Shown here piece after piece: positions 1-44,439 of a stretch of 44,439 bases of DNA; position 1 is the first letter of the stretch; every line of letters starts with the position of its first letter. Below the pieces are notes generated by a model. The model was not told the DNA's origin. It saw nothing but the letters and a program-made list of their open reading frames with translations, and did not search any database. The stretch spans positions 1 through 44,439 of the forward strand of contig CAYRHZ010000001.1 of the NCBI GenBank assembly GCA_964424295.1, in the 5' to 3' direction. The DNA is from an uncultured Candidatus Saccharibacteria bacterium (GTDB lineage Bacteria > Patescibacteriota > Minisyncoccia > Phycocordibacterales > DATDWN01). The translations under genes and the position numbers were made by a program.

Positions 1-90
1 AGATTTTGTTTGTGACCAAGCTGTACAAGTAGTACTGCGCGCGGAGAAAACAAAACCGAGAACAAAGAAATTTGCCAGTTTTTGGAAGCT

Positions 91-1044
91 TTAATAAAGT
101 TTAACACCTATTACTTCTCTCACCTCATCCATCTTCTTCTCTGCCTTAGACTTTGCTTTTCTTCCTCCTTCTTTCAGTACTTCCATCACATGTTCTATAT
201 CAGCTTCTAGTTGTTCTCGTCTTTCTCGTAATGGTTTAATGAATGCTTTTAAGTCTACAATGAGTGCATCTTTAAGTGCTTTATATTTGCCTTTGTTTGC
301 TTCGTACAAGTCTTTCAACTCTTCTTCTGTTTTAAGCAATCTATGTATTGCATAAACATTTTGCGGGATATCAGCCCCTGAATCTGTAACAATAGACATT
401 ACAGCTTTTTCAATTTCTTCGTCAGTCGCAAATAATGGAATAGTGTTTCCATAACTCTTAGACATTTTTTGACCATCTGTTCCTGGAACAACAGCAACAT
501 CATCTAAAATTTTAGGTTCTGGAAGTTTAAACACTTCTTTTTTAAATACATGATTAAACTTTTGCGCAGTGTCCCTAGTGTATTCAATATGTTGTTTTTG
601 ATCCTGACCAACTGGCACAACATCCGTGTCATACATCAAAATATCTGATGCCATCAGCATCGGATAATTAAATGTTCCAACACTTATTTCTTTATCTTTT
701 GCTTCAGCATCTTTATATGCATGTGCACGTTCCAAGAAAGGCATAGTAGTAATACTGTCAAAAATCCATGTTAGTTCTGTGTGCTCAGAAACATCAGACT
801 GCTTAAATATTACAGATTTCTGAGGGTCTAGTCCTAAAGCTAGATAGTCTAGTGCTAAATCTAGGATTCCTTGTTTCATCTCTTCCCCATTTTGTATAAA
901 GTTTAGCGCGTGATAGTCAGCTAGCATAAAATAGCACTCGTACTCATTCTGCATATCAACGAACTGCTTCATAGCACCAAAATAGTTTCCAATATGTGGT
1001 CGTCCAGTAGGTTTTACTCCAGACAGCAAGATTTTTTTAGACAT
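91..1044 (-). CDS. trpS: tryptophanyl-tRNA synthetase
   Basis: The ORF-track protein from MSKKILLSGVKPTGRPHIGNYFG carries a class I HIGH-like motif (HIGN) and KMSKS. I trimmed the track ORF (91..1173) to the internal ATG at 1044, because the upstream extension runs into a GC-rich terminator. Confidence 0.93.
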   Translation of the reverse strand: MSKKILLSGVKPTGRPHIGNYFGAMKQFVDMQNEYECYFMLADYHALNFIQNGEEMKQGILDLALDYLALGLDPQKSVIFKQSDVSEHTELTWIFDSITTMPFLERAHAYKDAEAKDKEISVGTFNYPMLMASDILMYDTDVVPVGQDQKQHIEYTRDTAQKFNHVFKKEVFKLPEPKILDDVAVVPGTDGQKMSKSYGNTIPLFATDEEIEKAVMSIVTDSGADIPQNVYAIHRLLKTEEELKDLYEANKGKYKALKDALIVDLKAFIKPLRERREQLEADIEHVMEVLKEGGRKAKSKAEKKMDEVREVIGVKLY

Positions 1045-1074
1045 GTTGGTATTGTACCAGAAAAATATTACAAG

Positions 1075-1105
1075 AAAAACCCCGCGCCACATGGACGCGG
1101 GGTTT
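1075..1105 (-). terminator. GC-rich hairpin terminator downstream of the GNAT gene
   Basis: CCCCGCG (1080-1086) pairs with CGCGGGG (1096-1102). On the minus-strand RNA the hairpin is followed by UUUUUCUUG. Confidence 0.7.
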
Positions 1106-1124
1106 CCAAAGAACACAAATGAGC

Positions 1125-1703
1125 CTACTTCAAAGAACCCGTCTTCTGGTAGTTCTCCCAGACCGGAATCCACTCCTCACGAAGAAGACCAAGCTCAATC
1201 CTGTCCCAGTACTTGCCGTGACGGAACATCGCCTGACGCTTCTTACCTTCGATCTGGTAGCCACAACGCAGGCTGTAGTTAAGACTGCGCTCGTTGAAGG
1301 CGATGACGTCGGAGTTAATCCGACGAAGGTTCAGAGTATTGAAGGCGTAGTCGAGAAGCGCCATCTTGGCATCACTCCCGAACCCCTTGCCCCAGTACTC
1401 CTTGTCACCAATGAGAGCCCCCGTGGTCGCCACCCTGTTGACCCAGTCAATCCTGTGAAGGCCCATAAGGCCGATTGCCTTGCCCTCCTTGGTCACGATG
1501 ACCAGGACGATGTTGTCCTTGTCCTTGCACAGCCCGTCCACCCAGTCTTCTTCAAACTTCTGTGTGGTAGGAACCACACTTGAGACGAACTGTCTGACTT
1601 CTGGATCGTTGATCCAGACAAGTATTTTCGGAATATCCTCCCGAGAAACTGGTCGAAGATTTGTTTTGTTGCCCAACAGGAACACAATGTTTTCGGTCGA
1701 CAT
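1125..1703 (-). CDS. GNAT family N-acetyltransferase (RimJ/RimL-like), GC-rich
   Basis: 192-aa protein with a typical GNAT core (…GLMGLHRIDWVNRVATTGALIGDKEYWGKGFGSDAKMALLDYAF…). An AGGAGG site (plus-strand cctcct at 1712-1717) lies 8 nt upstream of the ATG. Codons are visibly rich in G/C at the third position, unlike the neighbours. Confidence 0.85.
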   Translation of the reverse strand: MSTENIVFLLGNKTNLRPVSREDIPKILVWINDPEVRQFVSSVVPTTQKFEEDWVDGLCKDKDNIVLVIVTKEGKAIGLMGLHRIDWVNRVATTGALIGDKEYWGKGFGSDAKMALLDYAFNTLNLRRINSDVIAFNERSLNYSLRCGYQIEGKKRQAMFRHGKYWDRIELGLLREEWIPVWENYQKTGSLK

Positions 1704-1717
1704 GGTGAGAGCCTCCT

Positions 1718-1754
1718 AAAGAACGAAAACTGCCTCAGCGTTATGCTGAGGCAG
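1718..1754 (-). terminator. intrinsic-terminator-like hairpin directly abutting the GNAT ribosome-binding site (possible attenuator)
   Basis: 10-bp perfect stem CTGCCTCAGC (1730-1739) / GCTGAGGCAG (1745-1754). On the minus-strand RNA it is followed by UUUUCGUUCUUU, which runs straight into AGGAGG. Confidence 0.55.
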
Positions 1755-1779
1755 TTTATGGAACCCATTTAATGAAAGT

Positions 1780-1878
1780 TTAAATAAGAGATACATAGAT
1801 TGCACCAGCAGAAATAGCTTCGCAAGAAACGAAGGTATTTAGTCCCATATTTTTTTGTGCAAATCTATGATTATTCAT
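1780..1878 (-). CDS. possible 32-aa leader or small peptide (MNNHRFAQKNMGLNTFVSCEAISAGAIYVSLI)
   Basis: Hand-translated ATG..TAA ORF in AT-rich sequence just upstream of the 1730-1754 hairpin. No clear RBS. Below the ORF-track cutoff. Confidence 0.15.
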   Translation of the reverse strand: MNNHRFAQKNMGLNTFVSCEAISAGAIYVSLI

Positions 1879-1939
1879 AGTGTTTATATATTAACATGTT
1901 TAAAATTAAAGTCAAATAGTTAAAATTTTGTATATGGTT

Positions 1940-1970
1940 AATCCCGCCGCAGTTCGCCCGCGACGGGATT
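1940..1970 (-). terminator. GC-rich hairpin downstream of the 170-aa ORF
   Basis: AATCCCG (1940-1946) pairs with CGGGATT (1964-1970) around a GC-rich loop. There is no clear U-tract. Confidence 0.35.
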
Positions 1971-2003
1971 GTTTCCAAAGTACAAAACTTGCAAAGAGCG
2001 AGG

Positions 2004-2516
2004 TTACTGACCGGCCTTCTTGCCGGTCATCAGAGCGTCAGGGGTGTTGCGACCCCTTGAGGGTAGTTGTGAACGAAGTGCTGCTCTGAATACGTTTGCA
2101 CCTCGAGGCACAGTGGCTCCGCAGACCTGCTTAGTTTGAACGGCAGGCATAGGAGGTCGCACCACTTTCGGTCTCTGGTCGCCACTCAGGATTCGATCTT
2201 TCTTCCTGAGAAAGCAGACGGCCCTGCGACCGCAAAGAACCATGACGATTCCGTACCCTCGGTAGAACCTCGTGTCCCCCTTGAACCGGTCATCGAACTT
2301 CTGCTTGACGTGCGAGGCAACCGGCATGTATTCCTTCTCCGCCAAAAAGCTAGCAAAGTAGGCGTACATGTCCTTAGGTGGGCGACTATTCATGTCGCAA
2401 ATCACCCGAGTGAACTGATCCAGGGTGCCGTTTTGCTGACAGCACATCAGGATGTTCTGGTCGCACTCGCAGAGCTGTGTGAATTTAACACCCAACTCAT
2501 CTGCCATTCTCTTCAC
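2004..2516 (-). CDS. hypothetical protein, GC-rich orphan (170 aa, Cys-rich N-terminus, basic C-terminus)
   Basis: Long ORF in a GC-rich island. GTG start at 2516 with GAGGGAG immediately upstream; alternative ATG at 2507. No family recognised by eye. Confidence 0.6.
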   Translation of the reverse strand: MKRMADELGVKFTQLCECDQNILMCCQQNGTLDQFTRVICDMNSRPPKDMYAYFASFLAEKEYMPVASHVKQKFDDRFKGDTRFYRGYGIVMVLCGRRAVCFLRKKDRILSGDQRPKVVRPPMPAVQTKQVCGATVPRGANVFRAALRSQLPSRGRNTPDALMTGKKAGQ

Positions 2517-2527
2517 CGACTCCCTCT

Positions 2528-2583
2528 GTCACAGACCCTTCTGTGACTGAAAAATTGTACAATACTACCCAATTTTTGTCCAA
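2528..2583 (-). promoter_or_regulatory. promoter (TTGGAC-18-TACAAT) plus perfect palindrome at the predicted transcript start of the 170-aa ORF
   Basis: On the minus strand the -35 is TTGGAC (2578-2583) and the -10 is TACAAT (2554-2559). An inverted repeat GTCACAGA-ccct-TCTGTGAC (2528-2547) lies between the -10 and the RBS. Confidence 0.5.
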
Positions 2584-2587
2584 TATA

Positions 2588-3271
2588 CTATTTCTTTAAA
2601 TATGCTATCCAGAAATTTCTTTTATAAACTCTGTCATTCATCCTTGAATAGCTAGTTTTTTTCTCAATATGTAATACATTAAAATATTTCTGATATGTAT
2701 CTAAAAAATCCTGTTTACTCCAAACTCTCTCCGTTACTCCTAGGTCAGGCATTATGTATGTATCTTTTTCTTTTCCAGGATGATTCTTTATTAAAAATTT
2801 TGCATTTTCATCCCCCTCTAGACAAAGAGCCTTCACAAAAAAATACCCACCGTCTTTTAAAACTCTACTTGATTCACTTAAATATACTTCCCTCTCTGCT
2901 TCTGTAAGCGAGTTTGAAGAAGTAACATCCAGCAAAATATCTACCGAGGTATCATCTGCTGGAAATTTTTCTCCAATACTTTGTTTAACATATTTTATAT
3001 CGAGATTACCTTCTTTAGCATTTTGTTCTGATATTTCAATTGCTGTTTTTGAAATCTCTAAACCTACTGAATGAGCACCTAGCTCTGCAAAATAAAAACT
3101 GTTTCTCCCCGCGCCAGATCCCAAATCTAGCATGTTTGCCCCTTCAATAATCACCCCTTCTTCTTTTTTTAAAAATTTAACAAAACGAACCACATCAGAC
3201 TGTGGCTTGTTATCTTTCGTAAGTAATTTTGATTTCCTGTATTCCCTATCCCAAACTTGTTCTTGTGCCAT
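2588..3271 (-). CDS. class I SAM-dependent methyltransferase
   Basis: Motif I LDLGSGAGRNSFYFAELG and an overall Methyltransf_11/25-like layout. Its start abuts the stop of the upstream histidine kinase. Confidence 0.8.
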   Translation of the reverse strand: MAQEQVWDREYRKSKLLTKDNKPQSDVVRFVKFLKKEEGVIIEGANMLDLGSGAGRNSFYFAELGAHSVGLEISKTAIEISEQNAKEGNLDIKYVKQSIGEKFPADDTSVDILLDVTSSNSLTEAEREVYLSESSRVLKDGGYFFVKALCLEGDENAKFLIKNHPGKEKDTYIMPDLGVTERVWSKQDFLDTYQKYFNVLHIEKKTSYSRMNDRVYKRNFWIAYLKK

Positions 3272-4840
3272 TTAATTTTTTGGTAATTCCAAATAGAATG
3301 TAGATCCTTTACCAACCCCCTCCGATTCCGCCCTAACACTTCCTTTGTGCGCCTCTACTACCCCCTTAACAAAGGCCAAACCATACCCTGTAGAATTTAC
3401 GTTCATCTTTAATGACTCAGCACCTCTACCGCCAGACTTAAATAATTTTGTTTTATCTTCTGGAGAAATACCTACACCAGTATCCTTTATTGTCATAACT
3501 ACTTTATCAGAAACTATTAAACTAACTTCAATACTTCCCTCTAGTGTGTAGTTTATAGAGTTGTCTATCATATTTTTTACAACCTCAGAAAGCTGTCTTT
3601 CATCTCCCCTTATTAAATAATCTCCCTTTGAAATTTCTAAAGAAATCTTTAGTCCTTTTTTCTCTGCGTATTCTTTCTGTTTTGCAAAAACAGTTTCAAC
3701 AATTTCCCTGAAGTTAATATCTGTCATATCATAAGGTAATGTTCCGTTTTCCGCACTAGCTCCATGTAAGATACTTTGAACATAATCCACTCCCATGTTA
3801 GTCTCTTCAAGACCTTTTTGAAGTAGAGGTATTGCATCCGCTGGCATATTCCCGTAGTCATCAGTCAAAAGCTCTGCAAAAATATTTTTTGCGTTTCCAA
3901 AACGACCCTTAACCTGGTGGTTCATAAAATGAATAAGGTTAGACTGACCTAAGTTTGCTTTCTGCAAATCTTGTGCTAGTTTTTCTATGTTTTCACGAAG
4001 TGAAACCTCATTTAGCACACTTTTAATTAGGAATACTCCAATGATTAGTGTGACCAAGAACAGCAGTGAATTTATTATTTGATCTTCGAATGTTGTGGAG
4101 AAAAAGGCTCTTGCTAAAATAAAAACCCAGAGAGCAAACATTAAAACCTCTGTAACTACAACTTTCATATTAAACAAATGATGTCTTGTTATGGAGTAAG
4201 CAATTGAAGCCACCATACTAAATGAAAATAATGGTCCTAAATATATATACTTGTAATTTCCAAAAAATGGCAAAAACAAGTTAAAAACCATACCAAATAT
4301 AAAACCAACCAATGTGCCATAAATTATGAATTTCAATTGATTCTTCTCATCCAGATTGCTTGTGTATACATAAGAAGTGATCAAAGAGTAATATGCGAGA
4401 ACAACTAAAACTAGAAAATAGCCAGCGTAAATTAAATAACTGTTACTGTTAAATACAACATCCTTTCCCCAACTAGTACCAAACACCGTGTTGATTAAAA
4501 AATTTTTATCTGTAAACAATAAGCAAAGTAGTATAAACGGGAGCACAATTAACGCTTCAACTCTTTTGCTTGGAGATTTATTTAGAAAGATGTAAGAAAA
4601 GTACAGAAAAAAGGCCGGTATTCCAGCGGCAGAAATGTAGTAGAAATTTGCAAAATAAAGTGATGTAGAAAAATTAGCCTCTAGTAGAAAATATCCTAAA
4701 CCAACAGCCCACATAGAAGCAAAGAGCACAAAAATAGAATATACAATATTTGTTTTGTCTCTTTTTCCGAAAAGAACAAAAAGGCTGAGTAGGCAATTAA
4801 CTGTTGCTGTAACAAATAGTATTATAGTTTGATAATTCAT
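3272..4840 (-). CDS. multi-pass membrane sensor histidine kinase
   Basis: The hydrophobic N-terminal half has multiple predicted TM segments. It is followed by an H-containing dimerisation region (FMNHQVKGRF) and an HATPase_c-like C-terminus (…DTGVGISPEDKTKLF…GYGLAFVKGVVEAHKG…). Confidence 0.8.
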   Translation of the reverse strand: MNYQTIILFVTATVNCLLSLFVLFGKRDKTNIVYSIFVLFASMWAVGLGYFLLEANFSTSLYFANFYYISAAGIPAFFLYFSYIFLNKSPSKRVEALIVLPFILLCLLFTDKNFLINTVFGTSWGKDVVFNSNSYLIYAGYFLVLVVLAYYSLITSYVYTSNLDEKNQLKFIIYGTLVGFIFGMVFNLFLPFFGNYKYIYLGPLFSFSMVASIAYSITRHHLFNMKVVVTEVLMFALWVFILARAFFSTTFEDQIINSLLFLVTLIIGVFLIKSVLNEVSLRENIEKLAQDLQKANLGQSNLIHFMNHQVKGRFGNAKNIFAELLTDDYGNMPADAIPLLQKGLEETNMGVDYVQSILHGASAENGTLPYDMTDINFREIVETVFAKQKEYAEKKGLKISLEISKGDYLIRGDERQLSEVVKNMIDNSINYTLEGSIEVSLIVSDKVVMTIKDTGVGISPEDKTKLFKSGGRGAESLKMNVNSTGYGLAFVKGVVEAHKGSVRAESEGVGKGSTFYLELPKN

Positions 4841-4842
4841 AT

Positions 4843-5745
4843 TTACTTCTTTGCAACTACCATGGCGTGAACTTTTAAAGGTTCATAAAAAGCTTTTATA
4901 CTATTATACTCAAAACCTGCTTTATTAACTAGACCTCCTAACTCTTCGGCAGTCCTGTATATCATCGGCCAGTCAATTACGTTTGTGATAAACTTTTCTT
5001 CCGGATTATGACTAATATTTGAAGTAATTAGTACTCCGCCGGGTTGCAGTATCTTATATATTCCTTCAAAAATTTCTAGCACCTTTTCATCACTAAAATA
5101 ATCTAGTAGCCCCACTATTTCAACCAAATCATATTTTTGTGCTGCTGAATTTCTTAAAAAAGACCCAGCTGAATCTTGTACCCAATTTAACTTGATGGGC
5201 AAATGACTTATGTGAACCGACATGTCTTTACTGTACTGGATTGCGTGCTCGCTCTTGTCTAGGAAAGTAATGGATAGTTTTGTGCCTTGTAAATAATGTC
5301 CATCCTTAACCACCTCAACTATCGCCCGAGAGGAGCCAGATGCAATGCTAATAATTTCAATATCTTTATCAAATTTTGAAATTGAACTTAAATGTTTTCT
5401 AAGTTCTCTTTTTACAAATTTTAAACGATTTCTAACTGCCTTAGAATTATTTACGTTGAACCATACATACTTAAAAAACTTCCCGCCGATTTTTTTTAGT
5501 GAAAAAAGATCACCTTTACTATACAAAACCTCTAATGCTTTATGGCTTGTAACATTATCAATTACGACTGCGGCCGAATTATTTGTTTTTCTAATTAATT
5601 TTTTGAAACCCTTCGGAAGTGAGTTTAAAACTGGTATAAAAAACAAATTAAATGCTGATTTAAGTGATGAATTCGTTTCTAAATTTAAGTCTGGATCATT
5701 ATCAACATATGCACTTATTTTAATTTCGGATATTTCATTTTTCAT
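4843..5745 (-). CDS. probable class I SAM-dependent methyltransferase-like protein
   Basis: Degenerate motif I (IISIASGSSRA) and post-I/II-like segments (YDLVEIVGLLDYF, ILQPGGVLITSNI). Its stop lies 2 nt from the kinase start. Confidence 0.5.
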   Translation of the reverse strand: MKNEISEIKISAYVDNDPDLNLETNSSLKSAFNLFFIPVLNSLPKGFKKLIRKTNNSAAVVIDNVTSHKALEVLYSKGDLFSLKKIGGKFFKYVWFNVNNSKAVRNRLKFVKRELRKHLSSISKFDKDIEIISIASGSSRAIVEVVKDGHYLQGTKLSITFLDKSEHAIQYSKDMSVHISHLPIKLNWVQDSAGSFLRNSAAQKYDLVEIVGLLDYFSDEKVLEIFEGIYKILQPGGVLITSNISHNPEEKFITNVIDWPMIYRTAEELGGLVNKAGFEYNSIKAFYEPLKVHAMVVAKK

Positions 5746-5771
5746 CTTTGATACATATTATATAATAAACT

Positions 5772-6464
5772 TTAATATTTCAGAACTTCTTGTATCTTAT
5801 CTAAAACCATTTGAGAAGTATTCCTATAATCCTCTAAAACTGGCTCAAGTGCAGTAGCAATTTCATTTTCTGTTAAGGGTTTTAGAATAGTAACTGTAAC
5901 TTTTCTTTTTTTAGCAAAATAATCCATCCAACTTAAATTATAAAAAGTGTCAATAGCAACAGGCAGAACTGTTGCCCCTGTTTCATAAACCATATAACCT
6001 AACCCCCCTCGAGCCGGTGACAACTTCCCATCCTTTGTCATTTTTCCTTCTGGATATATTTGCACAGTGTGACCTTTTTCGAGTAAGTATATTTGATCTT
6101 CTAAAGATATTGAGTAGTCTTTGAAGCCCGAATGTACTGCATACCCACCAAAAAGCTGAAAGAAAGTTTGGCCATAAATATAGCTTCTCCAACCAAAAGT
6201 ATTATATTTTATAGTTGGACTTGTGATGTAGTATATTGGGAAAAATCTTGAAAAAAATGGAAACACCATATGTATAGTCATTGTATCCATTTCCCCTGTA
6301 TGGTTTGATGCTAGAATTATCGGACCCTTTAAACCCACTAAATTCTCCCTGCCTTTTATTTCCATATCAACAAAGAAACGATGTAAGGGATAGAAAACAA
6401 TATATCCAATCTTCTGCATGATAATTGGAATATAATATTTAAATCTCCTTTTTTCCATATTCAA
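5772..6464 (-). CDS. plsC: 1-acyl-sn-glycerol-3-phosphate acyltransferase family protein
   Basis: HX4D motif (NHTGEMD) and PEGK motif, both typical of PlsC-type acyltransferases. Confidence 0.8.
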   Translation of the reverse strand: MNMEKRRFKYYIPIIMQKIGYIVFYPLHRFFVDMEIKGRENLVGLKGPIILASNHTGEMDTMTIHMVFPFFSRFFPIYYITSPTIKYNTFGWRSYIYGQTFFQLFGGYAVHSGFKDYSISLEDQIYLLEKGHTVQIYPEGKMTKDGKLSPARGGLGYMVYETGATVLPVAIDTFYNLSWMDYFAKKRKVTVTILKPLTENEIATALEPVLEDYRNTSQMVLDKIQEVLKY

Positions 6465-6467
6465 TTG

Positions 6468-7400
6468 TTAGTTGTGAGAAACCAAACTAGTATTCACTTT
6501 CTCACGACACTCCACGGAACAAAATGATCTTCCATCATCCTCGCTACACTCTTCACAACAAATAAAATGCTTATTGCATCTCGGATATTTGCAATTCACA
6601 TATCTCTCAGATTTTGTTTTACACAAATCACACTCGCCAACTACCACGTGCTTGTCTCCAACACCCTTTATTTCATCAAAGTCCATCGTAATTCTTTTAT
6701 CAAAAACATACAGAGTCCCCTCAAACTCTTGTGCCGGATATTTTTCCATATATGTAACTATTCCTCCATCTAAATGATATGCGTCTTTGAAACCAAGATC
6801 TTGTAGGTAAGCTGATGCTTTTTCACAGCGCACGTCCCCTGTACAAACAGTAATCATAGGCTTGTCTGACATACTTTTTAACTGATCTAAAACATGAGGC
6901 ACATCCCTAAAATTTTGCATGTTTTCTGGAATCATTGAACCCTTGAACCTCCCCACCTTAAACTCATAGTCATTACGCAAATCAACTATATAAAAATCCT
7001 CACCAACTTTTTTAGTTTGGAACCACTCTTTCAATTCTTCAGGTTTAATAATCTTACCCTTAGATTTAACTTCGTTAAGACTTTTTCCCAACGTTACTAT
7101 TTCTTTTCTTGCTTTCACAGAAAGCTTTGGAAAAGCACTGCCTGTTCCCTGACTTCTTTTTATGTGTGTGCCTGCGAATCTCGGATCTTTGAAGTATTCC
7201 TCCAAATATTTTTCAGTATTCTCTGTAGTTCCTTCTACGGTAACGTTTATGCCCTCAGAAGCTGTGATGATTCTGCCTTTTAAACCGAGCTTTTCGCATA
7301 ACGCCCTTTGCTCATCCCTTAATTTCTCAGGATTATCTATAGGGGTGTACTTATAAAACAATAGTATTGTATGTTTGGGTAACAAATCAGCCTGTTCCAT
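6468..7400 (-). CDS. trhO: rhodanese-domain protein of the UPF0176/TrhO family with a Cys-rich C-terminus
   Basis: N-terminal ILLFYKY-type start, a central rhodanese segment with active-site Cys (TVCTGDVRCEKA), and a C-terminal CxxC cluster. Confidence 0.75.
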   Translation of the reverse strand: MEQADLLPKHTILLFYKYTPIDNPEKLRDEQRALCEKLGLKGRIITASEGINVTVEGTTENTEKYLEEYFKDPRFAGTHIKRSQGTGSAFPKLSVKARKEIVTLGKSLNEVKSKGKIIKPEELKEWFQTKKVGEDFYIVDLRNDYEFKVGRFKGSMIPENMQNFRDVPHVLDQLKSMSDKPMITVCTGDVRCEKASAYLQDLGFKDAYHLDGGIVTYMEKYPAQEFEGTLYVFDKRITMDFDEIKGVGDKHVVVGECDLCKTKSERYVNCKYPRCNKHFICCEECSEDDGRSFCSVECREKVNTSLVSHN

Positions 7401-7434
7401 GTTTATGAATTTATTTTATCACAAATAAATTAAT

Positions 7435-8916
7435 TTATTTTGTTTGTGCAACTGTTTCGATAACGTCTCCCTCATTCAGTCCCGATAGAACTTCAACAAA
7501 ACCATCTTGACCTCGGAGTCCAATAGTAATTGGAGTTTTTACGTATTCTTTACCTACAAGCTTCTGAACATATACCATGTCTCCTTCTTTCGTTAGTGCA
7601 TATTCAGGAACAGTAAGTACGTCTTTTTTCTCACTAGTAATAAGTTCAAGTCTTGATGTAAGTCCTGATTTAATCTGTGGGTATTTCTCACTAAACGCAA
7701 CTGTAACTTTGTAATTCACTACCCCATCAACTACAGTCTCACCAGGTTCAATATAAGAAACTTTTCCAGAGAATGTCTCTCCTGGGAATGCATCAAAGGT
7801 GATTATCACCTCATTTCCAACCATTACCTTTCCAATACTTACCTCTGAAACATTTGATTCTATCTCTAGATCACTGTCAGAAATAACTGTAACTACAACT
7901 TTTCCAGGCGTAACTATTTCTCCAACTTTTGCATCTTGTTTTGTTACTACACCATTTTGTGGAGATCTAAGAGTCATTTTACTAAGTTGAGCTTGAACAC
8001 TCTCTACTTGTGCTTGGTTTTGCAAAACCTTGGCTTCTTGGGCCTTTATTACTTCTGGAGTACTACCACTTTTCTTAAGTGTTAGATTTTTCTCTGCTAA
8101 GGCAAGTTTTGACCTAGAAGAGTTCAGTGTTTCTCTTGCTGTAGTTACCGTAGACCTTGCAGAAGAAATAGAAGCTTTGTTGGCATCTACAGTTGCCTGC
8201 GTTACTCCACTAGAAGCTGACTGAGAATTTACCACAAGCGCAACGTTGTCTATTAGCCTTAACACTTCAGGTAAGTTTTTATCAATATCACCAACAGTCC
8301 ATGTTTGGATTATAGTTTCTACAGCAGTTCGTCCAGAAATTATATTATTCTTAAGTTGGCCATCATTTACCACCAAACTAAACTGGGGATTATTTGTTTT
8401 TGGATTACTGAAAAACTGATCGACATTATTATTTATTGCATCAACAACTTTGTTTTGTAAATTTTTCTCAGCATCCTCCAAAGTCACTCTTGCATTTGCA
8501 ACCTCTGTCTCTGAAACCGCTATATCTTCTGGTTTGCTACCTTTTTTAAGTTCTTCCAATCGAGCCTCTTCACTAGCAACATTTGCTTGTGCTTTTAGCA
8601 AATCAGCATAAAGAGCACTTTGATCTAGGCTCACCAATGCTTGACCTACAACCACTCGAGAACCCACTGAAACTGATGAAGTTCTAACTGTACCATTTAC
8701 CTCAAAAGCAAGACTAGAATCTCTTATTGCCTTTGTGTTTCCATTTACAATAACTTTTTGAACTATATCAGATTTTTTTATGGTATATGAGTCTGTTTTA
8801 GAAGTACTCGGCGATAAAAACTTATACCCGATAAAAGCTAATACTAGCAAGATAAGTGCTGAAGTTTTTTTGTGGCTAACTATGTAATTTTTTATGTTTT
8901 GTATTTGTGTTTTCAT
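7435..8916 (-). CDS. efflux periplasmic adaptor (HlyD/MacA family)
   Basis: N-terminal TM anchor, long coiled-coil-like middle and beta-barrel-like C-terminus. It lies upstream of an ABC ATPase and an FtsX-type permease. Confidence 0.8.
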   Translation of the reverse strand: MKTQIQNIKNYIVSHKKTSALILLVLAFIGYKFLSPSTSKTDSYTIKKSDIVQKVIVNGNTKAIRDSSLAFEVNGTVRTSSVSVGSRVVVGQALVSLDQSALYADLLKAQANVASEEARLEELKKGSKPEDIAVSETEVANARVTLEDAEKNLQNKVVDAINNNVDQFFSNPKTNNPQFSLVVNDGQLKNNIISGRTAVETIIQTWTVGDIDKNLPEVLRLIDNVALVVNSQSASSGVTQATVDANKASISSARSTVTTARETLNSSRSKLALAEKNLTLKKSGSTPEVIKAQEAKVLQNQAQVESVQAQLSKMTLRSPQNGVVTKQDAKVGEIVTPGKVVVTVISDSDLEIESNVSEVSIGKVMVGNEVIITFDAFPGETFSGKVSYIEPGETVVDGVVNYKVTVAFSEKYPQIKSGLTSRLELITSEKKDVLTVPEYALTKEGDMVYVQKLVGKEYVKTPITIGLRGQDGFVEVLSGLNEGDVIETVAQTK

Positions 8917-8926
8917 GTTTTTATTT

Positions 8927-9622
8927 TTATTTTTTCTTATTCATTACATCCGAAACAATTTTACCGTCCGAAAGTTGTATCACCCTATCTGTCAACTCGG
9001 AATACTCTTTTTCGTGAGTCACCATGATTATAGTTTGACCCTGTCTATGCAATTCAATAAATGCATCTAGAACTTGATCGGAAGTTTCTGTATCTAGGTT
9101 TGCCGTAGGTTCATCTGCAAAAATAATTTTTGGATTATGAGCGATTGCTCTAGCTATAGAAACTCTTTGTTGTTGTCCTCCAGATAGTTTACTTGGAATG
9201 TTGTCCATTCTGTCGCCTAAACCGATTCTAACTAGAGAATCTTTTGCCTTTCTCTCGGCCTCCAACATTGTTTCCCCTTGCATTAAAAGAGGAAGTAGAA
9301 CATTCTCCATAGCTGTTAACTCTGGAATAAGCGCATAATCCTGAAAAACATAACCTAACTTGTTTAGTCGAAATCTAGTTTTAGCTTCGTTATCTAGTTT
9401 TGAAATATCGATGTCATCAATCAATATTTCACCTGAGTTTGGGTTATCTAGAAGGCCTAGTTGGTAAAGCAGAGTAGACTTTCCAGAACCAGATCTTCCA
9501 GTAATTGCCAAAAACTGCCCTTGCGGAACAGACAAATCCAATCCTTTTAAAACAACCAATTCTGAATCTCCAGATTTGAATGATTTAACTAAATTCTTTA
9601 CTTGTATTATTGAGTCTTGCAT
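8927..9622 (-). CDS. ABC transporter ATP-binding protein (MacB/LolD-like)
   Basis: Walker A GRSGSGKST, ABC signature LSGGQQQR and Walker B IIFADEPT. Confidence 0.92.
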   Translation of the reverse strand: MQDSIIQVKNLVKSFKSGDSELVVLKGLDLSVPQGQFLAITGRSGSGKSTLLYQLGLLDNPNSGEILIDDIDISKLDNEAKTRFRLNKLGYVFQDYALIPELTAMENVLLPLLMQGETMLEAERKAKDSLVRIGLGDRMDNIPSKLSGGQQQRVSIARAIAHNPKIIFADEPTANLDTETSDQVLDAFIELHRQGQTIIMVTHEKEYSELTDRVIQLSDGKIVSDVMNKKK

Positions 9623-9652
9623 TTTTTTATTTAAAATTCATTATCTTTCAAA

Positions 9653-10930
9653 CTATCTACCCAATATGGCATCTAGAGTATTTTGTTTTACAACTATTCT
9701 TGCAGGAATGTAGCCGGCAAAAATTGTGGCAATAAGCAGAAGTCCGGCACGCATTAAGGTATTTGAATATTCTGCAACAAGTATTCCATCACTAAACGGG
9801 AAGTTAATCGGGTGCGCGTCAATATATGGAACAAGAAAACCATACAAAATGGCCAAACCTAGTAAAACGCCCATGGTTGCATAAAGTATTGATTGTAATA
9901 TGTATGAAAACTCAATTGCAGTAGAGTTTATTCCAATACCTTTTAAAATTCCAATAAATTTTCTTCGAGTAATTGCGTTGATGTATATAACGATAAATAT
10001 TGTAATTGAAGCAACCACAAGTCCAATGGAACCGATAGCATTTCCTAGCAAGTTGAATGTAGCCTGTATATCTTTTAGAAACTTTGGCAAAGCTTCTTCG
10101 ATAGTTTGAACTCGAGCACTTTCACCAACTCCAGAAGAAATTAGTGCTTGTTTTACAACCAATGAATCAACGCCATCATTTATCTTTATTGCAATCTCAT
10201 CTACATTATAGTCATTTCTGCCAATAAGTGGCCGAAGCACAGAGTCCAGAATTACAACTCGATCATCAAAAGCACCTTTTCCTTTAATAATTCCTTTAAC
10301 TGTAACTTCTTTTACATTTCCATTTACCTTAATTCGAACTCTCGAACCAACATCTACATTATCTAGCAAAAGCAAACCTGGGGCTTCAATAGGAAGGTAC
10401 TTTTTCAAAGTGTTTGCACCAAGTAAAATACTATCAGTATCCTCGACTGTCAGCATTGAACCTGCAATTATCATGGAACTAATATTTGTAGTTTCTTCTT
10501 CTTTAACAGGGTCAACACCAGTAAAAGATGCGTTAGCGATATTGGCATCTTCTGTAAAATCGATTCTTTCTTTATATGTACCCTCGACGGTTCCACCCTC
10601 AACATATCGAACAGAATAAACTTTTGTCCAAGGCATGTTCTTTACAATCTCCACAACACTTGGACTATTTTCAATGTAAGTTTTCTTTGGAAGAGTGGAA
10701 ATGAATATGTCTCCGGCATACTTTTCGCGAAAAAGGTCCGTAGAACTTTGAATCAGTCCAACGAGCACCCCTCGAACAACCACTAAGTTCAAGAAAGTAA
10801 GCATCATAATAAAAACAATAAGAGCGGTAGTCCCTATACTGCTTCCCCTTACTTGCCTATATGCGAGGAAAAAGCCGAGTTTTATTGAGGTTAAAAAGTT
10901 TTTAAACCTTTGAGCACGAGTAATTAACAT
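9653..10930 (-). CDS. ABC transporter permease, FtsX/MacB-like
   Basis: One N-terminal TM segment, a large extracytoplasmic domain, and three C-terminal TM segments (FtsX-like). Operon context with the ATPase. Confidence 0.8.
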   Translation of the reverse strand: MLITRAQRFKNFLTSIKLGFFLAYRQVRGSSIGTTALIVFIMMLTFLNLVVVRGVLVGLIQSSTDLFREKYAGDIFISTLPKKTYIENSPSVVEIVKNMPWTKVYSVRYVEGGTVEGTYKERIDFTEDANIANASFTGVDPVKEEETTNISSMIIAGSMLTVEDTDSILLGANTLKKYLPIEAPGLLLLDNVDVGSRVRIKVNGNVKEVTVKGIIKGKGAFDDRVVILDSVLRPLIGRNDYNVDEIAIKINDGVDSLVVKQALISSGVGESARVQTIEEALPKFLKDIQATFNLLGNAIGSIGLVVASITIFIVIYINAITRRKFIGILKGIGINSTAIEFSYILQSILYATMGVLLGLAILYGFLVPYIDAHPINFPFSDGILVAEYSNTLMRAGLLLIATIFAGYIPARIVVKQNTLDAILGR

Positions 10931-10971
10931 CGTCCAATACTATCACAAAATAAGGGCTTAATCAAACCATA

Positions 10972-11379
10972 CTAATTTAACCCCTTACAATTACCTCCAG
11001 GAGTGAAACCAGCACTTTTTGCCTCAGCAATAGAGCCAAATTTAACTTGATTTTCTGGTTTTATTCTCTTAACAGTTCCGCACCATGGAAAATAGTACTT
11101 TTTGCCACTTTTAGAGCCTATAACTGGACCATCTGTTTTTATATCTGGAGTACTGGTCAAAACCTCTCCACCCTGCCCAAAGACAGTCTTTGGGGAACTT
11201 GTAGATGAGTTTATGGCTGTAGCCGTCAGGTTTTGGTTTGGATAACCTATATTTATTGGAGTTTTCTCATTATTTACAACTGAAAGTCTGCCTAAACTAA
11301 AGAAAATAACCGCTATCGACAATAGGAGTAATAAGCCATAAAAAGGCTTGATTTTTTCCAAGCTTTGATTTATACTCAT
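10972..11379 (-). CDS. membrane-anchored hypothetical protein with a C-terminal Cys-containing (Ada-Zn-binding-like) motif
   Basis: Trimmed to [27 protein letters not shown] (ATG at 11379), because the track ORF overlaps rpmA. The C-terminus reads [41 protein letters not shown]. Confidence 0.6.
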
Positions 11380-11401
11380 AAAACCTAATTTAACACACAA
11401 T

Positions 11402-11674
11402 ATGGCACATAAGAAATCCGCAGGTACATCAAAAAACGGTAGAGACTCAAATCCAAAATATCTTGGAGTTAAAATTACTGAAGGAGACAAAGCTATTGCT
11501 GGATCTATCTTGATAAGACAGCGAGGAACAGATGTTCTCCCTGGTAAAAATGTTGGTATGGGAAAGGATCACACTTTGTTTGCACTTACTCCGGGAACAG
11601 TAAAATTTGGAACTAAGAGAAAAATTCATTTCGATAACACTAGCCAAGTAAAGAAAATCGTCCACGTAATCTAA
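11402..11674 (+). CDS. rpmA: 50S ribosomal protein L27
   Basis: [24 protein letters not shown]… is a canonical L27 N-terminus. Confidence 0.95.
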
Positions 11675-11676
11675 AG

Positions 11677-11703
11677 AAAAAACCTCCAATTGGAGGTTTT
11701 TTC
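11677..11703 (+). terminator. rpmA intrinsic terminator
   Basis: ACCTCC-aatt-GGAGGT hairpin (11682-11697) followed by TTTTTT. Confidence 0.8.
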
Positions 11704-11707
11704 TTAA

Positions 11708-11735
11708 TTGATTTTTCTTAAAATTAATGTATAGT
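11708..11735 (+). promoter_or_regulatory. promoter TTGATT-16-TATAGT for the GC-rich 66-aa ORF
   Basis: -35 at 11708-11713 and -10 at 11730-11735. GGAGG at 11744-11748 lies 9 nt before the GTG at 11758. Confidence 0.5.
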
Positions 11736-11757
11736 TGTCCTTTGGAGGCACAAGCCT

Positions 11758-11958
11758 GTGAGTTACTACCGGCACGACGACACCCCAGTTCGATGGACCG
11801 ACCTTGCTATCAAGGTTCGTACCTGCCCCGACTGTGGCAACAGTTACACAGGAATAAGTCGGCACCACATAACGTGTCCAAAGAAGGAGGTCAAGAGAGT
11901 CGACGAAAAGAAACCTAGACCGGGAGGTGTAGGCAGTGACCTCATCTTCTTCGAATAG
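11758..11958 (+). CDS. hypothetical small protein (66 aa) with a CxxC…HHxxC zinc-knuckle-like motif, GC-rich
   Basis: GTG start with a good SD. The sequence is MSYYRHDDTPVRWTDLAIKVRTCPDCGNSYTGISRHHITCPKKEV…. The antisense 96-aa ORF has a TTG start, no SD and a low-complexity sequence. Confidence 0.5.
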   Translation: MSYYRHDDTPVRWTDLAIKVRTCPDCGNSYTGISRHHITCPKKEVKRVDEKKPRPGGVGSDLIFFE

Positions 11959-11969
11959 TTCCCCACCCG

Positions 11970-12000
11970 TCGCCCGAGGAAGACACACTTCCAAGGGCGA
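11970..12000 (+). terminator. GC-rich hairpin downstream of the 66-aa ORF
   Basis: TCGCCC…GGGCGA outer stem plus GGAAG/CTTCC inner stem with a 2x2 internal loop. The U-tract is weak. Confidence 0.35.
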
Positions 12001-12014
12001 TTCGTCATATATGA

Positions 12015-12458
12015 CTAAAGGGCAAGAATATTTAATACAAACTCTGCTTTCTTACCCATGGCCTCAACAGTTATCTTGTGCTCACCTGTTTCTTTTATTG
12101 GCTTGTCTAAAATTATAGAATCAATATTCAAAGTAAGTCTGGTTGCCTTTGTTACCTCTTCAAAAACTCTTTCTCTTGTTACCCCAGCAAATAAATGACC
12201 TTTTTCATTCGCTTTTTCCTTTATGTCAATTTTTAGATTTCTGATAACTTCTAAATTTTTAAGCAGAAGTTCTTCCTGAATTTTTTTGTTAGTTAGATCG
12301 TTGGCCTTTAGCTGTTCAACTTTTGCAACAGCGTCTTTTGTGGCAATTTTTGCAAGACCCCGAGGTATGAGCATGTTTAAAGCATAGCCTTCAGCCACTT
12401 CTTTTATGTCGTACTTTCTACCCACCTTTGGAACATCCTTAAGTAATATTATTTTCAT
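12015..12458 (-). CDS. rplI: 50S ribosomal protein L9
   Basis: MKIILLKDVPKVGRKYDIKEVAEGYALNMLIPRGLA is a canonical L9 N-terminal domain. Confidence 0.93.
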   Translation of the reverse strand: MKIILLKDVPKVGRKYDIKEVAEGYALNMLIPRGLAKIATKDAVAKVEQLKANDLTNKKIQEELLLKNLEVIRNLKIDIKEKANEKGHLFAGVTRERVFEEVTKATRLTLNIDSIILDKPIKETGEHKITVEAMGKKAEFVLNILAL

Positions 12459-12500
12459 ATTTTTATCCTATCACAAAACCAAAACTAGTCGAGGATAAAA

Positions 12501-13727
12501 CTATTCTGCCAAGATTTCTAATGCCTTATTCAGTTGTGTGTCAGTCCCATCCTTCTTATAAGCCTCTTCATCTAGTTTTACCACCACGTCAGGAGTAAGC
12601 CCTCCGTTTGAGATAGAGTTTCCGTTTGGTGTAAGCCATCTAGCAATGGTTACTTTTAGCGAAGTGTCATCCGTAATATTTACAAGCTCCTGCACTGAAC
12701 CTTTTCCAAAAGATTGTGCTCCCACTAGTTTCGCAACTCCGTGTTCACGTAGTGCTCCAGCCAGAATTTCTGATGCACTCGCAGAACCCCCATCTATAAG
12801 AATTATTAGTTTTAATTTATCATTGAAAACATTGTATCCCTTACTTCGGAATACTTGATTCATATTCTTATCTTTAAAGTCTTCTGAAACGATAACCTTT
12901 CCTGTAGGCAGAAACCATGACGCCATATCTTGTGCAGCCTCTAGATATCCTCCAGGGTTACCTCTCAAATCCAGAACTAGTTTATTTCTTCCTGATTCAA
13001 TAAATTCACGTAGTGCATCTCTAAAAAGCCCTGGTGAAATTGCGGAGAAGCTATATAGTCTGACTATAAACACATCTCCCTTTGTCTCTGTGTCTACAGT
13101 AGGCATATTTATAACATCTCTAACCACACTTATTTCAAAAGGTTCCTTTATTCCCTGCCGAAGAAGAGTTAGCTTAACCGACGTTCCTTTCTTGCCACGT
13201 ATTAGCTTTACGGCAGAATCAGCGGGAAGACTCGCTGTCTCAGTATCATCAACTTTCAATATCTTATCTCCCGCCTTTACTCCAGCTTTAAAAGCAGGAG
13301 CGCCTTTTATAGGAGCAATTACTGTAAGAATGTTATCTTTTGTACCAACTTCCATTCCCACTCCCTCTATCTGCCCACTTATTTGTTCATTAAATATTTT
13401 AGACTCAACTGGAGGGAAAAACATTGTGTAAGGATCTTCTAGAGACTTTACCATTCCACTTATGGCCCCATATACCCTAGCCTGATCTGAAACTCTGTCT
13501 GTTGTTGAGCTGTTCGTTGGAATAAATTTTTCGTTAACAACATTCCACGCCTTCCAAAAAGATGCAAAATCAACGTTTGAAGCAGTATCTGTTTTGTTAA
13601 TTATAGTAGCAATCTTTTCCTCATCTGTCTTATAGCCCCTACCGTATGAGAATCCTAGATAAAAAACAATTGCGACACCCAATATCGCAACTAGAATATG
13701 ATTTTTGTATTTTGAAAAATCTATCAT
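12501..13727 (-). CDS. ctpA: carboxy-terminal processing protease (S41 family)
   Basis: TM anchor, PDZ-like segment and S41 core (…LDLRGNPGGYLEAAQDMASWF…GGSASASEILAGAL…). Trimmed to MIDFSKYKNH (ATG at 13727). Confidence 0.88.
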   Translation of the reverse strand: MIDFSKYKNHILVAILGVAIVFYLGFSYGRGYKTDEEKIATIINKTDTASNVDFASFWKAWNVVNEKFIPTNSSTTDRVSDQARVYGAISGMVKSLEDPYTMFFPPVESKIFNEQISGQIEGVGMEVGTKDNILTVIAPIKGAPAFKAGVKAGDKILKVDDTETASLPADSAVKLIRGKKGTSVKLTLLRQGIKEPFEISVVRDVINMPTVDTETKGDVFIVRLYSFSAISPGLFRDALREFIESGRNKLVLDLRGNPGGYLEAAQDMASWFLPTGKVIVSEDFKDKNMNQVFRSKGYNVFNDKLKLIILIDGGSASASEILAGALREHGVAKLVGAQSFGKGSVQELVNITDDTSLKVTIARWLTPNGNSISNGGLTPDVVVKLDEEAYKKDGTDTQLNKALEILAE

Positions 13728-13802
13728 TTTAAATATTATTGTAATTCTCTCAAAAAATACTATTATGGTCAAATAAAAGTTATTCGGATATAATGACAAA
13801 AT

Positions 13803-15155
13803 ATGAAAATAGAACTCCACAATACTCTGACTGGCAAAAAAGAAGAGTTTACTCCTATCAAAGCGGGTGAAGTTTCAATGTATAACTGTGGACCTACAGT
13901 TTACAATTACGCACACATCGGCAATCTTCGCTCTTATGTTTTTGCAGATACACTTCGACGAGTTTTTGAGTATAACAATTTAAAAGTAAACCAGGTTGTA
14001 AACGTTACTGATATCGGACATCTTTCTTCTGATAGTGATGATGGAGAAGATAAAATGACAAAAGCCTTAAAACGTGAAGGAAAACCACTTACACTAGAAG
14101 CAATGAGAGAGGTGGCGGATTTTTATTTTGAAAAATTTAAAGAAGACTTAACTTCTTTAAATATTGAAATGCCGGAGCATTTCCCATTTGCTTCGGACCA
14201 TGTAAAAGAAGATATTGAATTAGTTCAAAAATTAGAAGACAAAGGTTTCACTTACAAAACTTCTGATGGAGTTTACTTTGATATTAAAAAATTTCCAGAA
14301 TACGGAAAGCTAGGAAACATTAAAATATCTAATGATGCAGAATCTAGAATTGGTTTAAATCCTGAAAAAAGAAACCCCCAAGACTTCGCTGTTTGGAAAT
14401 TTAATGAAGAGTTGGGATATGACGCGCCTTTTGGAAAAGGCTTTCCCGGATGGCACATAGAGTGTTCAGCAATGTCAGTAAAGTACCTTGGTCCAGAGTT
14501 TGATATTCACACAGGAGGTATAGACCATATCCCTGTTCACCACAACAATGAAATCGCTCAGTCTGTCTGTGCGGGAGACCCTTATGCAAAGTACTGGCTA
14601 CATAACGCGCACCTAAACATTGGTGAAGACAAAATGGCAAAGTCGGGAGACAATTTTATTACTCTTGGAACACTAAAAGATAAAAAGGTTGATCCTCTTG
14701 CGCTTAGATATGTATTTCTTACAGCTAGATACTCTTCTCCTCTTCAATTTAGTTGGGAAACCTTGGGGGGTGCAGAAACTGCACTAAAAAGGATTAGACA
14801 AAAACTTTCTAAACTTCCAGATGGAGGCACCGTTGCAAATAGTGATTTTAATAAATTTGTTAACGATGACCTCGACACTCCGAAGGCGCTAGCATTAATA
14901 TCTGAAATATTGAACAGTGAAAATATATCCGACGCAGACAAGAAAGCAACGATACTAGACTTTGACCGAGTCCTCGGTTTGCAACTAGATAAAATTGAAA
15001 CTGTTGAAATCCCAGAAGAAGTCAAAAACTTAATACAACAAAGAGACACGGCTCGTGCAAATAAAGACTTCGCGAAGAGCGATGAACTTAGATTAGAAAT
15101 TGAAAAACTAGGATTTGAGGTAAAAGACACAAAAGACGGCACCCAGGTAGTTTAG
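13803..15155 (+). CDS. cysS: cysteinyl-tRNA synthetase
   Basis: CGPTVYNYAHIGNLRSYV (HIGH region) and KMAKSGDN (KMSKS region). Confidence 0.95.
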   Translation: MKIELHNTLTGKKEEFTPIKAGEVSMYNCGPTVYNYAHIGNLRSYVFADTLRRVFEYNNLKVNQVVNVTDIGHLSSDSDDGEDKMTKALKREGKPLTLEAMREVADFYFEKFKEDLTSLNIEMPEHFPFASDHVKEDIELVQKLEDKGFTYKTSDGVYFDIKKFPEYGKLGNIKISNDAESRIGLNPEKRNPQDFAVWKFNEELGYDAPFGKGFPGWHIECSAMSVKYLGPEFDIHTGGIDHIPVHHNNEIAQSVCAGDPYAKYWLHNAHLNIGEDKMAKSGDNFITLGTLKDKKVDPLALRYVFLTARYSSPLQFSWETLGGAETALKRIRQKLSKLPDGGTVANSDFNKFVNDDLDTPKALALISEILNSENISDADKKATILDFDRVLGLQLDKIETVEIPEEVKNLIQQRDTARANKDFAKSDELRLEIEKLGFEVKDTKDGTQVV

Positions 15156-15244
15156 GCTAAATCCCCTCCTAATATCCCCACTTTCCACATATTGTTCATT
15201 GGTTTAATTTGAGCAAAAGCTTGCTAATAAGTTAGAATGTCCTC

Positions 15245-16618
15245 ATGACAAATACACAGCGAGGCATGCGAGTACCTCCGCAAAATCTTGAATCAGAAAT
15301 GGCACTGCTTGGTTCTATAATGCTACGACCAGAAGCCCTGTTTGATGTAATGGATATTATTTCTTCTGATTCTTTCTATTCTGAAAAACACAGAGTAATT
15401 TTTAGTTCAATGATGGAGCTTTTTCAAAAAAGATCTCCTATCGATCTATTGTCAGTTTCAAGCAAGTTAAAAGAAAAAGGTTGGCTAGACCAAATAGGCG
15501 GAAACACCTACCTTACGGAAATTGTAAATTCTGTTCCTTCTTCAGCAAACATTTCTTACTATGCAGAAATAGTTCAAAAGAAATATATGATGCGTAGACT
15601 CATTGAAGCCTCTGACCACATTTCTCAAGTGGGTTACGATGAAACAAAAGAACTGGAAGAGATTTTAGAAAGTGCAGAGAAAAAACTATTTGAAGTTACA
15701 AACTTTAATACTTCTCACAAATTTGTTCCCATTAAAGAGGAACTAGCTGAGGCATGGGAAAGATTGGAAAAACTTCACTCCGGAGAAAACGAAATGCGTG
15801 GAATTTCTACAGGATTTGCAGACATAGATCATAAGCTAGCCGGGTTTCAAAAGTCCGATCTTATTATTCTTGCAGCTCGACCTTCAATGGGTAAAACTTC
15901 CCTCGCCCTAGACATTGCCAGACAAGCGGCAGTAAACCACGGCATTACTGTTGGAATATTTTCTCTAGAAATGAGTTCTCAGCAACTTGTAGATAGAATG
16001 CTGGCTGCTCAGGCAAACGTTGATGCTTGGAAACTTCGAACAGGAAAACTTTCAAAACAAAATGACTTTGAAGCTATTCGTGAGTCATTAGACAAGCTAA
16101 ACAAAGCACCTATTCATATAGATGACCAACCAGGTAATAATTTATTAAAAATGCGTTCTATGGCAAGAAGACTTAAAAACGAACACAACCTAGGCCTCAT
16201 TGTTGTGGACTACTTGCAACTCATCGTTCCATCTAGCACAAAAAGCGATAACGTTGTTCAACAAATCACTGAGATTTCTCGTGGCCTAAAAAACTTGGCT
16301 CGAGAAATGAATGTTCCGGTTCTTGCACTTTCACAGCTGTCTCGTGCAGTGGAACAACGTGGAGGCAGACCTAGACTTTCAGACCTTCGAGACTCAGGAT
16401 CTATCGAACAGGACGCGGACGTGGTTATGTTTATTCACCGAGAAGACAAATACAAAGATGAATCAGAAAAAACTAATATTGCAGAAATCCTCATTGAAAA
16501 ACACAGAAATGGAGAAACTGGAAAAGTAGATCTTTTCTTTAATGAAAAGAAAGCAACTTTCCAAAGCATGGATAAGTCGCAATACGGAGGTGCAGAAAAA
16601 GAATTTTCTGAATTTTAA
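15245..16618 (+). CDS. dnaB: replicative DNA helicase DnaB
   Basis: N-terminal PPQNLESEMALLGSIML, Walker A ARPSMGKTS, and the later DnaB-type motifs. Confidence 0.95.
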   Translation: MTNTQRGMRVPPQNLESEMALLGSIMLRPEALFDVMDIISSDSFYSEKHRVIFSSMMELFQKRSPIDLLSVSSKLKEKGWLDQIGGNTYLTEIVNSVPSSANISYYAEIVQKKYMMRRLIEASDHISQVGYDETKELEEILESAEKKLFEVTNFNTSHKFVPIKEELAEAWERLEKLHSGENEMRGISTGFADIDHKLAGFQKSDLIILAARPSMGKTSLALDIARQAAVNHGITVGIFSLEMSSQQLVDRMLAAQANVDAWKLRTGKLSKQNDFEAIRESLDKLNKAPIHIDDQPGNNLLKMRSMARRLKNEHNLGLIVVDYLQLIVPSSTKSDNVVQQITEISRGLKNLAREMNVPVLALSQLSRAVEQRGGRPRLSDLRDSGSIEQDADVVMFIHREDKYKDESEKTNIAEILIEKHRNGETGKVDLFFNEKKATFQSMDKSQYGGAEKEFSEF

Positions 16619-16622
16619 AGGA

Positions 16623-16650
16623 CGAGCCCGCCAATAAATCGGCGGGCTCG
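16623..16650. terminator. bidirectional GC-rich hairpin between dnaB and the convergent 58-aa ORF
   Basis: 10-bp perfect stem CGAGCCCGCC (16623-16632) / GGCGGGCTCG (16641-16650). Confidence 0.6.
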
Positions 16651-16661
16651 AGTCGAAAGGG

Positions 16662-16838
16662 CTACTTCAGATGCCGGGTCCCCAGAACTGCGTGAACGTA
16701 GACTGGTTCACCGTCGATGACCATCGTGCCCGAGGCGTACTCAGCGTCCCTCTGTCTCGGACGACGACGAGGTTTCGGTCGATCGGCCTTACGAACGTGC
16801 TTACTGCGACGCTTACCCCTGATCCTGCCTTCTGCCAT
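16662..16838 (-). CDS. hypothetical small basic protein (58 aa), GC-rich, absent from the ORF track
   Basis: Hand translation gives MAEGRIRGKRRSKHVRKADRPKPRRRPRQRDAEYASGTMVIDGEPVYVHAVLGTRHLK. AGGAGG (plus-strand cctcct at 16844-16849) lies 5 nt upstream of the ATG (16836-16838). A TATAAT (16862-16867, minus strand) lies further upstream. Confidence 0.55.
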   Translation of the reverse strand: MAEGRIRGKRRSKHVRKADRPKPRRRPRQRDAEYASGTMVIDGEPVYVHAVLGTRHLK

Positions 16839-16909
16839 CGGAACCTCCTAAGTGTTCTAAAATTATATTACATTAGAATATATAAATTTGGTATACTTAC
16901 GGAAATATC

Positions 16910-17521
16910 ATGGATAACACACAGAAACTCATTGAACTATTCAAAGAATTCCCCGGAATCGGGCCACGACAAGCAAAGCGTTTTGTGTATTTTTTACTAA
17001 ACAAAAACCCTAGTTACTCGAGTGACCTTTCATCACTTATAAAAGAAGTTCGTTCAACCGTTCACTCTTGCGATACTTGTTTCAGGTTTTTCCCAAACGG
17101 AACAAGTTCGACCTGTCCTATTTGCCGAGACTCTACGCGCGACAAGAAACAACTAATGATTGTTTCAAATGACGTCGATTTTGAAAATATAGAGAAAACA
17201 AAATTCTATGGAGGTTATTATTTTATTCTCGGTGGCTCAGTACCAATTCTTGAAAAGAATCCTGATAAAAAAATAAGACAAAAAGAACTATTGGAAGGAG
17301 TGGATAAAAAGATAAAAAATGGTTTATCAGAAATAATTATCGCCTTAAACTATAACCCTGAAGGAGAAAATACCTTATCCTACCTTGTTGAAATACTATC
17401 GAAACATGCCCAAGAAAGTAATATAAAGATCTCGACATTAGGCCGGGGACTCTCAACCGGAACAGAGCTTGAATACTCTGATGGAGATACTATTAAAAAC
17501 GCTTTAAAAAACCGACAGTAA
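16910..17521 (+). CDS. recR: recombination protein RecR
   Basis: LIELFKEFPGIGPRQAKRFVYFLL (HhH), a C4 zinc finger (CDTC…CPIC) and a Toprim-like C-terminus. Confidence 0.93.
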   Translation: MDNTQKLIELFKEFPGIGPRQAKRFVYFLLNKNPSYSSDLSSLIKEVRSTVHSCDTCFRFFPNGTSSTCPICRDSTRDKKQLMIVSNDVDFENIEKTKFYGGYYFILGGSVPILEKNPDKKIRQKELLEGVDKKIKNGLSEIIIALNYNPEGENTLSYLVEILSKHAQESNIKISTLGRGLSTGTELEYSDGDTIKNALKNRQ

Positions 17522-17532
17522 AACTTTCAAAT

Positions 17533-17560
17533 TTGATTAAAATCTTAAATGTGGTAGTAT
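17533..17560 (+). promoter_or_regulatory. promoter TTGATT-16-(TGg)TAGTAT for the GC-rich RNA locus
   Basis: -35 at 17533-17538 and -10 at 17555-17560, with an extended -10 TG at 17552-17553. Confidence 0.5.
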
Positions 17561-17566
17561 CATCTA

Positions 17567-17868
17567 CAGAAGTTGGTTCTGTGCATAAGTTAACAAACTC
17601 TTGTTATTTTATTCACGGAACCAGCTGGGGTTTCTGCGACGGGGACTCCCTACCCGTCTGAGCTTGGCTGGGGGCAGACAAGCTCGCAGAAACAAGCTGC
17701 AGTACTTAGCGCAGTTTGAGAAGGGGTCGCTCAGGGCCCCCTGAGAGCTTGGCTCTCGACTCACTGGCTGTGTTCCGTGCCTTATATCAACATGAAGCTG
17801 GGAAACCAGCAAAGAGCCAGACTGAGGGTGACCTCCCTTGAAACAGTCTGGCTTTTTCCTTTTATGTA
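17567..17868 (+). ncRNA. unclassified structured RNA (about 300 nt), GC-rich
   Basis: No credible ORF. Long-range helix 17614-17628 / 17764-17779 (8+7 bp, including U-G and G-U pairs valid only on the plus strand). Nested 9-bp helix 17631-17639 / 17684-17692. Several local hairpins, including GCUGG-GAAA-CCAGC (17807-17820). A 10-bp terminator stem 17825-17834 / 17854-17863 is followed by U-run UUUU. The ends are approximate. Confidence 0.6.
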
Positions 17869-17877
17869 AAAAAACAA

Positions 17878-17902
17878 CCTCCGGATGGAGGTCATTTTTT
17901 AT
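17878..17902 (-). terminator. rplU intrinsic terminator
   Basis: The minus-strand RNA reads UGA-CCUCC-AUCC-GGAGG-UUGUUUUUUU. Confidence 0.8.
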
Positions 17903-18219
17903 TATTTTATGCTATCAATAGTTACCTTAAACCAAGGTTGCCGATGTCCATTTTTCTTGAAATATCTAGATTTTTGTTTGTATTTTATAACCTCAACTGT
18001 TTTGTTTCTTCCAATCTCTTTTAGAGTTCCCTCTACTTTTGATGTTGCAATGTAAGGAGTGCCAATATTAGTGTCTTTTCCGCCATCAACAAGCAACACC
18101 TTATCGAAAACAATCTTGTCTCCCACCTTGAAAACGCCCTTAAATTTTTCAATTTTAACGACATCTCCCTTAGAGACCTTGTATTGCTTTCCGCCTGTAG
18201 CGATTACTGCGAATTCCAT
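17902..18219 (-). CDS. rplU: 50S ribosomal protein L21
   Basis: MEFAVIATGGKQYKVSKGDVVKIEK is a canonical L21 start. Confidence 0.93.
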   Translation of the reverse strand: MEFAVIATGGKQYKVSKGDVVKIEKFKGVFKVGDKIVFDKVLLVDGGKDTNIGTPYIATSKVEGTLKEIGRNKTVEVIKYKQKSRYFKKNGHRQPWFKVTIDSIK

Positions 18220-18275
18220 AGTCCCAATATACTATCGAAAAAGCCCTAAAAATGCAAGGGTTGGCCCTATTTAAG

Positions 18276-19328
18276 CTATTCCTCTTCAGGTTTATCTATG
18301 AGAGCAGGTTCAAAATCTAATGACTCCCCACTTATGCGCATTACATCCTTGTCTATCTTCTTAAACTCCTTACTTGAGGCGTTAAAATGGTTTACAACTG
18401 TACCGAGCGATGCCCCTAACTTGTTGTGATAATCCTCATACTTTTTCATATGCACGCCGATTTCCCCTACTCTTTTTATAATGTCTTTTGTTGTTTCCTC
18501 TATCTGCATAGCTTTCAAACCTTGCAAAACAGTTTGTAAGTACGCCAAAAAAGATGTTGGGGAAACGATAATAACTTTGTACTTTCCTGCTGCCCTCTGG
18601 ATAAGGTTTTCTGTATCTTCTACCAGAGCGCCGATTTTGTTTATAAGTAAATCATAGTAAATAGCTTCGTGTGGGATAAACATAAAAGCAAAGTCCATAG
18701 TGCCTTCTTCTGGTCGAATATACTTTGCTGTTTCAGTGATACGAAGTTTTAGATCATTTACGAAAAGCTTTTCCAAACGCTCTTTCTCAGTTTTATCCGA
18801 CGTCTCTATCATTCTGTTGTAGTTCTCCAAAGAAAACTTTGAATCAACAGGGATGATTTTATCTTTTACAAAAACTACACAATCCACTATTTCTCCATTT
18901 TTAAAAGCATATTGCATTTGATACTGACTTGGTGCTAAAACATTCTTCAAAAGAGTCTCTAAATAGTATTCACCTAATATTCCTCTCTGTTTTGGGTTTT
19001 TCAAAATATCCTGCAGGTTTTGCAACTGGTCTGCAAAAGAAACTACTTGTCTGTTTGTCTCGTCGAGCTTAGTTAGTCCTATAGTCACTTCACGTATAAG
19101 GTTTGCAGACTCTCCTAGTTGATGCCTTACGGAGTCGTTCATTTGTTTTGTGCTCTCTCCTATTTTAGAATCCACAACACGAGAAAGCTCATTCATTTGC
19201 TGAAGAATAAGCTTTAGCCCACTATCAAAATTATTCGCATCAGTAGCTTGTTTTGGTCGCATAAACATTGCTACACCAAACCCCACCACAAGAGCTAGAA
19301 GTATCAAAATTATAGTTGTTGGCTCCAT
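18276..19328 (-). CDS. rmuC: DNA recombination protein RmuC
   Basis: TM anchor, coiled coil and RmuC nuclease-like C-terminus (…MFIPHEAIYYDL…VIIVSPTSFLAYLQTV…). Trimmed to MEPTTIILILL (ATG at 19328); nearby alternative starts are possible. Confidence 0.85.
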   Translation of the reverse strand: MEPTTIILILLALVVGFGVAMFMRPKQATDANNFDSGLKLILQQMNELSRVVDSKIGESTKQMNDSVRHQLGESANLIREVTIGLTKLDETNRQVVSFADQLQNLQDILKNPKQRGILGEYYLETLLKNVLAPSQYQMQYAFKNGEIVDCVVFVKDKIIPVDSKFSLENYNRMIETSDKTEKERLEKLFVNDLKLRITETAKYIRPEEGTMDFAFMFIPHEAIYYDLLINKIGALVEDTENLIQRAAGKYKVIIVSPTSFLAYLQTVLQGLKAMQIEETTKDIIKRVGEIGVHMKKYEDYHNKLGASLGTVVNHFNASSKEFKKIDKDVMRISGESLDFEPALIDKPEEE

Positions 19329-19396
19329 TCCCCTCATTCTACCAAAATAATACTGGTTGTGGTAATCTTTATTCATTATTCTATATTCAATATTCC

Positions 19397-19852
19397 ATGA
19401 GTCTACAAACACAAATCAAAGACGAGATAAAACAAGCAATGATTAGCAAAGATGCCGTAAAACTAGCCGTTGTTCGAAGCCTAGTTGCATCATTTACAAA
19501 CGAATTGGTAAAACTTGGTAAAATGCCACAAGACGAACTTTCTGACGAAGAAGCTCTTGGTGTAATTCGTCGAGCGGTTAAACAAAGAAAGGATTCTATA
19601 GAGCAGTTCACAAACGGAGGACGACCAGAGCTTGCAGAACCTGAACAAGCAGAACTAGCAGTACTTGAAACTTACCTGCCTCAAATGATGTCAGAAGAAG
19701 AAGTTTTGGCATTTGCCCAAGCAAAAATGTCCGAGATGGGAGAAGTGGATAAATCTAAAGCGGGACAATTTATGGGAACTTTAATGAAAGACCTGAAAGG
19801 CAAAGCTGATGGAGACGTAGTCAAAGCAGTGGTTGACAAGCTACTACAGTAA
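19397..19852 (+). CDS. GatB/YqeY domain protein
   Basis: MSLQTQIKDEIKQAMISKDAVKLAVVRSLVASFTNE is typical of the YqeY family. Trimmed to the ATG at 19397. Confidence 0.85.
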   Translation: MSLQTQIKDEIKQAMISKDAVKLAVVRSLVASFTNELVKLGKMPQDELSDEEALGVIRRAVKQRKDSIEQFTNGGRPELAEPEQAELAVLETYLPQMMSEEEVLAFAQAKMSEMGEVDKSKAGQFMGTLMKDLKGKADGDVVKAVVDKLLQ

Positions 19853-19870
19853 GATAACTATCTTAAGAAA

Positions 19871-19899
19871 AGGCGTGCAATGCACTCCTTTTCTTTTCT
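19871..19899 (+). terminator. terminator after the yqeY-like gene
   Basis: AGGCGTGC-aat-GCACTCCT hairpin (one mismatch) followed by TTTCTTTTCT, with an A-rich run upstream. Confidence 0.6.
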
Positions 19900-19924
19900 C
19901 CCCAAAATAGTGTGGATAACACAC

Positions 19925-19953
19925 TTGACTTTTGTATAGTATAGTAGTATAAT
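19925..19953 (+). promoter_or_regulatory. consensus promoter TTGACT-17-TATAAT for the GC-rich 80-aa ORF
   Basis: -35 at 19925-19930 and -10 at 19948-19953. Inverted repeat AGTGTG-gataa-CACACT immediately upstream (19909-19925). Confidence 0.6.
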
Positions 19954-19977
19954 TCTCAGCAGAAAGTGAGGTTGTTG

Positions 19978-20220
19978 ATGGATACTATGCCAGTCATGGT
20001 GGAGCAAGTCAGGGCACGTTACAAAGCCCTGAAAGATGCCCACCCGGGCAAACCAGTCGACTTCCCTGCTGTATTAAGAGAAGTCGTAAGCGGAAACGGT
20101 TTCCGCGGAGAAGACTTCGGAAGGAAGGTCAAGGAGCTGTCCGCGGCGTACGCGACAGACAAAAAGAAAAGGCAAAGAGCGCTTTGGAATAGAAATTGGG
20201 GCCGAACGGCTCCACAGTAA
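19978..20220 (+). CDS. hypothetical small protein (80 aa), GC-rich orphan
   Basis: ATG at 19978 with GAGG at 19968-19971. The sequence is MDTMPVMVEQVRARYKALKDAHPGKPVDFPAVLREVVSGNGFRGEDFGRKVKELSAAYATDKKKRQRALWNRNWGRTAPQ. No family recognised. Confidence 0.55.
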   Translation: MDTMPVMVEQVRARYKALKDAHPGKPVDFPAVLREVVSGNGFRGEDFGRKVKELSAAYATDKKKRQRALWNRNWGRTAPQ

Positions 20221-20228
20221 CCCGTCAC

Positions 20229-20264
20229 GGGCCCAGCACAGATGTTGCCGGGCCCTATCGTTTT
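20229..20264 (+). terminator. possible GC-rich hairpin terminator after the 80-aa ORF
   Basis: GGGCCC (20229-20234) pairs with GGGCCC (20250-20255) around a long loop, followed by TATCGTTTT. Confidence 0.3.
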
Positions 20265-20286
20265 GTAAAAATTATTTTTATACTAA

Positions 20287-23028
20287 CTACTTCTTATACT
20301 TCGCTAAAATCTCTGCTTCAATCTCTGCTCTATCTCCTCCATACGTCAAATACGAAAGTTGTTTCAAATTTTCAGCAATAGCAGTATTGCCAGCCGGAGG
20401 AAATGACTCTTTTATGTTAAAAGCTTTTTGCGGTCTACCTCCTACCAACATTTTCACATACGCATTCAAGTTATCTATTCCCATAATATCTTTTGCTGTA
20501 AATACTGGAGAAAATTGTTTTTCCAAAAATTCTGCGTCTTCGGACGAAACTCTGAAAGAAACCATGGAACCTACGTTTCCGAAAACTGCATCACGAATCT
20601 TGTCTTGTAGTTGCGCAATAAACTGATGGGCAACATTTAGAGAAAGTTTGTACTTTCTTGCCTCTGACAAAATAGTAGAAATAGAATCAGTTGTAATATT
20701 CTGGAATTCATCAATATACAAGTAAAAAGGTGGGAAATCCTTGCCAACTAGATCTACTCTGGAAAGAGCTGCCATAAGTATTTTTCCAACAAGAATAAGA
20801 CCGATGAGGTTTGCGTTTATGTCTCCCAGTCTTCCTTTTGAAAGATTCACGAGAAGTATTTTTTTGTCGTCCATTATCTTTCTAAAGTCAAAGGAAGATT
20901 TTTCTTGCGCAATGATGGGACGCATTATGTCGTTTGCCAAAAATACATCAAACTTTGATGTAATGTACGGCACTATATTTGCGAGGCTTGCCTCCCCACC
21001 TGCTTTTTCTGCAATTTCTTTCCAGAACTGAACAACTACAGGGTTTTTACAGTTAGCAATTTTCAGATCTCGAAAAGCCTTGTTGGTCATCACCCGACTA
21101 ACATCTAGCAATGTGCATCCAGTATCAGGATCTTCAATAACAAGCATTGTTGCGTTTCTAAAGTATTGTTCAAACATTGGTCCCAGAGACTCTGGTACTC
21201 CTCCATAAAGCTTTTGGAAAATACTAAAAAGCTCATTAACAACAAAAGTTTTCTGCTCTGGCTTGGACCTATCATACTCGAGCATATTTAGTGCCATAGG
21301 TCTCTCTGTGTGGCTTGGGTCAAAATAAATAACATCTTTAAATCTTTCCTTTGGAATATTGGCCAAAATACTTTCTATGTCTGTTCCGTGTGGGTCAATA
21401 AAACAGCAACCGTTCCCCCTTTTAATATCTTGAATAATTAAGTTTTTCAAAAAAACAGTCTTTCCTGTTCCCGTCTGTCCTATCACGTAAAGGTGTCGCA
21501 ACCTGTCTTCATCCTGCATGTATATTGGAGTCTCAACATTTCGAAAATTATTTACTCCCAAAAGTGTGCCTTCCCTGCCCATATCGGCTGGAGCAGGTGC
21601 AGAAATAGCTTGAGACTGTTTTAGTTGAGGAGTCGCATTAAGTGCGGCATTTTGAAAATGCATCATTGTTGTGATCTCGTGTAGGTTCAAAGGTAGCACT
21701 TCCTCTTCATTGTAGTTTCTAAAAGAATAATCTCTGAACATTTTCTGCAACTTTGCCTTCTCAAGCCTCTTTGGCTTAAGCCCGTTTGCATTTGTGTCTG
21801 TAAATTGATTAAAACCAGATTCCATTGTTTGCAATATTTTTTCAGCTTCAAGTCTACTTTTAGCAGAAGCAATAAGACGTATATTTGTAGCGACAATAGA
21901 ACTCCCTAATTTTTGTTTGATCTTTCCAATAGCCTCAGTGTCTATTGGTTTTTTATCTTCACCTTCCTTTGGTGCTGACCTAAAGAAAGATTTTAGTTCT
22001 TTGCCAAAACCGCCCGCTATTGTGCTTGGAATATCTATAGCGTCTTTGACTGCCTTACCTTTTTCTATCTGCTCTATCGCGTACTTGTAGTTATCCATAA
22101 AGTAGTTTCCCTTAGGAGCAAAAACTATTTGCATTCCAGCACCCTCACCATCTTTTTGTATTTTAGAAAAGCTATTTAGTATCACGTTCATTGGGTCGTG
22201 GTCAAAATTCTCGTATGTTTTCAGTTGGTATATTGGGTTTATAGTTGACTCTAGGTAAGACCCGACTGAAACCCCATCAGTATTAAAAATATTATAATCA
22301 GAAGAAACCTCTGTCAGAACAGCATTGTGAAAAACAGAGATCATCTGCTTTTCAAAAAGAGTTTTGTGAGCGTTAGGCACTGCTACATAGAAAATAAACT
22401 GCTCACTACCGTTTGAATTTGCAATTTCAAGTACAAGATAATTCTTCTTGTAGTCTGAACTACTATCTTTGGAAACAATAGAAAGCATTCCAGACAAGAA
22501 CTGCTCCATACTCGAAATAAGTTCCTTTAGAGGTTTATTTTTTTCTGTGTCATTTTTTCCTTCTGGCAAAACCACTTCATACAGAGCCATATCAAGCCCT
22601 CTAAATTCCTCTGTAGAGATATTCACGCCTTTTGCCTCATACCCCTGTTTCAAATACTGCACAAGGAAACGATGAAAATCATCTTCTAGATGGGGGTCAT
22701 TCAGGTTATATAAAACCGATAGCGCATTTTTAATACCCTTTGCTTTCAAAATATTCAAAAGTTCTTCCACTTTGTCATCATGAGTTTCAGGTTCTAGATT
22801 TAGAGAAATAGACTCCATATCCACCTTGGATAAAGCTAGGGTGTCATGTAGCACTTCTTTTTGTAAAACACTGCTGTATTCCTCTATTTCCTTTTGAACA
22901 ACATCATCAATTTTATAATCCGCCTTGCTTTCACGAAGATGTCTTTCTGTTCTAGATATTTGTTCTCGAAGGAAAGCAATTTCTTCTTCGGGTGTACTAA
23001 ATTTCAAATTGGGAGTTTTCTCCATCAC
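20287..23028 (-). CDS. large P-loop ATPase, TraD/VirD4/HerA-like C-terminal half with an unassigned ~480-aa N-terminal region
   Basis: Walker A GQTGTGKT, FIDPHG, and Walker B-like FYLYIDEFQN in the C-terminal half. The N-terminal half has no motif I recognise. No obvious TM segments. Confidence 0.7.
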   Translation of the reverse strand: MMEKTPNLKFSTPEEEIAFLREQISRTERHLRESKADYKIDDVVQKEIEEYSSVLQKEVLHDTLALSKVDMESISLNLEPETHDDKVEELLNILKAKGIKNALSVLYNLNDPHLEDDFHRFLVQYLKQGYEAKGVNISTEEFRGLDMALYEVVLPEGKNDTEKNKPLKELISSMEQFLSGMLSIVSKDSSSDYKKNYLVLEIANSNGSEQFIFYVAVPNAHKTLFEKQMISVFHNAVLTEVSSDYNIFNTDGVSVGSYLESTINPIYQLKTYENFDHDPMNVILNSFSKIQKDGEGAGMQIVFAPKGNYFMDNYKYAIEQIEKGKAVKDAIDIPSTIAGGFGKELKSFFRSAPKEGEDKKPIDTEAIGKIKQKLGSSIVATNIRLIASAKSRLEAEKILQTMESGFNQFTDTNANGLKPKRLEKAKLQKMFRDYSFRNYNEEEVLPLNLHEITTMMHFQNAALNATPQLKQSQAISAPAPADMGREGTLLGVNNFRNVETPIYMQDEDRLRHLYVIGQTGTGKTVFLKNLIIQDIKRGNGCCFIDPHGTDIESILANIPKERFKDVIYFDPSHTERPMALNMLEYDRSKPEQKTFVVNELFSIFQKLYGGVPESLGPMFEQYFRNATMLVIEDPDTGCTLLDVSRVMTNKAFRDLKIANCKNPVVVQFWKEIAEKAGGEASLANIVPYITSKFDVFLANDIMRPIIAQEKSSFDFRKIMDDKKILLVNLSKGRLGDINANLIGLILVGKILMAALSRVDLVGKDFPPFYLYIDEFQNITTDSISTILSEARKYKLSLNVAHQFIAQLQDKIRDAVFGNVGSMVSFRVSSEDAEFLEKQFSPVFTAKDIMGIDNLNAYVKMLVGGRPQKAFNIKESFPPAGNTAIAENLKQLSYLTYGGDRAEIEAEILAKYKK

Positions 23029-23069
23029 TTAATTATATATAAAGTAAACATTTTTGGAAACGTACAACC

Positions 23070-23669
23070 CTATTTTTTACTCTTATCTGCAACTTTCCAT
23101 AAATACATTGAGGCAACTGTTCTATATGGCCTCCAACTTTTTGAAAGTTTTAACATTTTCTTTTCATCAGGAAGTTTTCTCAAGTTAAAAATCTCTTTAA
23201 ATCCTTTTTGTATTCCCAAATCCCCTGTCGGCATCACATCCATTCTATTTAGTGTAAACATAAGGAACATTTGTGCAGTCCATTTACCTATACCTTTTAC
23301 GGCAACCAAATGCTCTATTACTTCTTCGTCAGATTGTTTATTTATTTTTTTAGAATCAATAGTTCCGTCTGTAAACTTCAAAGCTAAGTCTCTCAGATAA
23401 TTCATTTTTTGCCCCGAAACACCAGAAGATTTGAACTCTTCGTCTTTTAATTTTAATACCAGAGTTTCCTTAGGAATCTTTTTTGGAAACAACAGTATAA
23501 ATTTATTTAAGATAGAGCTAGCAGCTTTTCCAGACAACTGCTGGTAAATAATAGAGCGAACTAAAGCCGAAAAATAGTCTCCCTTCTTTTTTAAAACAGT
23601 CGTTTCAAACTCTACAATAACCTTTCTTAAATACTTATCTTTTTTTAAATGCTTTATTGCATCTTCCAT
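23070..23669 (-). CDS. HhH-GPD DNA glycosylase (AlkA-like 3-methyladenine glycosylase II)
   Basis: IIYQQLSGKAASSI…VKGIGKWTAQMFLMF…PTGDLGIQKG (HhH-GPD with the catalytic Asp region). Confidence 0.8.
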   Translation of the reverse strand: MEDAIKHLKKDKYLRKVIVEFETTVLKKKGDYFSALVRSIIYQQLSGKAASSILNKFILLFPKKIPKETLVLKLKDEEFKSSGVSGQKMNYLRDLALKFTDGTIDSKKINKQSDEEVIEHLVAVKGIGKWTAQMFLMFTLNRMDVMPTGDLGIQKGFKEIFNLRKLPDEKKMLKLSKSWRPYRTVASMYLWKVADKSKK

Positions 23670-23680
23670 TCTATAAAAAA

Positions 23681-24037
23681 TTAAATTAGTCCTCTAAAAT
23701 GGTGCACTAGAACAAAAACACCCACAGCTACAGCACCTAGTCCTCCAAGGAACACAAAAGAAGCAGACATGTCTTTAATTTTTTCAATCACAGGGTCTTC
23801 GTTTGGTTCTATTTTATTACAAATATCCTCAACTATTGTGTTGATTATTTCTAAAACCAGAACCAAAGTAACAGCAAACACAAACAGACTGGCCTCAACA
23901 AAAGTGAATTCAAAAAAGTACACACAGGAAAGAGCGGCTACGGCCACAACCACCTCAATACGAAAATTCAGCTCCTCCTTCCATGTAGTGTGTAGCCCCC
24001 TGAGAGCGTATACAAATGATTTTATTATTCTTAACAT
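23681..24037 (-). CDS. dgkA: diacylglycerol kinase family membrane protein
   Basis: 118-aa protein with three TM segments (MLRIIKSFVYALRGLHTTWKEELNFRIE…EIINTIVEDICN…). Trimmed from the 251-aa track ORF, whose N-terminus is read-through of the GC-rich island. Confidence 0.8.
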   Translation of the reverse strand: MLRIIKSFVYALRGLHTTWKEELNFRIEVVVAVAALSCVYFFEFTFVEASLFVFAVTLVLVLEIINTIVEDICNKIEPNEDPVIEKIKDMSASFVFLGGLGAVAVGVFVLVHHFRGLI

Positions 24038-24070
24038 GAATATCAATATATCATAATTTTGCCAAAGTTT

Positions 24071-24093
24071 TAGCCGGGCACTTTGCCCGGCTA
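24071..24093 (-). terminator. GC-rich hairpin downstream of the 102-aa ORF
   Basis: TAGCCGGGC-acttt-GCCCGGCTA, a 9-bp perfect stem. There is no U-tract on the minus-strand RNA. Confidence 0.4.
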
Positions 24094-24108
24094 GACCTCC
24101 TCCACCGC

Positions 24109-24417
24109 TTATTCTGCGGTGAAATCGGTGAACTGCATCCACATGGGGAAGGGCTCGCCCTCCCACTGTACGCGGATTATGTTGGTGTGTCTCCCTTCTT
24201 CGCCGGCGCGACAGAACTCGACGATCGTCCCAGCCCGACCCTGTTCGATGAGCGGGTACTTGCCGGAAGAGACGACGCCCTGGTGAAGCTCGAGCTTCTT
24301 CGTGTAGACGATGATGGCGTTGATCTTCCCGTCCTTTTCGAGGTATGCGGGACCTCCCGGATCGGGAACAGTCGCTGACTTCGGAACGTGTGCGACGCGA
24401 ATGGACATTCCGGGCAT
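24109..24417 (-). CDS. hypothetical protein (102 aa), strongly GC-rich orphan
   Basis: ATG with AGGAG (plus-strand ctcct at 24424-24428) 6 nt upstream. The sequence is MPGMSIRVAHVPKSATVPDPGGPAYLEKDGKINAIIVYTKKLELHQGVVSSGKYPLIEQGRAGTIVEFCRAGEEGRHTNIIRVQWEGEPFPMWMQFTDFTAE. Hand count gives 39/60 G+C at 24181-24240. Confidence 0.65.
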   Translation of the reverse strand: MPGMSIRVAHVPKSATVPDPGGPAYLEKDGKINAIIVYTKKLELHQGVVSSGKYPLIEQGRAGTIVEFCRAGEEGRHTNIIRVQWEGEPFPMWMQFTDFTAE

Positions 24418-24437
24418 TGGAGGCTCCTCTGCACAAT

Positions 24438-24465
24438 ATTATACCTGAATATCTAGATTAGTCAA
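24438..24465 (-). promoter_or_regulatory. consensus promoter TTGACT-16-TATAAT for the 102-aa ORF
   Basis: On the minus strand the -35 is at 24460-24465 and the -10 at 24438-24443. It lies only 9 nt from the 3' end of tRNA-Glu. Confidence 0.6.
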
Positions 24466-24473
24466 TGTAAATG

Positions 24474-24545
24474 TGACCTTACCGGGAATCGAACCCGGGT
24501 TTAAGCCTTGAGAAGGCTTCGTCCTAGCCGCTAGACGATAAGGCC
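24474..24545 (-). tRNA. tRNA-Glu (anticodon CUC)
   Basis: Hand-folded cloverleaf: acceptor GGCCUUA/UAAGGUC, D stem GUCU/GGAC, anticodon stem AAGCC/GGCUU with loop UUCUCAA, and T arm CCGGG-UUCGAUU-CCCGG. CCA is not encoded. Confidence 0.9.
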
Positions 24546-24585
24546 AATAGAAAATAGAATACAATAAAATTACGAAAATTCAAAA

Positions 24586-26292
24586 TTACCTATCCGGGGG
24601 GACCTCGTAGTAGTTGATTAGAAACTTCGTTATCTCACTGAAAGGCACTGACAAAGTCTCTGAACCGAATCTAATGCCCTTAGGGTTGACTGTGTAAAGC
24701 AATATTATAAATTTTGGATTGTAGGCTGGAAAGAATCCCACAAAAGAGTGAAGTACTCTGTCTTCATAGTACCCTGCTCCTCCAGGCCGTGCCACTTGAG
24801 CTGTTCCTGTTTTAACAGCAACACTGTGTCTCGCTAGTTTCAAAGTTCCGTTCATCAAGACGTTATCCATGCTGTACACCATCATTCTGCTCACCTCCTC
24901 TGATGTTTCTCTCTTTATAACCTGCTTACCCAGAGTAATAGGTGTGTTTTTAGTAACACCAACTTTATACTTTACACTTTTTACAAGATGAGGAGATACA
25001 ATAAAACCTCCGTTTGCAACAACTGACAGTGCAGAAATAGCAGAAATAGGAGTGAGTGCGAGACTTTGTCCGAAAGATGCAGAAGCTAGGTCGATATTTA
25101 CTTTACTATCCAAACTAGTTACAAGGTTTTTAGCTTCATTTGGAAGTTCAATGTTTGTTTTATTACCCAGTCCAAAGCTATAAAAATATTTTGAAAATCT
25201 TTCGTTTCCTAAAAGGGACTGCACGTGTGCAGAACCCACGTTCAGAGACTGCGAGAGAACATCCTGCATACTAACAACCCCTCTCTCCTTTCCGTCGAAG
25301 TTGCTAACTTTCTTATTATTTATCATTACAAAACCTTTGTCGTAGTATGTAGAGCCAGCATTCACCACGCCAGCATCAATTCCTGATGCCATAGTCAAAA
25401 CTTTAATAATAGAGCCTAGTTCGTAAATATTTTCAACCAGTGGGTTGGAGAAAATTTTTGCATCTTTTACTTCACTTGAGTTGTTTGGATCAAAAGTAGG
25501 ATAAGACTCCATAGCAAAGATTTCCCCAGTTAGCGGATCCATAATAATGCCTCCGGTTAAATCAGAGCTCCACTTTTCTGTAGTACTAGCAATAATATTT
25601 TGTAAATATGACTGCACTGTAGGTTCTATTGTGGTCACAATGTCAGACTCTATGTCATCTGTATTCTTTGCCACGTCTCTAATGTCTGAAAATATCTGAG
25701 CAAAAAAGTTTACATAAGCACCCTCACCTCTTTCTAATTGAGCGTCATACTGTCTTTCTAGTCCATAACGACCAGCATATTCATCACCCTTAAAACCGAG
25801 TATACCGACTACATGTGCAGCCGTGTTTCCTCCTGGGTAAAACCTCCATCTATCTTTATAAACCTGAAGCCCGGGGATTTTTAAGTCTCCTATTTGTTTT
25901 CCTATATCAGTATCAACATGAACAGCTATTTCTTCGTAAGGATCTTTTGTTTTTGTTGCTTTCGCAATGAACTCATCATGGTCTGTCGGCATTATCTCAT
26001 TTACTTTTGACCAAACACTCTCAGGATCCTTCAAAATCTCAGGGTTAACCGCAACAATGAAGCCCGAGCGCAAAGTAGCAGCAGAAACCAAGCTTCCGTC
26101 TTTGTTTTGAAAGAAAATAGTACCTCTATCGAACACGTTTTTAGAAGTAGACTGATATTGTCTATCTGCTTTGTTGGTATATTTTTCGCTATCAATCACC
26201 TGTAAAAAATAAAGTCTCCCTATTAGGAGAAGTGCGAAAGAAAAAACCACGAATGAAAGAAAACGGATTCTGTATAAATAGTTAAATTTCAT
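24586..26292 (-). CDS. ftsI: penicillin-binding protein (FtsI/PBP3-type transpeptidase)
   Basis: N-terminal TM segment, PBP dimerisation region and transpeptidase domain (SIIK-type SxxK, SxN, KTGT). It sits downstream of mraZ-rsmH-ftsL. Confidence 0.88.
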   Translation of the reverse strand: MKFNYLYRIRFLSFVVFSFALLLIGRLYFLQVIDSEKYTNKADRQYQSTSKNVFDRGTIFFQNKDGSLVSAATLRSGFIVAVNPEILKDPESVWSKVNEIMPTDHDEFIAKATKTKDPYEEIAVHVDTDIGKQIGDLKIPGLQVYKDRWRFYPGGNTAAHVVGILGFKGDEYAGRYGLERQYDAQLERGEGAYVNFFAQIFSDIRDVAKNTDDIESDIVTTIEPTVQSYLQNIIASTTEKWSSDLTGGIIMDPLTGEIFAMESYPTFDPNNSSEVKDAKIFSNPLVENIYELGSIIKVLTMASGIDAGVVNAGSTYYDKGFVMINNKKVSNFDGKERGVVSMQDVLSQSLNVGSAHVQSLLGNERFSKYFYSFGLGNKTNIELPNEAKNLVTSLDSKVNIDLASASFGQSLALTPISAISALSVVANGGFIVSPHLVKSVKYKVGVTKNTPITLGKQVIKRETSEEVSRMMVYSMDNVLMNGTLKLARHSVAVKTGTAQVARPGGAGYYEDRVLHSFVGFFPAYNPKFIILLYTVNPKGIRFGSETLSVPFSEITKFLINYYEVPPDR

Positions 26293-26332
26293 AACACAAA
26301 AGTACCGTGTGAATTATAACAGAAACCCCTGA

Positions 26333-26644
26333 TTAATTAGACAAAAATGAAACACCTTTTGTGGATTTCTCTGAAATATATGACTTAGGACTAGCATCTT
26401 TAAACCCAAGCTTGTACGCCAAACTCAAAGTTACTGCGTTTCTATTGTTTATATATTGAAATTCTTTGTTACTTATAGCCAAGTTGAGTTGAGTAATCTG
26501 TGACTCAATATTTTGACTACTCACAACGTTATGTACTGTTGTGTTAATAAGATACATATAAAAACCAATTGAAAATATTAGAACGCCCAAAAGACTCCAA
26601 AATATAGTCTTCTCTCTATTTAATTGTAATATTCTCTCTACCAT
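26333..26644 (-). CDS. FtsL-like small bitopic membrane protein
   Basis: 103 aa with a single TM segment. Assigned by its position between rsmH and ftsI. Confidence 0.5.
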   Translation of the reverse strand: MVERILQLNREKTIFWSLLGVLIFSIGFYMYLINTTVHNVVSSQNIESQITQLNLAISNKEFQYINNRNAVTLSLAYKLGFKDASPKSYISEKSTKGVSFLSN

Positions 26645-26650
26645 TTTTAT

Positions 26651-27544
26651 TTAAATTTTTTGTATTATTCTTAGTTTGCTACTTCTACTTCTTGGATTTT
26701 CTGTTAATTCTGCCTCTGTTGGAATAATTGGCTTTTTATTTACCAAACTCCCCAACCCCTTGTCAGACAACCCTTTAAAAAATTGTTTTACCGCTCTGTC
26801 TTCAATACTGTGGAACGAAATGACTGCCAGTCTACCTCCGCTACTTAATCTATCGAAACCGACTCTTATCCCCTGTTTCAGACTTTCTATTTCATCATTT
26901 ACTGTTATGCGTAGCGCTTGGAAAGTTTTAGTAGCTGGATGAATCCTGCGGACGTGATACCACTTTGGTGTAGCTGTTTTAATAATGTCTACAAGGTCGA
27001 ATGTGGTGAGAATCGGCCTTTCTTCTCTTCTGGCAACTATTGCTTTAGCGATTTTCCAAGCAAACTGTTCCTCACCATAACCTTTCAATATTGTAGAAAG
27101 GTTTTCTAGCTCCCAAGTGTTCAATATTTCTTTTGCGGTAAGGTCTTCCTCAGTTGGATTCTTCTTGAAAGACATTAATAGTGGTTCATCTTTTTGAAAC
27201 GAGAACCCCCTACCGGATTCTTCAAACTGATTACTGGACAACCCTATGTCTAACAGAATTCTGTCTACCTTTGGAATTTCTAGATTATCTAAAACAGAGT
27301 CCATGTTTCTGAAACTATCTTGAACGTAGTGAACTTTGAGGTTGTAAGAAGAGAGTCTCTCCTTAGTTCTAGTAATTGCATCAGGATCAAGGTCGATACC
27401 GATCATGACAACGCCATCGCCAAACCTTTTTGCAACTTCCTCAAAATGTCCACCACCACCCAAGGTCCCATCAACAAAAATATCTCCATTTTTGATTTCT
27501 AAACCATCTATGCTTTCTTGTAAAAGAACTGTCTTGTGGATCAT
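26651..27544 (-). CDS. rsmH: 16S rRNA (cytosine1402-N4)-methyltransferase RsmH
   Basis: HKTVLLQESIDGL…FVDGTLGGGGH and the conserved SFHSIEDR motif. Confidence 0.94.
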   Translation of the reverse strand: MIHKTVLLQESIDGLEIKNGDIFVDGTLGGGGHFEEVAKRFGDGVVMIGIDLDPDAITRTKERLSSYNLKVHYVQDSFRNMDSVLDNLEIPKVDRILLDIGLSSNQFEESGRGFSFQKDEPLLMSFKKNPTEEDLTAKEILNTWELENLSTILKGYGEEQFAWKIAKAIVARREERPILTTFDLVDIIKTATPKWYHVRRIHPATKTFQALRITVNDEIESLKQGIRVGFDRLSSGGRLAVISFHSIEDRAVKQFFKGLSDKGLGSLVNKKPIIPTEAELTENPRSRSSKLRIIQKI

Positions 27545-27547
27545 ATT

Positions 27548-27982
27548 TTATATAACCCCTACTTGACCCAGCTTTTCAGCTAGTGTGTCGGCCTGCTTCT
27601 CTACAACCTTCTTGTACTCTGTCCATGCCTTCTCGTTCCAAATTTCAACTCGACTCGAGACACCGATTAAAACAACTTTGTTTTTTAGGTTTGCTCTATC
27701 TCGCAAAAATTCTGGAACTAAAATTCGACCAATAGAATCAACTTCTGTTTCTACCGCCGATGAAAACATGAAACGATTAAAACTTCGCGAGTCAGCTTGG
27801 CCGATAGAAGATTGATTTAATTTTTCTTCTATCTTTGACCACTCAGAACTTTTAAATAACCAGAGACAGTTATCCAAACCCTGTGTGACCACTAATTTTT
27901 TTCCAAACTCACTACGAAATTTTGCAGGAAGAGAAACTCTGTTTTTGTCGTCGATTGAATGTGTGTATTCGCCGATAAGCAT
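27548..27982 (-). CDS. mraZ: transcriptional regulator MraZ
   Basis: MLIGEYTHSIDDKNRVSLPAKFR plus a second SpoVT/AbrB-like repeat (VDSIGRILVPEFLR). Trimmed from the 200-aa track ORF to the ATG at 27982. Confidence 0.9.
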   Translation of the reverse strand: MLIGEYTHSIDDKNRVSLPAKFRSEFGKKLVVTQGLDNCLWLFKSSEWSKIEEKLNQSSIGQADSRSFNRFMFSSAVETEVDSIGRILVPEFLRDRANLKNKVVLIGVSSRVEIWNEKAWTEYKKVVEKQADTLAEKLGQVGVI

Positions 27983-28001
27983 AAGTTTTCTTTTATGGTT
28001 T

Positions 28002-28047
28002 CCCACTCCTTCCCACTTGAATAACATTATATACCACTCTTTCCCAC
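28002..28047 (-). promoter_or_regulatory. MraZ-type operator: four GTGGG/GTGGT boxes overlapping the mraZ -10 region
   Basis: The minus strand reads GTGGGaaagaGTGGTatataatgttattcaaGTGGGaaggaGTGGG. The plus-strand boxes are at 28002-28006, 28012-28016, 28033-37 and 28043-47 (spacing 10, 21 and 10). TATAAT lies at 28026-28031 on the minus strand. Confidence 0.65.
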
Positions 28048-28074
28048 CGAGTACCAAAAACCCTGTGGATAATG

Positions 28075-28096
28075 CAAAAGAACCTGTTTCCAGGTT
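28075..28096 (-). terminator. small hairpin terminator upstream of the mraZ promoter
   Basis: On the minus-strand RNA, AACCUG-GAAA-CAGGUU is followed by CUUUUG. Confidence 0.45.
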
Positions 28097-28114
28097 CTTG
28101 TAAAGAGTAATTGA

Positions 28115-28145
28115 TATTCTGCGGAAGCCTGGCTTCCGCACGATA
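28115..28145. repeat. 31-nt repeat copy A containing a 9-bp-stem palindrome
   Basis: TATTCTGCGGAAGCCTGGCTTCCGCACGATA is identical to 29781-29811. The internal hairpin is TGCGGAAGC-ctg-GCTTCCGCA. Confidence 0.9.
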
Positions 28146-28269
28146 AGCATAACTTAAAAATTGAGTTAAATTGACTCAGATGCTAGGCGCAGGAGATTTT
28201 TTGAGTAAGCCTTACAGGTAGCAAGGTGAACGAGAAAAATTGAACTGCAACAACGCAGATGAGATAATT

Positions 28270-29727
28270 TTACTCACTTTTAGGGCGCATTAGTGGAAAA
28301 GTTTGCAGCTCTCTCAGCGGTTTATCCGCCAATATCGCAAAAAGTCTCTCTCCGAAACCAAATCCACAAGTAGGAGGCATACCGTACTCCAACATTTCCA
28401 CGAATTCATCGTCTGGCATCATTGCTTCTGTATCCCCTCCTTCTATAAGTTTTTGTTGTGTATCAAATCTTTCCTTCTGGTCTATAGGGTCATTTAATTC
28501 TGAATATCCGTTTCCGACTTCAAGTCCAGCAATTAGAGGCTGGAATCTTTGAACGGTTTCTGTTCCTAAATTTTTCTTTGCAAGTGGTGCAACAAGAGCA
28601 GGATGGTTTACTAGAAATGCTGGACCTGAAATATTTTTTCTACAATACTTCCAAAGTGTGTCTGTGAGTCTCTCGCGGTTTTCTCCATCAAATTTCACAC
28701 CCAACTCTTTTAGTTTTTCCATTATCTCATCATCTGTAGCTGAATTTAAATCAATACCAGTTTGTTTTTTCACCTCTTCACTATAGTCCACTTCAGGCCA
28801 TGCTTCACCAAGATCAAAAGTGTGACCTCGTGAAGTAAATTTTGTAGTACCAAAAACACTTTGAGCGATTTCAATATACATTTCTCTAACGAGTTTCATT
28901 CCATCGTTATAATCTGCAAATGACCAGTAAAACTCCATGTTAGTAAACTCTTGTGCATGGTCTGGAGAAGTACCTTCATTTCTATATGCACGTCCTATTT
29001 CAAAAGTTTTAGGAAAACCTCCCGCCATAAGTCTTTTCTGCCATAATTCTCCAATAGATATACGCAAATAAACATCTAGGTCATAGTCGTTGTGGTGTGT
29101 TTTAAATGGTGTTGCCTCTGCTCCACCAGTTGTTGTTTCGAGTGTAGGTGTTTCTACCTCCAAGAATCCATTGTTTTTCATAAATTCACGAGTAGCATCC
29201 CAGAACTTTGATTTCTTAACAATCAAATCTCGGAGTTCATCATTCATTAGGAAATCCAAATATCGTTTTCTGAATCTTTCATCTAGGTCTGTAAGCCCAT
29301 GCCATTTTTCAGGAAGAGGAAGTAGTGACTTTCCTGCCATCTGCCAAACTCTAGTATCTATACTTTGCTCACCAGTTTTAGAAAGCATTGCTTTACCAGA
29401 AACTGAAATAAAATCTCCAATGTCTACAGTGTCTGTAAAAAGTTTAAAGTCTTCTTCACTTAAAGTATCTTTTTTTATTATTGCTTGAACTTTTTCTGTC
29501 CCATCAAAAAGCACAGCAAATAGTATTGCTCCCTGCCCTCGCAAAGCCATAACTCTACCAGCAACAGAAACTTCGTTGTCTGCTTTTATATGCTCGTCAA
29601 AATTCTTCTTTAAAAAACCAATAGGAAAATCCCTAGGAACTTTTGCTGGGTATGGGTTTATGCCCTTATCCTTTAGTATTTGGAGTTTTGACAGTCTTCC
29701 CTCCCGTATCTCTTCTAATGATGCCAT
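28270..29727 (-). CDS. lysS: lysyl-tRNA synthetase (class II)
   Basis: OB-fold N-terminal domain plus class II motifs (…FEIGRAYRNEG…, …GFGFGERL…). Confidence 0.94.
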   Translation of the reverse strand: MASLEEIREGRLSKLQILKDKGINPYPAKVPRDFPIGFLKKNFDEHIKADNEVSVAGRVMALRGQGAILFAVLFDGTEKVQAIIKKDTLSEEDFKLFTDTVDIGDFISVSGKAMLSKTGEQSIDTRVWQMAGKSLLPLPEKWHGLTDLDERFRKRYLDFLMNDELRDLIVKKSKFWDATREFMKNNGFLEVETPTLETTTGGAEATPFKTHHNDYDLDVYLRISIGELWQKRLMAGGFPKTFEIGRAYRNEGTSPDHAQEFTNMEFYWSFADYNDGMKLVREMYIEIAQSVFGTTKFTSRGHTFDLGEAWPEVDYSEEVKKQTGIDLNSATDDEIMEKLKELGVKFDGENRERLTDTLWKYCRKNISGPAFLVNHPALVAPLAKKNLGTETVQRFQPLIAGLEVGNGYSELNDPIDQKERFDTQQKLIEGGDTEAMMPDDEFVEMLEYGMPPTCGFGFGERLFAILADKPLRELQTFPLMRPKSE

Positions 29728-29736
29728 ATAGACTAT

Positions 29737-29765
29737 ATATTACCATCTGGGTGCGGATTATTCAA
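29737..29765 (-). promoter_or_regulatory. lysS promoter TTGAAT-17-TAATAT
   Basis: On the minus strand the -35 is at 29760-29765 and the -10 at 29737-29742, so the -10 is 9 nt upstream of the ATG (very short 5' UTR). Confidence 0.45.
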
Positions 29766-29780
29766 AATCTCTTTCTCCTC

Positions 29781-29811
29781 TATTCTGCGGAAGCCTGGCT
29801 TCCGCACGATA
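29781..29811. repeat. 31-nt repeat copy B containing a 9-bp-stem palindrome
   Basis: Identical to 28115-28145 in the same orientation. It lies between the greA stop and the lysS promoter. Confidence 0.9.
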
Positions 29812-29824
29812 CGATTTGGAAGTT

Positions 29825-30286
29825 TTACTTAATCTCCAGGATTTTGTAGGTAATCTCGCCGCTTGGCGCTTTAAAAGTAAAGTTGTCGCCTTTTTTCTTT
29901 CCTAATATAGATTGACCGAAAGGAGATTTCATAGAAATTTTATTTGAAACAACATCTGCCTCTTCTGAACCAACGATACTATAAGAAAACTTCTTACCAT
30001 CCTTTTCTACAGTAACCACTGAACCAACATTGACCGCATCACCTGTATTTGTAGACACGATTTGAGCAGTTTTTAGAAGTTCTTCAAGTCTTAAGATTCT
30101 GTCTTCGATATTAGCCTGAGCATCTCGAGCTTCGTGGTATTCTGCGTTCTCAGAAAGATCTCCTAGTGACTTTGCATATTCTAGAGATTCAGCAATTTCT
30201 TTTCTTTTTGTGCCCCTTAGAAGAGCGAGTTCTTTTGTGAATTCATCAAACTTTTCTTTAGTCAAATACTCCTTGTCGTTCTTCAT
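29825..30286 (-). CDS. greA: transcription elongation factor GreA
   Basis: LTKEKFDEFTKELALL…SLGDLSENAEYHEARDAQ is a typical GreA coiled coil, with a C-terminal FKBP-like domain. Confidence 0.93.
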   Translation of the reverse strand: MKNDKEYLTKEKFDEFTKELALLRGTKRKEIAESLEYAKSLGDLSENAEYHEARDAQANIEDRILRLEELLKTAQIVSTNTGDAVNVGSVVTVEKDGKKFSYSIVGSEEADVVSNKISMKSPFGQSILGKKKGDNFTFKAPSGEITYKILEIK

Positions 30287-30354
30287 TTTTATAAGGTTTT
30301 AATGATAAATAGTGAGAAGAGTATAGCAAAAAAACACCCTTTGGTCAATTTACA

Positions 30355-32067
30355 CTATTGCAAGTATTCTGGGGTGTAAATATTAACCCAATCAAAAAAT
30401 TCCTTCATCACCAACACTGCTCCAAATTGATTACCTCTTGAGGCTCTTTCCATAACGATAACAAAAGCATACTTAGGATTTTTGTATGGCCAGAACCCAG
30501 CAACCCAAGAATTTACCTCGTCCTTGTTTGCACCTATCTGTGCAGTACCTGTTTTTGCAGCAACTTCAAGATTAGAATAGTTTATTGCTTGGCAAGTCCC
30601 TGCAGTCACACACATTCTCATTCCTTCTTTTACAATCCTAAAACTATCACTTTCTAATTCTGCTCCAATTACTTCCTTTTTAATCTGTTCCGGCACAGTA
30701 ACTTTCATAAAGGTGGGAGTAACTAAGGTTCCGTTTGTGGCAATACCTCCAAAAGCACGAACGACTTGAACTGGAGAAACTTGAAAACCATACTGACCGA
30801 TGGATGTGTTATATGTATCCCCAACCCTCCAATCCTCACCCTTAAAGGTTAATTTTTTCCAAGTTGGACTAGGTATAGTTCCATTTTTTTCTCCAGGAAA
30901 ATAAATCCCTGTTGTACTACCAAAACCAAACAATCTTGAATATTTTTCAATGTTTTCTATTCCAATTCCTTTTTGCCCTTTGAATCCTCCTGACACCTCG
31001 TAAAAATAAACGTTTGAAGATACAGCCAAAGCCCTACGCAGGTCGACTAATCCATGAGCTTTCCAATCCACAAAAACTGAAGGTTTGTCTGGAAAAAATG
31101 GATTTGGAACAGTAATCGAACCGGTACTCAATATTTGCTTTGCTGGATCAATAACATCTTCTTCCAAAACTCCCATGGCAACAAAAACCTTCATGATTGA
31201 TCCGGGAGTATATAGTCCATCTACTGCCCTATTTAGAAATGGATTATTGGTACTCTTTATCCATCCATTAATCTTTTCTGCATTGTTACCGTCAGAAAGA
31301 ATTTGCGAGTCATACTCTGGGAAATTTGCTAGGGAGATTATCTCACCAGTTTCAACATTCATAATAACACCAGAGCCACCCTTGAAGCCTCCCCTGTTAG
31401 CTACATCAATTATAGAACTATAAAGTCTTTTTTGTAGTTGTAGATCAATAGACATATCCAAGTTGCTTCCATCCTGTGGCGCCTGAACAACGCTTTCTGA
31501 AACTACTTTTCCCTTAACATCTGTTTCAATTATTTTTAACCCGTCTCTACCTGAAAGTTCACTGTTATATATTTTTTCAATGCCATCTTTTGGATCAAAT
31601 TTTTCTTGATAGTATATGCCTGAAGAATCTTTAGATGGATACTTTACGTAGCCCAAAGTTGTCGAGAGTCCAGTAGAAGTTGCGTACTCTCGCAATGAAA
31701 AATCAGAACCTTCAGGATTTACTGTATTCCAAACTAAAGGAACTTTATTTCTATCAAAAACAACCCCTCTATCTGCAAAAATTAAAGTATTGTGCAGGTT
31801 ATTGCTATCACTTCTCATTCTGAAATCTTGACCTTCTACAACCTGCAGACCCCACAATCTGTAGAGAAAAACCCCACCCACAATTACAACAAAAAACATT
31901 ACTGTTTTGTAAACATTATAAGAAATTGGCTTCTCTAGTCTTCCCTCAAACTGATGAGTGTCAAAATCGGGCAGGTTTTGAGAATCGATAAAAATCTCGT
32001 CAGGGTCTATTGGCGTCAATCTTTTACGAGTTCTTCTTCTCCATAAGTTTTTTAAATTTGAAAACAT
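30355..32067 (-). CDS. mrdA: penicillin-binding protein 2 (elongation-specific transpeptidase)
   Basis: TM anchor and transpeptidase motifs (SIMK-type SxxK, SSN, KTGT). It sits immediately downstream of mreBCD. Confidence 0.88.
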   Translation of the reverse strand: MFSNLKNLWRRRTRKRLTPIDPDEIFIDSQNLPDFDTHQFEGRLEKPISYNVYKTVMFFVVIVGGVFLYRLWGLQVVEGQDFRMRSDSNNLHNTLIFADRGVVFDRNKVPLVWNTVNPEGSDFSLREYATSTGLSTTLGYVKYPSKDSSGIYYQEKFDPKDGIEKIYNSELSGRDGLKIIETDVKGKVVSESVVQAPQDGSNLDMSIDLQLQKRLYSSIIDVANRGGFKGGSGVIMNVETGEIISLANFPEYDSQILSDGNNAEKINGWIKSTNNPFLNRAVDGLYTPGSIMKVFVAMGVLEEDVIDPAKQILSTGSITVPNPFFPDKPSVFVDWKAHGLVDLRRALAVSSNVYFYEVSGGFKGQKGIGIENIEKYSRLFGFGSTTGIYFPGEKNGTIPSPTWKKLTFKGEDWRVGDTYNTSIGQYGFQVSPVQVVRAFGGIATNGTLVTPTFMKVTVPEQIKKEVIGAELESDSFRIVKEGMRMCVTAGTCQAINYSNLEVAAKTGTAQIGANKDEVNSWVAGFWPYKNPKYAFVIVMERASRGNQFGAVLVMKEFFDWVNIYTPEYLQ

Positions 32068-32085
32068 GTATTGGTTATTTCAGTG

Positions 32086-32340
32086 TTATTTTCTTATTTG
32101 ATTTCTAATTAAAGAAATCACGACAAGAACAACTGCTGTCAAAACCAAAGTTTTATATGGAGAATGTTTCGATGCTAAATACAAATGATCAAATAGAAAT
32201 CCAAAAAATATTATTTCTAAATATAAAGGAAAGTAAAACGCCAAACCTATTAGGTATATCAAAGTTGCCCACCATGGCAGAAAAACGATGGAAAGAAAGA
32301 CTGAAACAAAAACTATTAACCTAATTACGGTTGAATTCAT
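32086..32340 (-). CDS. mreD: MreD-like small polytopic membrane protein
   Basis: 84-aa hydrophobic protein. Assigned by its position between mreC and mrdA. Confidence 0.5.
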   Translation of the reverse strand: MNSTVIRLIVFVSVFLSIVFLPWWATLIYLIGLAFYFPLYLEIIFFGFLFDHLYLASKHSPYKTLVLTAVVLVVISLIRNQIRK

Positions 32341-32368
32341 AAAAATATGATAACACGAATTTGCGGGT

Positions 32369-33157
32369 TTATTTCAATATAATAACGTGCTTGGTTTCAA
32401 GAGCATTTGTTGGTATTCGAAGGTAAACCTTCTTAAAGGAGCTTTGGGAGCTACTATCTACAAAGTAAACGGTGGCTAAAACTGAGCTATTTATGCCTGG
32501 ATATAGAAAAATGTCTCCCCATAGTATATCTGCTTCCTTTGGCACTTCTACTTGAAAATTGGACCCCCCAGAACCCTCCAATACAAAAGATGCTCCTGTT
32601 CTAGAAGAAATAGCTTCTTGTTTTTGATCACCGCTTGAAAAAAGCTTAACTGTAGATGTTTTACTTGATACCGATGTAATGTAGCCCAAGATTATATTAT
32701 CTGAAGCATAAACTCTGTCGCCGACACTAACACCTGAATTTTCGCTCGCATCAATTATAAAAGTATCAAACGGAGATTGTGGGGGTTTAGACAAAACACC
32801 TGCTATTATTTTTGTTCCACGCAGACTTGCCCCAATTTGCAACTTCAGATCCTCGTTTTCTTTTAACAGAATATCATAATCTATTTTATTTAGCCGAAGG
32901 GTTGCAACTTCTGCTGATAGCCTGTCGTTTTCTTTAATCAGATTTGTTTTGAAGCTAAAAAAGTCAGTGACAAAATAAGTAAGATTAAAAACTTTATCCC
33001 TTAAAAACCACAAAGGCTTCATTCCGTTCTGAGAAGTAGACCTTAGAAAATTTGGAAACGTTAAAGAAATAAGCAGGAGCAAGAGAAACAGTCCGGAACC
33101 TAATATTATTCTTGTATTATAATTCCTTTTAGGTTTATTTTTTAGGAGGAAGCTCAT
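32369..33157 (-). CDS. mreC: rod shape-determining protein MreC
   Basis: TM anchor, coiled coil (LIKENDRLSAEVATLRL…) and beta-rich C-terminus. It overlaps the end of mreB. Confidence 0.8.
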   Translation of the reverse strand: MSFLLKNKPKRNYNTRIILGSGLFLLLLLISLTFPNFLRSTSQNGMKPLWFLRDKVFNLTYFVTDFFSFKTNLIKENDRLSAEVATLRLNKIDYDILLKENEDLKLQIGASLRGTKIIAGVLSKPPQSPFDTFIIDASENSGVSVGDRVYASDNIILGYITSVSSKTSTVKLFSSGDQKQEAISSRTGASFVLEGSGGSNFQVEVPKEADILWGDIFLYPGINSSVLATVYFVDSSSQSSFKKVYLRIPTNALETKHVIILK

Positions 33158-34196
33158 CTTTGTTTGTAATTAAAATATCTTTATACATTTCCATATTTTC
33201 CAAAATAACACCTGTCCCTCTGCAAACTGCAGTTAGTGGGTCTGGAGCAACATGCACTGGGATTTTTGTATACTCTGAAATTATCTCGGCTAGTCCGTTT
33301 ATTAAGGCGCCACCACCTGCAAGAAAAATTCCTTTTTGCATAATATCGGACAAAACTTCTGGTGGGGTTGTTTCCAAAACTTCTCTTACTCCATCTACCA
33401 AAGTATTTATAGACTGAGAAATAGCTTCTCTAATATCTGAATCCGTTATTATCACCTCTCTAGGCAGTCCAGTGATTAAATCTCTACCTTTTATCGAAGC
33501 CTCCAGCGGAACGTCTCCTGGTAAAACTGCACCAATGTTTATTTTAATATCTTCAGCTGTTTTTTCACCAATCAAAATTTTAAACTCACTTCTCATATAA
33601 GAAATAATGTCGTTGTTTAGTTTGTCTCCAGCAACTCTCAAATTTTTTGAACGAACAACTCCACCCAAAGATATCACTGCAATATCTGTAGTTCCTCCAC
33701 CAATATCAACTATCATATTTCCAGTTGGCTCCAAAACAGGAAGTCGCATACCAATAGCCGCCGCCATAGGCTCTTCTACTATATGCACTTCAGATGCTCC
33801 TGCATTTTTTGTAGCATCACGCACAGCTCTAATCTCTACGTTTGTGATTCCAGACGGAACACCCACAACAACACGTGGGCCCAAAAGTTTTGTATTTCCT
33901 TTTTGAGCTTTATTTAAAAGATAAGTAATCATCTCTTCTGTAACTTCAAAGTCAGATATAACCCCATCTACAAGAGGCCTCACTGCCACAATGTGTAGTG
34001 GGGTTCTACCAAGCATCTGTTTAGCATCCTTACCCACAGCAACCACCTGACCAGTTTTTTGGTTAATAGCCACAACTGAAGGTTCGTTTAGAACAATGCC
34101 CTTACCGTTTAGGTAAACTAGGGTGTTTGCGGTACCCAGATCTATCCCAATGTCGTTGGATATGTACCTCTTGAATTGTTCAAAGTTTTTAATCAT
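33135..34196 (-). CDS. mreB: rod shape-determining protein MreB
   Basis: DIGIDLGTANTLVY…IVDIGGGTTDIAVISLGG…FLAGGGALINGL, the actin-like ATPase motifs. Confidence 0.95.
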   Translation of the reverse strand: MIKNFEQFKRYISNDIGIDLGTANTLVYLNGKGIVLNEPSVVAINQKTGQVVAVGKDAKQMLGRTPLHIVAVRPLVDGVISDFEVTEEMITYLLNKAQKGNTKLLGPRVVVGVPSGITNVEIRAVRDATKNAGASEVHIVEEPMAAAIGMRLPVLEPTGNMIVDIGGGTTDIAVISLGGVVRSKNLRVAGDKLNNDIISYMRSEFKILIGEKTAEDIKINIGAVLPGDVPLEASIKGRDLITGLPREVIITDSDIREAISQSINTLVDGVREVLETTPPEVLSDIMQKGIFLAGGGALINGLAEIISEYTKIPVHVAPDPLTAVCRGTGVILENMEMYKDILITNKDELPPKK

Positions 34197-34252
34197 TTTT
34201 GCTAGTCTAACACAATTTTACAAACATTATAAAACCTCGTCGAACACATCTT

Positions 34253-34392
34253 TTCGGAAGACCCCGCAGGTCGCAAGCATGGTTTTGTCAAAGTCCGAGT
34301 AATCTCGGTTCATTGACAAATTGCGACCGAGGATTAAGTGAGCTTTAGGCTGGAAAAGCGAACGGTCTGGAGAAAAGATGTGTGAGAAAGAG
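34253..34392. ncRNA. candidate structured RNA (three-way junction, ~140 nt), strand undetermined
   Basis: 12-bp perfect closing helix ACACATCTTTTC (34253-34264) / GAAAAGATGTGT (34381-34392). It encloses AGACC/GGTCT, a long nested hairpin (GGTCGCAA/TTGCGACC, TTGTCAA/TTGACAA, CCGAG/CTCGG) and a short hairpin GCTTT/AAAGC. All pairs are Watson-Crick, so the strand is ambiguous. Confidence 0.45.
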
Positions 34393-34403
34393 ACATAACA
34401 CTT

Positions 34404-35651
34404 TTATTTCAATGCACTTACCGCCTCATCTTCTGACATCATCTCCGATTCTGCTTTTGTTCTGAATTTTACTTCTACTTTATCTTGCTCAACTGTTTTA
34501 TCACTAACCACAAATCGAACTGGAATTCCAATAAGATCTGAGTCAGCAAACTTTTCTCCTGGGCGTAGATCCCTATCATCGTAAAGAACTTCTACTCCGG
34601 CTTTCGTTAGTCTGTCATATAAATTGTCAGCGTATTCTACAGTTTTATCATTTACTCCTAGTCGGACCAAGTGAACGTGGAAAGGAGAAACTTCTTTTGG
34701 CCAGATAATTCCCTTGTCATCTGCAAGAACTTCTATAATTGTTCCCAAAAGTCGAGTTGGGCCTATACCGTAACTACCCATAACAACGGGGTGTTCATTG
34801 CCTTCTTCATCTTTATACTTTAAACCTATGGCATCTGAAAAACGCGTACCTAGATGAAAAATATTTCCAACCTCTACCGCTTTTTTCTCCACCAATTCAC
34901 TTTTTTCTATGCCTAGTTTTTTAAGATTCTCTTCAGTATAAACCTCCCTATTTAAAGCCATTTTCTTACCTTCATGGACGTAAATAACATCTTCACCAGA
35001 TTCAGTAAGAGTCTGGAACTCTTCTGAAAAATCAGCAAAAATACCTCCGTCAGCAAAGGTAACATAAGTTTTGTCACCAATACCAAGTCTTTGGAAAATT
35101 TTTATATATGCGTCTCTTATTTTGTTGTAGTCTTCTGTGTGTCCGTCATTGTCTTTTGAAAAAGAATACATATCCTTCATCATAAACTCCTTTCCACGCA
35201 TAACACCGCTTTTCGCCCGAAGTTCGTTTCTAAATTTATTCTGAAACTGATATGCAAGAACTGGTAAATCTCTATATGAAGAAATATGTTCGCTCATTAT
35301 TCTTGTGAGTGGTTCTTCGTGTGTAATGCCAAGACCTGTCTCTCCACCACTTTTTAGCTCTGTTTTAAACCAATTATCAACTTTTGCATCATCCCATCTG
35401 TCTGTTCTAGACCAAAGTTCTTTGTCCTGAAGTGCTGACATCAGTAGCTCCTGCCCACCAACAGCATTCATTTCTTCTCTAATTATCTGAACTATATTAT
35501 TTAGTGTTCTAAGACCTAATGGTAAATACGAATAAACCCCCGCAAGTTCTTTGTGTACGTATCCCGCACGAATAAGGTACTCTGCATTTTTTGAAGTCTC
35601 GTCTGCAGGCGCCTCTTTTCTTGTCTTTGTAAAAAGTTGTGTTTGTCGCAT
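34404..35651 (-). CDS. proS: prolyl-tRNA synthetase (bacterial type, lacking the INS editing domain)
   Basis: MRQTQLFTKTRKEAPADETSKNAEYLIRAGYVH… plus class II motifs and a C-terminal anticodon-binding domain. Trimmed from the 507-aa track ORF to the ATG at 35651. Only ~45 aa lie where INS normally sits. Confidence 0.9.
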   Translation of the reverse strand: MRQTQLFTKTRKEAPADETSKNAEYLIRAGYVHKELAGVYSYLPLGLRTLNNIVQIIREEMNAVGGQELLMSALQDKELWSRTDRWDDAKVDNWFKTELKSGGETGLGITHEEPLTRIMSEHISSYRDLPVLAYQFQNKFRNELRAKSGVMRGKEFMMKDMYSFSKDNDGHTEDYNKIRDAYIKIFQRLGIGDKTYVTFADGGIFADFSEEFQTLTESGEDVIYVHEGKKMALNREVYTEENLKKLGIEKSELVEKKAVEVGNIFHLGTRFSDAIGLKYKDEEGNEHPVVMGSYGIGPTRLLGTIIEVLADDKGIIWPKEVSPFHVHLVRLGVNDKTVEYADNLYDRLTKAGVEVLYDDRDLRPGEKFADSDLIGIPVRFVVSDKTVEQDKVEVKFRTKAESEMMSEDEAVSALK

Positions 35652-35694
35652 AAAAGTTTTGTAGCTAAATAGTATCCTAAAAGTATATTTTGAG

Positions 35695-35875
35695 CAAAAA
35701 GAAACCCGCGCATAGTTCGCGCGGGCAGATTGTGGCAGGAAGAGGAGCAATCGGTTGTTCGGTGCACCGTGATGGCGTTGGGACTGAGTGCCCCACTGCA
35801 AGAGGTCCAGTATTGGACGTTTAGTGGTCAGTACCAAGGTTAACGGCAAGTCAGCCGACACCCCTCCGCCCGCCA
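35695..35875 (-). promoter_or_regulatory. structured GC-rich leader with an intrinsic terminator upstream of proS (candidate attenuator or riboswitch-like element)
   Basis: 12-bp long-range helix GGCGGGCGGAGG (plus 35863-35874) / CCUCUUCCUGCC (plus 35734-35745), with G-U pairs valid only on the minus strand. Terminator CCCGCGC/GCGCGGG (35705-35725) is followed by UUUCUUUUU, about 45 nt before the proS ATG. Confidence 0.55.
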
Positions 35876-35881
35876 AGAAAA

Positions 35882-35909
35882 ACTCTACTACTTTATAATT
35901 TTTTTGCAA
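35882..35909 (-). promoter_or_regulatory. promoter TTGCAA-16-TAGAGT driving the proS leader
   Basis: On the minus strand the -35 is at 35904-35909 and the -10 at 35882-35887. It directly abuts the terminator of the upstream RNA. Confidence 0.45.
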
Positions 35910-36150
35910 GAAAAAAGGCCGCTCCACTCGGAGGGGCCTGCACGAAACTCGTGCTTTGGGGGAACGTACAACGGACGAACAGGGGGGACTGCGGGGACTT
36001 TGGGAGTCGAGGCCTCATCACCAGGATAAACCGAACCCGGTGTCGGTAGTCCTGGGCTTTACCTCTAACCCTGGTACTGGAGAAGTCGCTGGAAGCGCAC
36101 TTCTGCAATATACAGAGCTGCAAAGTCCGGCACCATCCCCCCTGTTTTCC
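35910..36150 (-). ncRNA. unclassified structured RNA (~240 nt), GC-rich
   Basis: No credible ORF. 11-bp perfect long-range helix (plus 36136-36146 / 35978-35988) and a nested 8-bp helix (36121-36128 / 35995-36002). Internal hairpins include CCAGGA…UCCUGG enclosing ACCGA/UCGGU. Terminator AGGCCGCTCC-actc-GGAGGGGCCT (35916-35939) is followed by UUUUUU on the minus strand. The ends are approximate. Confidence 0.6.
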
Positions 36151-36156
36151 ATCTAT

Positions 36157-36185
36157 GTTATAGCACGAATACAATAAAAAAGCAA
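36157..36185 (-). promoter_or_regulatory. promoter TTGCTT-17-TATAAC for the 35910-36150 RNA
   Basis: On the minus strand the -35 is at 36180-36185 and the -10 at 36157-36162. Confidence 0.45.
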
Positions 36186-36196
36186 ATGTGGCAGAC

Positions 36197-37294
36197 TTAG
36201 AGGAGTTTTAGGATGTCATTTCCTGTGACCAGAAGCATTACCAGCATTAAAAATACAAAACCGAGAATATTAGTCCATTTTACAATATTTGGGTTTATTG
36301 GGCGTCTTATTATCGCCTCAATAGCAACAAAAAGTAGTCTGCCTCCATCCAAAGCTGGAAATGGCACGAGATTAATAACAGCCAAGTTTATAGAAATGAT
36401 CGCAGTAATAGTCAGTAGATAACTAAAGCCTAGGTCGCTCGCCTCTTTTACAATACCTGCAATACCAACAGGACCTGCGACCTGTGAAAAATCTGATTTA
36501 AAAGTAATTGTTTTCCAGAGAAAATCTGCGAGGCCAATGGCTGTGGCTTTCAGTAAATACCATGTACTTTTTGCACCCTCAACAAGAGAGTTTATTGGAG
36601 AAAGTTTTAGTGTTCCTACCCACTCCATCGAAATACCAATAATTTTTTTGCCTTCGATTAAATTTAAACTTGGGGTCAGGTTAAACTCTTTTTCTCCATT
36701 TTTGACTGAACTTGTTTTTATATTTAAAGTTTTAGTTTCATTTTTTGAAATAAATTCTTGGACTGTTTCTGGATACAAAGGAATTGAAAGTGTTTCCTTG
36801 CCATTAGAAATAGAAACTATTGTATCTCCCGCAATTAACCCAGCGTCTTTTGCCGGAGAATCCTGTAATACCTCAGTAATAACTAAATGGGCATCATTTA
36901 AAACGCCCATAGTATTGTGTGGTAAGGCAGAAGAAGTTCCTATGAAAAATCCTAGAGAAATAATGAGCCATGCAAATATTACATTAAATGTAACTCCAGC
37001 AACTAGTACAAGGGCTTGTATCCATTTTGGTTTATAAACAAAACTTACGGACTTGTTTTCTTCTGTTAAGCCCTCAGAATGAGCATCCTCACCAAAAATT
37101 TTAACGAATCCACCAAATGGGATGGCATTCAATGTATAAAGAGTACTTCCCCACTGCTTTGAAAAAAGCTTTGGCGGAAATCCTATACCAAATTCATCCA
37201 CTCTTATTCCAGATTTTTTAGCAACCAAAAAATGCCCAAGTTCATGAACAAAAACTAGTATCGCCAATATGATTAAAAATATTATTACTGTCAT
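36197..37294 (-). CDS. rseP: RIP (site-2) zinc metalloprotease RseP
   Basis: HELGHF (HExxH) in the first TM segment, a central PDZ region, and a C-terminal LDGG motif (PFPALDGGRL). Confidence 0.92.
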   Translation of the reverse strand: MTVIIFLIILAILVFVHELGHFLVAKKSGIRVDEFGIGFPPKLFSKQWGSTLYTLNAIPFGGFVKIFGEDAHSEGLTEENKSVSFVYKPKWIQALVLVAGVTFNVIFAWLIISLGFFIGTSSALPHNTMGVLNDAHLVITEVLQDSPAKDAGLIAGDTIVSISNGKETLSIPLYPETVQEFISKNETKTLNIKTSSVKNGEKEFNLTPSLNLIEGKKIIGISMEWVGTLKLSPINSLVEGAKSTWYLLKATAIGLADFLWKTITFKSDFSQVAGPVGIAGIVKEASDLGFSYLLTITAIISINLAVINLVPFPALDGGRLLFVAIEAIIRRPINPNIVKWTNILGFVFLMLVMLLVTGNDILKLL

Positions 37295-37298
37295 TATT

Positions 37299-37850
37299 TT
37301 ATTCCCCTATCTCTTTCTCTTTTTTCTCAAACAAGATTTCAAGATTTCTAGTACATTCGTCCAACAGTTTCTGAACCTCAGCTTTTGTTCTAAATTTTTC
37401 GTCTTCAGACATTTCCCCATCTTTTTCTTTTGCTTCCAAATCTTTCAAAGTCTTTTCCCTCTCACCACGAAGAGTTATTTTTGCATCCTCCAATTTTTGT
37501 TTTGTAAGTTTTACTAAAGATATTCTCCTCTCCCCTGTTAGCTCTGGAAAAATTACTCTAAGACCCTTATCATCTACAGTGACAGAAAGCCCTAAATCTG
37601 ATGCGACAATGGCTTTCTCGACATCTTTAGTAACTGACGTATCCCATGGTACTATTCTTACTGTACGCGCATCTTCCATAGAAAGGTTTGCAACCTGATT
37701 TATGGGCATAAATGATCCATAAGCTTCAACGCTCACACCATCGAGAATAGAAAGATTTGCTCTTCCTGTACGAACAGTCGATAGCTCTTTTTTGAGCCAC
37801 TCTTCTACGTCTTTTAATCCTTGTTTAAATCCTGTTAAATTGTATGCCAT
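37299..37850 (-). CDS. frr: ribosome recycling factor
   Basis: …LSTVRTGRANLSILDGVSVEAYG…IRIVPWD… is a canonical RRF. Confidence 0.94.
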   Translation of the reverse strand: MAYNLTGFKQGLKDVEEWLKKELSTVRTGRANLSILDGVSVEAYGSFMPINQVANLSMEDARTVRIVPWDTSVTKDVEKAIVASDLGLSVTVDDKGLRVIFPELTGERRISLVKLTKQKLEDAKITLRGEREKTLKDLEAKEKDGEMSEDEKFRTKAEVQKLLDECTRNLEILFEKKEKEIGE

Positions 37851-37873
37851 ATTTTTTGTATTATAGCAGAATA

Positions 37874-38545
37874 TTACACACTAAGCATTAAGTTTTCAAG
37901 AATAATTTTAACTGGAGCGCCCCTGTCATACAGAGACAGCCGAGCTTTTTCACAAGCCTTTAATTGTTCTGACATTTCTAGAACACCCTTTTTGTATAGC
38001 TCTCTCTCTATCTTATTTAAAAAACTAATCGCGTCCTGCTTGCTCATTTCTTCGTCTTTTATTCCATCAGTAATTTCTTTTACCATCTCCAGCCTCTCTT
38101 TCATACTCATATCAAAAATTGTTTTTGATTGTACAATGTCATCTGAATTACTATTGAAAATATGCATTCTAGAACGAAGGGTCGGTAGTAAAACATCCTG
38201 AGGAGAAATAATAAAAAAGTGTGTTCCTTCTGTAGGTTCTTCAAAAACTTTTAACAAAGCGTTCTGTGCTTCCTCTGTAATGAAATCTGTTTCAATAATA
38301 AATATTTTTTTACTGCCTCCCAAATCTTTTCTGCTCTCGCCTTGCGAAATTTCCCTAGCGTCATCTATTGTAAAATTTTCATATTTTGTATGAGAAAAAT
38401 CTGGGTTACCACTTATTTTAACCCCGACAATTTCCTCAAGAAAGTTTTTAAGCTTTACAACAGCATCTTCAACTTTATGCTCAACAAAATAGTATGCATG
38501 GTGCAGACTGTCCGAATTTTTATACATTTCTAAAAAAGAATGCAT
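37874..38545 (-). CDS. holB: DNA polymerase III delta-prime-like subunit (short)
   Basis: HAYYF…, AQNALLKVFEEPTEGTHFFIIS and LPTLRSR motifs, typical of delta-prime/clamp-loader AAA+ proteins. No intact Walker A seen. Confidence 0.75.
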   Translation of the reverse strand: MHSFLEMYKNSDSLHHAYYFVEHKVEDAVVKLKNFLEEIVGVKISGNPDFSHTKYENFTIDDAREISQGESRKDLGGSKKIFIIETDFITEEAQNALLKVFEEPTEGTHFFIISPQDVLLPTLRSRMHIFNSNSDDIVQSKTIFDMSMKERLEMVKEITDGIKDEEMSKQDAISFLNKIERELYKKGVLEMSEQLKACEKARLSLYDRGAPVKIILENLMLSV

Positions 38546-38547
38546 GT

Positions 38548-39561
38548 TTATCTTTTTGAAATAACAGATTTTTTATAATTCTCTAAGTGCTCTAAGGCAA
38601 TTCCCGTCCCCTTCACCACACAATACAAAGCATCTTTTGACAGCACTGCCTTAACCCCTGTCCTTCTAAAAACTAGTTCTGGAAAGTTTCGCAATTGTGA
38701 AGTGCCGCCAGTCATGATTATCCCCTGATCAATAATATCTGATGAAAGCTCTGGAGGAGTTTCCTGTAAAACATCTTTTATGGCCTTTATCATTTCGCGT
38801 AAATCCTTGCTAATAGCTTTTACTATCTCGTTTGTTTTTATTTCTACGCTTCTCGGAAGACCTGTAACGAAATCTCTACCTTTTATTGTAATTGCCAGCT
38901 CTTCATCTAGTGGAATAGCTGAACCGATTTTTATTTTAATATCTTCTGCTGTTTTATCTCCAATACCAAGATTAAAAGTTTTTTTAATATAGTCAGTTAT
39001 CGCATAGTCAATTTTGTTTCCAGCAACTTTTACTGAAGTCGAGGCCACAATTCCTCCTAGAGAAATAACCGCAACATCAGTAGTTCCCCCGCCAATATCA
39101 ACAATCATATGTCCCAAGGCCTCATGAATAGAAATACCCGCACCTATAGCTGCCAAAATTGGCTCTTTAATAACGTAAGCATTTTTTGCACCAGCTCTTA
39201 TTGCTGCCTCGATAACTGCGCGTCTTTCAGTGGACGTAACTCCAGCAGGAACAGAAACAAGAACTTCTGGTTTAAAAAATTGCCACTTACCCAAAGCCTT
39301 ATCTATATAATACCGAAGCATTGCCTCCGTAACCCTATAATCCGCGATTACACCGTCTTTCATTGGTCTATAGGCAATAATACTCTCGGGGGTTCTACCT
39401 ATCATTTCTTTAGCTTCGATACCTATTGCCACTATTCTGTTGTCCTCTTCTGAAACAGCCACAACTGATGGCTCGTTTAGAACTATTCCACGACCAGGAA
39501 CAAACACCAAAGTGTTGGCTGTTCCAAGGTCTATACCTATTTTTTTTGAGAATATACTCAT
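38548..39561 (-). CDS. mreB: MreB-family actin-like protein (second paralogue)
   Basis: IGIDLGTANTLVFVPGRGIVLNEPSVVA…IVDIGGGTTDVAVISLGG…IMTGGTSQL. Confidence 0.92.
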   Translation of the reverse strand: MSIFSKKIGIDLGTANTLVFVPGRGIVLNEPSVVAVSEEDNRIVAIGIEAKEMIGRTPESIIAYRPMKDGVIADYRVTEAMLRYYIDKALGKWQFFKPEVLVSVPAGVTSTERRAVIEAAIRAGAKNAYVIKEPILAAIGAGISIHEALGHMIVDIGGGTTDVAVISLGGIVASTSVKVAGNKIDYAITDYIKKTFNLGIGDKTAEDIKIKIGSAIPLDEELAITIKGRDFVTGLPRSVEIKTNEIVKAISKDLREMIKAIKDVLQETPPELSSDIIDQGIIMTGGTSQLRNFPELVFRRTGVKAVLSKDALYCVVKGTGIALEHLENYKKSVISKR

Positions 39562-39580
39562 GCTGTGTATAATAGCCGAT

Positions 39581-40327
39581 ATGAATAATAATGTAAAAAT
39601 ACTACAACCAAAATACTTTTTTTACGGAATCGTGGTTGTAGTCGTTTTTACTCCAATTGCTTTATATAGTCTGGGATATAGATTAGGAAATGGCTTCAGA
39701 GTTGGAAAGTTGGGATATTTAGCGTTATCAATACCACTACCTGAAACTACTATATATATAGATGAATCGAAAAAAATTGTTACCACAAAAGAGAATGAAG
39801 AAGTAAAAGTCCCGCTTTCACCAAAAGAACACTCTATTATTATTTCTAGACAAAGTTACTACCCTTGGAAAAAGAATTTAGAGATTCAAAGTAAAAAAAC
39901 CGTAAGTGTTTCTCCAATGTTTGTTTCTCAAAATCCATCAGGTAGTGTCATCACAAAAAATGACCCTGAGTATTGGAAAATTTATAATTTATTGAACAAA
40001 AACACATACCCTAAAAAAGATTTACCAAAAACCGATGGCAATATTTCTATTTGGGTAGAAAATAATACAGTAATGGCAAAAATCGATGAAAAAATAATTG
40101 AGGTAATAAAACCAGAAGAGGAGGTTCGGAATTTAGAATTTTATAAGAACGCCAAGAATGCAGTTATTTTTTCAGCCGGCAAAGGTATCTATGCCATAGA
40201 GATAGATAAAACTGGTACACAAAACTTTATGCCTGTATATGTCGGCGAAAAACCTTTATTTATAGGGGCAGATAAATCATCAATTTATGTACTGGATGTG
40301 GGCACACTAATGCAGGTTATAATATAG
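39581..40327 (+). CDS. hypothetical membrane-anchored protein
   Basis: Trimmed to MNNNVKILQPKYFFYGIVVVVVFTPIALY (ATG at 39581), because the track ORF overlaps mreB antisense. A TATAAT at 39567-39572 lies just upstream. Confidence 0.6.
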   Translation: MNNNVKILQPKYFFYGIVVVVVFTPIALYSLGYRLGNGFRVGKLGYLALSIPLPETTIYIDESKKIVTTKENEEVKVPLSPKEHSIIISRQSYYPWKKNLEIQSKKTVSVSPMFVSQNPSGSVITKNDPEYWKIYNLLNKNTYPKKDLPKTDGNISIWVENNTVMAKIDEKIIEVIKPEEEVRNLEFYKNAKNAVIFSAGKGIYAIEIDKTGTQNFMPVYVGEKPLFIGADKSSIYVLDVGTLMQVII

Positions 40328-40333
40328 GTTTCT

Positions 40334-42268
40334 TTGAGCTATAATACGCCAATGCAGATTGTCACAGTTATCCCTATTAGTCGTGGTGTTTCAAAAGACT
40401 TACTCACATACTTCACAAAAAGTGATGTTACTTCAGGTAGCGTGGTAAAAATCCCACTTAGAAAAAAAAGTATTTACGGTCTTGTGGTAGAAACAAAACA
40501 AGCCGAAGAAATGAAGTCACAAATAAAATCCCTGACATACAGCATCAAAAAAATAGAAGAAATGCAATCTGGTTCATTCCTATCAAAATCCTTTACCGAG
40601 GCAGTTAAAAAAATAGCAGATTACAATGCAGCTAGCGTGGGAGCTACTCTTTTTTCTTTAATACCAAAAACAATATTGGAAGAGAATAGTAAACTCTCTT
40701 TTGAGCCCATCCTTCCTCCGAAAGATAGATTCTTTGAAACACTACTATTGCAGTCTGACTATGAGGAAAGATTTGCTACATACAAAAGCTTGGTACGCGA
40801 AGAGTTTGCAAAAAATCACTCTGTATTTTTCTGTGTTCCAACAATTGAAGACCTAACAAGTGCAAAGAATATTCTAGAAAGAGGTATAGAAAAATACACT
40901 TTTGTTTTGCATTCGGGACTTTCAAAAAAAGAAATACTTGGCACCTGGAAAAGTATATGCGAAGAAAAACACCCAGTTCTTATAGTAGCGACGGGTTCTT
41001 TCCTTTCTATACCCAGAGGAGATTTGGGGGCAATAATTCTCGAAAAAGAAAGCTCTCGTAGCTACAAGACCCAGACCAGGCCGTATTTGGATATTCGAAA
41101 TGTAGTTGAAACCTTAGCAAAAGAAATGAATATTCGATTGGTTTTGGGAGACATTCTACTTCGCACCGAAACCTTGTGGGAAGAAAAAAGTGGAAAGTAC
41201 GCCAGCTTGTCCCCTCTTAAATTCAGATCACTGACTTCTGCAAACTGCGAAATAATCGACATGAAAATTCCTCAGGATATGAAGAAAAAGGAGTTTACTA
41301 TTCTCAGCGACAAACTTAAAAGTGTAATTAGAAATAATATAGAGGCCAACGAACATCTATTTTTGTTTTGTGCCAGAAAAGGGCTGTACCCAATGACCGT
41401 CTGTAGTGATTGCGGGACTGTTGTTTCTTGTAAAAACTGCCACATGCCAGTGGTGCTTTATGGCCTGCCCCCGCAGGCAGGCAGAAAAGATGCAACGCAA
41501 AGCAAAAACTTATTTGTGTGTAATCATTGCGGTGAGAGATTTGATTCAAAAATCTTGTGTGGTCACTGTGGTGGATGGAGACTAAACCCTCTGGGTATAG
41601 GAGTAGAAAGAGTTTTTGAAGAAATACAACAACTTTTTCCAGACAGTAAAATAATAATCTTTGACAAAGACCACATAGCGACTCAAAAAAGGGCGGAAAA
41701 AGCTAGGGACGATTTTTACAATACACCGGGAAGCATAATGATAGGAACAGAAATGGCTTTATCATTTCTAAATCAAAAAATAGAAAATGCAGCTGTGGTT
41801 TCTCTAGATTCATATTTTTCTATACCAGACTACCAAATAAGCGAGAAAATTTTTCACATACTTCTAGAAATGCGTTCTGTAAGCATAAAAGAATTTCTAA
41901 TCCAAACCAGACAAGAAAATACAAAAATATTCGAACATGCAACAAGGGGAAACTTGGTTGATTTTTATAGAGAAGAAATTGAAGAAAGAAAAGCGATGGG
42001 ATATCCCCCGTTTAATACTTATATAAAACTGACACTCGAAGGAGAGAAGGCGGTAATCCGAAAGGAAATGGAAAAAGTTAAAGAATATTTTATGCCAATG
42101 AAACTGCAAATATTTGATGCCTTTAACTCTCAAAATAAAAATAAACACGTGGTTCATGGCCTACTATACCTAGAAAAAGGAAAATGGCCGGACAAGGAGC
42201 TTTTGGAAAAAATAAGAAGATTGCCACCGCATTTTTCTGTCAGAATAGACCCGGTAAGCCTTTTATGA
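40334..42268 (+). CDS. priA: primosomal protein N' (PriA) homologue with degenerate helicase ATPase motifs
   Basis: PriA architecture with the Cys-rich insertion (CSDCGTVVSCKNCHMPVVLY…CNHCGERF…CGHCGG). TTG start in the track; the alternative ATG at 40352 (MQIVTVIPIS) is plausible. Walker A and DEEH are not conserved (see findings). Confidence 0.85.
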   Translation: MSYNTPMQIVTVIPISRGVSKDLLTYFTKSDVTSGSVVKIPLRKKSIYGLVVETKQAEEMKSQIKSLTYSIKKIEEMQSGSFLSKSFTEAVKKIADYNAASVGATLFSLIPKTILEENSKLSFEPILPPKDRFFETLLLQSDYEERFATYKSLVREEFAKNHSVFFCVPTIEDLTSAKNILERGIEKYTFVLHSGLSKKEILGTWKSICEEKHPVLIVATGSFLSIPRGDLGAIILEKESSRSYKTQTRPYLDIRNVVETLAKEMNIRLVLGDILLRTETLWEEKSGKYASLSPLKFRSLTSANCEIIDMKIPQDMKKKEFTILSDKLKSVIRNNIEANEHLFLFCARKGLYPMTVCSDCGTVVSCKNCHMPVVLYGLPPQAGRKDATQSKNLFVCNHCGERFDSKILCGHCGGWRLNPLGIGVERVFEEIQQLFPDSKIIIFDKDHIATQKRAEKARDDFYNTPGSIMIGTEMALSFLNQKIENAAVVSLDSYFSIPDYQISEKIFHILLEMRSVSIKEFLIQTRQENTKIFEHATRGNLVDFYREEIEERKAMGYPPFNTYIKLTLEGEKAVIRKEMEKVKEYFMPMKLQIFDAFNSQNKNKHVVHGLLYLEKGKWPDKELLEKIRRLPPHFSVRIDPVSLL

Positions 42269-42284
42269 TATTTTAGTAGTACAA

Positions 42285-42884
42285 ATGACTGTTAAAATCC
42301 TACAAAAAGAAGAGGGGGTTCTACGAGAAATAGCTAGAGACTTGCTCCCAGAAGAGATCCAAAGTCCAAGAATACAAAAGGTTTTGAAAGACATGAAAGA
42401 AGCACTGGAATCTCAAGATGATGGTGTGGCTATCGCTGCGCCACAAATTGGAGAGTCTCTGAGGATTTTTATAGTATCTAGAAAAGTAGAAGAAATAATT
42501 GAAGAATCTAAGAGAAATAAAAAAAATATTTCTTTAGCAAAACGTACCAACGAACAGCTACCTGAAGAAATAGTATCCAAAGAAGATATCGTTTTTATTA
42601 ATCCTGTAATTAAAAAAATATCAAAAGAAAGAAAAAATGTTGAAGAAGGATGCCTTTCTGTAAGATACCTGTATGGTCAAGTAAAAAGAAGCACCAAAGC
42701 CACCGTAGAAGCATTGGATGAAAAAGGTAGAAAATTTACTAGGGGCGGGACTGGACTCATGGCTCAAATATTTCAACACGAAATGGATCATTTAGATGGA
42801 ATACTTTTCATTGACAAAGCACAAAACGTAGAAGAAATTTTCCCTGAACATCTTAAAAAGCTCAAATCTGATGCAAAAAAATAA
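42285..42884 (+). CDS. def: peptide deformylase
   Basis: GVAIAAPQIG, EGCLSV and QHEMDHLDG motifs. A charged insertion of about 25 aa lies between motifs 1 and 2. Confidence 0.93.
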   Translation: MTVKILQKEEGVLREIARDLLPEEIQSPRIQKVLKDMKEALESQDDGVAIAAPQIGESLRIFIVSRKVEEIIEESKRNKKNISLAKRTNEQLPEEIVSKEDIVFINPVIKKISKERKNVEEGCLSVRYLYGQVKRSTKATVEALDEKGRKFTRGGTGLMAQIFQHEMDHLDGILFIDKAQNVEEIFPEHLKKLKSDAKK

Positions 42885-43734
42885 TATTAAATTCGGTTTT
42901 TTTGGAACATCAATATTTTCTGTATACGTTCTAGATGAACTAAAGAAAACTGGACTAATCCCCTCACTTATAGTTTCAACTGAAGACAAGGCTAGTGGCA
43001 GAAATCTTAAGATCACGCCTACAAAAGTGAAGGAGTGGGCTCTGAAAGAAAACATAAAGTACATCCAACCAAAAACTCTCAGAACGGAGGAGATTTTTAA
43101 CGAAATAAAAAATAGTGAGCCAGCTTTTGACGTATTTATTGTTGCTTCATATGGAAAATTAATTCCTAAGAATATTTTAGAAATTCCCAAACACGGAACA
43201 ATAAATGTTCACCCTTCCCTTTTGCCTAAACTTCGTGGAGCATCTCCTTTACAAAGCTCAATCCTCCTTGAAGACGAAACTGGAGTAACAATAATAAAAT
43301 TGGATGAGGAAATGGACCATGGACCAATTATTTCTCAAGAAAAAATAGACATAGAATGGCCTCCTTATTCCGATACGCTCGAGAAAGTATGTGGTGAAGT
43401 TGGAGGAAGACTTGTTGCAAAAGTATTGCCGGATCTTATCGATGGAAAAATTTCAGAAACAGTGCAGGAACACGAAAAAGCTACTTTCACAAAAAAGATA
43501 GAGAAAGGTGACGCGGAGTTAAACATGTCTGACTCACCAAATGTAAATCTTAGAAAAATTAGAGCTTACAATGTCTGGCCAGGCGCCTTTTATTTTGAAA
43601 ATATAAATGGAATCAAAAAAAGAATGGTTGTGAAAAAAGCTCGCATAGAAAATGGCGAATTGGTTCTAGAAAGAATCGTACCCGAGGGCAAAAAAGAAAT
43701 GGATTACAAAGATTTTCTAAGAGGCTTAAAGTAG
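42871..43734 (+). CDS. fmt: methionyl-tRNA formyltransferase
   Basis: IKFGFFGTSIFS…, VASYGKLIPKNIL and INVHPSLLPKLRGASPLQ. It overlaps def by 14 nt. Confidence 0.93.
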   Translation: MQKNNIKFGFFGTSIFSVYVLDELKKTGLIPSLIVSTEDKASGRNLKITPTKVKEWALKENIKYIQPKTLRTEEIFNEIKNSEPAFDVFIVASYGKLIPKNILEIPKHGTINVHPSLLPKLRGASPLQSSILLEDETGVTIIKLDEEMDHGPIISQEKIDIEWPPYSDTLEKVCGEVGGRLVAKVLPDLIDGKISETVQEHEKATFTKKIEKGDAELNMSDSPNVNLRKIRAYNVWPGAFYFENINGIKKRMVVKKARIENGELVLERIVPEGKKEMDYKDFLRGLK

Positions 43735-43749
43735 TAAGTTTAAATCAGA

Positions 43750-43932
43750 TTACTGATTCTGATAATTATAGAGTGTAAGCGAATCCATATAGTTTGATTT
43801 TTGTTCAGCCTTAACCATTGTGTGCAGCAGTAGAATAATTATAAAGATACACCCAAATACAAATCCCACCAAAAACCAATTGGCTTTTTGTCTCAAACTG
43901 CCAACGTAAATATTATTTGTTGAATACGTCAA
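43750..43932 (-). CDS. possible small single-TM membrane protein (60 aa)
   Basis: The ORF has a hydrophobic core (WFLVGFVFGCIFIIILLL). It overlaps the hpf stop by 20 nt. No homology recognised. Confidence 0.35.
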   Translation of the reverse strand: MTYSTNNIYVGSLRQKANWFLVGFVFGCIFIIILLLHTMVKAEQKSNYMDSLTLYNYQNQ

Positions 43933-44287
43933 TTTTCTTTAATAGTTGTTTCACTTTTGAAGCCCCCCGCCTAAACAATGTATCTTTCTTATTTTTTTGA
44001 CTCACTATAGCCCTCTCTGCTTCGTCACGAACTATATCTATAGCTGTATAAAGTTCAGACTCTTCAGCAACAGCATATACCTGACTTCCACCTGGAACCA
44101 TGATATTTATTTCGGCCTTAAAAATGTCTCCAGAGTTATGGTGCTTTGTGGTTCGTCCTATCTCTACCTCACATAAAACATTTTCACTATTTGGAATAAA
44201 TTTTCCAAGTGAAGAAACCTTCTTTTCTACATACTCGCTTATTGCATCTGTTAAATCAAAATTTATTGCGCGTGTTTTGATATTCAT
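43913..44287 (-). CDS. hpf: ribosome hibernation promoting factor (HPF/RaiA family)
   Basis: MNIKTRAINFDLTDAISEYVEKKVSSLGKF… is typical of the sigma54-modulation/S30EA fold. Trimmed to the ATG at 44287. Confidence 0.88.
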   Translation of the reverse strand: MNIKTRAINFDLTDAISEYVEKKVSSLGKFIPNSENVLCEVEIGRTTKHHNSGDIFKAEINIMVPGGSQVYAVAEESELYTAIDIVRDEAERAIVSQKNKKDTLFRRGASKVKQLLKKIDVFNK

Positions 44288-44366
44288 ATACTTATTATTA
44301 TACACCCTATAAAATGCCCTTACAAATGCATTGCAATATCCATTATTTTTGATATTATCTAGACAT

Positions 44367-44438
44367 TCCGGTGTAGCTCAGTGGTAGAGCAATCGCCTGT
44401 TAAGCGATTGGTCGTAGGTTCGATCCCTACCGCCGGAG
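44367..44438 (+). tRNA. tRNA-Asn (anticodon GUU)
   Basis: Hand fold: acceptor UCCGGUG/CGCCGGA, GUAGCUCAGUGGUAGAGC D arm, anticodon stem AUCGC/GCGAU with loop CUGUUAA, and T arm GUAGG-UUCGAUC-CCUAC. The window ends 1 nt after the discriminator. Confidence 0.9.
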
Positions 44439-44439
44439 C

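Follow-up and report, generated by a model that had tools for sequence, protein, structure and literature searches.

Candidate resident GC-rich transcription units between core genes of an AT-rich Parcubacteria chromosome

Introduction

Why should short GC-rich segments stand between the core genes of an otherwise AT-rich bacterial chromosome? The question is raised by the window analyzed here, a stretch of 44,439 nucleotides in which an initial annotation, made from the sequence alone, had marked at least nine such segments with sharp edges. At those positions the composition count gave GC values of 0.525–0.602 vs. 0.363 for the remaining window, with 0.20–0.46 in the flanking 100 nt to each side, and three hand counts (39/60, 15/60, and 25/60) proved exact on recount. 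Assuming a homogeneous composition of 0.363, a 200-nt stretch that reaches 0.53 GC is expected by chance with P ~1e-6, and the only further GC peak in the window is minor (41371–41500, GC 0.52) and lies within a core gene.

Results

Genomic Setting and Anatomy of the Islands

The placement of the islands between core genes was confirmed. Pfam recognized a class Ib aaRS (TrpS-type), a methyltransferase, L27, L9, DnaB, L21, YqeY, a TraG/VirD4-like ATPase, a class II aaRS (ProS-type) and RseP/M50 among the flanks, RecR was identified via its relatives (every one from Zambryskibacteria/Paceibacterota-type MAGs), DgkA via the called genes, and tRNA-Glu(CUC) was also confirmed. Each island appears to form one transcription unit, in which a predicted promoter-like site of the sigma-70 type lies in AT-rich DNA and a GC-rich hairpin closes the unit; leaders are very short and coding units carry a strong SD. 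The nine units are the following:

Unit 1, 1075–1760, minus strand: GNAT acetyltransferase gene O1; CDS 1125–1703 (192 aa), SD AGGAGG 1712–1717, 5′-leader hairpin 1727–1757, intrinsic terminator 1075–1102
Unit 2, 1940–2582, minus strand: orphan gene O2; CDS 2004–2516, 170 aa from GTG (ATG at 2507), promoter TGGACA-17-TACAAT 2554–2582, 5′-end hairpin 2528–2547, 3′ hairpin 1940–1970
Unit 3, 11708–12001, plus strand: orphan gene O3, zinc-ribbon-like, 66 aa; CDS 11758–11958 (GTG start), promoter TTGATT-16-TATAGT 11708–11735, SD GGAGG 11744–11748, 3′ hairpin 11971–11999
Unit 4, 16624–16868, minus strand: singleton ORF O4, very basic, 58 aa; putative CDS 16662–16838, SD AGGAGG 16844–16849, −10 TATAAT 16863–16868, 3′ hairpin 16624–16649
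Unit 5, 17533–17858, plus strand: structured RNA I5, ~290 nt (~17568–17858); promoter TTGATT-16-TAGTAT 17533–17560, terminator 17813–17858
Unit 6, 19925–20262, plus strand: orphan gene O5, small helical basic protein; CDS 19966–20220, 84 aa from GTG or 80 aa from ATG at 19978, promoter TTGACT-17-TATAAT 19925–19953, terminator hairpin 20229–20255
Unit 7, 24072–24465, minus strand: gene O6, small all-beta protein, 102 aa; CDS 24109–24417, promoter TTGACT-16-TATAAT 24438–24465, SD GAGGAG, terminator 24072–24092
Unit 8, 35695–35909, minus strand: RNA I8, ~180 nt (~35695–35874); promoter TTGCAA-16-TAGAGT 35882–35909, terminator 35704–35726
Unit 9, 35912–36185, minus strand: structured RNA I9, ~240 nt (~35912–36150); promoter TTGCTT-17-TATAAC 36157–36185 with TG directly before the −10, terminator ~35915–35941

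All seven promoter hexamer pairs quoted beforehand were found in the sequence, as were the SD sequences and 3′ hairpins; the promoter of unit 1 was not pinned down, and unit 4 has a −10 hexamer only. A scan of positions 1–39800 returned 71 promoter-like sites vs. 53 expected by shuffling and, since such sites are common in AT-rich DNA, the weaker matches alone mean little. The top score was 11 of 12 consensus positions, and the predicted promoters of O5 and O6 account for two of the three sites reaching it. No direct repeats flanking or linking the islands were found in the window, and the reported absence of integrases, terminal repeats and target duplications was upheld.

Codon Usage

The island ORFs follow a codon regime distinct from that of the backbone, with GC3 of 0.58–0.74 in O1–O6 vs. 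0.22–0.35 in 23 backbone genes (core genes 0.29 vs. about 0.6–0.7 in island third positions). Tyrosine, histidine and phenylalanine codons end mostly in C (TAC 21, TAT 0; CAC 12, CAT 1; TTC 21, TTT 4), AAG makes up 0.77 of lysine codons, and codons ending in A are avoided. The ORFs have coding-type periodicity except O4, the least certain (GC1 0.66, GC2 0.51, GC3 0.61). The coding islands show no CpG depletion (observed/expected 1.01), unlike the backbone (0.66), a contrast that could reflect a different mutational history, although the measure is confounded by arginine-rich proteins.

Protein-Coding Units

Family searches assigned only O1, and the other five island proteins, already suspected to be orphans, fall in no described family. 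O1 matches Pfam Acetyltransf_3 (E 4e-24), resembles SpeG and PseH below their curated cut-offs, and finds just a generic acetyltransferase in PHROGs. All source-named members among its 559 homologues (E < 1e-20) are Parcubacteria/Patescibacteria, and by these matches the family appears Parcubacteria-wide. The gene adjoins trpS in the window and lies downstream of recR in three relatives (L004, L014, L030), where its leader hairpin is 84–88% conserved vs. 68–71% identity of the CDS; a different GC-rich gene takes its place in L049. O1 has a GC3 of 0.69, and family members in Yanofsky- and Ryanbacteria have the GC typical of those genomes, so that the excess is specific to the lineage of the window. 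The GNAT gene may have been transferred from a GC-richer Parcubacterium.

O2 was matched by none of Pfam, PHROGs, PADLOC, NCBIfam and PDB, and its only homologues, three among 5.8 billion proteins, all occupy a methyltransferase-O2-x-trpS locus. Alignment with three other assemblies runs unbroken from the core flanks across both the GC-rich genes and the AT-rich spacer; GC3 is 0.64–0.66 in all four copies, and a C-terminal motif (DQRP..PPMPAV.TKQV...AALRSQLP..GR.TPDA) is conserved. The AlphaFold model of O2 (pLDDT 44) was unusable. O3 shares a CxxC...H..C motif and a C-terminal P.G..SD motif with ORFs that likewise lie between rpmA and rplI in two relatives, L022 (phmmer E 0.004) and L009 (only E 0.015, via the family profile), and all three copies have GC3 of 0.60–0.62.

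Relatives of O5 occupy the same yqeY/ATPase spacer in four genomes (L009, L016, L031, L035), with GC of 0.52–0.54 and first-pass phmmer E-values of 1e-4 to 5e-3. Searched against 1.84 billion representative proteins, O6 gave nine matches at E ≤ 0.001, of which two, long multidomain proteins, appear spurious. Two O6 relatives (40 and 37% identity) both stand immediately upstream of dgkA, with GC3 of 0.63 and 0.41, and an identical O6 copy, junctions included, occurs in an independent Logan assembly. The AlphaFold model (pLDDT 76) suggests an SH3/Tudor/KOW-like fold, for which PDB offered nothing better than E 0.05.

O4 matched identical sequences only (Logan and ENA contigs), and a search of 46 related loci gave no relative. 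Its putative coding status, the least certain of the set, has as its sole basis a consensus SD and the SD–ATG spacing. Its 3′ hairpin also lies directly beyond the end of dnaB.

Small RNA Units

None of the three RNA islands matched Rfam, I5 at E ≤ 10 and I9 neither in the window nor in its relatives, and two of them appear to define RNA families absent from that database. I5 (folding z-score −7.6) has homologues in L018 and L026, likewise located between recR and rplU; a 5′ hairpin of 24 bp is conserved, and two-sided changes retain 28 of the 61 predicted pairs. For I9 (z-score −5.95), four relatives (L056–L059) carry one RNA each of 179–212 nt in the same rseP/proS spacer. The TG-extended −10 reads TGCTATAAAT in L057–L059, TGCTATAACAT in the window and TGTTATATAAT in L056. 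The helix that closes the RNA, 5′ GGAAnCGG / CCGnUUCC 3′, is fully paired in 40 of 40 cells, with changes on both sides in six of its eight pairs, and ahead of the terminator lies a C-rich motif, CCCCACA, in single-stranded form. Of the three RNAs, I8 has the least support: its z-score is just −2.5, and L059 alone has a promoter and RNA start (GGCTGACTT.GCC) that resemble its own.

Residency and Turnover

Diverged counterparts of O2, O3, O5, O6, I5, and I9 occur in the same spacers of related genomes and are nearly all GC-rich (orthologue GC3 0.55–0.69, with one exception at 0.41–0.43). Occupancy differs between genomes: among 40 of them, the length of the recR/rplU spacer varies from 18 to 1833 bp, and other spacers are empty or occupied depending on the genome. 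Divergence between the window and L050 is a mosaic (O2 3.3%, GNAT 16.6%). Across 37 related loci, GC3 of at least 0.5 was found in 1 of 416 conserved genes vs. 102 of 338 ORFs that are poorly conserved and for the most part short; GC3 also exceeded GC2 in 101 of these 102, whose median length is 84 aa.

Polarized substitutions in O1 and O2, taken from one triplet with 68 changes and an outgroup 26% divergent, numbered 31 AT>GC vs. 37 GC>AT (20 vs. 29 at third positions), where the backbone bias would predict ~78% GC>AT (p = 2e-5). On these counts island composition is at or near equilibrium and would not be a fading foreign signature.

Discussion

On balance, and by a modest preference, we regard the nine islands as accessory transcription units, independent of one another and resident in the chromosome of a Candidatus Zambryskibacteria bacterium (Parcubacteria, CPR). 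The analyses establish their unit anatomy, their restriction to the lineage, the conserved position of most units and a composition at or near equilibrium. Six would encode proteins (the GNAT acetyltransferase O1, the 170-aa orphan O2, the zinc-ribbon-like O3, the 58-aa singleton O4, the small, helical and basic O5, and the SH3-like beta-barrel O6), and three small-RNA genes would complete the set. Throughout the clade, spacers between core genes would act as hot spots, vacant or holding such units, which would be gained, lost, moved and swapped via recombination between relatives, with no need of dedicated insertion machinery, and the GC excess would be a stable property of the units. The initial annotation had set against an unusual system the case of ordinary native genes, conserved clade-wide at the same loci with the same composition and belonging to well-known families; half of this holds, as most units are conserved in place and in composition across a clade, and the GNAT alone is a member of a well-known family.

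The force that keeps the islands GC-rich is a more tentative matter. Selection at the level of transcript or translation ranks first and, as selection on the transcript, is possible though somewhat doubtful; in the RNAs the selected feature would be secondary structure, and in the mRNAs, as strongly expressed monocistronic messages, it would be the choice of codons and the stability of the transcript. The top-scoring promoters predicted for O5 and O6 agree with strong expression. Selection for GC-rich or structured transcripts, as proposed at the outset, remains viable and is, for the three RNAs, the natural explanation, but the coding regions fold unevenly (z-scores of −4.6 for O2, −4.25 for O5, −1.8 for O1, −0.3 for O3, −0.2 for O6, and +1.75 for O4), and structure beyond that predicted from composition is not uniform among them. 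Moreover, the ribosomal protein genes L27, L9, and L21 have ordinary GC3 (0.29–0.34 in L9 and L21) and only a slight shift to C in two-fold NNY codons (26 C-ending vs. 33 T-ending), so that ordinary translational selection on highly expressed genes fits poorly. A supply of GC-rich units from an unsampled donor pool ranks second, and maintenance of the excess by biased gene conversion third.

The remaining explanations fare worse. Small mobile cassettes had been suggested and, as a family, are unsupported because the units have no common ends or motifs; what stands of that proposal is that recombination does relocate and replace units. Repeated gene uptake from a GC-rich host or phage is unsupported: the GNAT family is Parcubacteria-wide, the orphan homologues are confined to the same AT-rich lineage, often to the same spacer, the composition is at or near equilibrium, and no island relatives were found in IMG/VR or GenBank phages, nor any PADLOC family match for the island proteins. 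Recent foreign DNA was rejected on the same grounds and because nearly all the diverged counterparts are still GC-rich. An assembly or engineering artefact, chimerism included, is excluded by independent Logan, JGI, and ENA assemblies that reproduce the island junctions.

The closest resemblance of these units is to phage “morons,” from which they differ in residing in a cellular chromosome. Lineage-restricted genes are as a rule AT-rich, and the island units invert this rule.

Compositional Islands in the Window and in the Clade

The compositional discontinuity described in the initial annotation is real and holds across the clade. A 200-nt profile peaks at 0.53–0.62 GC exactly at the nine segments (islands, or units 1–9) proposed there, against about 0.30–0.42 in the backbone, i.e., the AT-rich rest of the window, and the three hand counts of G+C were exact on recount. 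The segments have a GC content of 0.525–0.602 vs. 0.363 in the rest of the window, their 100-nt flanks on each side lie at 0.20–0.46, and the probability of a 200-nt window at 0.53 GC under a homogeneous backbone composition is ~1e-6. Six units encode proteins, namely the GNAT protein O1 (unit 1), O2 (170 aa, unit 2), O3 (66 aa, unit 3), O4 (58 aa, unit 4), O5 (unit 6) and O6 (102 aa, unit 7); units 5, 8 and 9 are the RNA islands I5, located in the recR/rplU spacer, and I8 and I9, both in the rseP/proS spacer. The core genes that flank the islands are supported by Pfam (TrpS-type class Ib aminoacyl-tRNA synthetase, methyltransferase, L27, L9, DnaB, L21, YqeY, TraG/VirD4-like ATPase, ProS-type class II aminoacyl-tRNA synthetase and RseP), with RecR, DgkA and tRNA-Glu(CUC) identified apart from Pfam.

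The promoters, Shine-Dalgarno (SD) sequences and hairpins reported for the units are all readable in the sequence, the unit edges bearing promoter-like sites and closing hairpins. Weak promoter matches carry little weight because such sites are frequent in AT-rich DNA (71 observed vs. 53 expected in the AT-rich DNA scanned); the promoters of O5 and O6 fit 11 of 12 consensus positions and are two of the three such best-scoring matches in the ~40 kb scanned. As short, perfect GC stems with a T run behind most of them, the hairpins resemble ordinary intrinsic terminators; those that close the coding units measure 21–31 nt and have no sequence in common between units. That GC content jumps at the transcript start, as initially proposed, is an almost automatic result of how the units are built: leaders span only ~20–30 nt, most of it SD, and the 3′ ends are formed by terminator stems. 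Mechanical ORF calls for two core genes on the minus strand extend upstream into islands:

Over-extended ORF calls in the window
23681–24436, minus strand: dgkA
34404–35927, minus strand: proS

Both are over-extended because stop codons are few in GC-rich sequence, and a public contig has a dgkA call that overlaps O6. In genomes of this type, core genes annotated automatically are likely to come out too long and the small units to be overlooked.

Apart from the islands, two identical 31-nt palindromes TATTCTGCGGAAGCCTGGCTTCCGCACGATA (28115–28145 and 29781–29811), the only exact long repeat in the window, bracket a 485-aa gene (28270–29727). A 913-aa protein (20287–23028, minus strand) has weak matches to TraG/VirD4, the type IV secretion coupling protein; it is position-conserved across relatives, in one of which it is recorded as DUF8128, and is here part of the core, not of a mobile element. 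Stretches of 72–75% identity (33655–33775 vs. 39047–39167, and 34000–34043 vs. 39389–39432) link the genes at 33135–34196 and 38548–39561, which are probably paralogues.

ORFs at 37 related loci were counted crudely, an ORF being taken as conserved when present in more than three other loci; third-codon-position GC (GC3) was at least 0.5 in 1 of 416 conserved ORFs vs. 102 of 338 poorly conserved ones, some of the latter being probably spurious frames inside RNA islands. All but one of these 102 (101) also had GC3 higher than GC2, and their median length was 84 aa. Of the ten largest GC-rich genes in the relatives, nine fall in no Pfam family and one encodes a family 18 glycosyl hydrolase. Short contigs of the group carry genes of unknown function with 0.53–0.63 GC beside AT-rich genes:

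Further GC-rich genes on short contigs
L063, 1287–1994
L049, 1989–2588
L048, 1874–2329

The two-compartment composition thus reaches beyond the loci studied here. The GNAT gene has ordinary genomic composition in Yanofskybacteria and Ryanbacteria, and the GC effect is therefore specific to this lineage. We found no description of the pattern in the literature on GC-rich islands or small genes in Parcubacteria or the Candidate Phyla Radiation (CPR).

Proteins and RNAs Encoded by the Islands

The six island ORFs show coding-type periodicity and a GC3 of 0.58–0.74 vs. 0.22–0.35 in 23 backbone genes; codon usage, the comparison of which was likewise advised at the outset, also differs from that of the backbone. 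O1 is an Acetyltransf_3 GNAT protein (PF13302, E 4e-24; 86.2 bits vs. a cut-off of 25.4; profile positions 3–138 of 138). It resembles SpeG and PseH, yet falls under the NCBIfam curated cut-offs, and assignment to either was rejected on equivalog scores of 70.4 vs. 93.1 for PseH and 53.7 vs. 218 for SpeG; its PHROG match, to a generic acetyltransferase family, is the only one worth noting among the units. The other five proteins, which the initial annotation had not recognized, have no family in Pfam, PHROGs, PADLOC or NCBIfam, and a PDB sequence search was likewise empty.

Conservation in O2 is highest in a stretch rich in proline and arginine within the C-terminal third (window 2004–2180), with the motif DQRP..PPMPAV.TKQV...AALRSQLP..GR.TPDA. 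This stretch is predicted to be unstructured, the AlphaFold model being unusable (pLDDT 44) and offering no confident fold in the motif region, and it looks like a conserved linear interaction motif. O3 bears a zinc-ribbon-like CxxC...H..C motif. O6 belongs to a small family and is modeled by AlphaFold (pLDDT 76) as an all-beta SH3/Tudor/KOW-like barrel, for which only generic SH3/Tudor/KOW/BAH barrels were matched, with E ~0.05 or worse and no convincing solved relative. O4 is a singleton whose only database match is itself, a putative CDS called by its SD and start codon alone.

The leader of O1 contains a terminator-like hairpin just upstream of the SD (window 1727–1757, minus strand), which is 84–88% conserved across genomes, vs. 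68–71% identity in the coding sequence, and accompanies the gene where this lies at another locus. A role as attenuator or regulatory leader is possible.

Counterparts of the O1 leader hairpin
L004, ~11056–11112
L014, ~11400–11449
L030, ~10810–10859

The three RNA islands match no described RNA family. The scan with Rfam 15 (4227 families) suggested for the islands returned, at the gathering score and over the window and nine related loci, tRNAs only, two of them in the window; with E up to 10 allowed, the best values for I5, I8 and I9 were 0.43 or worse, with scores at most half the gathering score, and the relatives with homologous RNAs had no Rfam match either. Folding z-scores against shuffled sequence were −7.6 for I5, −5.95 for I9 and, weaker, −2.5 for I8. 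L018 and L026 have homologues of I5 in their recR/rplU spacers, where compensatory changes preserve a 24-bp hairpin, and I9 has counterparts in the rseP/proS spacer of four metagenome contigs, all with a TG-extended −10 element. The strands of the I9 closing helix (GGAAnCGG/CCGnUUCC) were extracted by hand, as plain MAFFT gave no coherent structure for the family; so defined, pairing was complete in 40 of 40 cells and changes occurred on both sides in six of eight pairs, a covariation reached by none of 500 shuffles. A single-stranded C-rich motif, CCCCACA, precedes the I9 terminator. I5 and I9 are hence presented as two candidate RNA families outside Rfam.

Two other hairpins in island-bearing spacers are AT-flanked, each side carrying both an A run and a T run, which gives them the look of bidirectional terminators:

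AT-flanked hairpins in the window
11674–11705, AAAAAACCTCCAATTGGAGGTTTTTT: rpmA/rplI spacer, adjoining the promoter of unit 3
17877–17892, ACCTCCGGATGGAGGT: recR/rplU spacer, just past the terminator of unit 5

Similar hairpins of the form AACCTCC....GGAGGTT stand at the same place in L018 and L006.

Residency and Turnover of the Units

A search with RecR recovered 46 loci from metagenome-assembled genomes (MAGs) labeled Candidatus Zambryskibacteria, Paceibacterota or Parcubacteria, the closer ones at 70–83% identity, and the window is therefore part of a CPR chromosome; gene order is conserved among the related loci. Relatives of O2, O3, O5 and O6 were found only in AT-rich Zambryskibacteria-type contexts. 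O2 has only three homologues among 5.8 billion proteins, all in a methyltransferase–O2–second GC-rich gene–trpS locus and recovered in independent Logan and JGI assemblies, and the DNA alignment of this locus is unbroken from one core flank to the other, GC-rich genes and AT-rich promoter spacer included. O6 gave nine matches among 1.84 billion representative proteins, and its relatives at 40% and 37% identity both lie directly upstream of dgkA. Relatives of O5 occupy the yqeY/ATPase spacer of four genomes and those of O3 the rpmA/rplI spacer of one or two. GNAT is more widespread, with 559 homologues at E<1e-20, and all matches with a named source are Parcubacteria or Patescibacteria, including Yanofsky-, Ryan- and Taylorbacteria. 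GC3 of the counterparts is 0.55–0.69, with the exception of one GNAT copy (0.52) and one O6 orthologue (0.41–0.43), and counterparts in the same spacers are more diverged than the surrounding core genes.

The GC-rich composition of the units does not appear to be decaying. Polarized changes in O1 and O2 amount to 31 AT>GC vs. 37 GC>AT (20 vs. 29 at third positions) in the one usable triplet (the window, L050 and the distant outgroup L048), and this balance departs from the ~78–82% GC>AT predicted for decay under the backbone bias (p = 2e-5). Other triplets could not be polarized, the closest pair of loci having 89% protein identity and synonymous sites being presumably saturated.

The content of the spacers is variable. 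In the comparison with related genomes that was proposed initially, the same spacers are empty in some genomes and occupied in others: the recR/rplU spacer measures 18–1833 bp over 40 genomes, and the other island-bearing spacers are either short and AT-rich (5–100 bp) or 300–1500 bp long with 0.45–0.54 GC. These spacers are hot spots. The GNAT unit adjoins trpS in the window and lies downstream of recR in three relatives, L049 carries a different GC-rich gene in its place, and divergence between the window and L050 is a mosaic (3.3% in O2, 16.6% in GNAT), so that turnover apparently proceeds by recombination between relatives. In other genomes the recR/rplU spacer holds, instead of I5, several unrelated small helical proteins, some of moderate GC; those of L003 and L033 form a pair ending in ...QWHA.

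Small proteins encoded in the recR/rplU spacer
L003, 1558–1802
L033, 10610–10866
L007, 4119–4420
L002, 7042–7314
L004, 10635–10856
L010, 10786–11254

Maintenance of the GC-Rich Composition

Among the causes that could keep the islands GC-rich, we put selection at the transcript or translation level ahead of an unsampled GC-rich donor pool, with biased conversion in third place. Codon usage in the islands is strongly skewed, with 21 TAC and no TAT, 12 CAC vs. 1 CAT, 21 TTC vs. 4 TTT, AAG making up 0.77 of lysine codons, and A-ending codons avoided. C-ending codons account for 82% of the 2-fold codons, above the prediction from ~58% GC at 4-fold sites, and this excess suggests selection on codons. 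GAG makes up 0.53 of glutamate codons in island genes vs. 0.35 in the backbone; the gene of the tRNA-Glu with anticodon CUC, which reads GAG, lies directly upstream of the O6 unit on the same strand (window 24473–24545, minus strand). Ordinary translational selection was rejected, the bias not being common to ribosomal protein genes, which show only a mild C-ending shift. Three other processes were discarded as well: uniformly hyper-structured mRNAs, because fold z-scores are mixed and extra structure is strong in O2 and O5 only; avoidance of ribonuclease-toxin cleavage motifs, because all 3- and 4-mers occur in island transcripts and the one depletion seen, of TA, is general; and adenine-specific (DGR-like) mutagenesis, because the sense strands lack a selective A depletion.

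Our tentative reading, which we hold as possible and still doubtful, is that Zambryskibacteria maintain an accessory class at ~55% GC in a 36% GC genome through a force bounded by the transcript. Small RNAs and small proteins of orphan type would make up the class, all of them driven by strong promoters, and the force might be selection favoring messages that persist and withstand nucleases, or else a separate codon regime linked to certain tRNAs.

Continuing import is the less probable explanation that comes next. An unsampled phage, plasmid, host or GC-richer CPR relative of ~55% GC would repeatedly donate small genes, which would land in permissive spacers by AT-rich promoter-like DNA and be replaced faster than their composition decays. 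The sharp island edges, the variable occupancy of the spacers with observed replacement of units, the mosaic divergence and the ordinary composition of GNAT in other Parcubacteria agree with such a flux, as do a codon usage and dinucleotide signature unlike those of the backbone; CpG, for instance, is undepleted in coding islands (observed/expected 1.01 vs. 0.66 in the backbone) and hints at a different history, although the comparison is confounded by the arginine-rich proteins. On the other hand, O2, O5 and O6 have no homologues outside AT-rich Zambryskibacteria-type contexts among 5.8 and 1.84 billion proteins, in IMG/VR (scanned with O1, O2, O5 and O6, without any relative) or in GenBank phages (tblastn with O2 and O6, likewise), same-spacer counterparts have diverged more, and not less, than the flanking core genes, substitutions are near balance, and integrases, att-like repeats or shared ends are missing. 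The repeated foreign acquisition first envisaged is accordingly not supported, the relatives lying in the same lineage and spacers, and the evidence says that the islands are not foreign, at least not recently. A recently acquired islet was rejected in the same way, as the closest relatives are not in another lineage or replicon of donor composition and the substitution flux, in the single triplet with its distant outgroup, is not hostward.

GC-biased gene conversion, which we consider improbable, would act on the spacers as recombination hot spots, where heteroduplex repair favoring G/C raises the equilibrium GC of the units. Recombination is in evidence at the loci (mosaic divergence, relocation and replacement of units), a population-scaled bias of ~1.5 would suffice by our own calculation to move GC3 from 0.29 to 0.65, and GC3 is slightly higher at the core-gene ends adjoining islands than in the remainder of these genes (0.33 vs. 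0.27). Conversion tracts should, however, ignore transcript edges, and GC3 drops from ~0.65 to ~0.33 within at most 150 nt; the 160 nt of promoter DNA that separate O2 from O1 remain at about 30% GC in a region exchanged as a block, and the flanking core genes, necessarily crossed by homologous exchange, are not GC-rich. The sharp edges and the AT-rich O2/O1 promoter spacer thus argue against biased conversion as the main cause.

Small mobile cassettes of a single family, inserted by some cryptic mechanism, were also put forward initially; such a family, which would resemble integron cassettes or miniature transposable elements, is now largely refuted and very unlikely. It would account for single-gene units each with a terminal hairpin, for the same spacers being variably occupied and for the GNAT unit at two different loci; against it, the unit ends have no common sequence, repeat or motif, the hairpins are of the ordinary intrinsic terminator type, and most units are old residents of one spacer. 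The islands are mutually dissimilar, and shared ends, flanking repeats, target duplications or a recombinase were not found in the window, in line with the original report that integrase, terminal repeats and target duplications were absent. An assembly chimera or engineered construct, for which only the abrupt compositional steps and the textbook promoter–SD–ORF–terminator layout could speak, is already refuted and has practically no chance of being correct, since the junctions are reproduced in independent assemblies (a Logan contig of 1948 bp with no difference over O6 and the flanking DNA, JGI and Logan contigs spanning O2 and GNAT, ENA and Logan contigs for O4) and the same pattern occurs in dozens of related MAGs.

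Comparison With Known Genetic Systems

The closest concept is that of phage morons, extra genes lodged between conserved genes of phages, which have a promoter and terminator to themselves and differ in GC content from their neighbors (PMC3594210). By analogy, the units described here are independent, with one gene each, their own promoter and terminator and no dedicated mobility gene; they are placed between conserved syntenic genes that are adjacent in relatives, differ among relatives by presence or absence, and deviate in composition from their neighbors (0.525–0.60 vs. 0.363 GC). Unlike morons, they reside in a cellular chromosome among housekeeping genes and not in a prophage, three of the nine encode RNAs, and most are position-conserved across species with a stable deviant composition, whereas the GC content of morons is read as recent transfer. 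Residence in a phage or prophage was rejected, the flanks being aminoacyl-tRNA synthetases, ribosomal proteins, DnaB, RecR and RseP, with no phage relatives found.

Bacterial ORFans are short, fast-evolving and narrowly distributed (PMC3514957, citing Daubin and Ochman 2004); characteristically, their AT content exceeds that of the remaining genome, and their GC1 and GC3 are the lowest (PMC3514957). The GC-rich class shares with them short length (the 84-aa median over the 37 loci), narrow distribution, divergence faster than that of the core and absence of known families, but the sign of the compositional difference is reversed (GC3 0.58–0.74 vs. 0.29).

Structured ncRNA genes form GC-rich peaks in AT-rich genomes, which is the basis of GC-based RNA gene finders. 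I5, I8 and I9 are similarly GC-rich and bounded by promoter and terminator, and I5 and I9 fold well beyond shuffled sequence with compensatory changes between genomes; they differ in matching none of the Rfam families, and the six coding units are not covered by this comparison. Integron cassettes are promoterless, form arrays, usually beside an integrase, and end in 57–141 bp attC sites with conserved core motifs. Like these, isolated attC sites included, the units are single-gene, have a hairpin-forming end and vary in content between genomes; assignment to integron cassettes was nevertheless rejected, because each unit has its own promoter-like site, the units are dispersed, their end hairpins are short GC stems sharing no motif, and there is no integrase. 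Transposable or miniature elements and insertion sequences were rejected too, in view of the lack of repeats flanking or linking the islands and of similarity between them. We regard the units as resident accessory genes and small RNAs of moron-like character, GC-rich in a stable manner. No genetic system of a new kind is revealed by the finding.

Roughly half of the genes of CPR bacteria, which are uncultured, lack an assigned function. New to current libraries are two candidate RNA families (I5 and I9) and the small protein families O2, O3, O5 and O6. A stable GC excess in accessory genes is contrary to the usual expectation that new or lineage-restricted genes are AT-rich and drift toward host composition, and the islands offer a test case for the causes of base composition within a genome, be it transcript selection, biased conversion or gene flow. 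If the compositional signature is reliable, it would be a cheap means of picking lineage-specific, strongly promoted small genes and RNAs as candidates for host interaction or regulation. The finding is that of a reversed compositional rule in a poorly understood group; if true, these genomes would have two stable compartments, reversing the rule of AT-rich lineage-restricted genes, and composition alone would flag those genes that most probably mediate how these bacteria live.

Follow-up and report, generated by a model that had tools for sequence, protein, structure and literature searches.

RNA gene between recR and rplU

The window, i.e. the whole analysed stretch of 44,439 nucleotides, carries on its plus strand a structured RNA gene of approximately 290–294 nt (17566–17859), located between recR and rplU, the latter coding for ribosomal protein L21. 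The gene order, as assigned with Pfam, is cysS, dnaB (15245–16618), recR (16910–17521), the RNA, rplU, rmuC and yqeY, with rplU (17902–18219) on the minus strand and convergent to the RNA. The closest relatives of RecR (about 83% identity) come from uncultured Zambryskibacteria/Paceibacteria (Parcubacteria, CPR). The GC content of the RNA island was 0.55–0.61 in 150-nt windows against 0.31 in either flank, which corresponds to about 60% for the island and 0.376 for the whole window; the RNA is single-copy within these 44 kb.

A predicted sigma-70-type promoter occupies positions 17533–17560 of the plus strand and consists of a −35 element TTGATT (17533–17538) and an extended −10 element TGgTAGTAT (17552–17560), with a spacer of 16 nt counted to the −10 hexamer. 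It was omitted by a generic promoter scan, where it scored 8/12 at a threshold of 9. Its position was conserved in all seven members, i.e. the window sequence and the six diverged homologues described below, as TTGAnn, 16–17 nt and TAnnnT, ending 4–5 nt before the first aligned base. The alignment placed the predicted 5′ end of the RNA at ACAGA (17566–17570), and the promoter geometry suggests a transcription start at about 17567–17568. The pentamer CAGAA (17567–17571), whose final A opens strand A (see below), was invariant in six of the seven members, the aligned position in the seventh (L018) being UAGAG; this invariance may come from constraint on the promoter and start site, and not from RNA function.

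At the 3′ end, an inverted repeat marks a predicted intrinsic terminator (17816–17859, plus strand) composed of the stem GCCAGACUG / CAGUCUGGC (arms 17816–17824 and 17844–17852), an inner hairpin and a U-run (17853–17857). A GC stem with a U-run closes the 3′ end of all members, and in L052 the stem reads GCUAGAC/GUCUAGC, a compensatory change relative to the window. A terminator scan identified a second, bidirectional terminator (17877–17892, both strands), common to the convergent rplU.

Homologues and content of the recR–rplU spacer

To find homologues, 46 recR loci of GTDB species representatives were searched with nhmmer and with a covariance model of the 5′ hairpin of the RNA. The RNA was found in five of them, four by nhmmer (L017, L021, L024 and L025) and one by the covariance model (L018). 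Searching the same 46 loci with blastn revealed the shared terminator only, and nhmmer was required to see the homologues. A metagenome pattern scan combining the C-terminus of recR with CAGAAS returned six loci, the sole homologue among them being L052. This sequence could be aligned with the window along the whole RNA, the match being best in the 5′ hairpin and in the 3′ third.

Apart from these six diverged homologues, a look-up with the window's exact L21 protein found three contigs, each from an independent sample, with strain variants of the RNA (L053, L054 and L056), and a fourth contig (L055) that is cut within it. L053 was identical to the window; L054 and L056 were slightly different. 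The changes in the RNA amounted to one insertion and six substitutions, located, as judged by eye, in loops, at unpaired or at still-paired positions. The location is the same in every homologue, with recR on one side, a convergent rplU on the other, and the RNA encoded on the recR strand. The covariance model of the 5′ hairpin scored 67–82 bits on the plus strand of the members versus 21–38 bits on the minus strand.

Across the 37 loci holding both flanking genes, the recR–rplU spacer varied from 19 to 1834 nt, and the RNA was missing from it in 32. Seven relatives with spacers of 19–41 nt had the shared terminator only (e.g. L015, L020 and L023). Elsewhere the spacer contained alternative cargo: unrelated mini-ORFs of 50–100 aa following a Shine-Dalgarno sequence, a GNAT acetyltransferase and a second unclassified RNA (L008, L021 and L024). 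In the window, a structured stretch was also noted upstream of proS. A Pfam search with nine hot-spot mini-proteins from relatives and with a 58-aa ORF of the window (16662–16838) gave no informative matches. As the content of the spacer is this variable, the comparison of loci indicates that the RNA is one of several cargos, accessory and not housekeeping. So far the family has been seen in a narrow clade only, of CPR bacteria resembling Zambryskibacteria.

Predicted fold and two competing helices

The minimum free energy (MFE) predicted for the plus strand was −138.8 kcal/mol, compared with −98.6 ± 5.7 kcal/mol in dinucleotide shuffles (z = −7.1; none of 100 shuffles was as good); the opposite strand of the RNA region folded at z = −3.9. 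A long-range helix is formed between CACGGAACCAGCUGG (17614–17628) and CUGGCUGUGUUCCGUG (17764–17779); it comprises 8 + 7 bp with one bulged U and contains U-G and G-U pairs. In the predicted folds it surrounds a GC-rich multi-hairpin core (17629–17763), in which a perfect 10-bp helix (17630–17639 with 17684–17693) encloses two hairpins, GACGGG/CCCGUC (17638–17643/17653–17658) and GAGCUUG/CAAGCUC (17660–17666/17679–17685). The core hairpins besides this domain lie at 17697–17714, at about 17725–17745, with CUCAGG (17730–17735) pairing to CCUGAG (17740–17745), and at 17743–17757 (GAGAGC-UUG-GCUCUC).

Downstream of the long-range helix there is a small hairpin, GCUGG-GAAA-CCAGC (17797–17810). 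Its counterpart in L052 is GCCGG-GCAA-CCGGC, i.e. a compensatory change from U-A to C-G with the GNRA loop retained, and the strain variant L056 has GCAA in the loop, still GNRA. Apart from the window and its strain variants, only L052 had the GNRA loop; among the remaining members the hairpin was readable by eye in some, with a non-GNRA loop, and was not clear in all.

The helices, the GNRA hairpin, the terminator and the extended −10 promoter listed in an earlier note on this DNA were all present, at most 1 nt from where it had put them, although for the GNRA hairpin the loop proved to be kept only among the closest relatives. The long-range helix reported there is likewise real, but the note had missed a conserved hairpin competing for the same strand. 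This 5′ hairpin, found as an inverted repeat, has arms of 26 nt (17571–17596 and 17601–17626), and its 3′ arm is the 5′ half of the long-range helix, so the two helices cannot coexist.

On the plus strand, the region was therefore divided into three strands, delimited with the help of the covariation described below. Strand A (17571–17583) provides the 5′ side of this hairpin's basal half and has strand B as its partner. Strand B (17614–17628) is shared and can pair either with A, in the 5′ hairpin, or with C, in the long-range helix. Strand C (17764–17779), an imperfect direct repeat of A, closes the core by pairing with B. The AU-rich apical half of the 5′ hairpin (17585–17612), supported by the covariation and the inverted repeat, can persist in both conformations. 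The final GG of B (17627–17628) pairs with C and lies 3′ of the end of the A:B helix at U17626; it could serve as a toehold for C.

Covariation analysis

In a six-sequence alignment of the first 65 nt, the 24-bp 5′ hairpin was 90.8% paired, with compensatory changes in 14 of its 24 pairs; none of 500 shuffles reached these values, and slid controls gave 31–44%. Strands A, B and C were tested on a gapless construct from which bulged nucleotides had been removed. With six sequences, the B:C helix was 93.3% paired, with compensatory changes in 13 of 15 pairs (0/500 shuffles equal), and the basal A:B half was 88.5% paired, compensatory changes affecting 9 of its 13 pairs (0/500 shuffles; slid controls 28–41%). 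Over all three helix tests the slid controls were 26–44% paired, and the shuffle statistics overstate independence, the family comprising only seven diverged sequences of one clade.

Complementarity had been the means of placing strand C in all but one of the seven members; the role of chance was therefore checked directly with a duplex-energy shuffle test. In each of the seven, the B:C duplex was energetically better than those obtained after mononucleotide shuffling of the downstream sequence (P = 0.001–0.037; Fisher combined 1.6e-11). L018, which had been detected via its 5′ hairpin alone, had a 14-bp C strand at the expected place. An ungapped 14-mer version of the B:C test reached significance in just two members, L024 and L025, both free of bulges; its weakness elsewhere is due to bulges and to the permissive G-U rule. 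G-U pairs were common in both A:B and B:C. The resemblance of A and C as imperfect direct repeats follows from both pairing with B.

Constrained MFEs of the two states were 0.8–2.7 kcal/mol apart in four of six members, and in L021 and L025 the A:B state was preferred by 6–11 kcal/mol. Ensemble predictions came out for A:B in four members, the other three preferring B:C, and RNAalifold on the close set picked B:C; the dominant state is not decidable from such modelled energies. What the alignments do show is that both of the predicted, mutually exclusive helices have been maintained by compensatory evolution.

Hypervariable core

The core between B and C comprises about 110–135 nt of GC-rich hairpins. 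Between the window and L052 several helices were retained with compensatory changes, namely the 10-bp helix in part, as well as, outside the core, the GNRA hairpin and the terminator. The helix GAGAGC/GCUCUC of the window corresponds by eye to GAGAAC/GUUCUC in L052 and is misregistered in the MAFFT alignment. Across the seven members, the number and layout of the predicted hairpins differed, and no shared 8-mer or 10-mer exceeded shuffled controls. All members are nevertheless GC-rich and are predicted to fold strongly, in spite of the unalignable core sequence.

Since the fold and the GC content persist while the sequence has diverged, selection seems to act on a stable closed domain and not on particular nucleotides. 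Without conserved nucleotides the core offers no evident functional site; this counts against a ligand pocket, an active site and a universal protein-binding motif alike, and the same divergence speaks against riboswitch, ribozyme and housekeeping-RNA readings. At the level of the sequences compared, the seven members show conservation of the architecture alone, with core sequence and topology apparently free to vary.

Comparison with known RNA families and coding potential

Searches against Rfam 15 returned only two tRNAs for the whole window at gathering scores, and nothing further at E ≤ 1. For a 601-nt region around the RNA, a relaxed search at E ≤ 10 gave terminator-like noise, with no RNase P, SRP, 6S or tmRNA and no riboswitch or ribozyme family; Rfam searches of 17 related loci gave nothing relevant. 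ARAGORN found two tRNAs and no tmRNA in the window.

Individual housekeeping candidates were rejected as follows. For RNase P RNA, neither RF00010 nor RF00011 matched, and the P4 pairing GGAAAGUCC ... ACAGAAnnCGGCUUA was not found: by eye no P4 strand of the GGAAAGUCC type was seen, ACAGAA alone being present. The sequence ACAGAA followed by a ..CCGGUCU..-like strand recalls conserved region V of RNase P, which is a lead only; a permuted RNase P RNA suggested by ACAGAA and P4-like strands was discarded, the 5′ strand of P4 and other universal motifs being absent. For SRP RNA, neither an Rfam match nor, by eye, the domain IV (helix 8) motif with its GNRA loop and symmetric/asymmetric loops was found. 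For tmRNA, which combines a tRNA-like domain with a tag reading frame, ARAGORN and Rfam gave no match, and no tRNA-like end was seen by eye. 6S RNA is a rod of about 180 nt that is closed by pairing between its two ends and has a large central bubble; in the predicted folds the termini of the window RNA stay unpaired with one another, and its 3′ portion forms a terminator. No 6S model matched the RNA itself, and a single row of this type (Bacteroidales-1, E = 0.9) was returned, for the AT-rich stretch 17466–17562 upstream of it.

No peptide shared with the related loci was found by tblastx, and the length differences between the window and L052 were not multiples of three. Of the features used to recognise a stand-alone sRNA, an own promoter, an intrinsic terminator, no ORF and a covarying structure were found, and the compared sequences show a non-coding gene with its own predicted promoter and terminator.

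The description of the locus in the earlier note, as a structured RNA running from promoter to terminator, with no credible protein frame, no SRP domain IV, tmRNA or RNase P signature and of unknown family, is thus borne out by the conserved promoter, the terminator, the strength of the fold, the coding tests and the negative results with ARAGORN and with Rfam at both gathering scores and E ≤ 10. The covariation analysis at homologous loci that it had proposed revealed compensatory changes in the predicted helices, the long-range one included (13 of 15 pairs). Of the two options it had left, an RNA known but divergent and an RNA that is novel, the second is supported; the first is disfavoured by the unconserved core and by the absence of the gene from this spacer in most close relatives. 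Its reason for considering SRP RNA, the proximity to dnaX, does not hold, the gene upstream of recR being dnaB.

A search for targets and partners did not point to any function. Antisense and seed matches within the window were at chance level, RNAduplex against its translation-initiation regions gave loop-ridden, uninterpretable duplexes, and neither a partner protein nor a target was found, the complementarity scans having covered the window.

Alternative explanations

The RNA island could have come with horizontally acquired GC-rich DNA and be a relic or passenger that has no role of its own as RNA, such as a mobile-element remnant or a DNA or transcriptional insulator between convergent genes; its hairpins would then count only in termination or as structures in single-stranded DNA. 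The turnover of the hot-spot content between close relatives fits this explanation, and so do seven other GC-rich islands in the window, at least four of which contain ORFs lacking housekeeping annotation; one ORF in these islands is a homologue of the hot-spot cargo of relatives. Strands A, B and C, moreover, form a direct-plus-inverted repeat set, as found at the ends of elements. However, the compensatory changes and the many strand-specific G-U pairs point to RNA pairing and not to protein-binding repeats, and the persistence of GC content and foldability beyond the divergence of the core sequence argues for selection. The promoter is conserved, the RNA is single-copy within the window, and phage and plasmid collections together with an IMG/VR pattern scan contained nothing similar to it. 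We therefore regard a passenger origin as quite unlikely.

Exclusive helices of the 1:2 / 2:3 kind are the hallmark of attenuators and riboswitches, and A:B and B:C could accordingly be read as the expression platform of a cis-acting element (riboswitch, attenuator, T-box-like leader or self-cleaving ribozyme). No co-oriented gene follows, and the RNA is succeeded by two terminators and then by the convergent rplU. In the predicted folds the terminator is untouched by either state. The enclosed domain has neither the conserved nucleotides or core motif nor the constant topology needed for a ligand pocket or an active site, and no Rfam riboswitch or ribozyme matched, which leaves a cis-acting role with a very small probability.

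A similarly small probability attaches to a guide or scaffold RNA serving an RNA-guided system encoded elsewhere, with the specificity carried by the hypervariable core. The candidates considered were a TIGR-Tas array, CRISPR/tracrRNA, an IS110 bridge RNA, omega RNA and a retron ncRNA. An RNA that carries specificity might well look like this, with conserved ends around a hypervariable middle, and TIGR-Tas arrays occur in parasitic bacteria (PMC12045711, from which the defining features of TIGR were also taken). The locus has, on the other hand, no tandem or periodic units, and its neighbours are DnaB, RecR, L21, RmuC and YqeY; in a Pfam analysis of the ORFs at 12015–23028, both flanking genes among them, no Nop (as in Tas), Cas, recombinase, TnpB/IscB or reverse-transcriptase domain was seen. 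The variable part is almost fully self-paired and is not a single-stranded guide, and the HEARO, IS605-orfB and retron families of Rfam were unmatched.

Alternative helices that covary in a coupled way within a highly folded transcript of about 300 nt are also known from hok- and AapA1-type mRNAs, and the RNA might by analogy be the mRNA of a very small protein, e.g. a type I toxin with metastable 5′ structures and a long-distance interaction. The frame available for it would be a 25-codon ATG ORF at 17792–17869. This ORF lacks a Shine-Dalgarno sequence; its stop codon TAA is changed to CAA in L056, so that the frame reads on, and L052 has no start codon there. With no ORF common to the members, out-of-frame indels between the window and L052, a negative tblastx result and no antisense promoter or RNA evident, we would give the toxin-mRNA explanation hardly any weight.

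Finally, a highly divergent housekeeping RNA (RNase P, SRP, 6S or tmRNA) escaping the Rfam models in CPR, where RNAs can be atypical, would fit the size, the GC-richness and the own promoter and terminator, but is scarcely conceivable given the absence of any family at E ≤ 10 on the 601-nt query, the lack of a P4, domain IV or tRNA-like end, the missing gene in most spacers, and a core sequence unconserved between relatives with RecR 76–84% identical, whereas housekeeping RNAs keep their universal motifs.

Proposed three-strand exchange model

We are confident that the locus represents a real RNA gene of a new, uncatalogued family. An exchange in vivo that makes use of both helices is, in our view, somewhat more probable than not. 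The statement as a whole, i.e. a new family of stand-alone structured sRNAs working by three-strand exchange, appears to us evenly balanced between right and wrong, and the particular order of events and the output set out below are offered tentatively, with more doubt than conviction.

In the exchange reading, the 5′ hairpin would form first, as dictated by the order of synthesis, during transcription. Its basal half, A:B, would sequester B while the fast-evolving GC-rich core is being synthesised. Strand C would emerge about 150 nt later and would nucleate on the nucleotides of B just 3′ of the hairpin; B reaches 2–7 nt past the 3′ side of the hairpin, and this overhang may act as the toehold. 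By branch migration C would then displace A, either spontaneously or once triggered, for instance when the long hairpin is cleaved or the 5′ end is bound. The resulting B:C helix, 15–19 bp long, would close the core, and a 5′ end that in the hairpin state is predicted to be capped save for a tail of 3–5 nt would be converted into a 5′ single strand of approximately 18 nt. The molecule would act in trans, as RNA or as ribonucleoprotein, with its activity or lifetime set by the state.

Two variants of the exchange may be envisaged. According to the first, A would be a temporary placeholder, so that B does not mispair with the fast-evolving GC-rich core. According to the second, the RNA would be a true two-state device, for which cleavage of the hairpin, a helicase or a binder of the 5′ end would provide the trigger, and a change of stability or activity the output.

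Relation to known systems and significance

Several known RNAs resemble the window RNA in part. The hok/sok and Helicobacter aapA1/IsoA1 mRNAs are about 300–400 nt long and contain one strand with an early local and a later long-distance partner; both pairings are seen as coupled covariation, and these systems are accessory and patchily distributed. The window RNA similarly has one strand shared between two alternative, covarying partners and is accessory. Unlike them, it has no conserved ORF, no sequestration of a Shine-Dalgarno sequence and no antisense RNA, and its shared strand is not a ribosome-binding site. In ColE1 RNA II (alpha/beta/gamma) and in trp-type attenuators, the segment in the middle has two alternative complements, one upstream and one downstream, between which it chooses while the RNA is transcribed, and the switch decides on primer formation or on termination of the same transcript. 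The three-strand logic is common to these RNAs and the window RNA; in the latter, however, both states spare the terminator, nothing lies downstream and no replication function is evident. In E. coli SRP (4.5S) RNA, an early 5′ hairpin is replaced through strand displacement by pairing with a 3′ segment, a rearrangement that matches the placeholder variant. The window RNA differs from it by the lack of the domain IV motif and by an early hairpin predicted in several members to be as stable as the later helix.

With raiA, OLE, ROOL, GOLLD and HEARO the RNA shares its GC-richness, intergenic position, limitation to a lineage and recognition by covariation. Those Rfam models were unmatched, though, and the families in question keep core nucleotides, in contrast to a window RNA in which only the helix-exchange architecture is kept; it is also much smaller than OLE, ROOL or GOLLD. 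A conserved three-strand exchange architecture of this kind is unusual.

It could be argued further that these RNAs constitute a distinct class of self-contained three-strand exchange RNAs with a hypervariable structured core, acting as interchangeable cargo of CPR hot spots and possibly having a role in conflict against hosts, phages or further elements. We think this rather unlikely; if it were true, the core would be under diversifying pressure, the switch would arm or disarm the RNA, and the window RNA would be the first described member of the class, carried as cargo alongside other unclassified GC-rich RNA genes and orphan mini-proteins.

Our search of the literature on non-coding RNAs of CPR/Patescibacteria yielded almost nothing. 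These bacteria make up a large share of bacterial diversity, and the RNA reported here provides a lineage-specific case backed by covariation. It offers a natural example of two exclusive helices under compensatory evolution in a molecule the remainder of which changes freely, and may for this reason be useful for studying co-transcriptional strand displacement. It also points to variable intergenic hot spots with GC-rich RNA genes and orphan mini-proteins in CPR genomes, which are missed altogether by current annotation.

Variable content of the recR-rplU spacer

Among close relatives (recR loci L001-L046), the spacer between recR and rplU ranges from 19 to 1834 nt, while its flanking genes are conserved and convergent. 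Many different orphan mini-proteins are encoded in these spacers, some of which have a “...QAEFL...” motif in common; none of them was matched by Pfam. Apart from the mini-proteins, a second structured and unclassified RNA was revealed on the plus strand of this hot spot in three relatives (L008 4672-4895, L021 4626-4850 and L024 4778-4995). It is absent from the window, and in L021 and L024 the homologue of the RNA under study follows immediately downstream of it. The second RNA has a terminator of its own and long conserved blocks, namely GGUCUGUUGUGUGUAGAUUCU, CCGAUUCCAC, GGUCUGUAACGG and UUGUACACGGCAACACUCC. RNAalifold analysis of the three sequences predicted 66 pairs, with compensatory changes in 18 of them. 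No Rfam match to this RNA was obtained in L021 or L024. It should be added that SAM riboswitches (RF00162) were identified on the minus strand of two relatives, at 7046-7144 in L013 and at 6300-6435 in L005 (64-67 bits), a few kb away from recR, and therefore standard Rfam models do work on the genomes of these relatives.

Repeat within the core of the studied RNA

The core of the studied RNA, i.e. its GC-rich multi-hairpin part enclosed by the long-range helix, contains GAGCUUGGCU twice, at 17653-17669 and 17738-17754 of the window. Either copy is able to pair with CAAGCUC (within 17676-17689), as reflected in the direct repeat D2 and the inverted repeats I5 and I8, and this is possibly a second alternative pairing in the molecule. 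It is not retained in L052, the closest diverged homologue, which came from the metagenome scan.

Other GC-rich elements of the window

Between dnaB and recR, a GC-rich (0.60) ORF of 58 codons is inserted on the minus strand (16662-16838). Its ribosome-binding site is GGAGG, its product is rich in arginine at the N-terminus, and the ORF has a terminator of its own. It had no match in Pfam, no counterpart was found among the 46 related loci, and it is missing from the dnaB-recR spacer of L052. A non-coding stretch of about 235 nt with the same GC content (0.60) is situated on the minus strand just 5' of the prolyl-tRNA synthetase gene (35915-36170). This stretch has a promoter-like sequence, ends with a terminator-like hairpin and is characterised by a minimum free energy of -109 kcal/mol (z = -5.8). 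It has no match in Rfam and could be an unrecognised leader or a further orphan RNA.

Further GC-rich islands (GC of at least 52% vs 37.6% in the genome) are present at 1076-1600, 1926-2550, 11726-12000, 19976-20275 and 24051-24450, and at least three of these five carry ORFs. One of these is a minus-strand ORF (1125-1703), labelled GNAT-like by eye and similar in sequence to the 192-aa ORF of the L003 hot spot. Two more are a 66-aa ORF with CxxC and a Shine-Dalgarno sequence (11758-11958) and an 80-aa ORF with a promoter-like sequence of its own (19979-20219). Taken together, the GC-rich islands suggest a pool of accessory modules spread over intergenic sites.

Follow-up and report, generated by a model that had tools for sequence, protein, structure and literature searches.

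A candidate family of Y-shaped small RNAs in the rseP-proS spacer of one Parcubacteria clade

The window analysed here, a 44,439-nucleotide stretch of a genome that RseP homologues assign to Parcubacteria/Minisyncoccia (CPR), harbors in the spacer between rseP and proS an RNA gene, hereafter RNA_A, that extends over positions 36185-35911 of the minus strand. The two flanking genes had been named in a first-pass annotation of this DNA and were borne out by matches to the NCBIfam equivalog models TIGR00054 (rseP) and TIGR00409 (proS, 415 bits versus a cut-off of 306.7), and the gene order holB-frr-rseP-proS-mreB is kept across related loci. We placed the start of proS at 35651 and not at 35927, a 507-aa open reading frame that reaches the latter position being an over-extension across stop-poor, GC-rich sequence. 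The GC content of the RNA_A region is 55-61%, compared to 37.6% for the window, in which at least six further GC-rich islands are found, consisting of orphan small ORFs with signals of their own. The features of the spacer are listed below, P1 to P3 being the helices of RNA_A.

36157 to 36185, minus strand: putative RNA_A promoter, read from the sequence, with a -35 element TTGCTT (36185-36180), a 17-nt spacer and an extended -10 element TGCTATAAC (36165-36157).
36121 to 36150, minus strand: 5' strand of the closing helix P1 (GGA.AACAGGGGGGAU.GGU..GGACUUUG), purine-rich, beginning at the presumed start; from minimum free energy (MFE) folding and covariation.
36067 to 36119, minus strand: arm P2 of a three-way junction, a 53-nt hairpin (AGCUCUG...CAGGGUU); from MFE folding, its sequence not conserved.
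36009 to 36065, minus strand: arm P3, a 57-nt hairpin (GAGGU...GCCUC) with CCAGGA/UCCUGG and CCGA/UCGG helices and an AAAG / UGAUGAG internal loop; from MFE folding.
35973 to 36002, minus strand: 3' strand of P1 (CAAAGUCC.CGC.AGUCCCCCCUGUU..UCC), pyrimidine-rich; from MFE folding and covariation.
35939 to 35971, minus strand: tail, comprising UUGUAC (35971-35966), the C-rich UUCCCCCAAA (35964-35955) and a small hairpin GCACGAGUUUCGUGC (35954-35940).
35911 to 35938, minus strand: intrinsic terminator, GGCCCCUCC-GAGU-GGAGCGGCC followed by U6; from the sequence, MFE folding and a terminator scan.
35697 to 35909, minus strand: second RNA gene, RNA_B, with promoter elements TTGCAA (35909-35904) and TAGAGT (35887-35882) separated by a 16-nt spacer.
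35649 to 35697, minus strand: putative proS promoter and proS start, with a -35 element TTGCTC (35697-35692), a 17-nt spacer, a -10 element TACTAT (35674-35669) and the ATG at 35651.

At the rseP-proS position of related genomes we found 12 other distinct versions of RNA_A, making 13 with the window (the others being L013, L014, L015, L016, L002, L024/25, L026/27, L029/30, L031, L032-35/37, L038 and L039/40). Two further loci, L001 and L028, carry near-identical copies of the window RNA_A, and these were the only matches obtained when the window RNA was searched against the related loci with nhmmer and blastn, the 12 distinct versions being positional homologues. The genomes with these 13 versions all encode an RseP of at least about 70% identity to that of the window; in more distant relatives (RseP 55-62% identical) the site is occupied by different RNAs or by none. 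Common to the members are a TGnTATAAa box, a 5' GGA(A), the closing helix P1, a UUGUAY...YCCCCACA tail (in L032 this tail contains CCACCC three times) and a terminator. RNA_A is about 240 nt long in the window and 180-230 nt in the relatives, with an interior of 55-122 nt and a P1 of 13-26 pairs, whose sequence differs between genomes yet still pairs. Taken from sequence comparison, RNA_A thus appears to define a new small structured RNA family restricted to one Parcubacteria clade.

The TTGCTT-17-TATAAC promoter previously proposed on the minus strand is present in the sequence at the place given for it. Its -10 hexamer TATAAC lies at 36162-36157 and is directly preceded by TGC, forming an extended -10 element, and the first G of GGAAAAC at the 5' end of RNA_A (36150) is the presumed transcription start. 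A simple promoter scan of the window did not flag this promoter, because TTGCTT is a poor match to TTGACA; we call it since the extended -10 is conserved in 13 related loci, 13 of 13 family members having a TGnTATAAa box 6-10 nt ahead of their 5' GGA(A), and both its function and the start remain putative. The terminator, too, was found as described beforehand, with one mismatch and a run of six U: its stem, (A)GGCCCCUCC-GAGU-GGAGCGGCC(U), spans 35939-35916 and contains a single C.C mismatch, and the T6 ends at 35911. A terminator is located at the matching position in every family member, and a comparison of L014 to L026 reveals a compensatory A-U to G-C replacement in it.

Open reading frames of 93 aa (minus strand) and 73 aa (plus strand) do exist at the locus. 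We agree with their earlier dismissal as spurious, as no peptide is conserved in any frame among the members, and the only matches in a six-frame comparison are explained by nucleotide identity, occurring on both strands and in several frames. With its signals conserved and no peptide conserved, the proposal of a stand-alone non-coding RNA gene with its own promoter and terminator holds, and in these apparent traits RNA_A resembles the trans-acting sRNAs, a functional class and not a sequence family. We also considered a proline-containing leader peptide that would begin at the UUG of UUGUAY and control the terminator by ribosome stalling at proline codons. A UUG indeed directly follows P1 in 13 of 13 members, and many of them (e.g., L039, L032 and L024) would encode P-H, P-P-H or PPPRPPP at the motif in the frame set by this UUG or a nearby start; this reading is uninformative, however, because CCCC encodes proline in every frame and CCCCACAY encodes Pro-His in two of three. 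Moreover, a frame opened at the conserved UUG meets a stop after 1-2 codons in three of the 13 members (L015, L016 and L038), the peptides range from 1 to 110 residues with no conservation of stop positions, frame-shifting indels of 2 nt and 4 nt separate L014 from L026 inside the supposed ORF, and the start codon abuts a 20-bp GC-rich helix. We therefore regard a leader peptide as extremely unlikely.

A GC-rich structured RNA of ~240 nt on the minus strand had been claimed for this region, and its GC content and its fold (z of -6.1) are in line with that claim: the MFE is -109.3 kcal/mol, compared to -80.3 +/- 4.8 kcal/mol for 200 dinucleotide shuffles (z -6.09, with 0 of 200 as good). The plus strand of the region scores a z of -4.53; the sense strand is favoured by folding energy only slightly, and the strand was chosen because of the orientation of the promoter and terminator. 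The 11-bp perfect long-range helix of the first-pass annotation was found in the sequence, with AACAGGGGGGA (36146-36136) and UCCCCCCUGUU (35988-35978) pairing perfectly 158 nt apart. The 8-bp helix said to be nested inside it also pairs, GGACUUUG (36128-36121) with CAAAGUCC (36002-35995), but it is not a separate helix: with the 11-bp helix it forms one closing rod of 26 pairs, P1, of which it is a lineage-specific inner extension. Instead of the three or more internal hairpins expected, the MFE structure contains two arms, of 53 and 57 nt, that meet at a three-way junction, and the CCAGGA...UCCUGG pairing around ACCGA/UCGGU and the UGAUGA element pointed out earlier are all present. For arm P2, similarity to L029 points to GGGUUAGAGG pairing with CCUCGACUCC as an alternative, the residual similarity between the window and L029 comprising AGGGUUAGAGG and UCGACUCC in the same order. 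For the C-rich motif of the tail, the predicted probability of being unpaired is 0.98 in the window, the median for the members being about 0.83, and the possible intramolecular partners of the motif (the 5' leader, the P1 5' strand and the terminator 3' strand) gave pairings that are inconsistent across the members.

The long-range helix gained further support from covariation, as compensatory changes were found among the positional homologues. In a register hand-anchored on the conserved CGG/CCG, 8 of 9 P1 core pairs show double changes and 89.8% of core cells are standard pairs; shuffling lowers this share to 73.2%, with 0 of 500 shuffles reaching the observed value, and sliding the partners lowers it to 44-54%. 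With the window left out, the 12 other full-length members, aligned by MAFFT in an unsupervised manner, gave 75.6% paired cells versus 66.2% shuffled (0 of 500) and a covariation score of 0.45 versus 0.27 shuffled. Cognate P1 strands pair at -30.3 kcal/mol and non-cognate ones at -17.3 +/- 4.7 kcal/mol, the cognate partner being the best for 11 of 13 5' strands. The abstract shape [[][]], i.e., a closing rod, a three-way junction and two arms, was obtained for 12 of 13 members and for only 39% of members with shuffled interiors (binomial P about 1e-4), and z values of -4 to -6 were obtained for nine of the 13; these comparative numbers overstate independence, because the sequences are related and are not independent samples. 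Interior k-mers are shared among the members no more often than in shuffled sequence, the junction strands have no conserved nucleotides across the 13 members, and no further copy of the tail motif was found in the window and related loci outside the rseP-proS spacer.

The manner in which RNA_A evolves is best seen by comparing L014 to L026. Their RseP proteins are 97% identical, and the 4-fold sites of rseP are only 59% identical, indicating that the neutral divergence between the two is large. In 20-nt windows, the RNA_A promoter and terminator are nevertheless 85-100% identical and the proS promoter 100% identical; the outer strands of P1 are 60-85% identical, including a compensatory G-C to U-A change, and the tail is 65-100% identical by window, reaching about 90% over a 61-nt blastn match and 100% in its 3' part. 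The interior of roughly 85 nt, by contrast, is 20-45% identical while its length is unchanged. The 59% identity at 4-fold sites rules out an interior that is hypervariable between near-identical strains, and an interior inverted between the P1 repeats was discarded by eye, as the reverse complement does not match. Judging from these comparisons, the interior evolves without primary-sequence constraint while its shape and GC content persist, and the tail is under much stronger purifying selection than the body. No primary sequence other than UUGUAY...YCCCCACA is conserved in the family, and the tail is pyrimidine-rich, with 35% C compared to 18% G.

These data also bear on whether RNA_A is a functionless GC-rich insertion or remnant, for instance a relic of the scattered GC-rich cassettes of this genome, with merely incidental hairpins. 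The other GC-rich islands of the window would fit such an origin, as would the fluid content of the spacer, which holds 0-3 units in relatives, and L036, where over 800 nt of GC-rich DNA split the RNA inside arm P2, as either a real insertion or an assembly chimera. Nonetheless, conservation far exceeds the neutral level in the promoter, the P1 pairing, the tail and the terminator, P1 carries compensatory changes, the shape is conserved, and a search of phage and plasmid collections with the locus returned no similar record, leaving a remnant very unlikely.

Directly downstream of RNA_A, in the same GC-rich island and not a part of it, lies RNA_B (35877-35697), with a predicted transcript of about 35875-35697. 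It harbors a closing helix (GGCGGGCGGAGGGG / CUCCUCUUCCUGCC), a conserved GGCUG...GAACAACC and a terminator (GCCCGCGCG..CGCGCGGGU) at 35726-35704, folds with a z of -3.6, has homologues with covarying pairs in L005, L016 and L020, and gave no match in Rfam. Across relatives, the rseP-proS spacer ranges from 15 nt (L006) to about 800 nt (L020), and its GC-rich units each have their own promoter-like box and terminator; the spacer of L006 contains no RNA, and in L020 RNA_A is absent and other RNAs occupy the spacer. It therefore appears, from sequence, that related genomes pile several distinct unclassified RNA genes into this one conserved spacer. In nearly all related loci, TTTTGCTCAAAAT...TA(G/C/T)TAT is conserved beside the last terminator, fitting TTGCTC-17-TAnnAT, and the proS ATG follows the -10 element by 6-19 nt, indicating a leaderless transcript or a very short leader. 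This conserved element suggests that proS is transcribed from its own, putative promoter and that the units upstream of it are separate genes, such that RNA_A is not an obvious leader of proS.

Control of proS in cis was nonetheless examined, whether RNA_A acts as a leader or attenuator read through at low proline or Pro-tRNA, in the manner of a T-box with CCC-A as specifier, or by insulation or interference. In Bacillus, a proS T-box leader (RF00230) occupies the rasP-proS spacer, and RNA_A shares with it the genomic position (after the RseP/RasP gene and before proS), a similar length, an intrinsic terminator at its end and proline codons in an unpaired stretch. T-boxes contain a conserved 14-nt sequence with a UGGN bulge and an antiterminator that competes with the terminator. 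In RNA_A the T-box-like traits are a terminator directly upstream of an aminoacyl-tRNA synthetase gene and a conserved, unpaired tail motif with proline codons followed by A; in addition, the core genes of the window genome lack Shine-Dalgarno (SD) sequences, and so read-through transcripts could be translated. The T-box covariance model, however, scored neither the window (at gathering score and at E<=10) nor six member loci (at E<=10) nor seven further loci (at E<=0.1), no T-box sequence (..GGGUGGNACCGCG) within 3 mismatches was found near any terminator of the 13 members, and no GGUGGNACC within 1 mismatch lies in a sensible place. RNA_A thus differs from the Bacillus leader in lacking the T-box sequence, UGGN bulge, antiterminator and Stem I motifs, and its G-poor tail cannot build an antiterminator with the 5' strand of the terminator. 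Furthermore, the conserved proS promoter follows just downstream of the terminator, a complete RNA gene intervenes between RNA_A and proS in the window, L016, L029, L031 and L039, and L006 and L020 do without RNA_A. We accordingly consider cis control of proS distinctly unlikely.

The first-pass annotation did not recognize the family of this RNA, and neither did the searches reported here. Rfam 15, applied to the whole window at gathering score, detected two tRNAs only (tRNA-Glu and tRNA-Asn), both elsewhere, and at E<=10 it gave nothing meaningful on either strand of 35400-36500; the 18 related loci gave nothing relevant (six member loci at E<=10 and seven more at E<=0.1), so that no threshold tried produced a match at the locus. 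ARAGORN likewise found only tRNA-Glu and tRNA-Asn in the window, away from the locus, and with Rfam it rules out a tRNA or tmRNA at this position. The 5S model had no match, and our literature searches for structured RNAs of CPR bacteria yielded nothing relevant.

RNase P RNA was rejected since neither strand matches Rfam and the body, besides being too small, lacks sequence conservation. In RNase P RNA, CR-I (GGAAAGUCC) lies 5' of CR-V, with which it forms the P4 pseudoknot, and CR-II, III and IV are conserved; in RNA_A, on the transcribed strand, a plain nested helix has the AAAGUCC-like segment as its 3' strand, the reverse of the P4 order. The plus-strand resemblance to CR-I, already judged incompatible with an RNase P RNA, is thus incidental. 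The junction core of hammerhead ribozymes consists of CUGANGA, GAAA and UH; the window UGAUGA sits in an internal loop within one arm and lacks conservation, and hammerhead and other small self-cleaving ribozymes were rejected for want of conserved junction nucleotides in the 13 members and of an Rfam match.

The fold of 6S RNA is rod-like, with a large central bubble between closing and terminal stems. RNA_A resembles 6S RNA (RF00013 and relatives) in its roughly 200 nt, long closing stem and drifting sequence with kept secondary structure; unlike 6S RNA, it has a three-way junction in place of the large central bubble, no Rfam score and a conserved 3' tail, which 6S RNA lacks. With the shape [[][]] in 12 of 13 members and junction strands mostly of 0-6 nt (range 0-14), 6S RNA was rejected as well. 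More broadly, RNA_A could be a housekeeping RNA (6S, SRP, RNase P, tmRNA or 5S) that has diverged so far in CPR genomes that the Rfam models miss it. None of these RNAs was detected in the 44-kb window, and the size, strong promoter, closing stem and fast drift of RNA_A recall 6S RNA, yet there was no sub-threshold model match in the window or six other members and ARAGORN was negative. The junction strands are short and a large, two-sided bubble in the center is absent, the AAAGUCC-like strand is on the 3' side of its partner, and an interior unconstrained at the L014-L026 divergence is unlike catalytic or ribosomal RNAs; to this explanation we give hardly any credence. Y-shaped RNAs with a three-way junction, such as phi29 pRNA and 5S rRNA, share with RNA_A a closing helix of the 5' and 3' ends and two arms, the RNA_A body measuring 110-180 nt. 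RNA_A differs from them in having no phage context or similarity to phage records, no 5S match, no sequence conservation and a P1 of two to three times the length of 5S helix I.

As to its function, we tentatively favor, with well under even confidence, RNA_A being an independently transcribed, non-coding, Y-shaped RNA that acts in trans through its C-rich tail. According to this proposal, the conserved single-stranded tail would be the functional seed, its partner being a G-rich stretch with the core GUGGGG carried by at least one target RNA, the closed, GC-rich body would mainly stabilize the transcript and present the tail, and the terminator together with the separate proS promoter would insulate RNA_A from proS. 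The YCCCCACA motif, conserved and predicted to be unpaired, would provide the accessible seed typical of trans-acting sRNAs. Accessible C-rich (UCCC) motifs are the seeds of the Rsa-type sRNAs and RNAIII of Staphylococcus aureus, and by analogy to such C-rich seeds of Gram-positive sRNAs, pairing with a G-rich partner is the simplest reading of the tail. Like RsaE/RoxS, the other Rsa RNAs and RNAIII, RNA_A is encoded by a gene that stands alone, with a promoter and an intrinsic terminator of its own, and an accessible C-rich motif is its only conserved primary sequence while the remainder varies. There is no sequence or Rfam relationship between them, however; CCCCACA is located in a linear tail and UCCC in hairpin loops, and the large Y-shaped GC-rich 5' domain has no counterpart in Rsa RNAs or RNAIII. 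The host of RNA_A, in addition, largely lacks SD sequences, and the classical anti-SD mode of C-rich sRNAs would therefore have few substrates there. Complementarity of the tail to the 5' regions of proS and rseP in the 13 loci was no better than that of shuffled tails, and among 43 start regions of the window nothing convincing, or above shuffled tails, was found.

The absence of a complementary target among these start regions and neighboring genes would equally be expected if RNA_A bound a protein, serving as a scaffold, a sponge or an RNP component, with the protein reading the Y shape or the UUGUAY/C-rich tail and being sequestered or assembled by it. Conservation of shape without conservation of sequence fits this option, as do the closing rod, a long double-stranded RNA of 13-26 bp, and the two short conserved and probably single-stranded motifs, which resemble protein sites; a GC-rich, shape-conserved body of 110-180 nt exceeds the usual stabilizer, hinting at a function of its own, e.g., protein binding. 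On the other hand, none of the genes linked to the locus is a candidate partner (the neighbors being holB, frr, rseP, proS and mreB), the junction nucleotides are not conserved, and k-mer sharing in the interior is no higher than in shuffled sequence. We judge protein binding to be rather unlikely. A slim chance is given to a more specific idea, in which RNA_A is a T-box-independent sensor or sponge for tRNA-Pro that founds a CPR-specific Y-shaped class and couples proline charging to proS or translation. Here, the CCCCA of the tail, resembling proline codons, would pair with the anticodon loop 5'-UGGGG-3', and the arms could change sequence freely while the shape, closing rod and CCCCA tail stay fixed. 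If this were true, the up to three unrelated RNA genes of the spacer would constitute an RNA-gene nest tied to function.

To summarize, CPR/Patescibacteria account for much of bacterial diversity, and to our knowledge almost nothing is known of their regulatory RNAs. The locus described here provides a concrete, comparatively supported new RNA family in a CPR lineage, with an unusual evolutionary signature in which the promoter, closing helix, shape and 3' tail are conserved and the interior they surround drifts at close to the neutral rate. Should the C-rich tail of RNA_A prove to be a seed, as we favor, or an element that binds tRNA-Pro, this would be the first regulatory RNA mechanism described in the group; should it be neither, the family would still be useful for RNA family databases, which leave such GC-rich islands unannotated. 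On present evidence RNA_A is no new kind of system, and it offers a tractable entry to CPR RNA biology that is useful for annotation.

The spacer between rseP and proS carries, besides the Y-shaped RNA gene RNA_A, the following features in the window:

35697-35909, minus strand: RNA_B, an unclassified RNA gene directly after RNA_A
35649-35697, minus strand: predicted proS promoter, TTGCTC-17-TAnnAT, conserved across related loci

RNA_B has a promoter-like sequence of its own (TTGCAA-16-TAGAGT), a closing helix, a strong terminator and a conserved GG(C/U)UG...GARCAACC motif, and its fold energy compared with shuffled sequence gave a z of -3.6. Homologues were found in three related loci (L005 5377-5499, L016 3812-3975 and L020 3144-3304), with covarying pairs among them, and RNA_B was without a match among the Rfam 15 covariance models. 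Two further GC-rich units of conserved sequence, each with a terminator at its end and neither matched in Rfam, occupy the same spacer in relatives:

L016 about 4020-4235 and L020 about 3330-3560: RNA_C
L002 about 5300-5560 and L020 about 3600-3880: RNA_D

The number of RNA genes per rseP-proS spacer varies by genome, from 0 to 3. One contig breaks within RNA_A itself:

L036 about 1725-2566: switch region inside arm P2 of RNA_A

This contig is identical to L032 across rseP and on to about the middle of RNA_A. From within arm P2 it continues as >800 nt of 60% GC DNA that extends to the contig end and is unrelated to any other sequence compared; the junction reflects either DNA inserted into the RNA gene or a chimeric assembly.

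On the other side of rseP, the frr-rseP spacer is widened to about 130 nt at L028 1359-1494 and L031 1869-2001, which have a conserved stretch in common (..AGCACG.ATAAAT...CTCG.CTACCCG.CTGCGAAGTCTC..). In the window only 4 nt separate frr from rseP, and this stretch is missing.

The proS promoter was found at the equivalent position in L004, L005, L013-L015, L017, L024, L026, L029, L031, L032, L038 and L039. The proS ATG, which opens a short-form ProRS of 415 aa, lies just 6-19 nt downstream of the -10 element, a spacing which implies that the predicted mRNA would be leaderless or near-leaderless.

GC-rich elements also occur elsewhere in the window:

17585-17860, plus strand: GC-rich unit between recR (16910-17521, plus) and rplU (17902-18219, minus)
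1125-1703, minus strand: GC-rich small ORF
2004-2516, minus strand: GC-rich small ORF
11758-11958, plus strand: GC-rich small ORF
16665-16838, minus strand: GC-rich small ORF
about 19980-20220, plus strand: GC-rich small ORF
24109-24417, minus strand: GC-rich small ORF

The recR-rplU unit has a long closing helix (CACGGAACCAGCUGGG / CACUGGCUGUGUUCCGUG) with several hairpins inside it, as well as a strong terminator, and its MFE is about -124 to -128 kcal/mol. The tail motif of RNA_A is absent from this unit, which also had no hit in Rfam.

Apart from one GNAT acetyltransferase, the small ORFs had no match in Pfam. At 55-64% GC, compared with 37.6% for the genome, every one of them has a strong Shine-Dalgarno sequence, unlike the AT-rich core genes, which are entirely without one. 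Most are also followed by a clearly recognisable terminator belonging to the ORF itself. As a set, these ORFs resemble genes that are either foreign or expressed in a special way.
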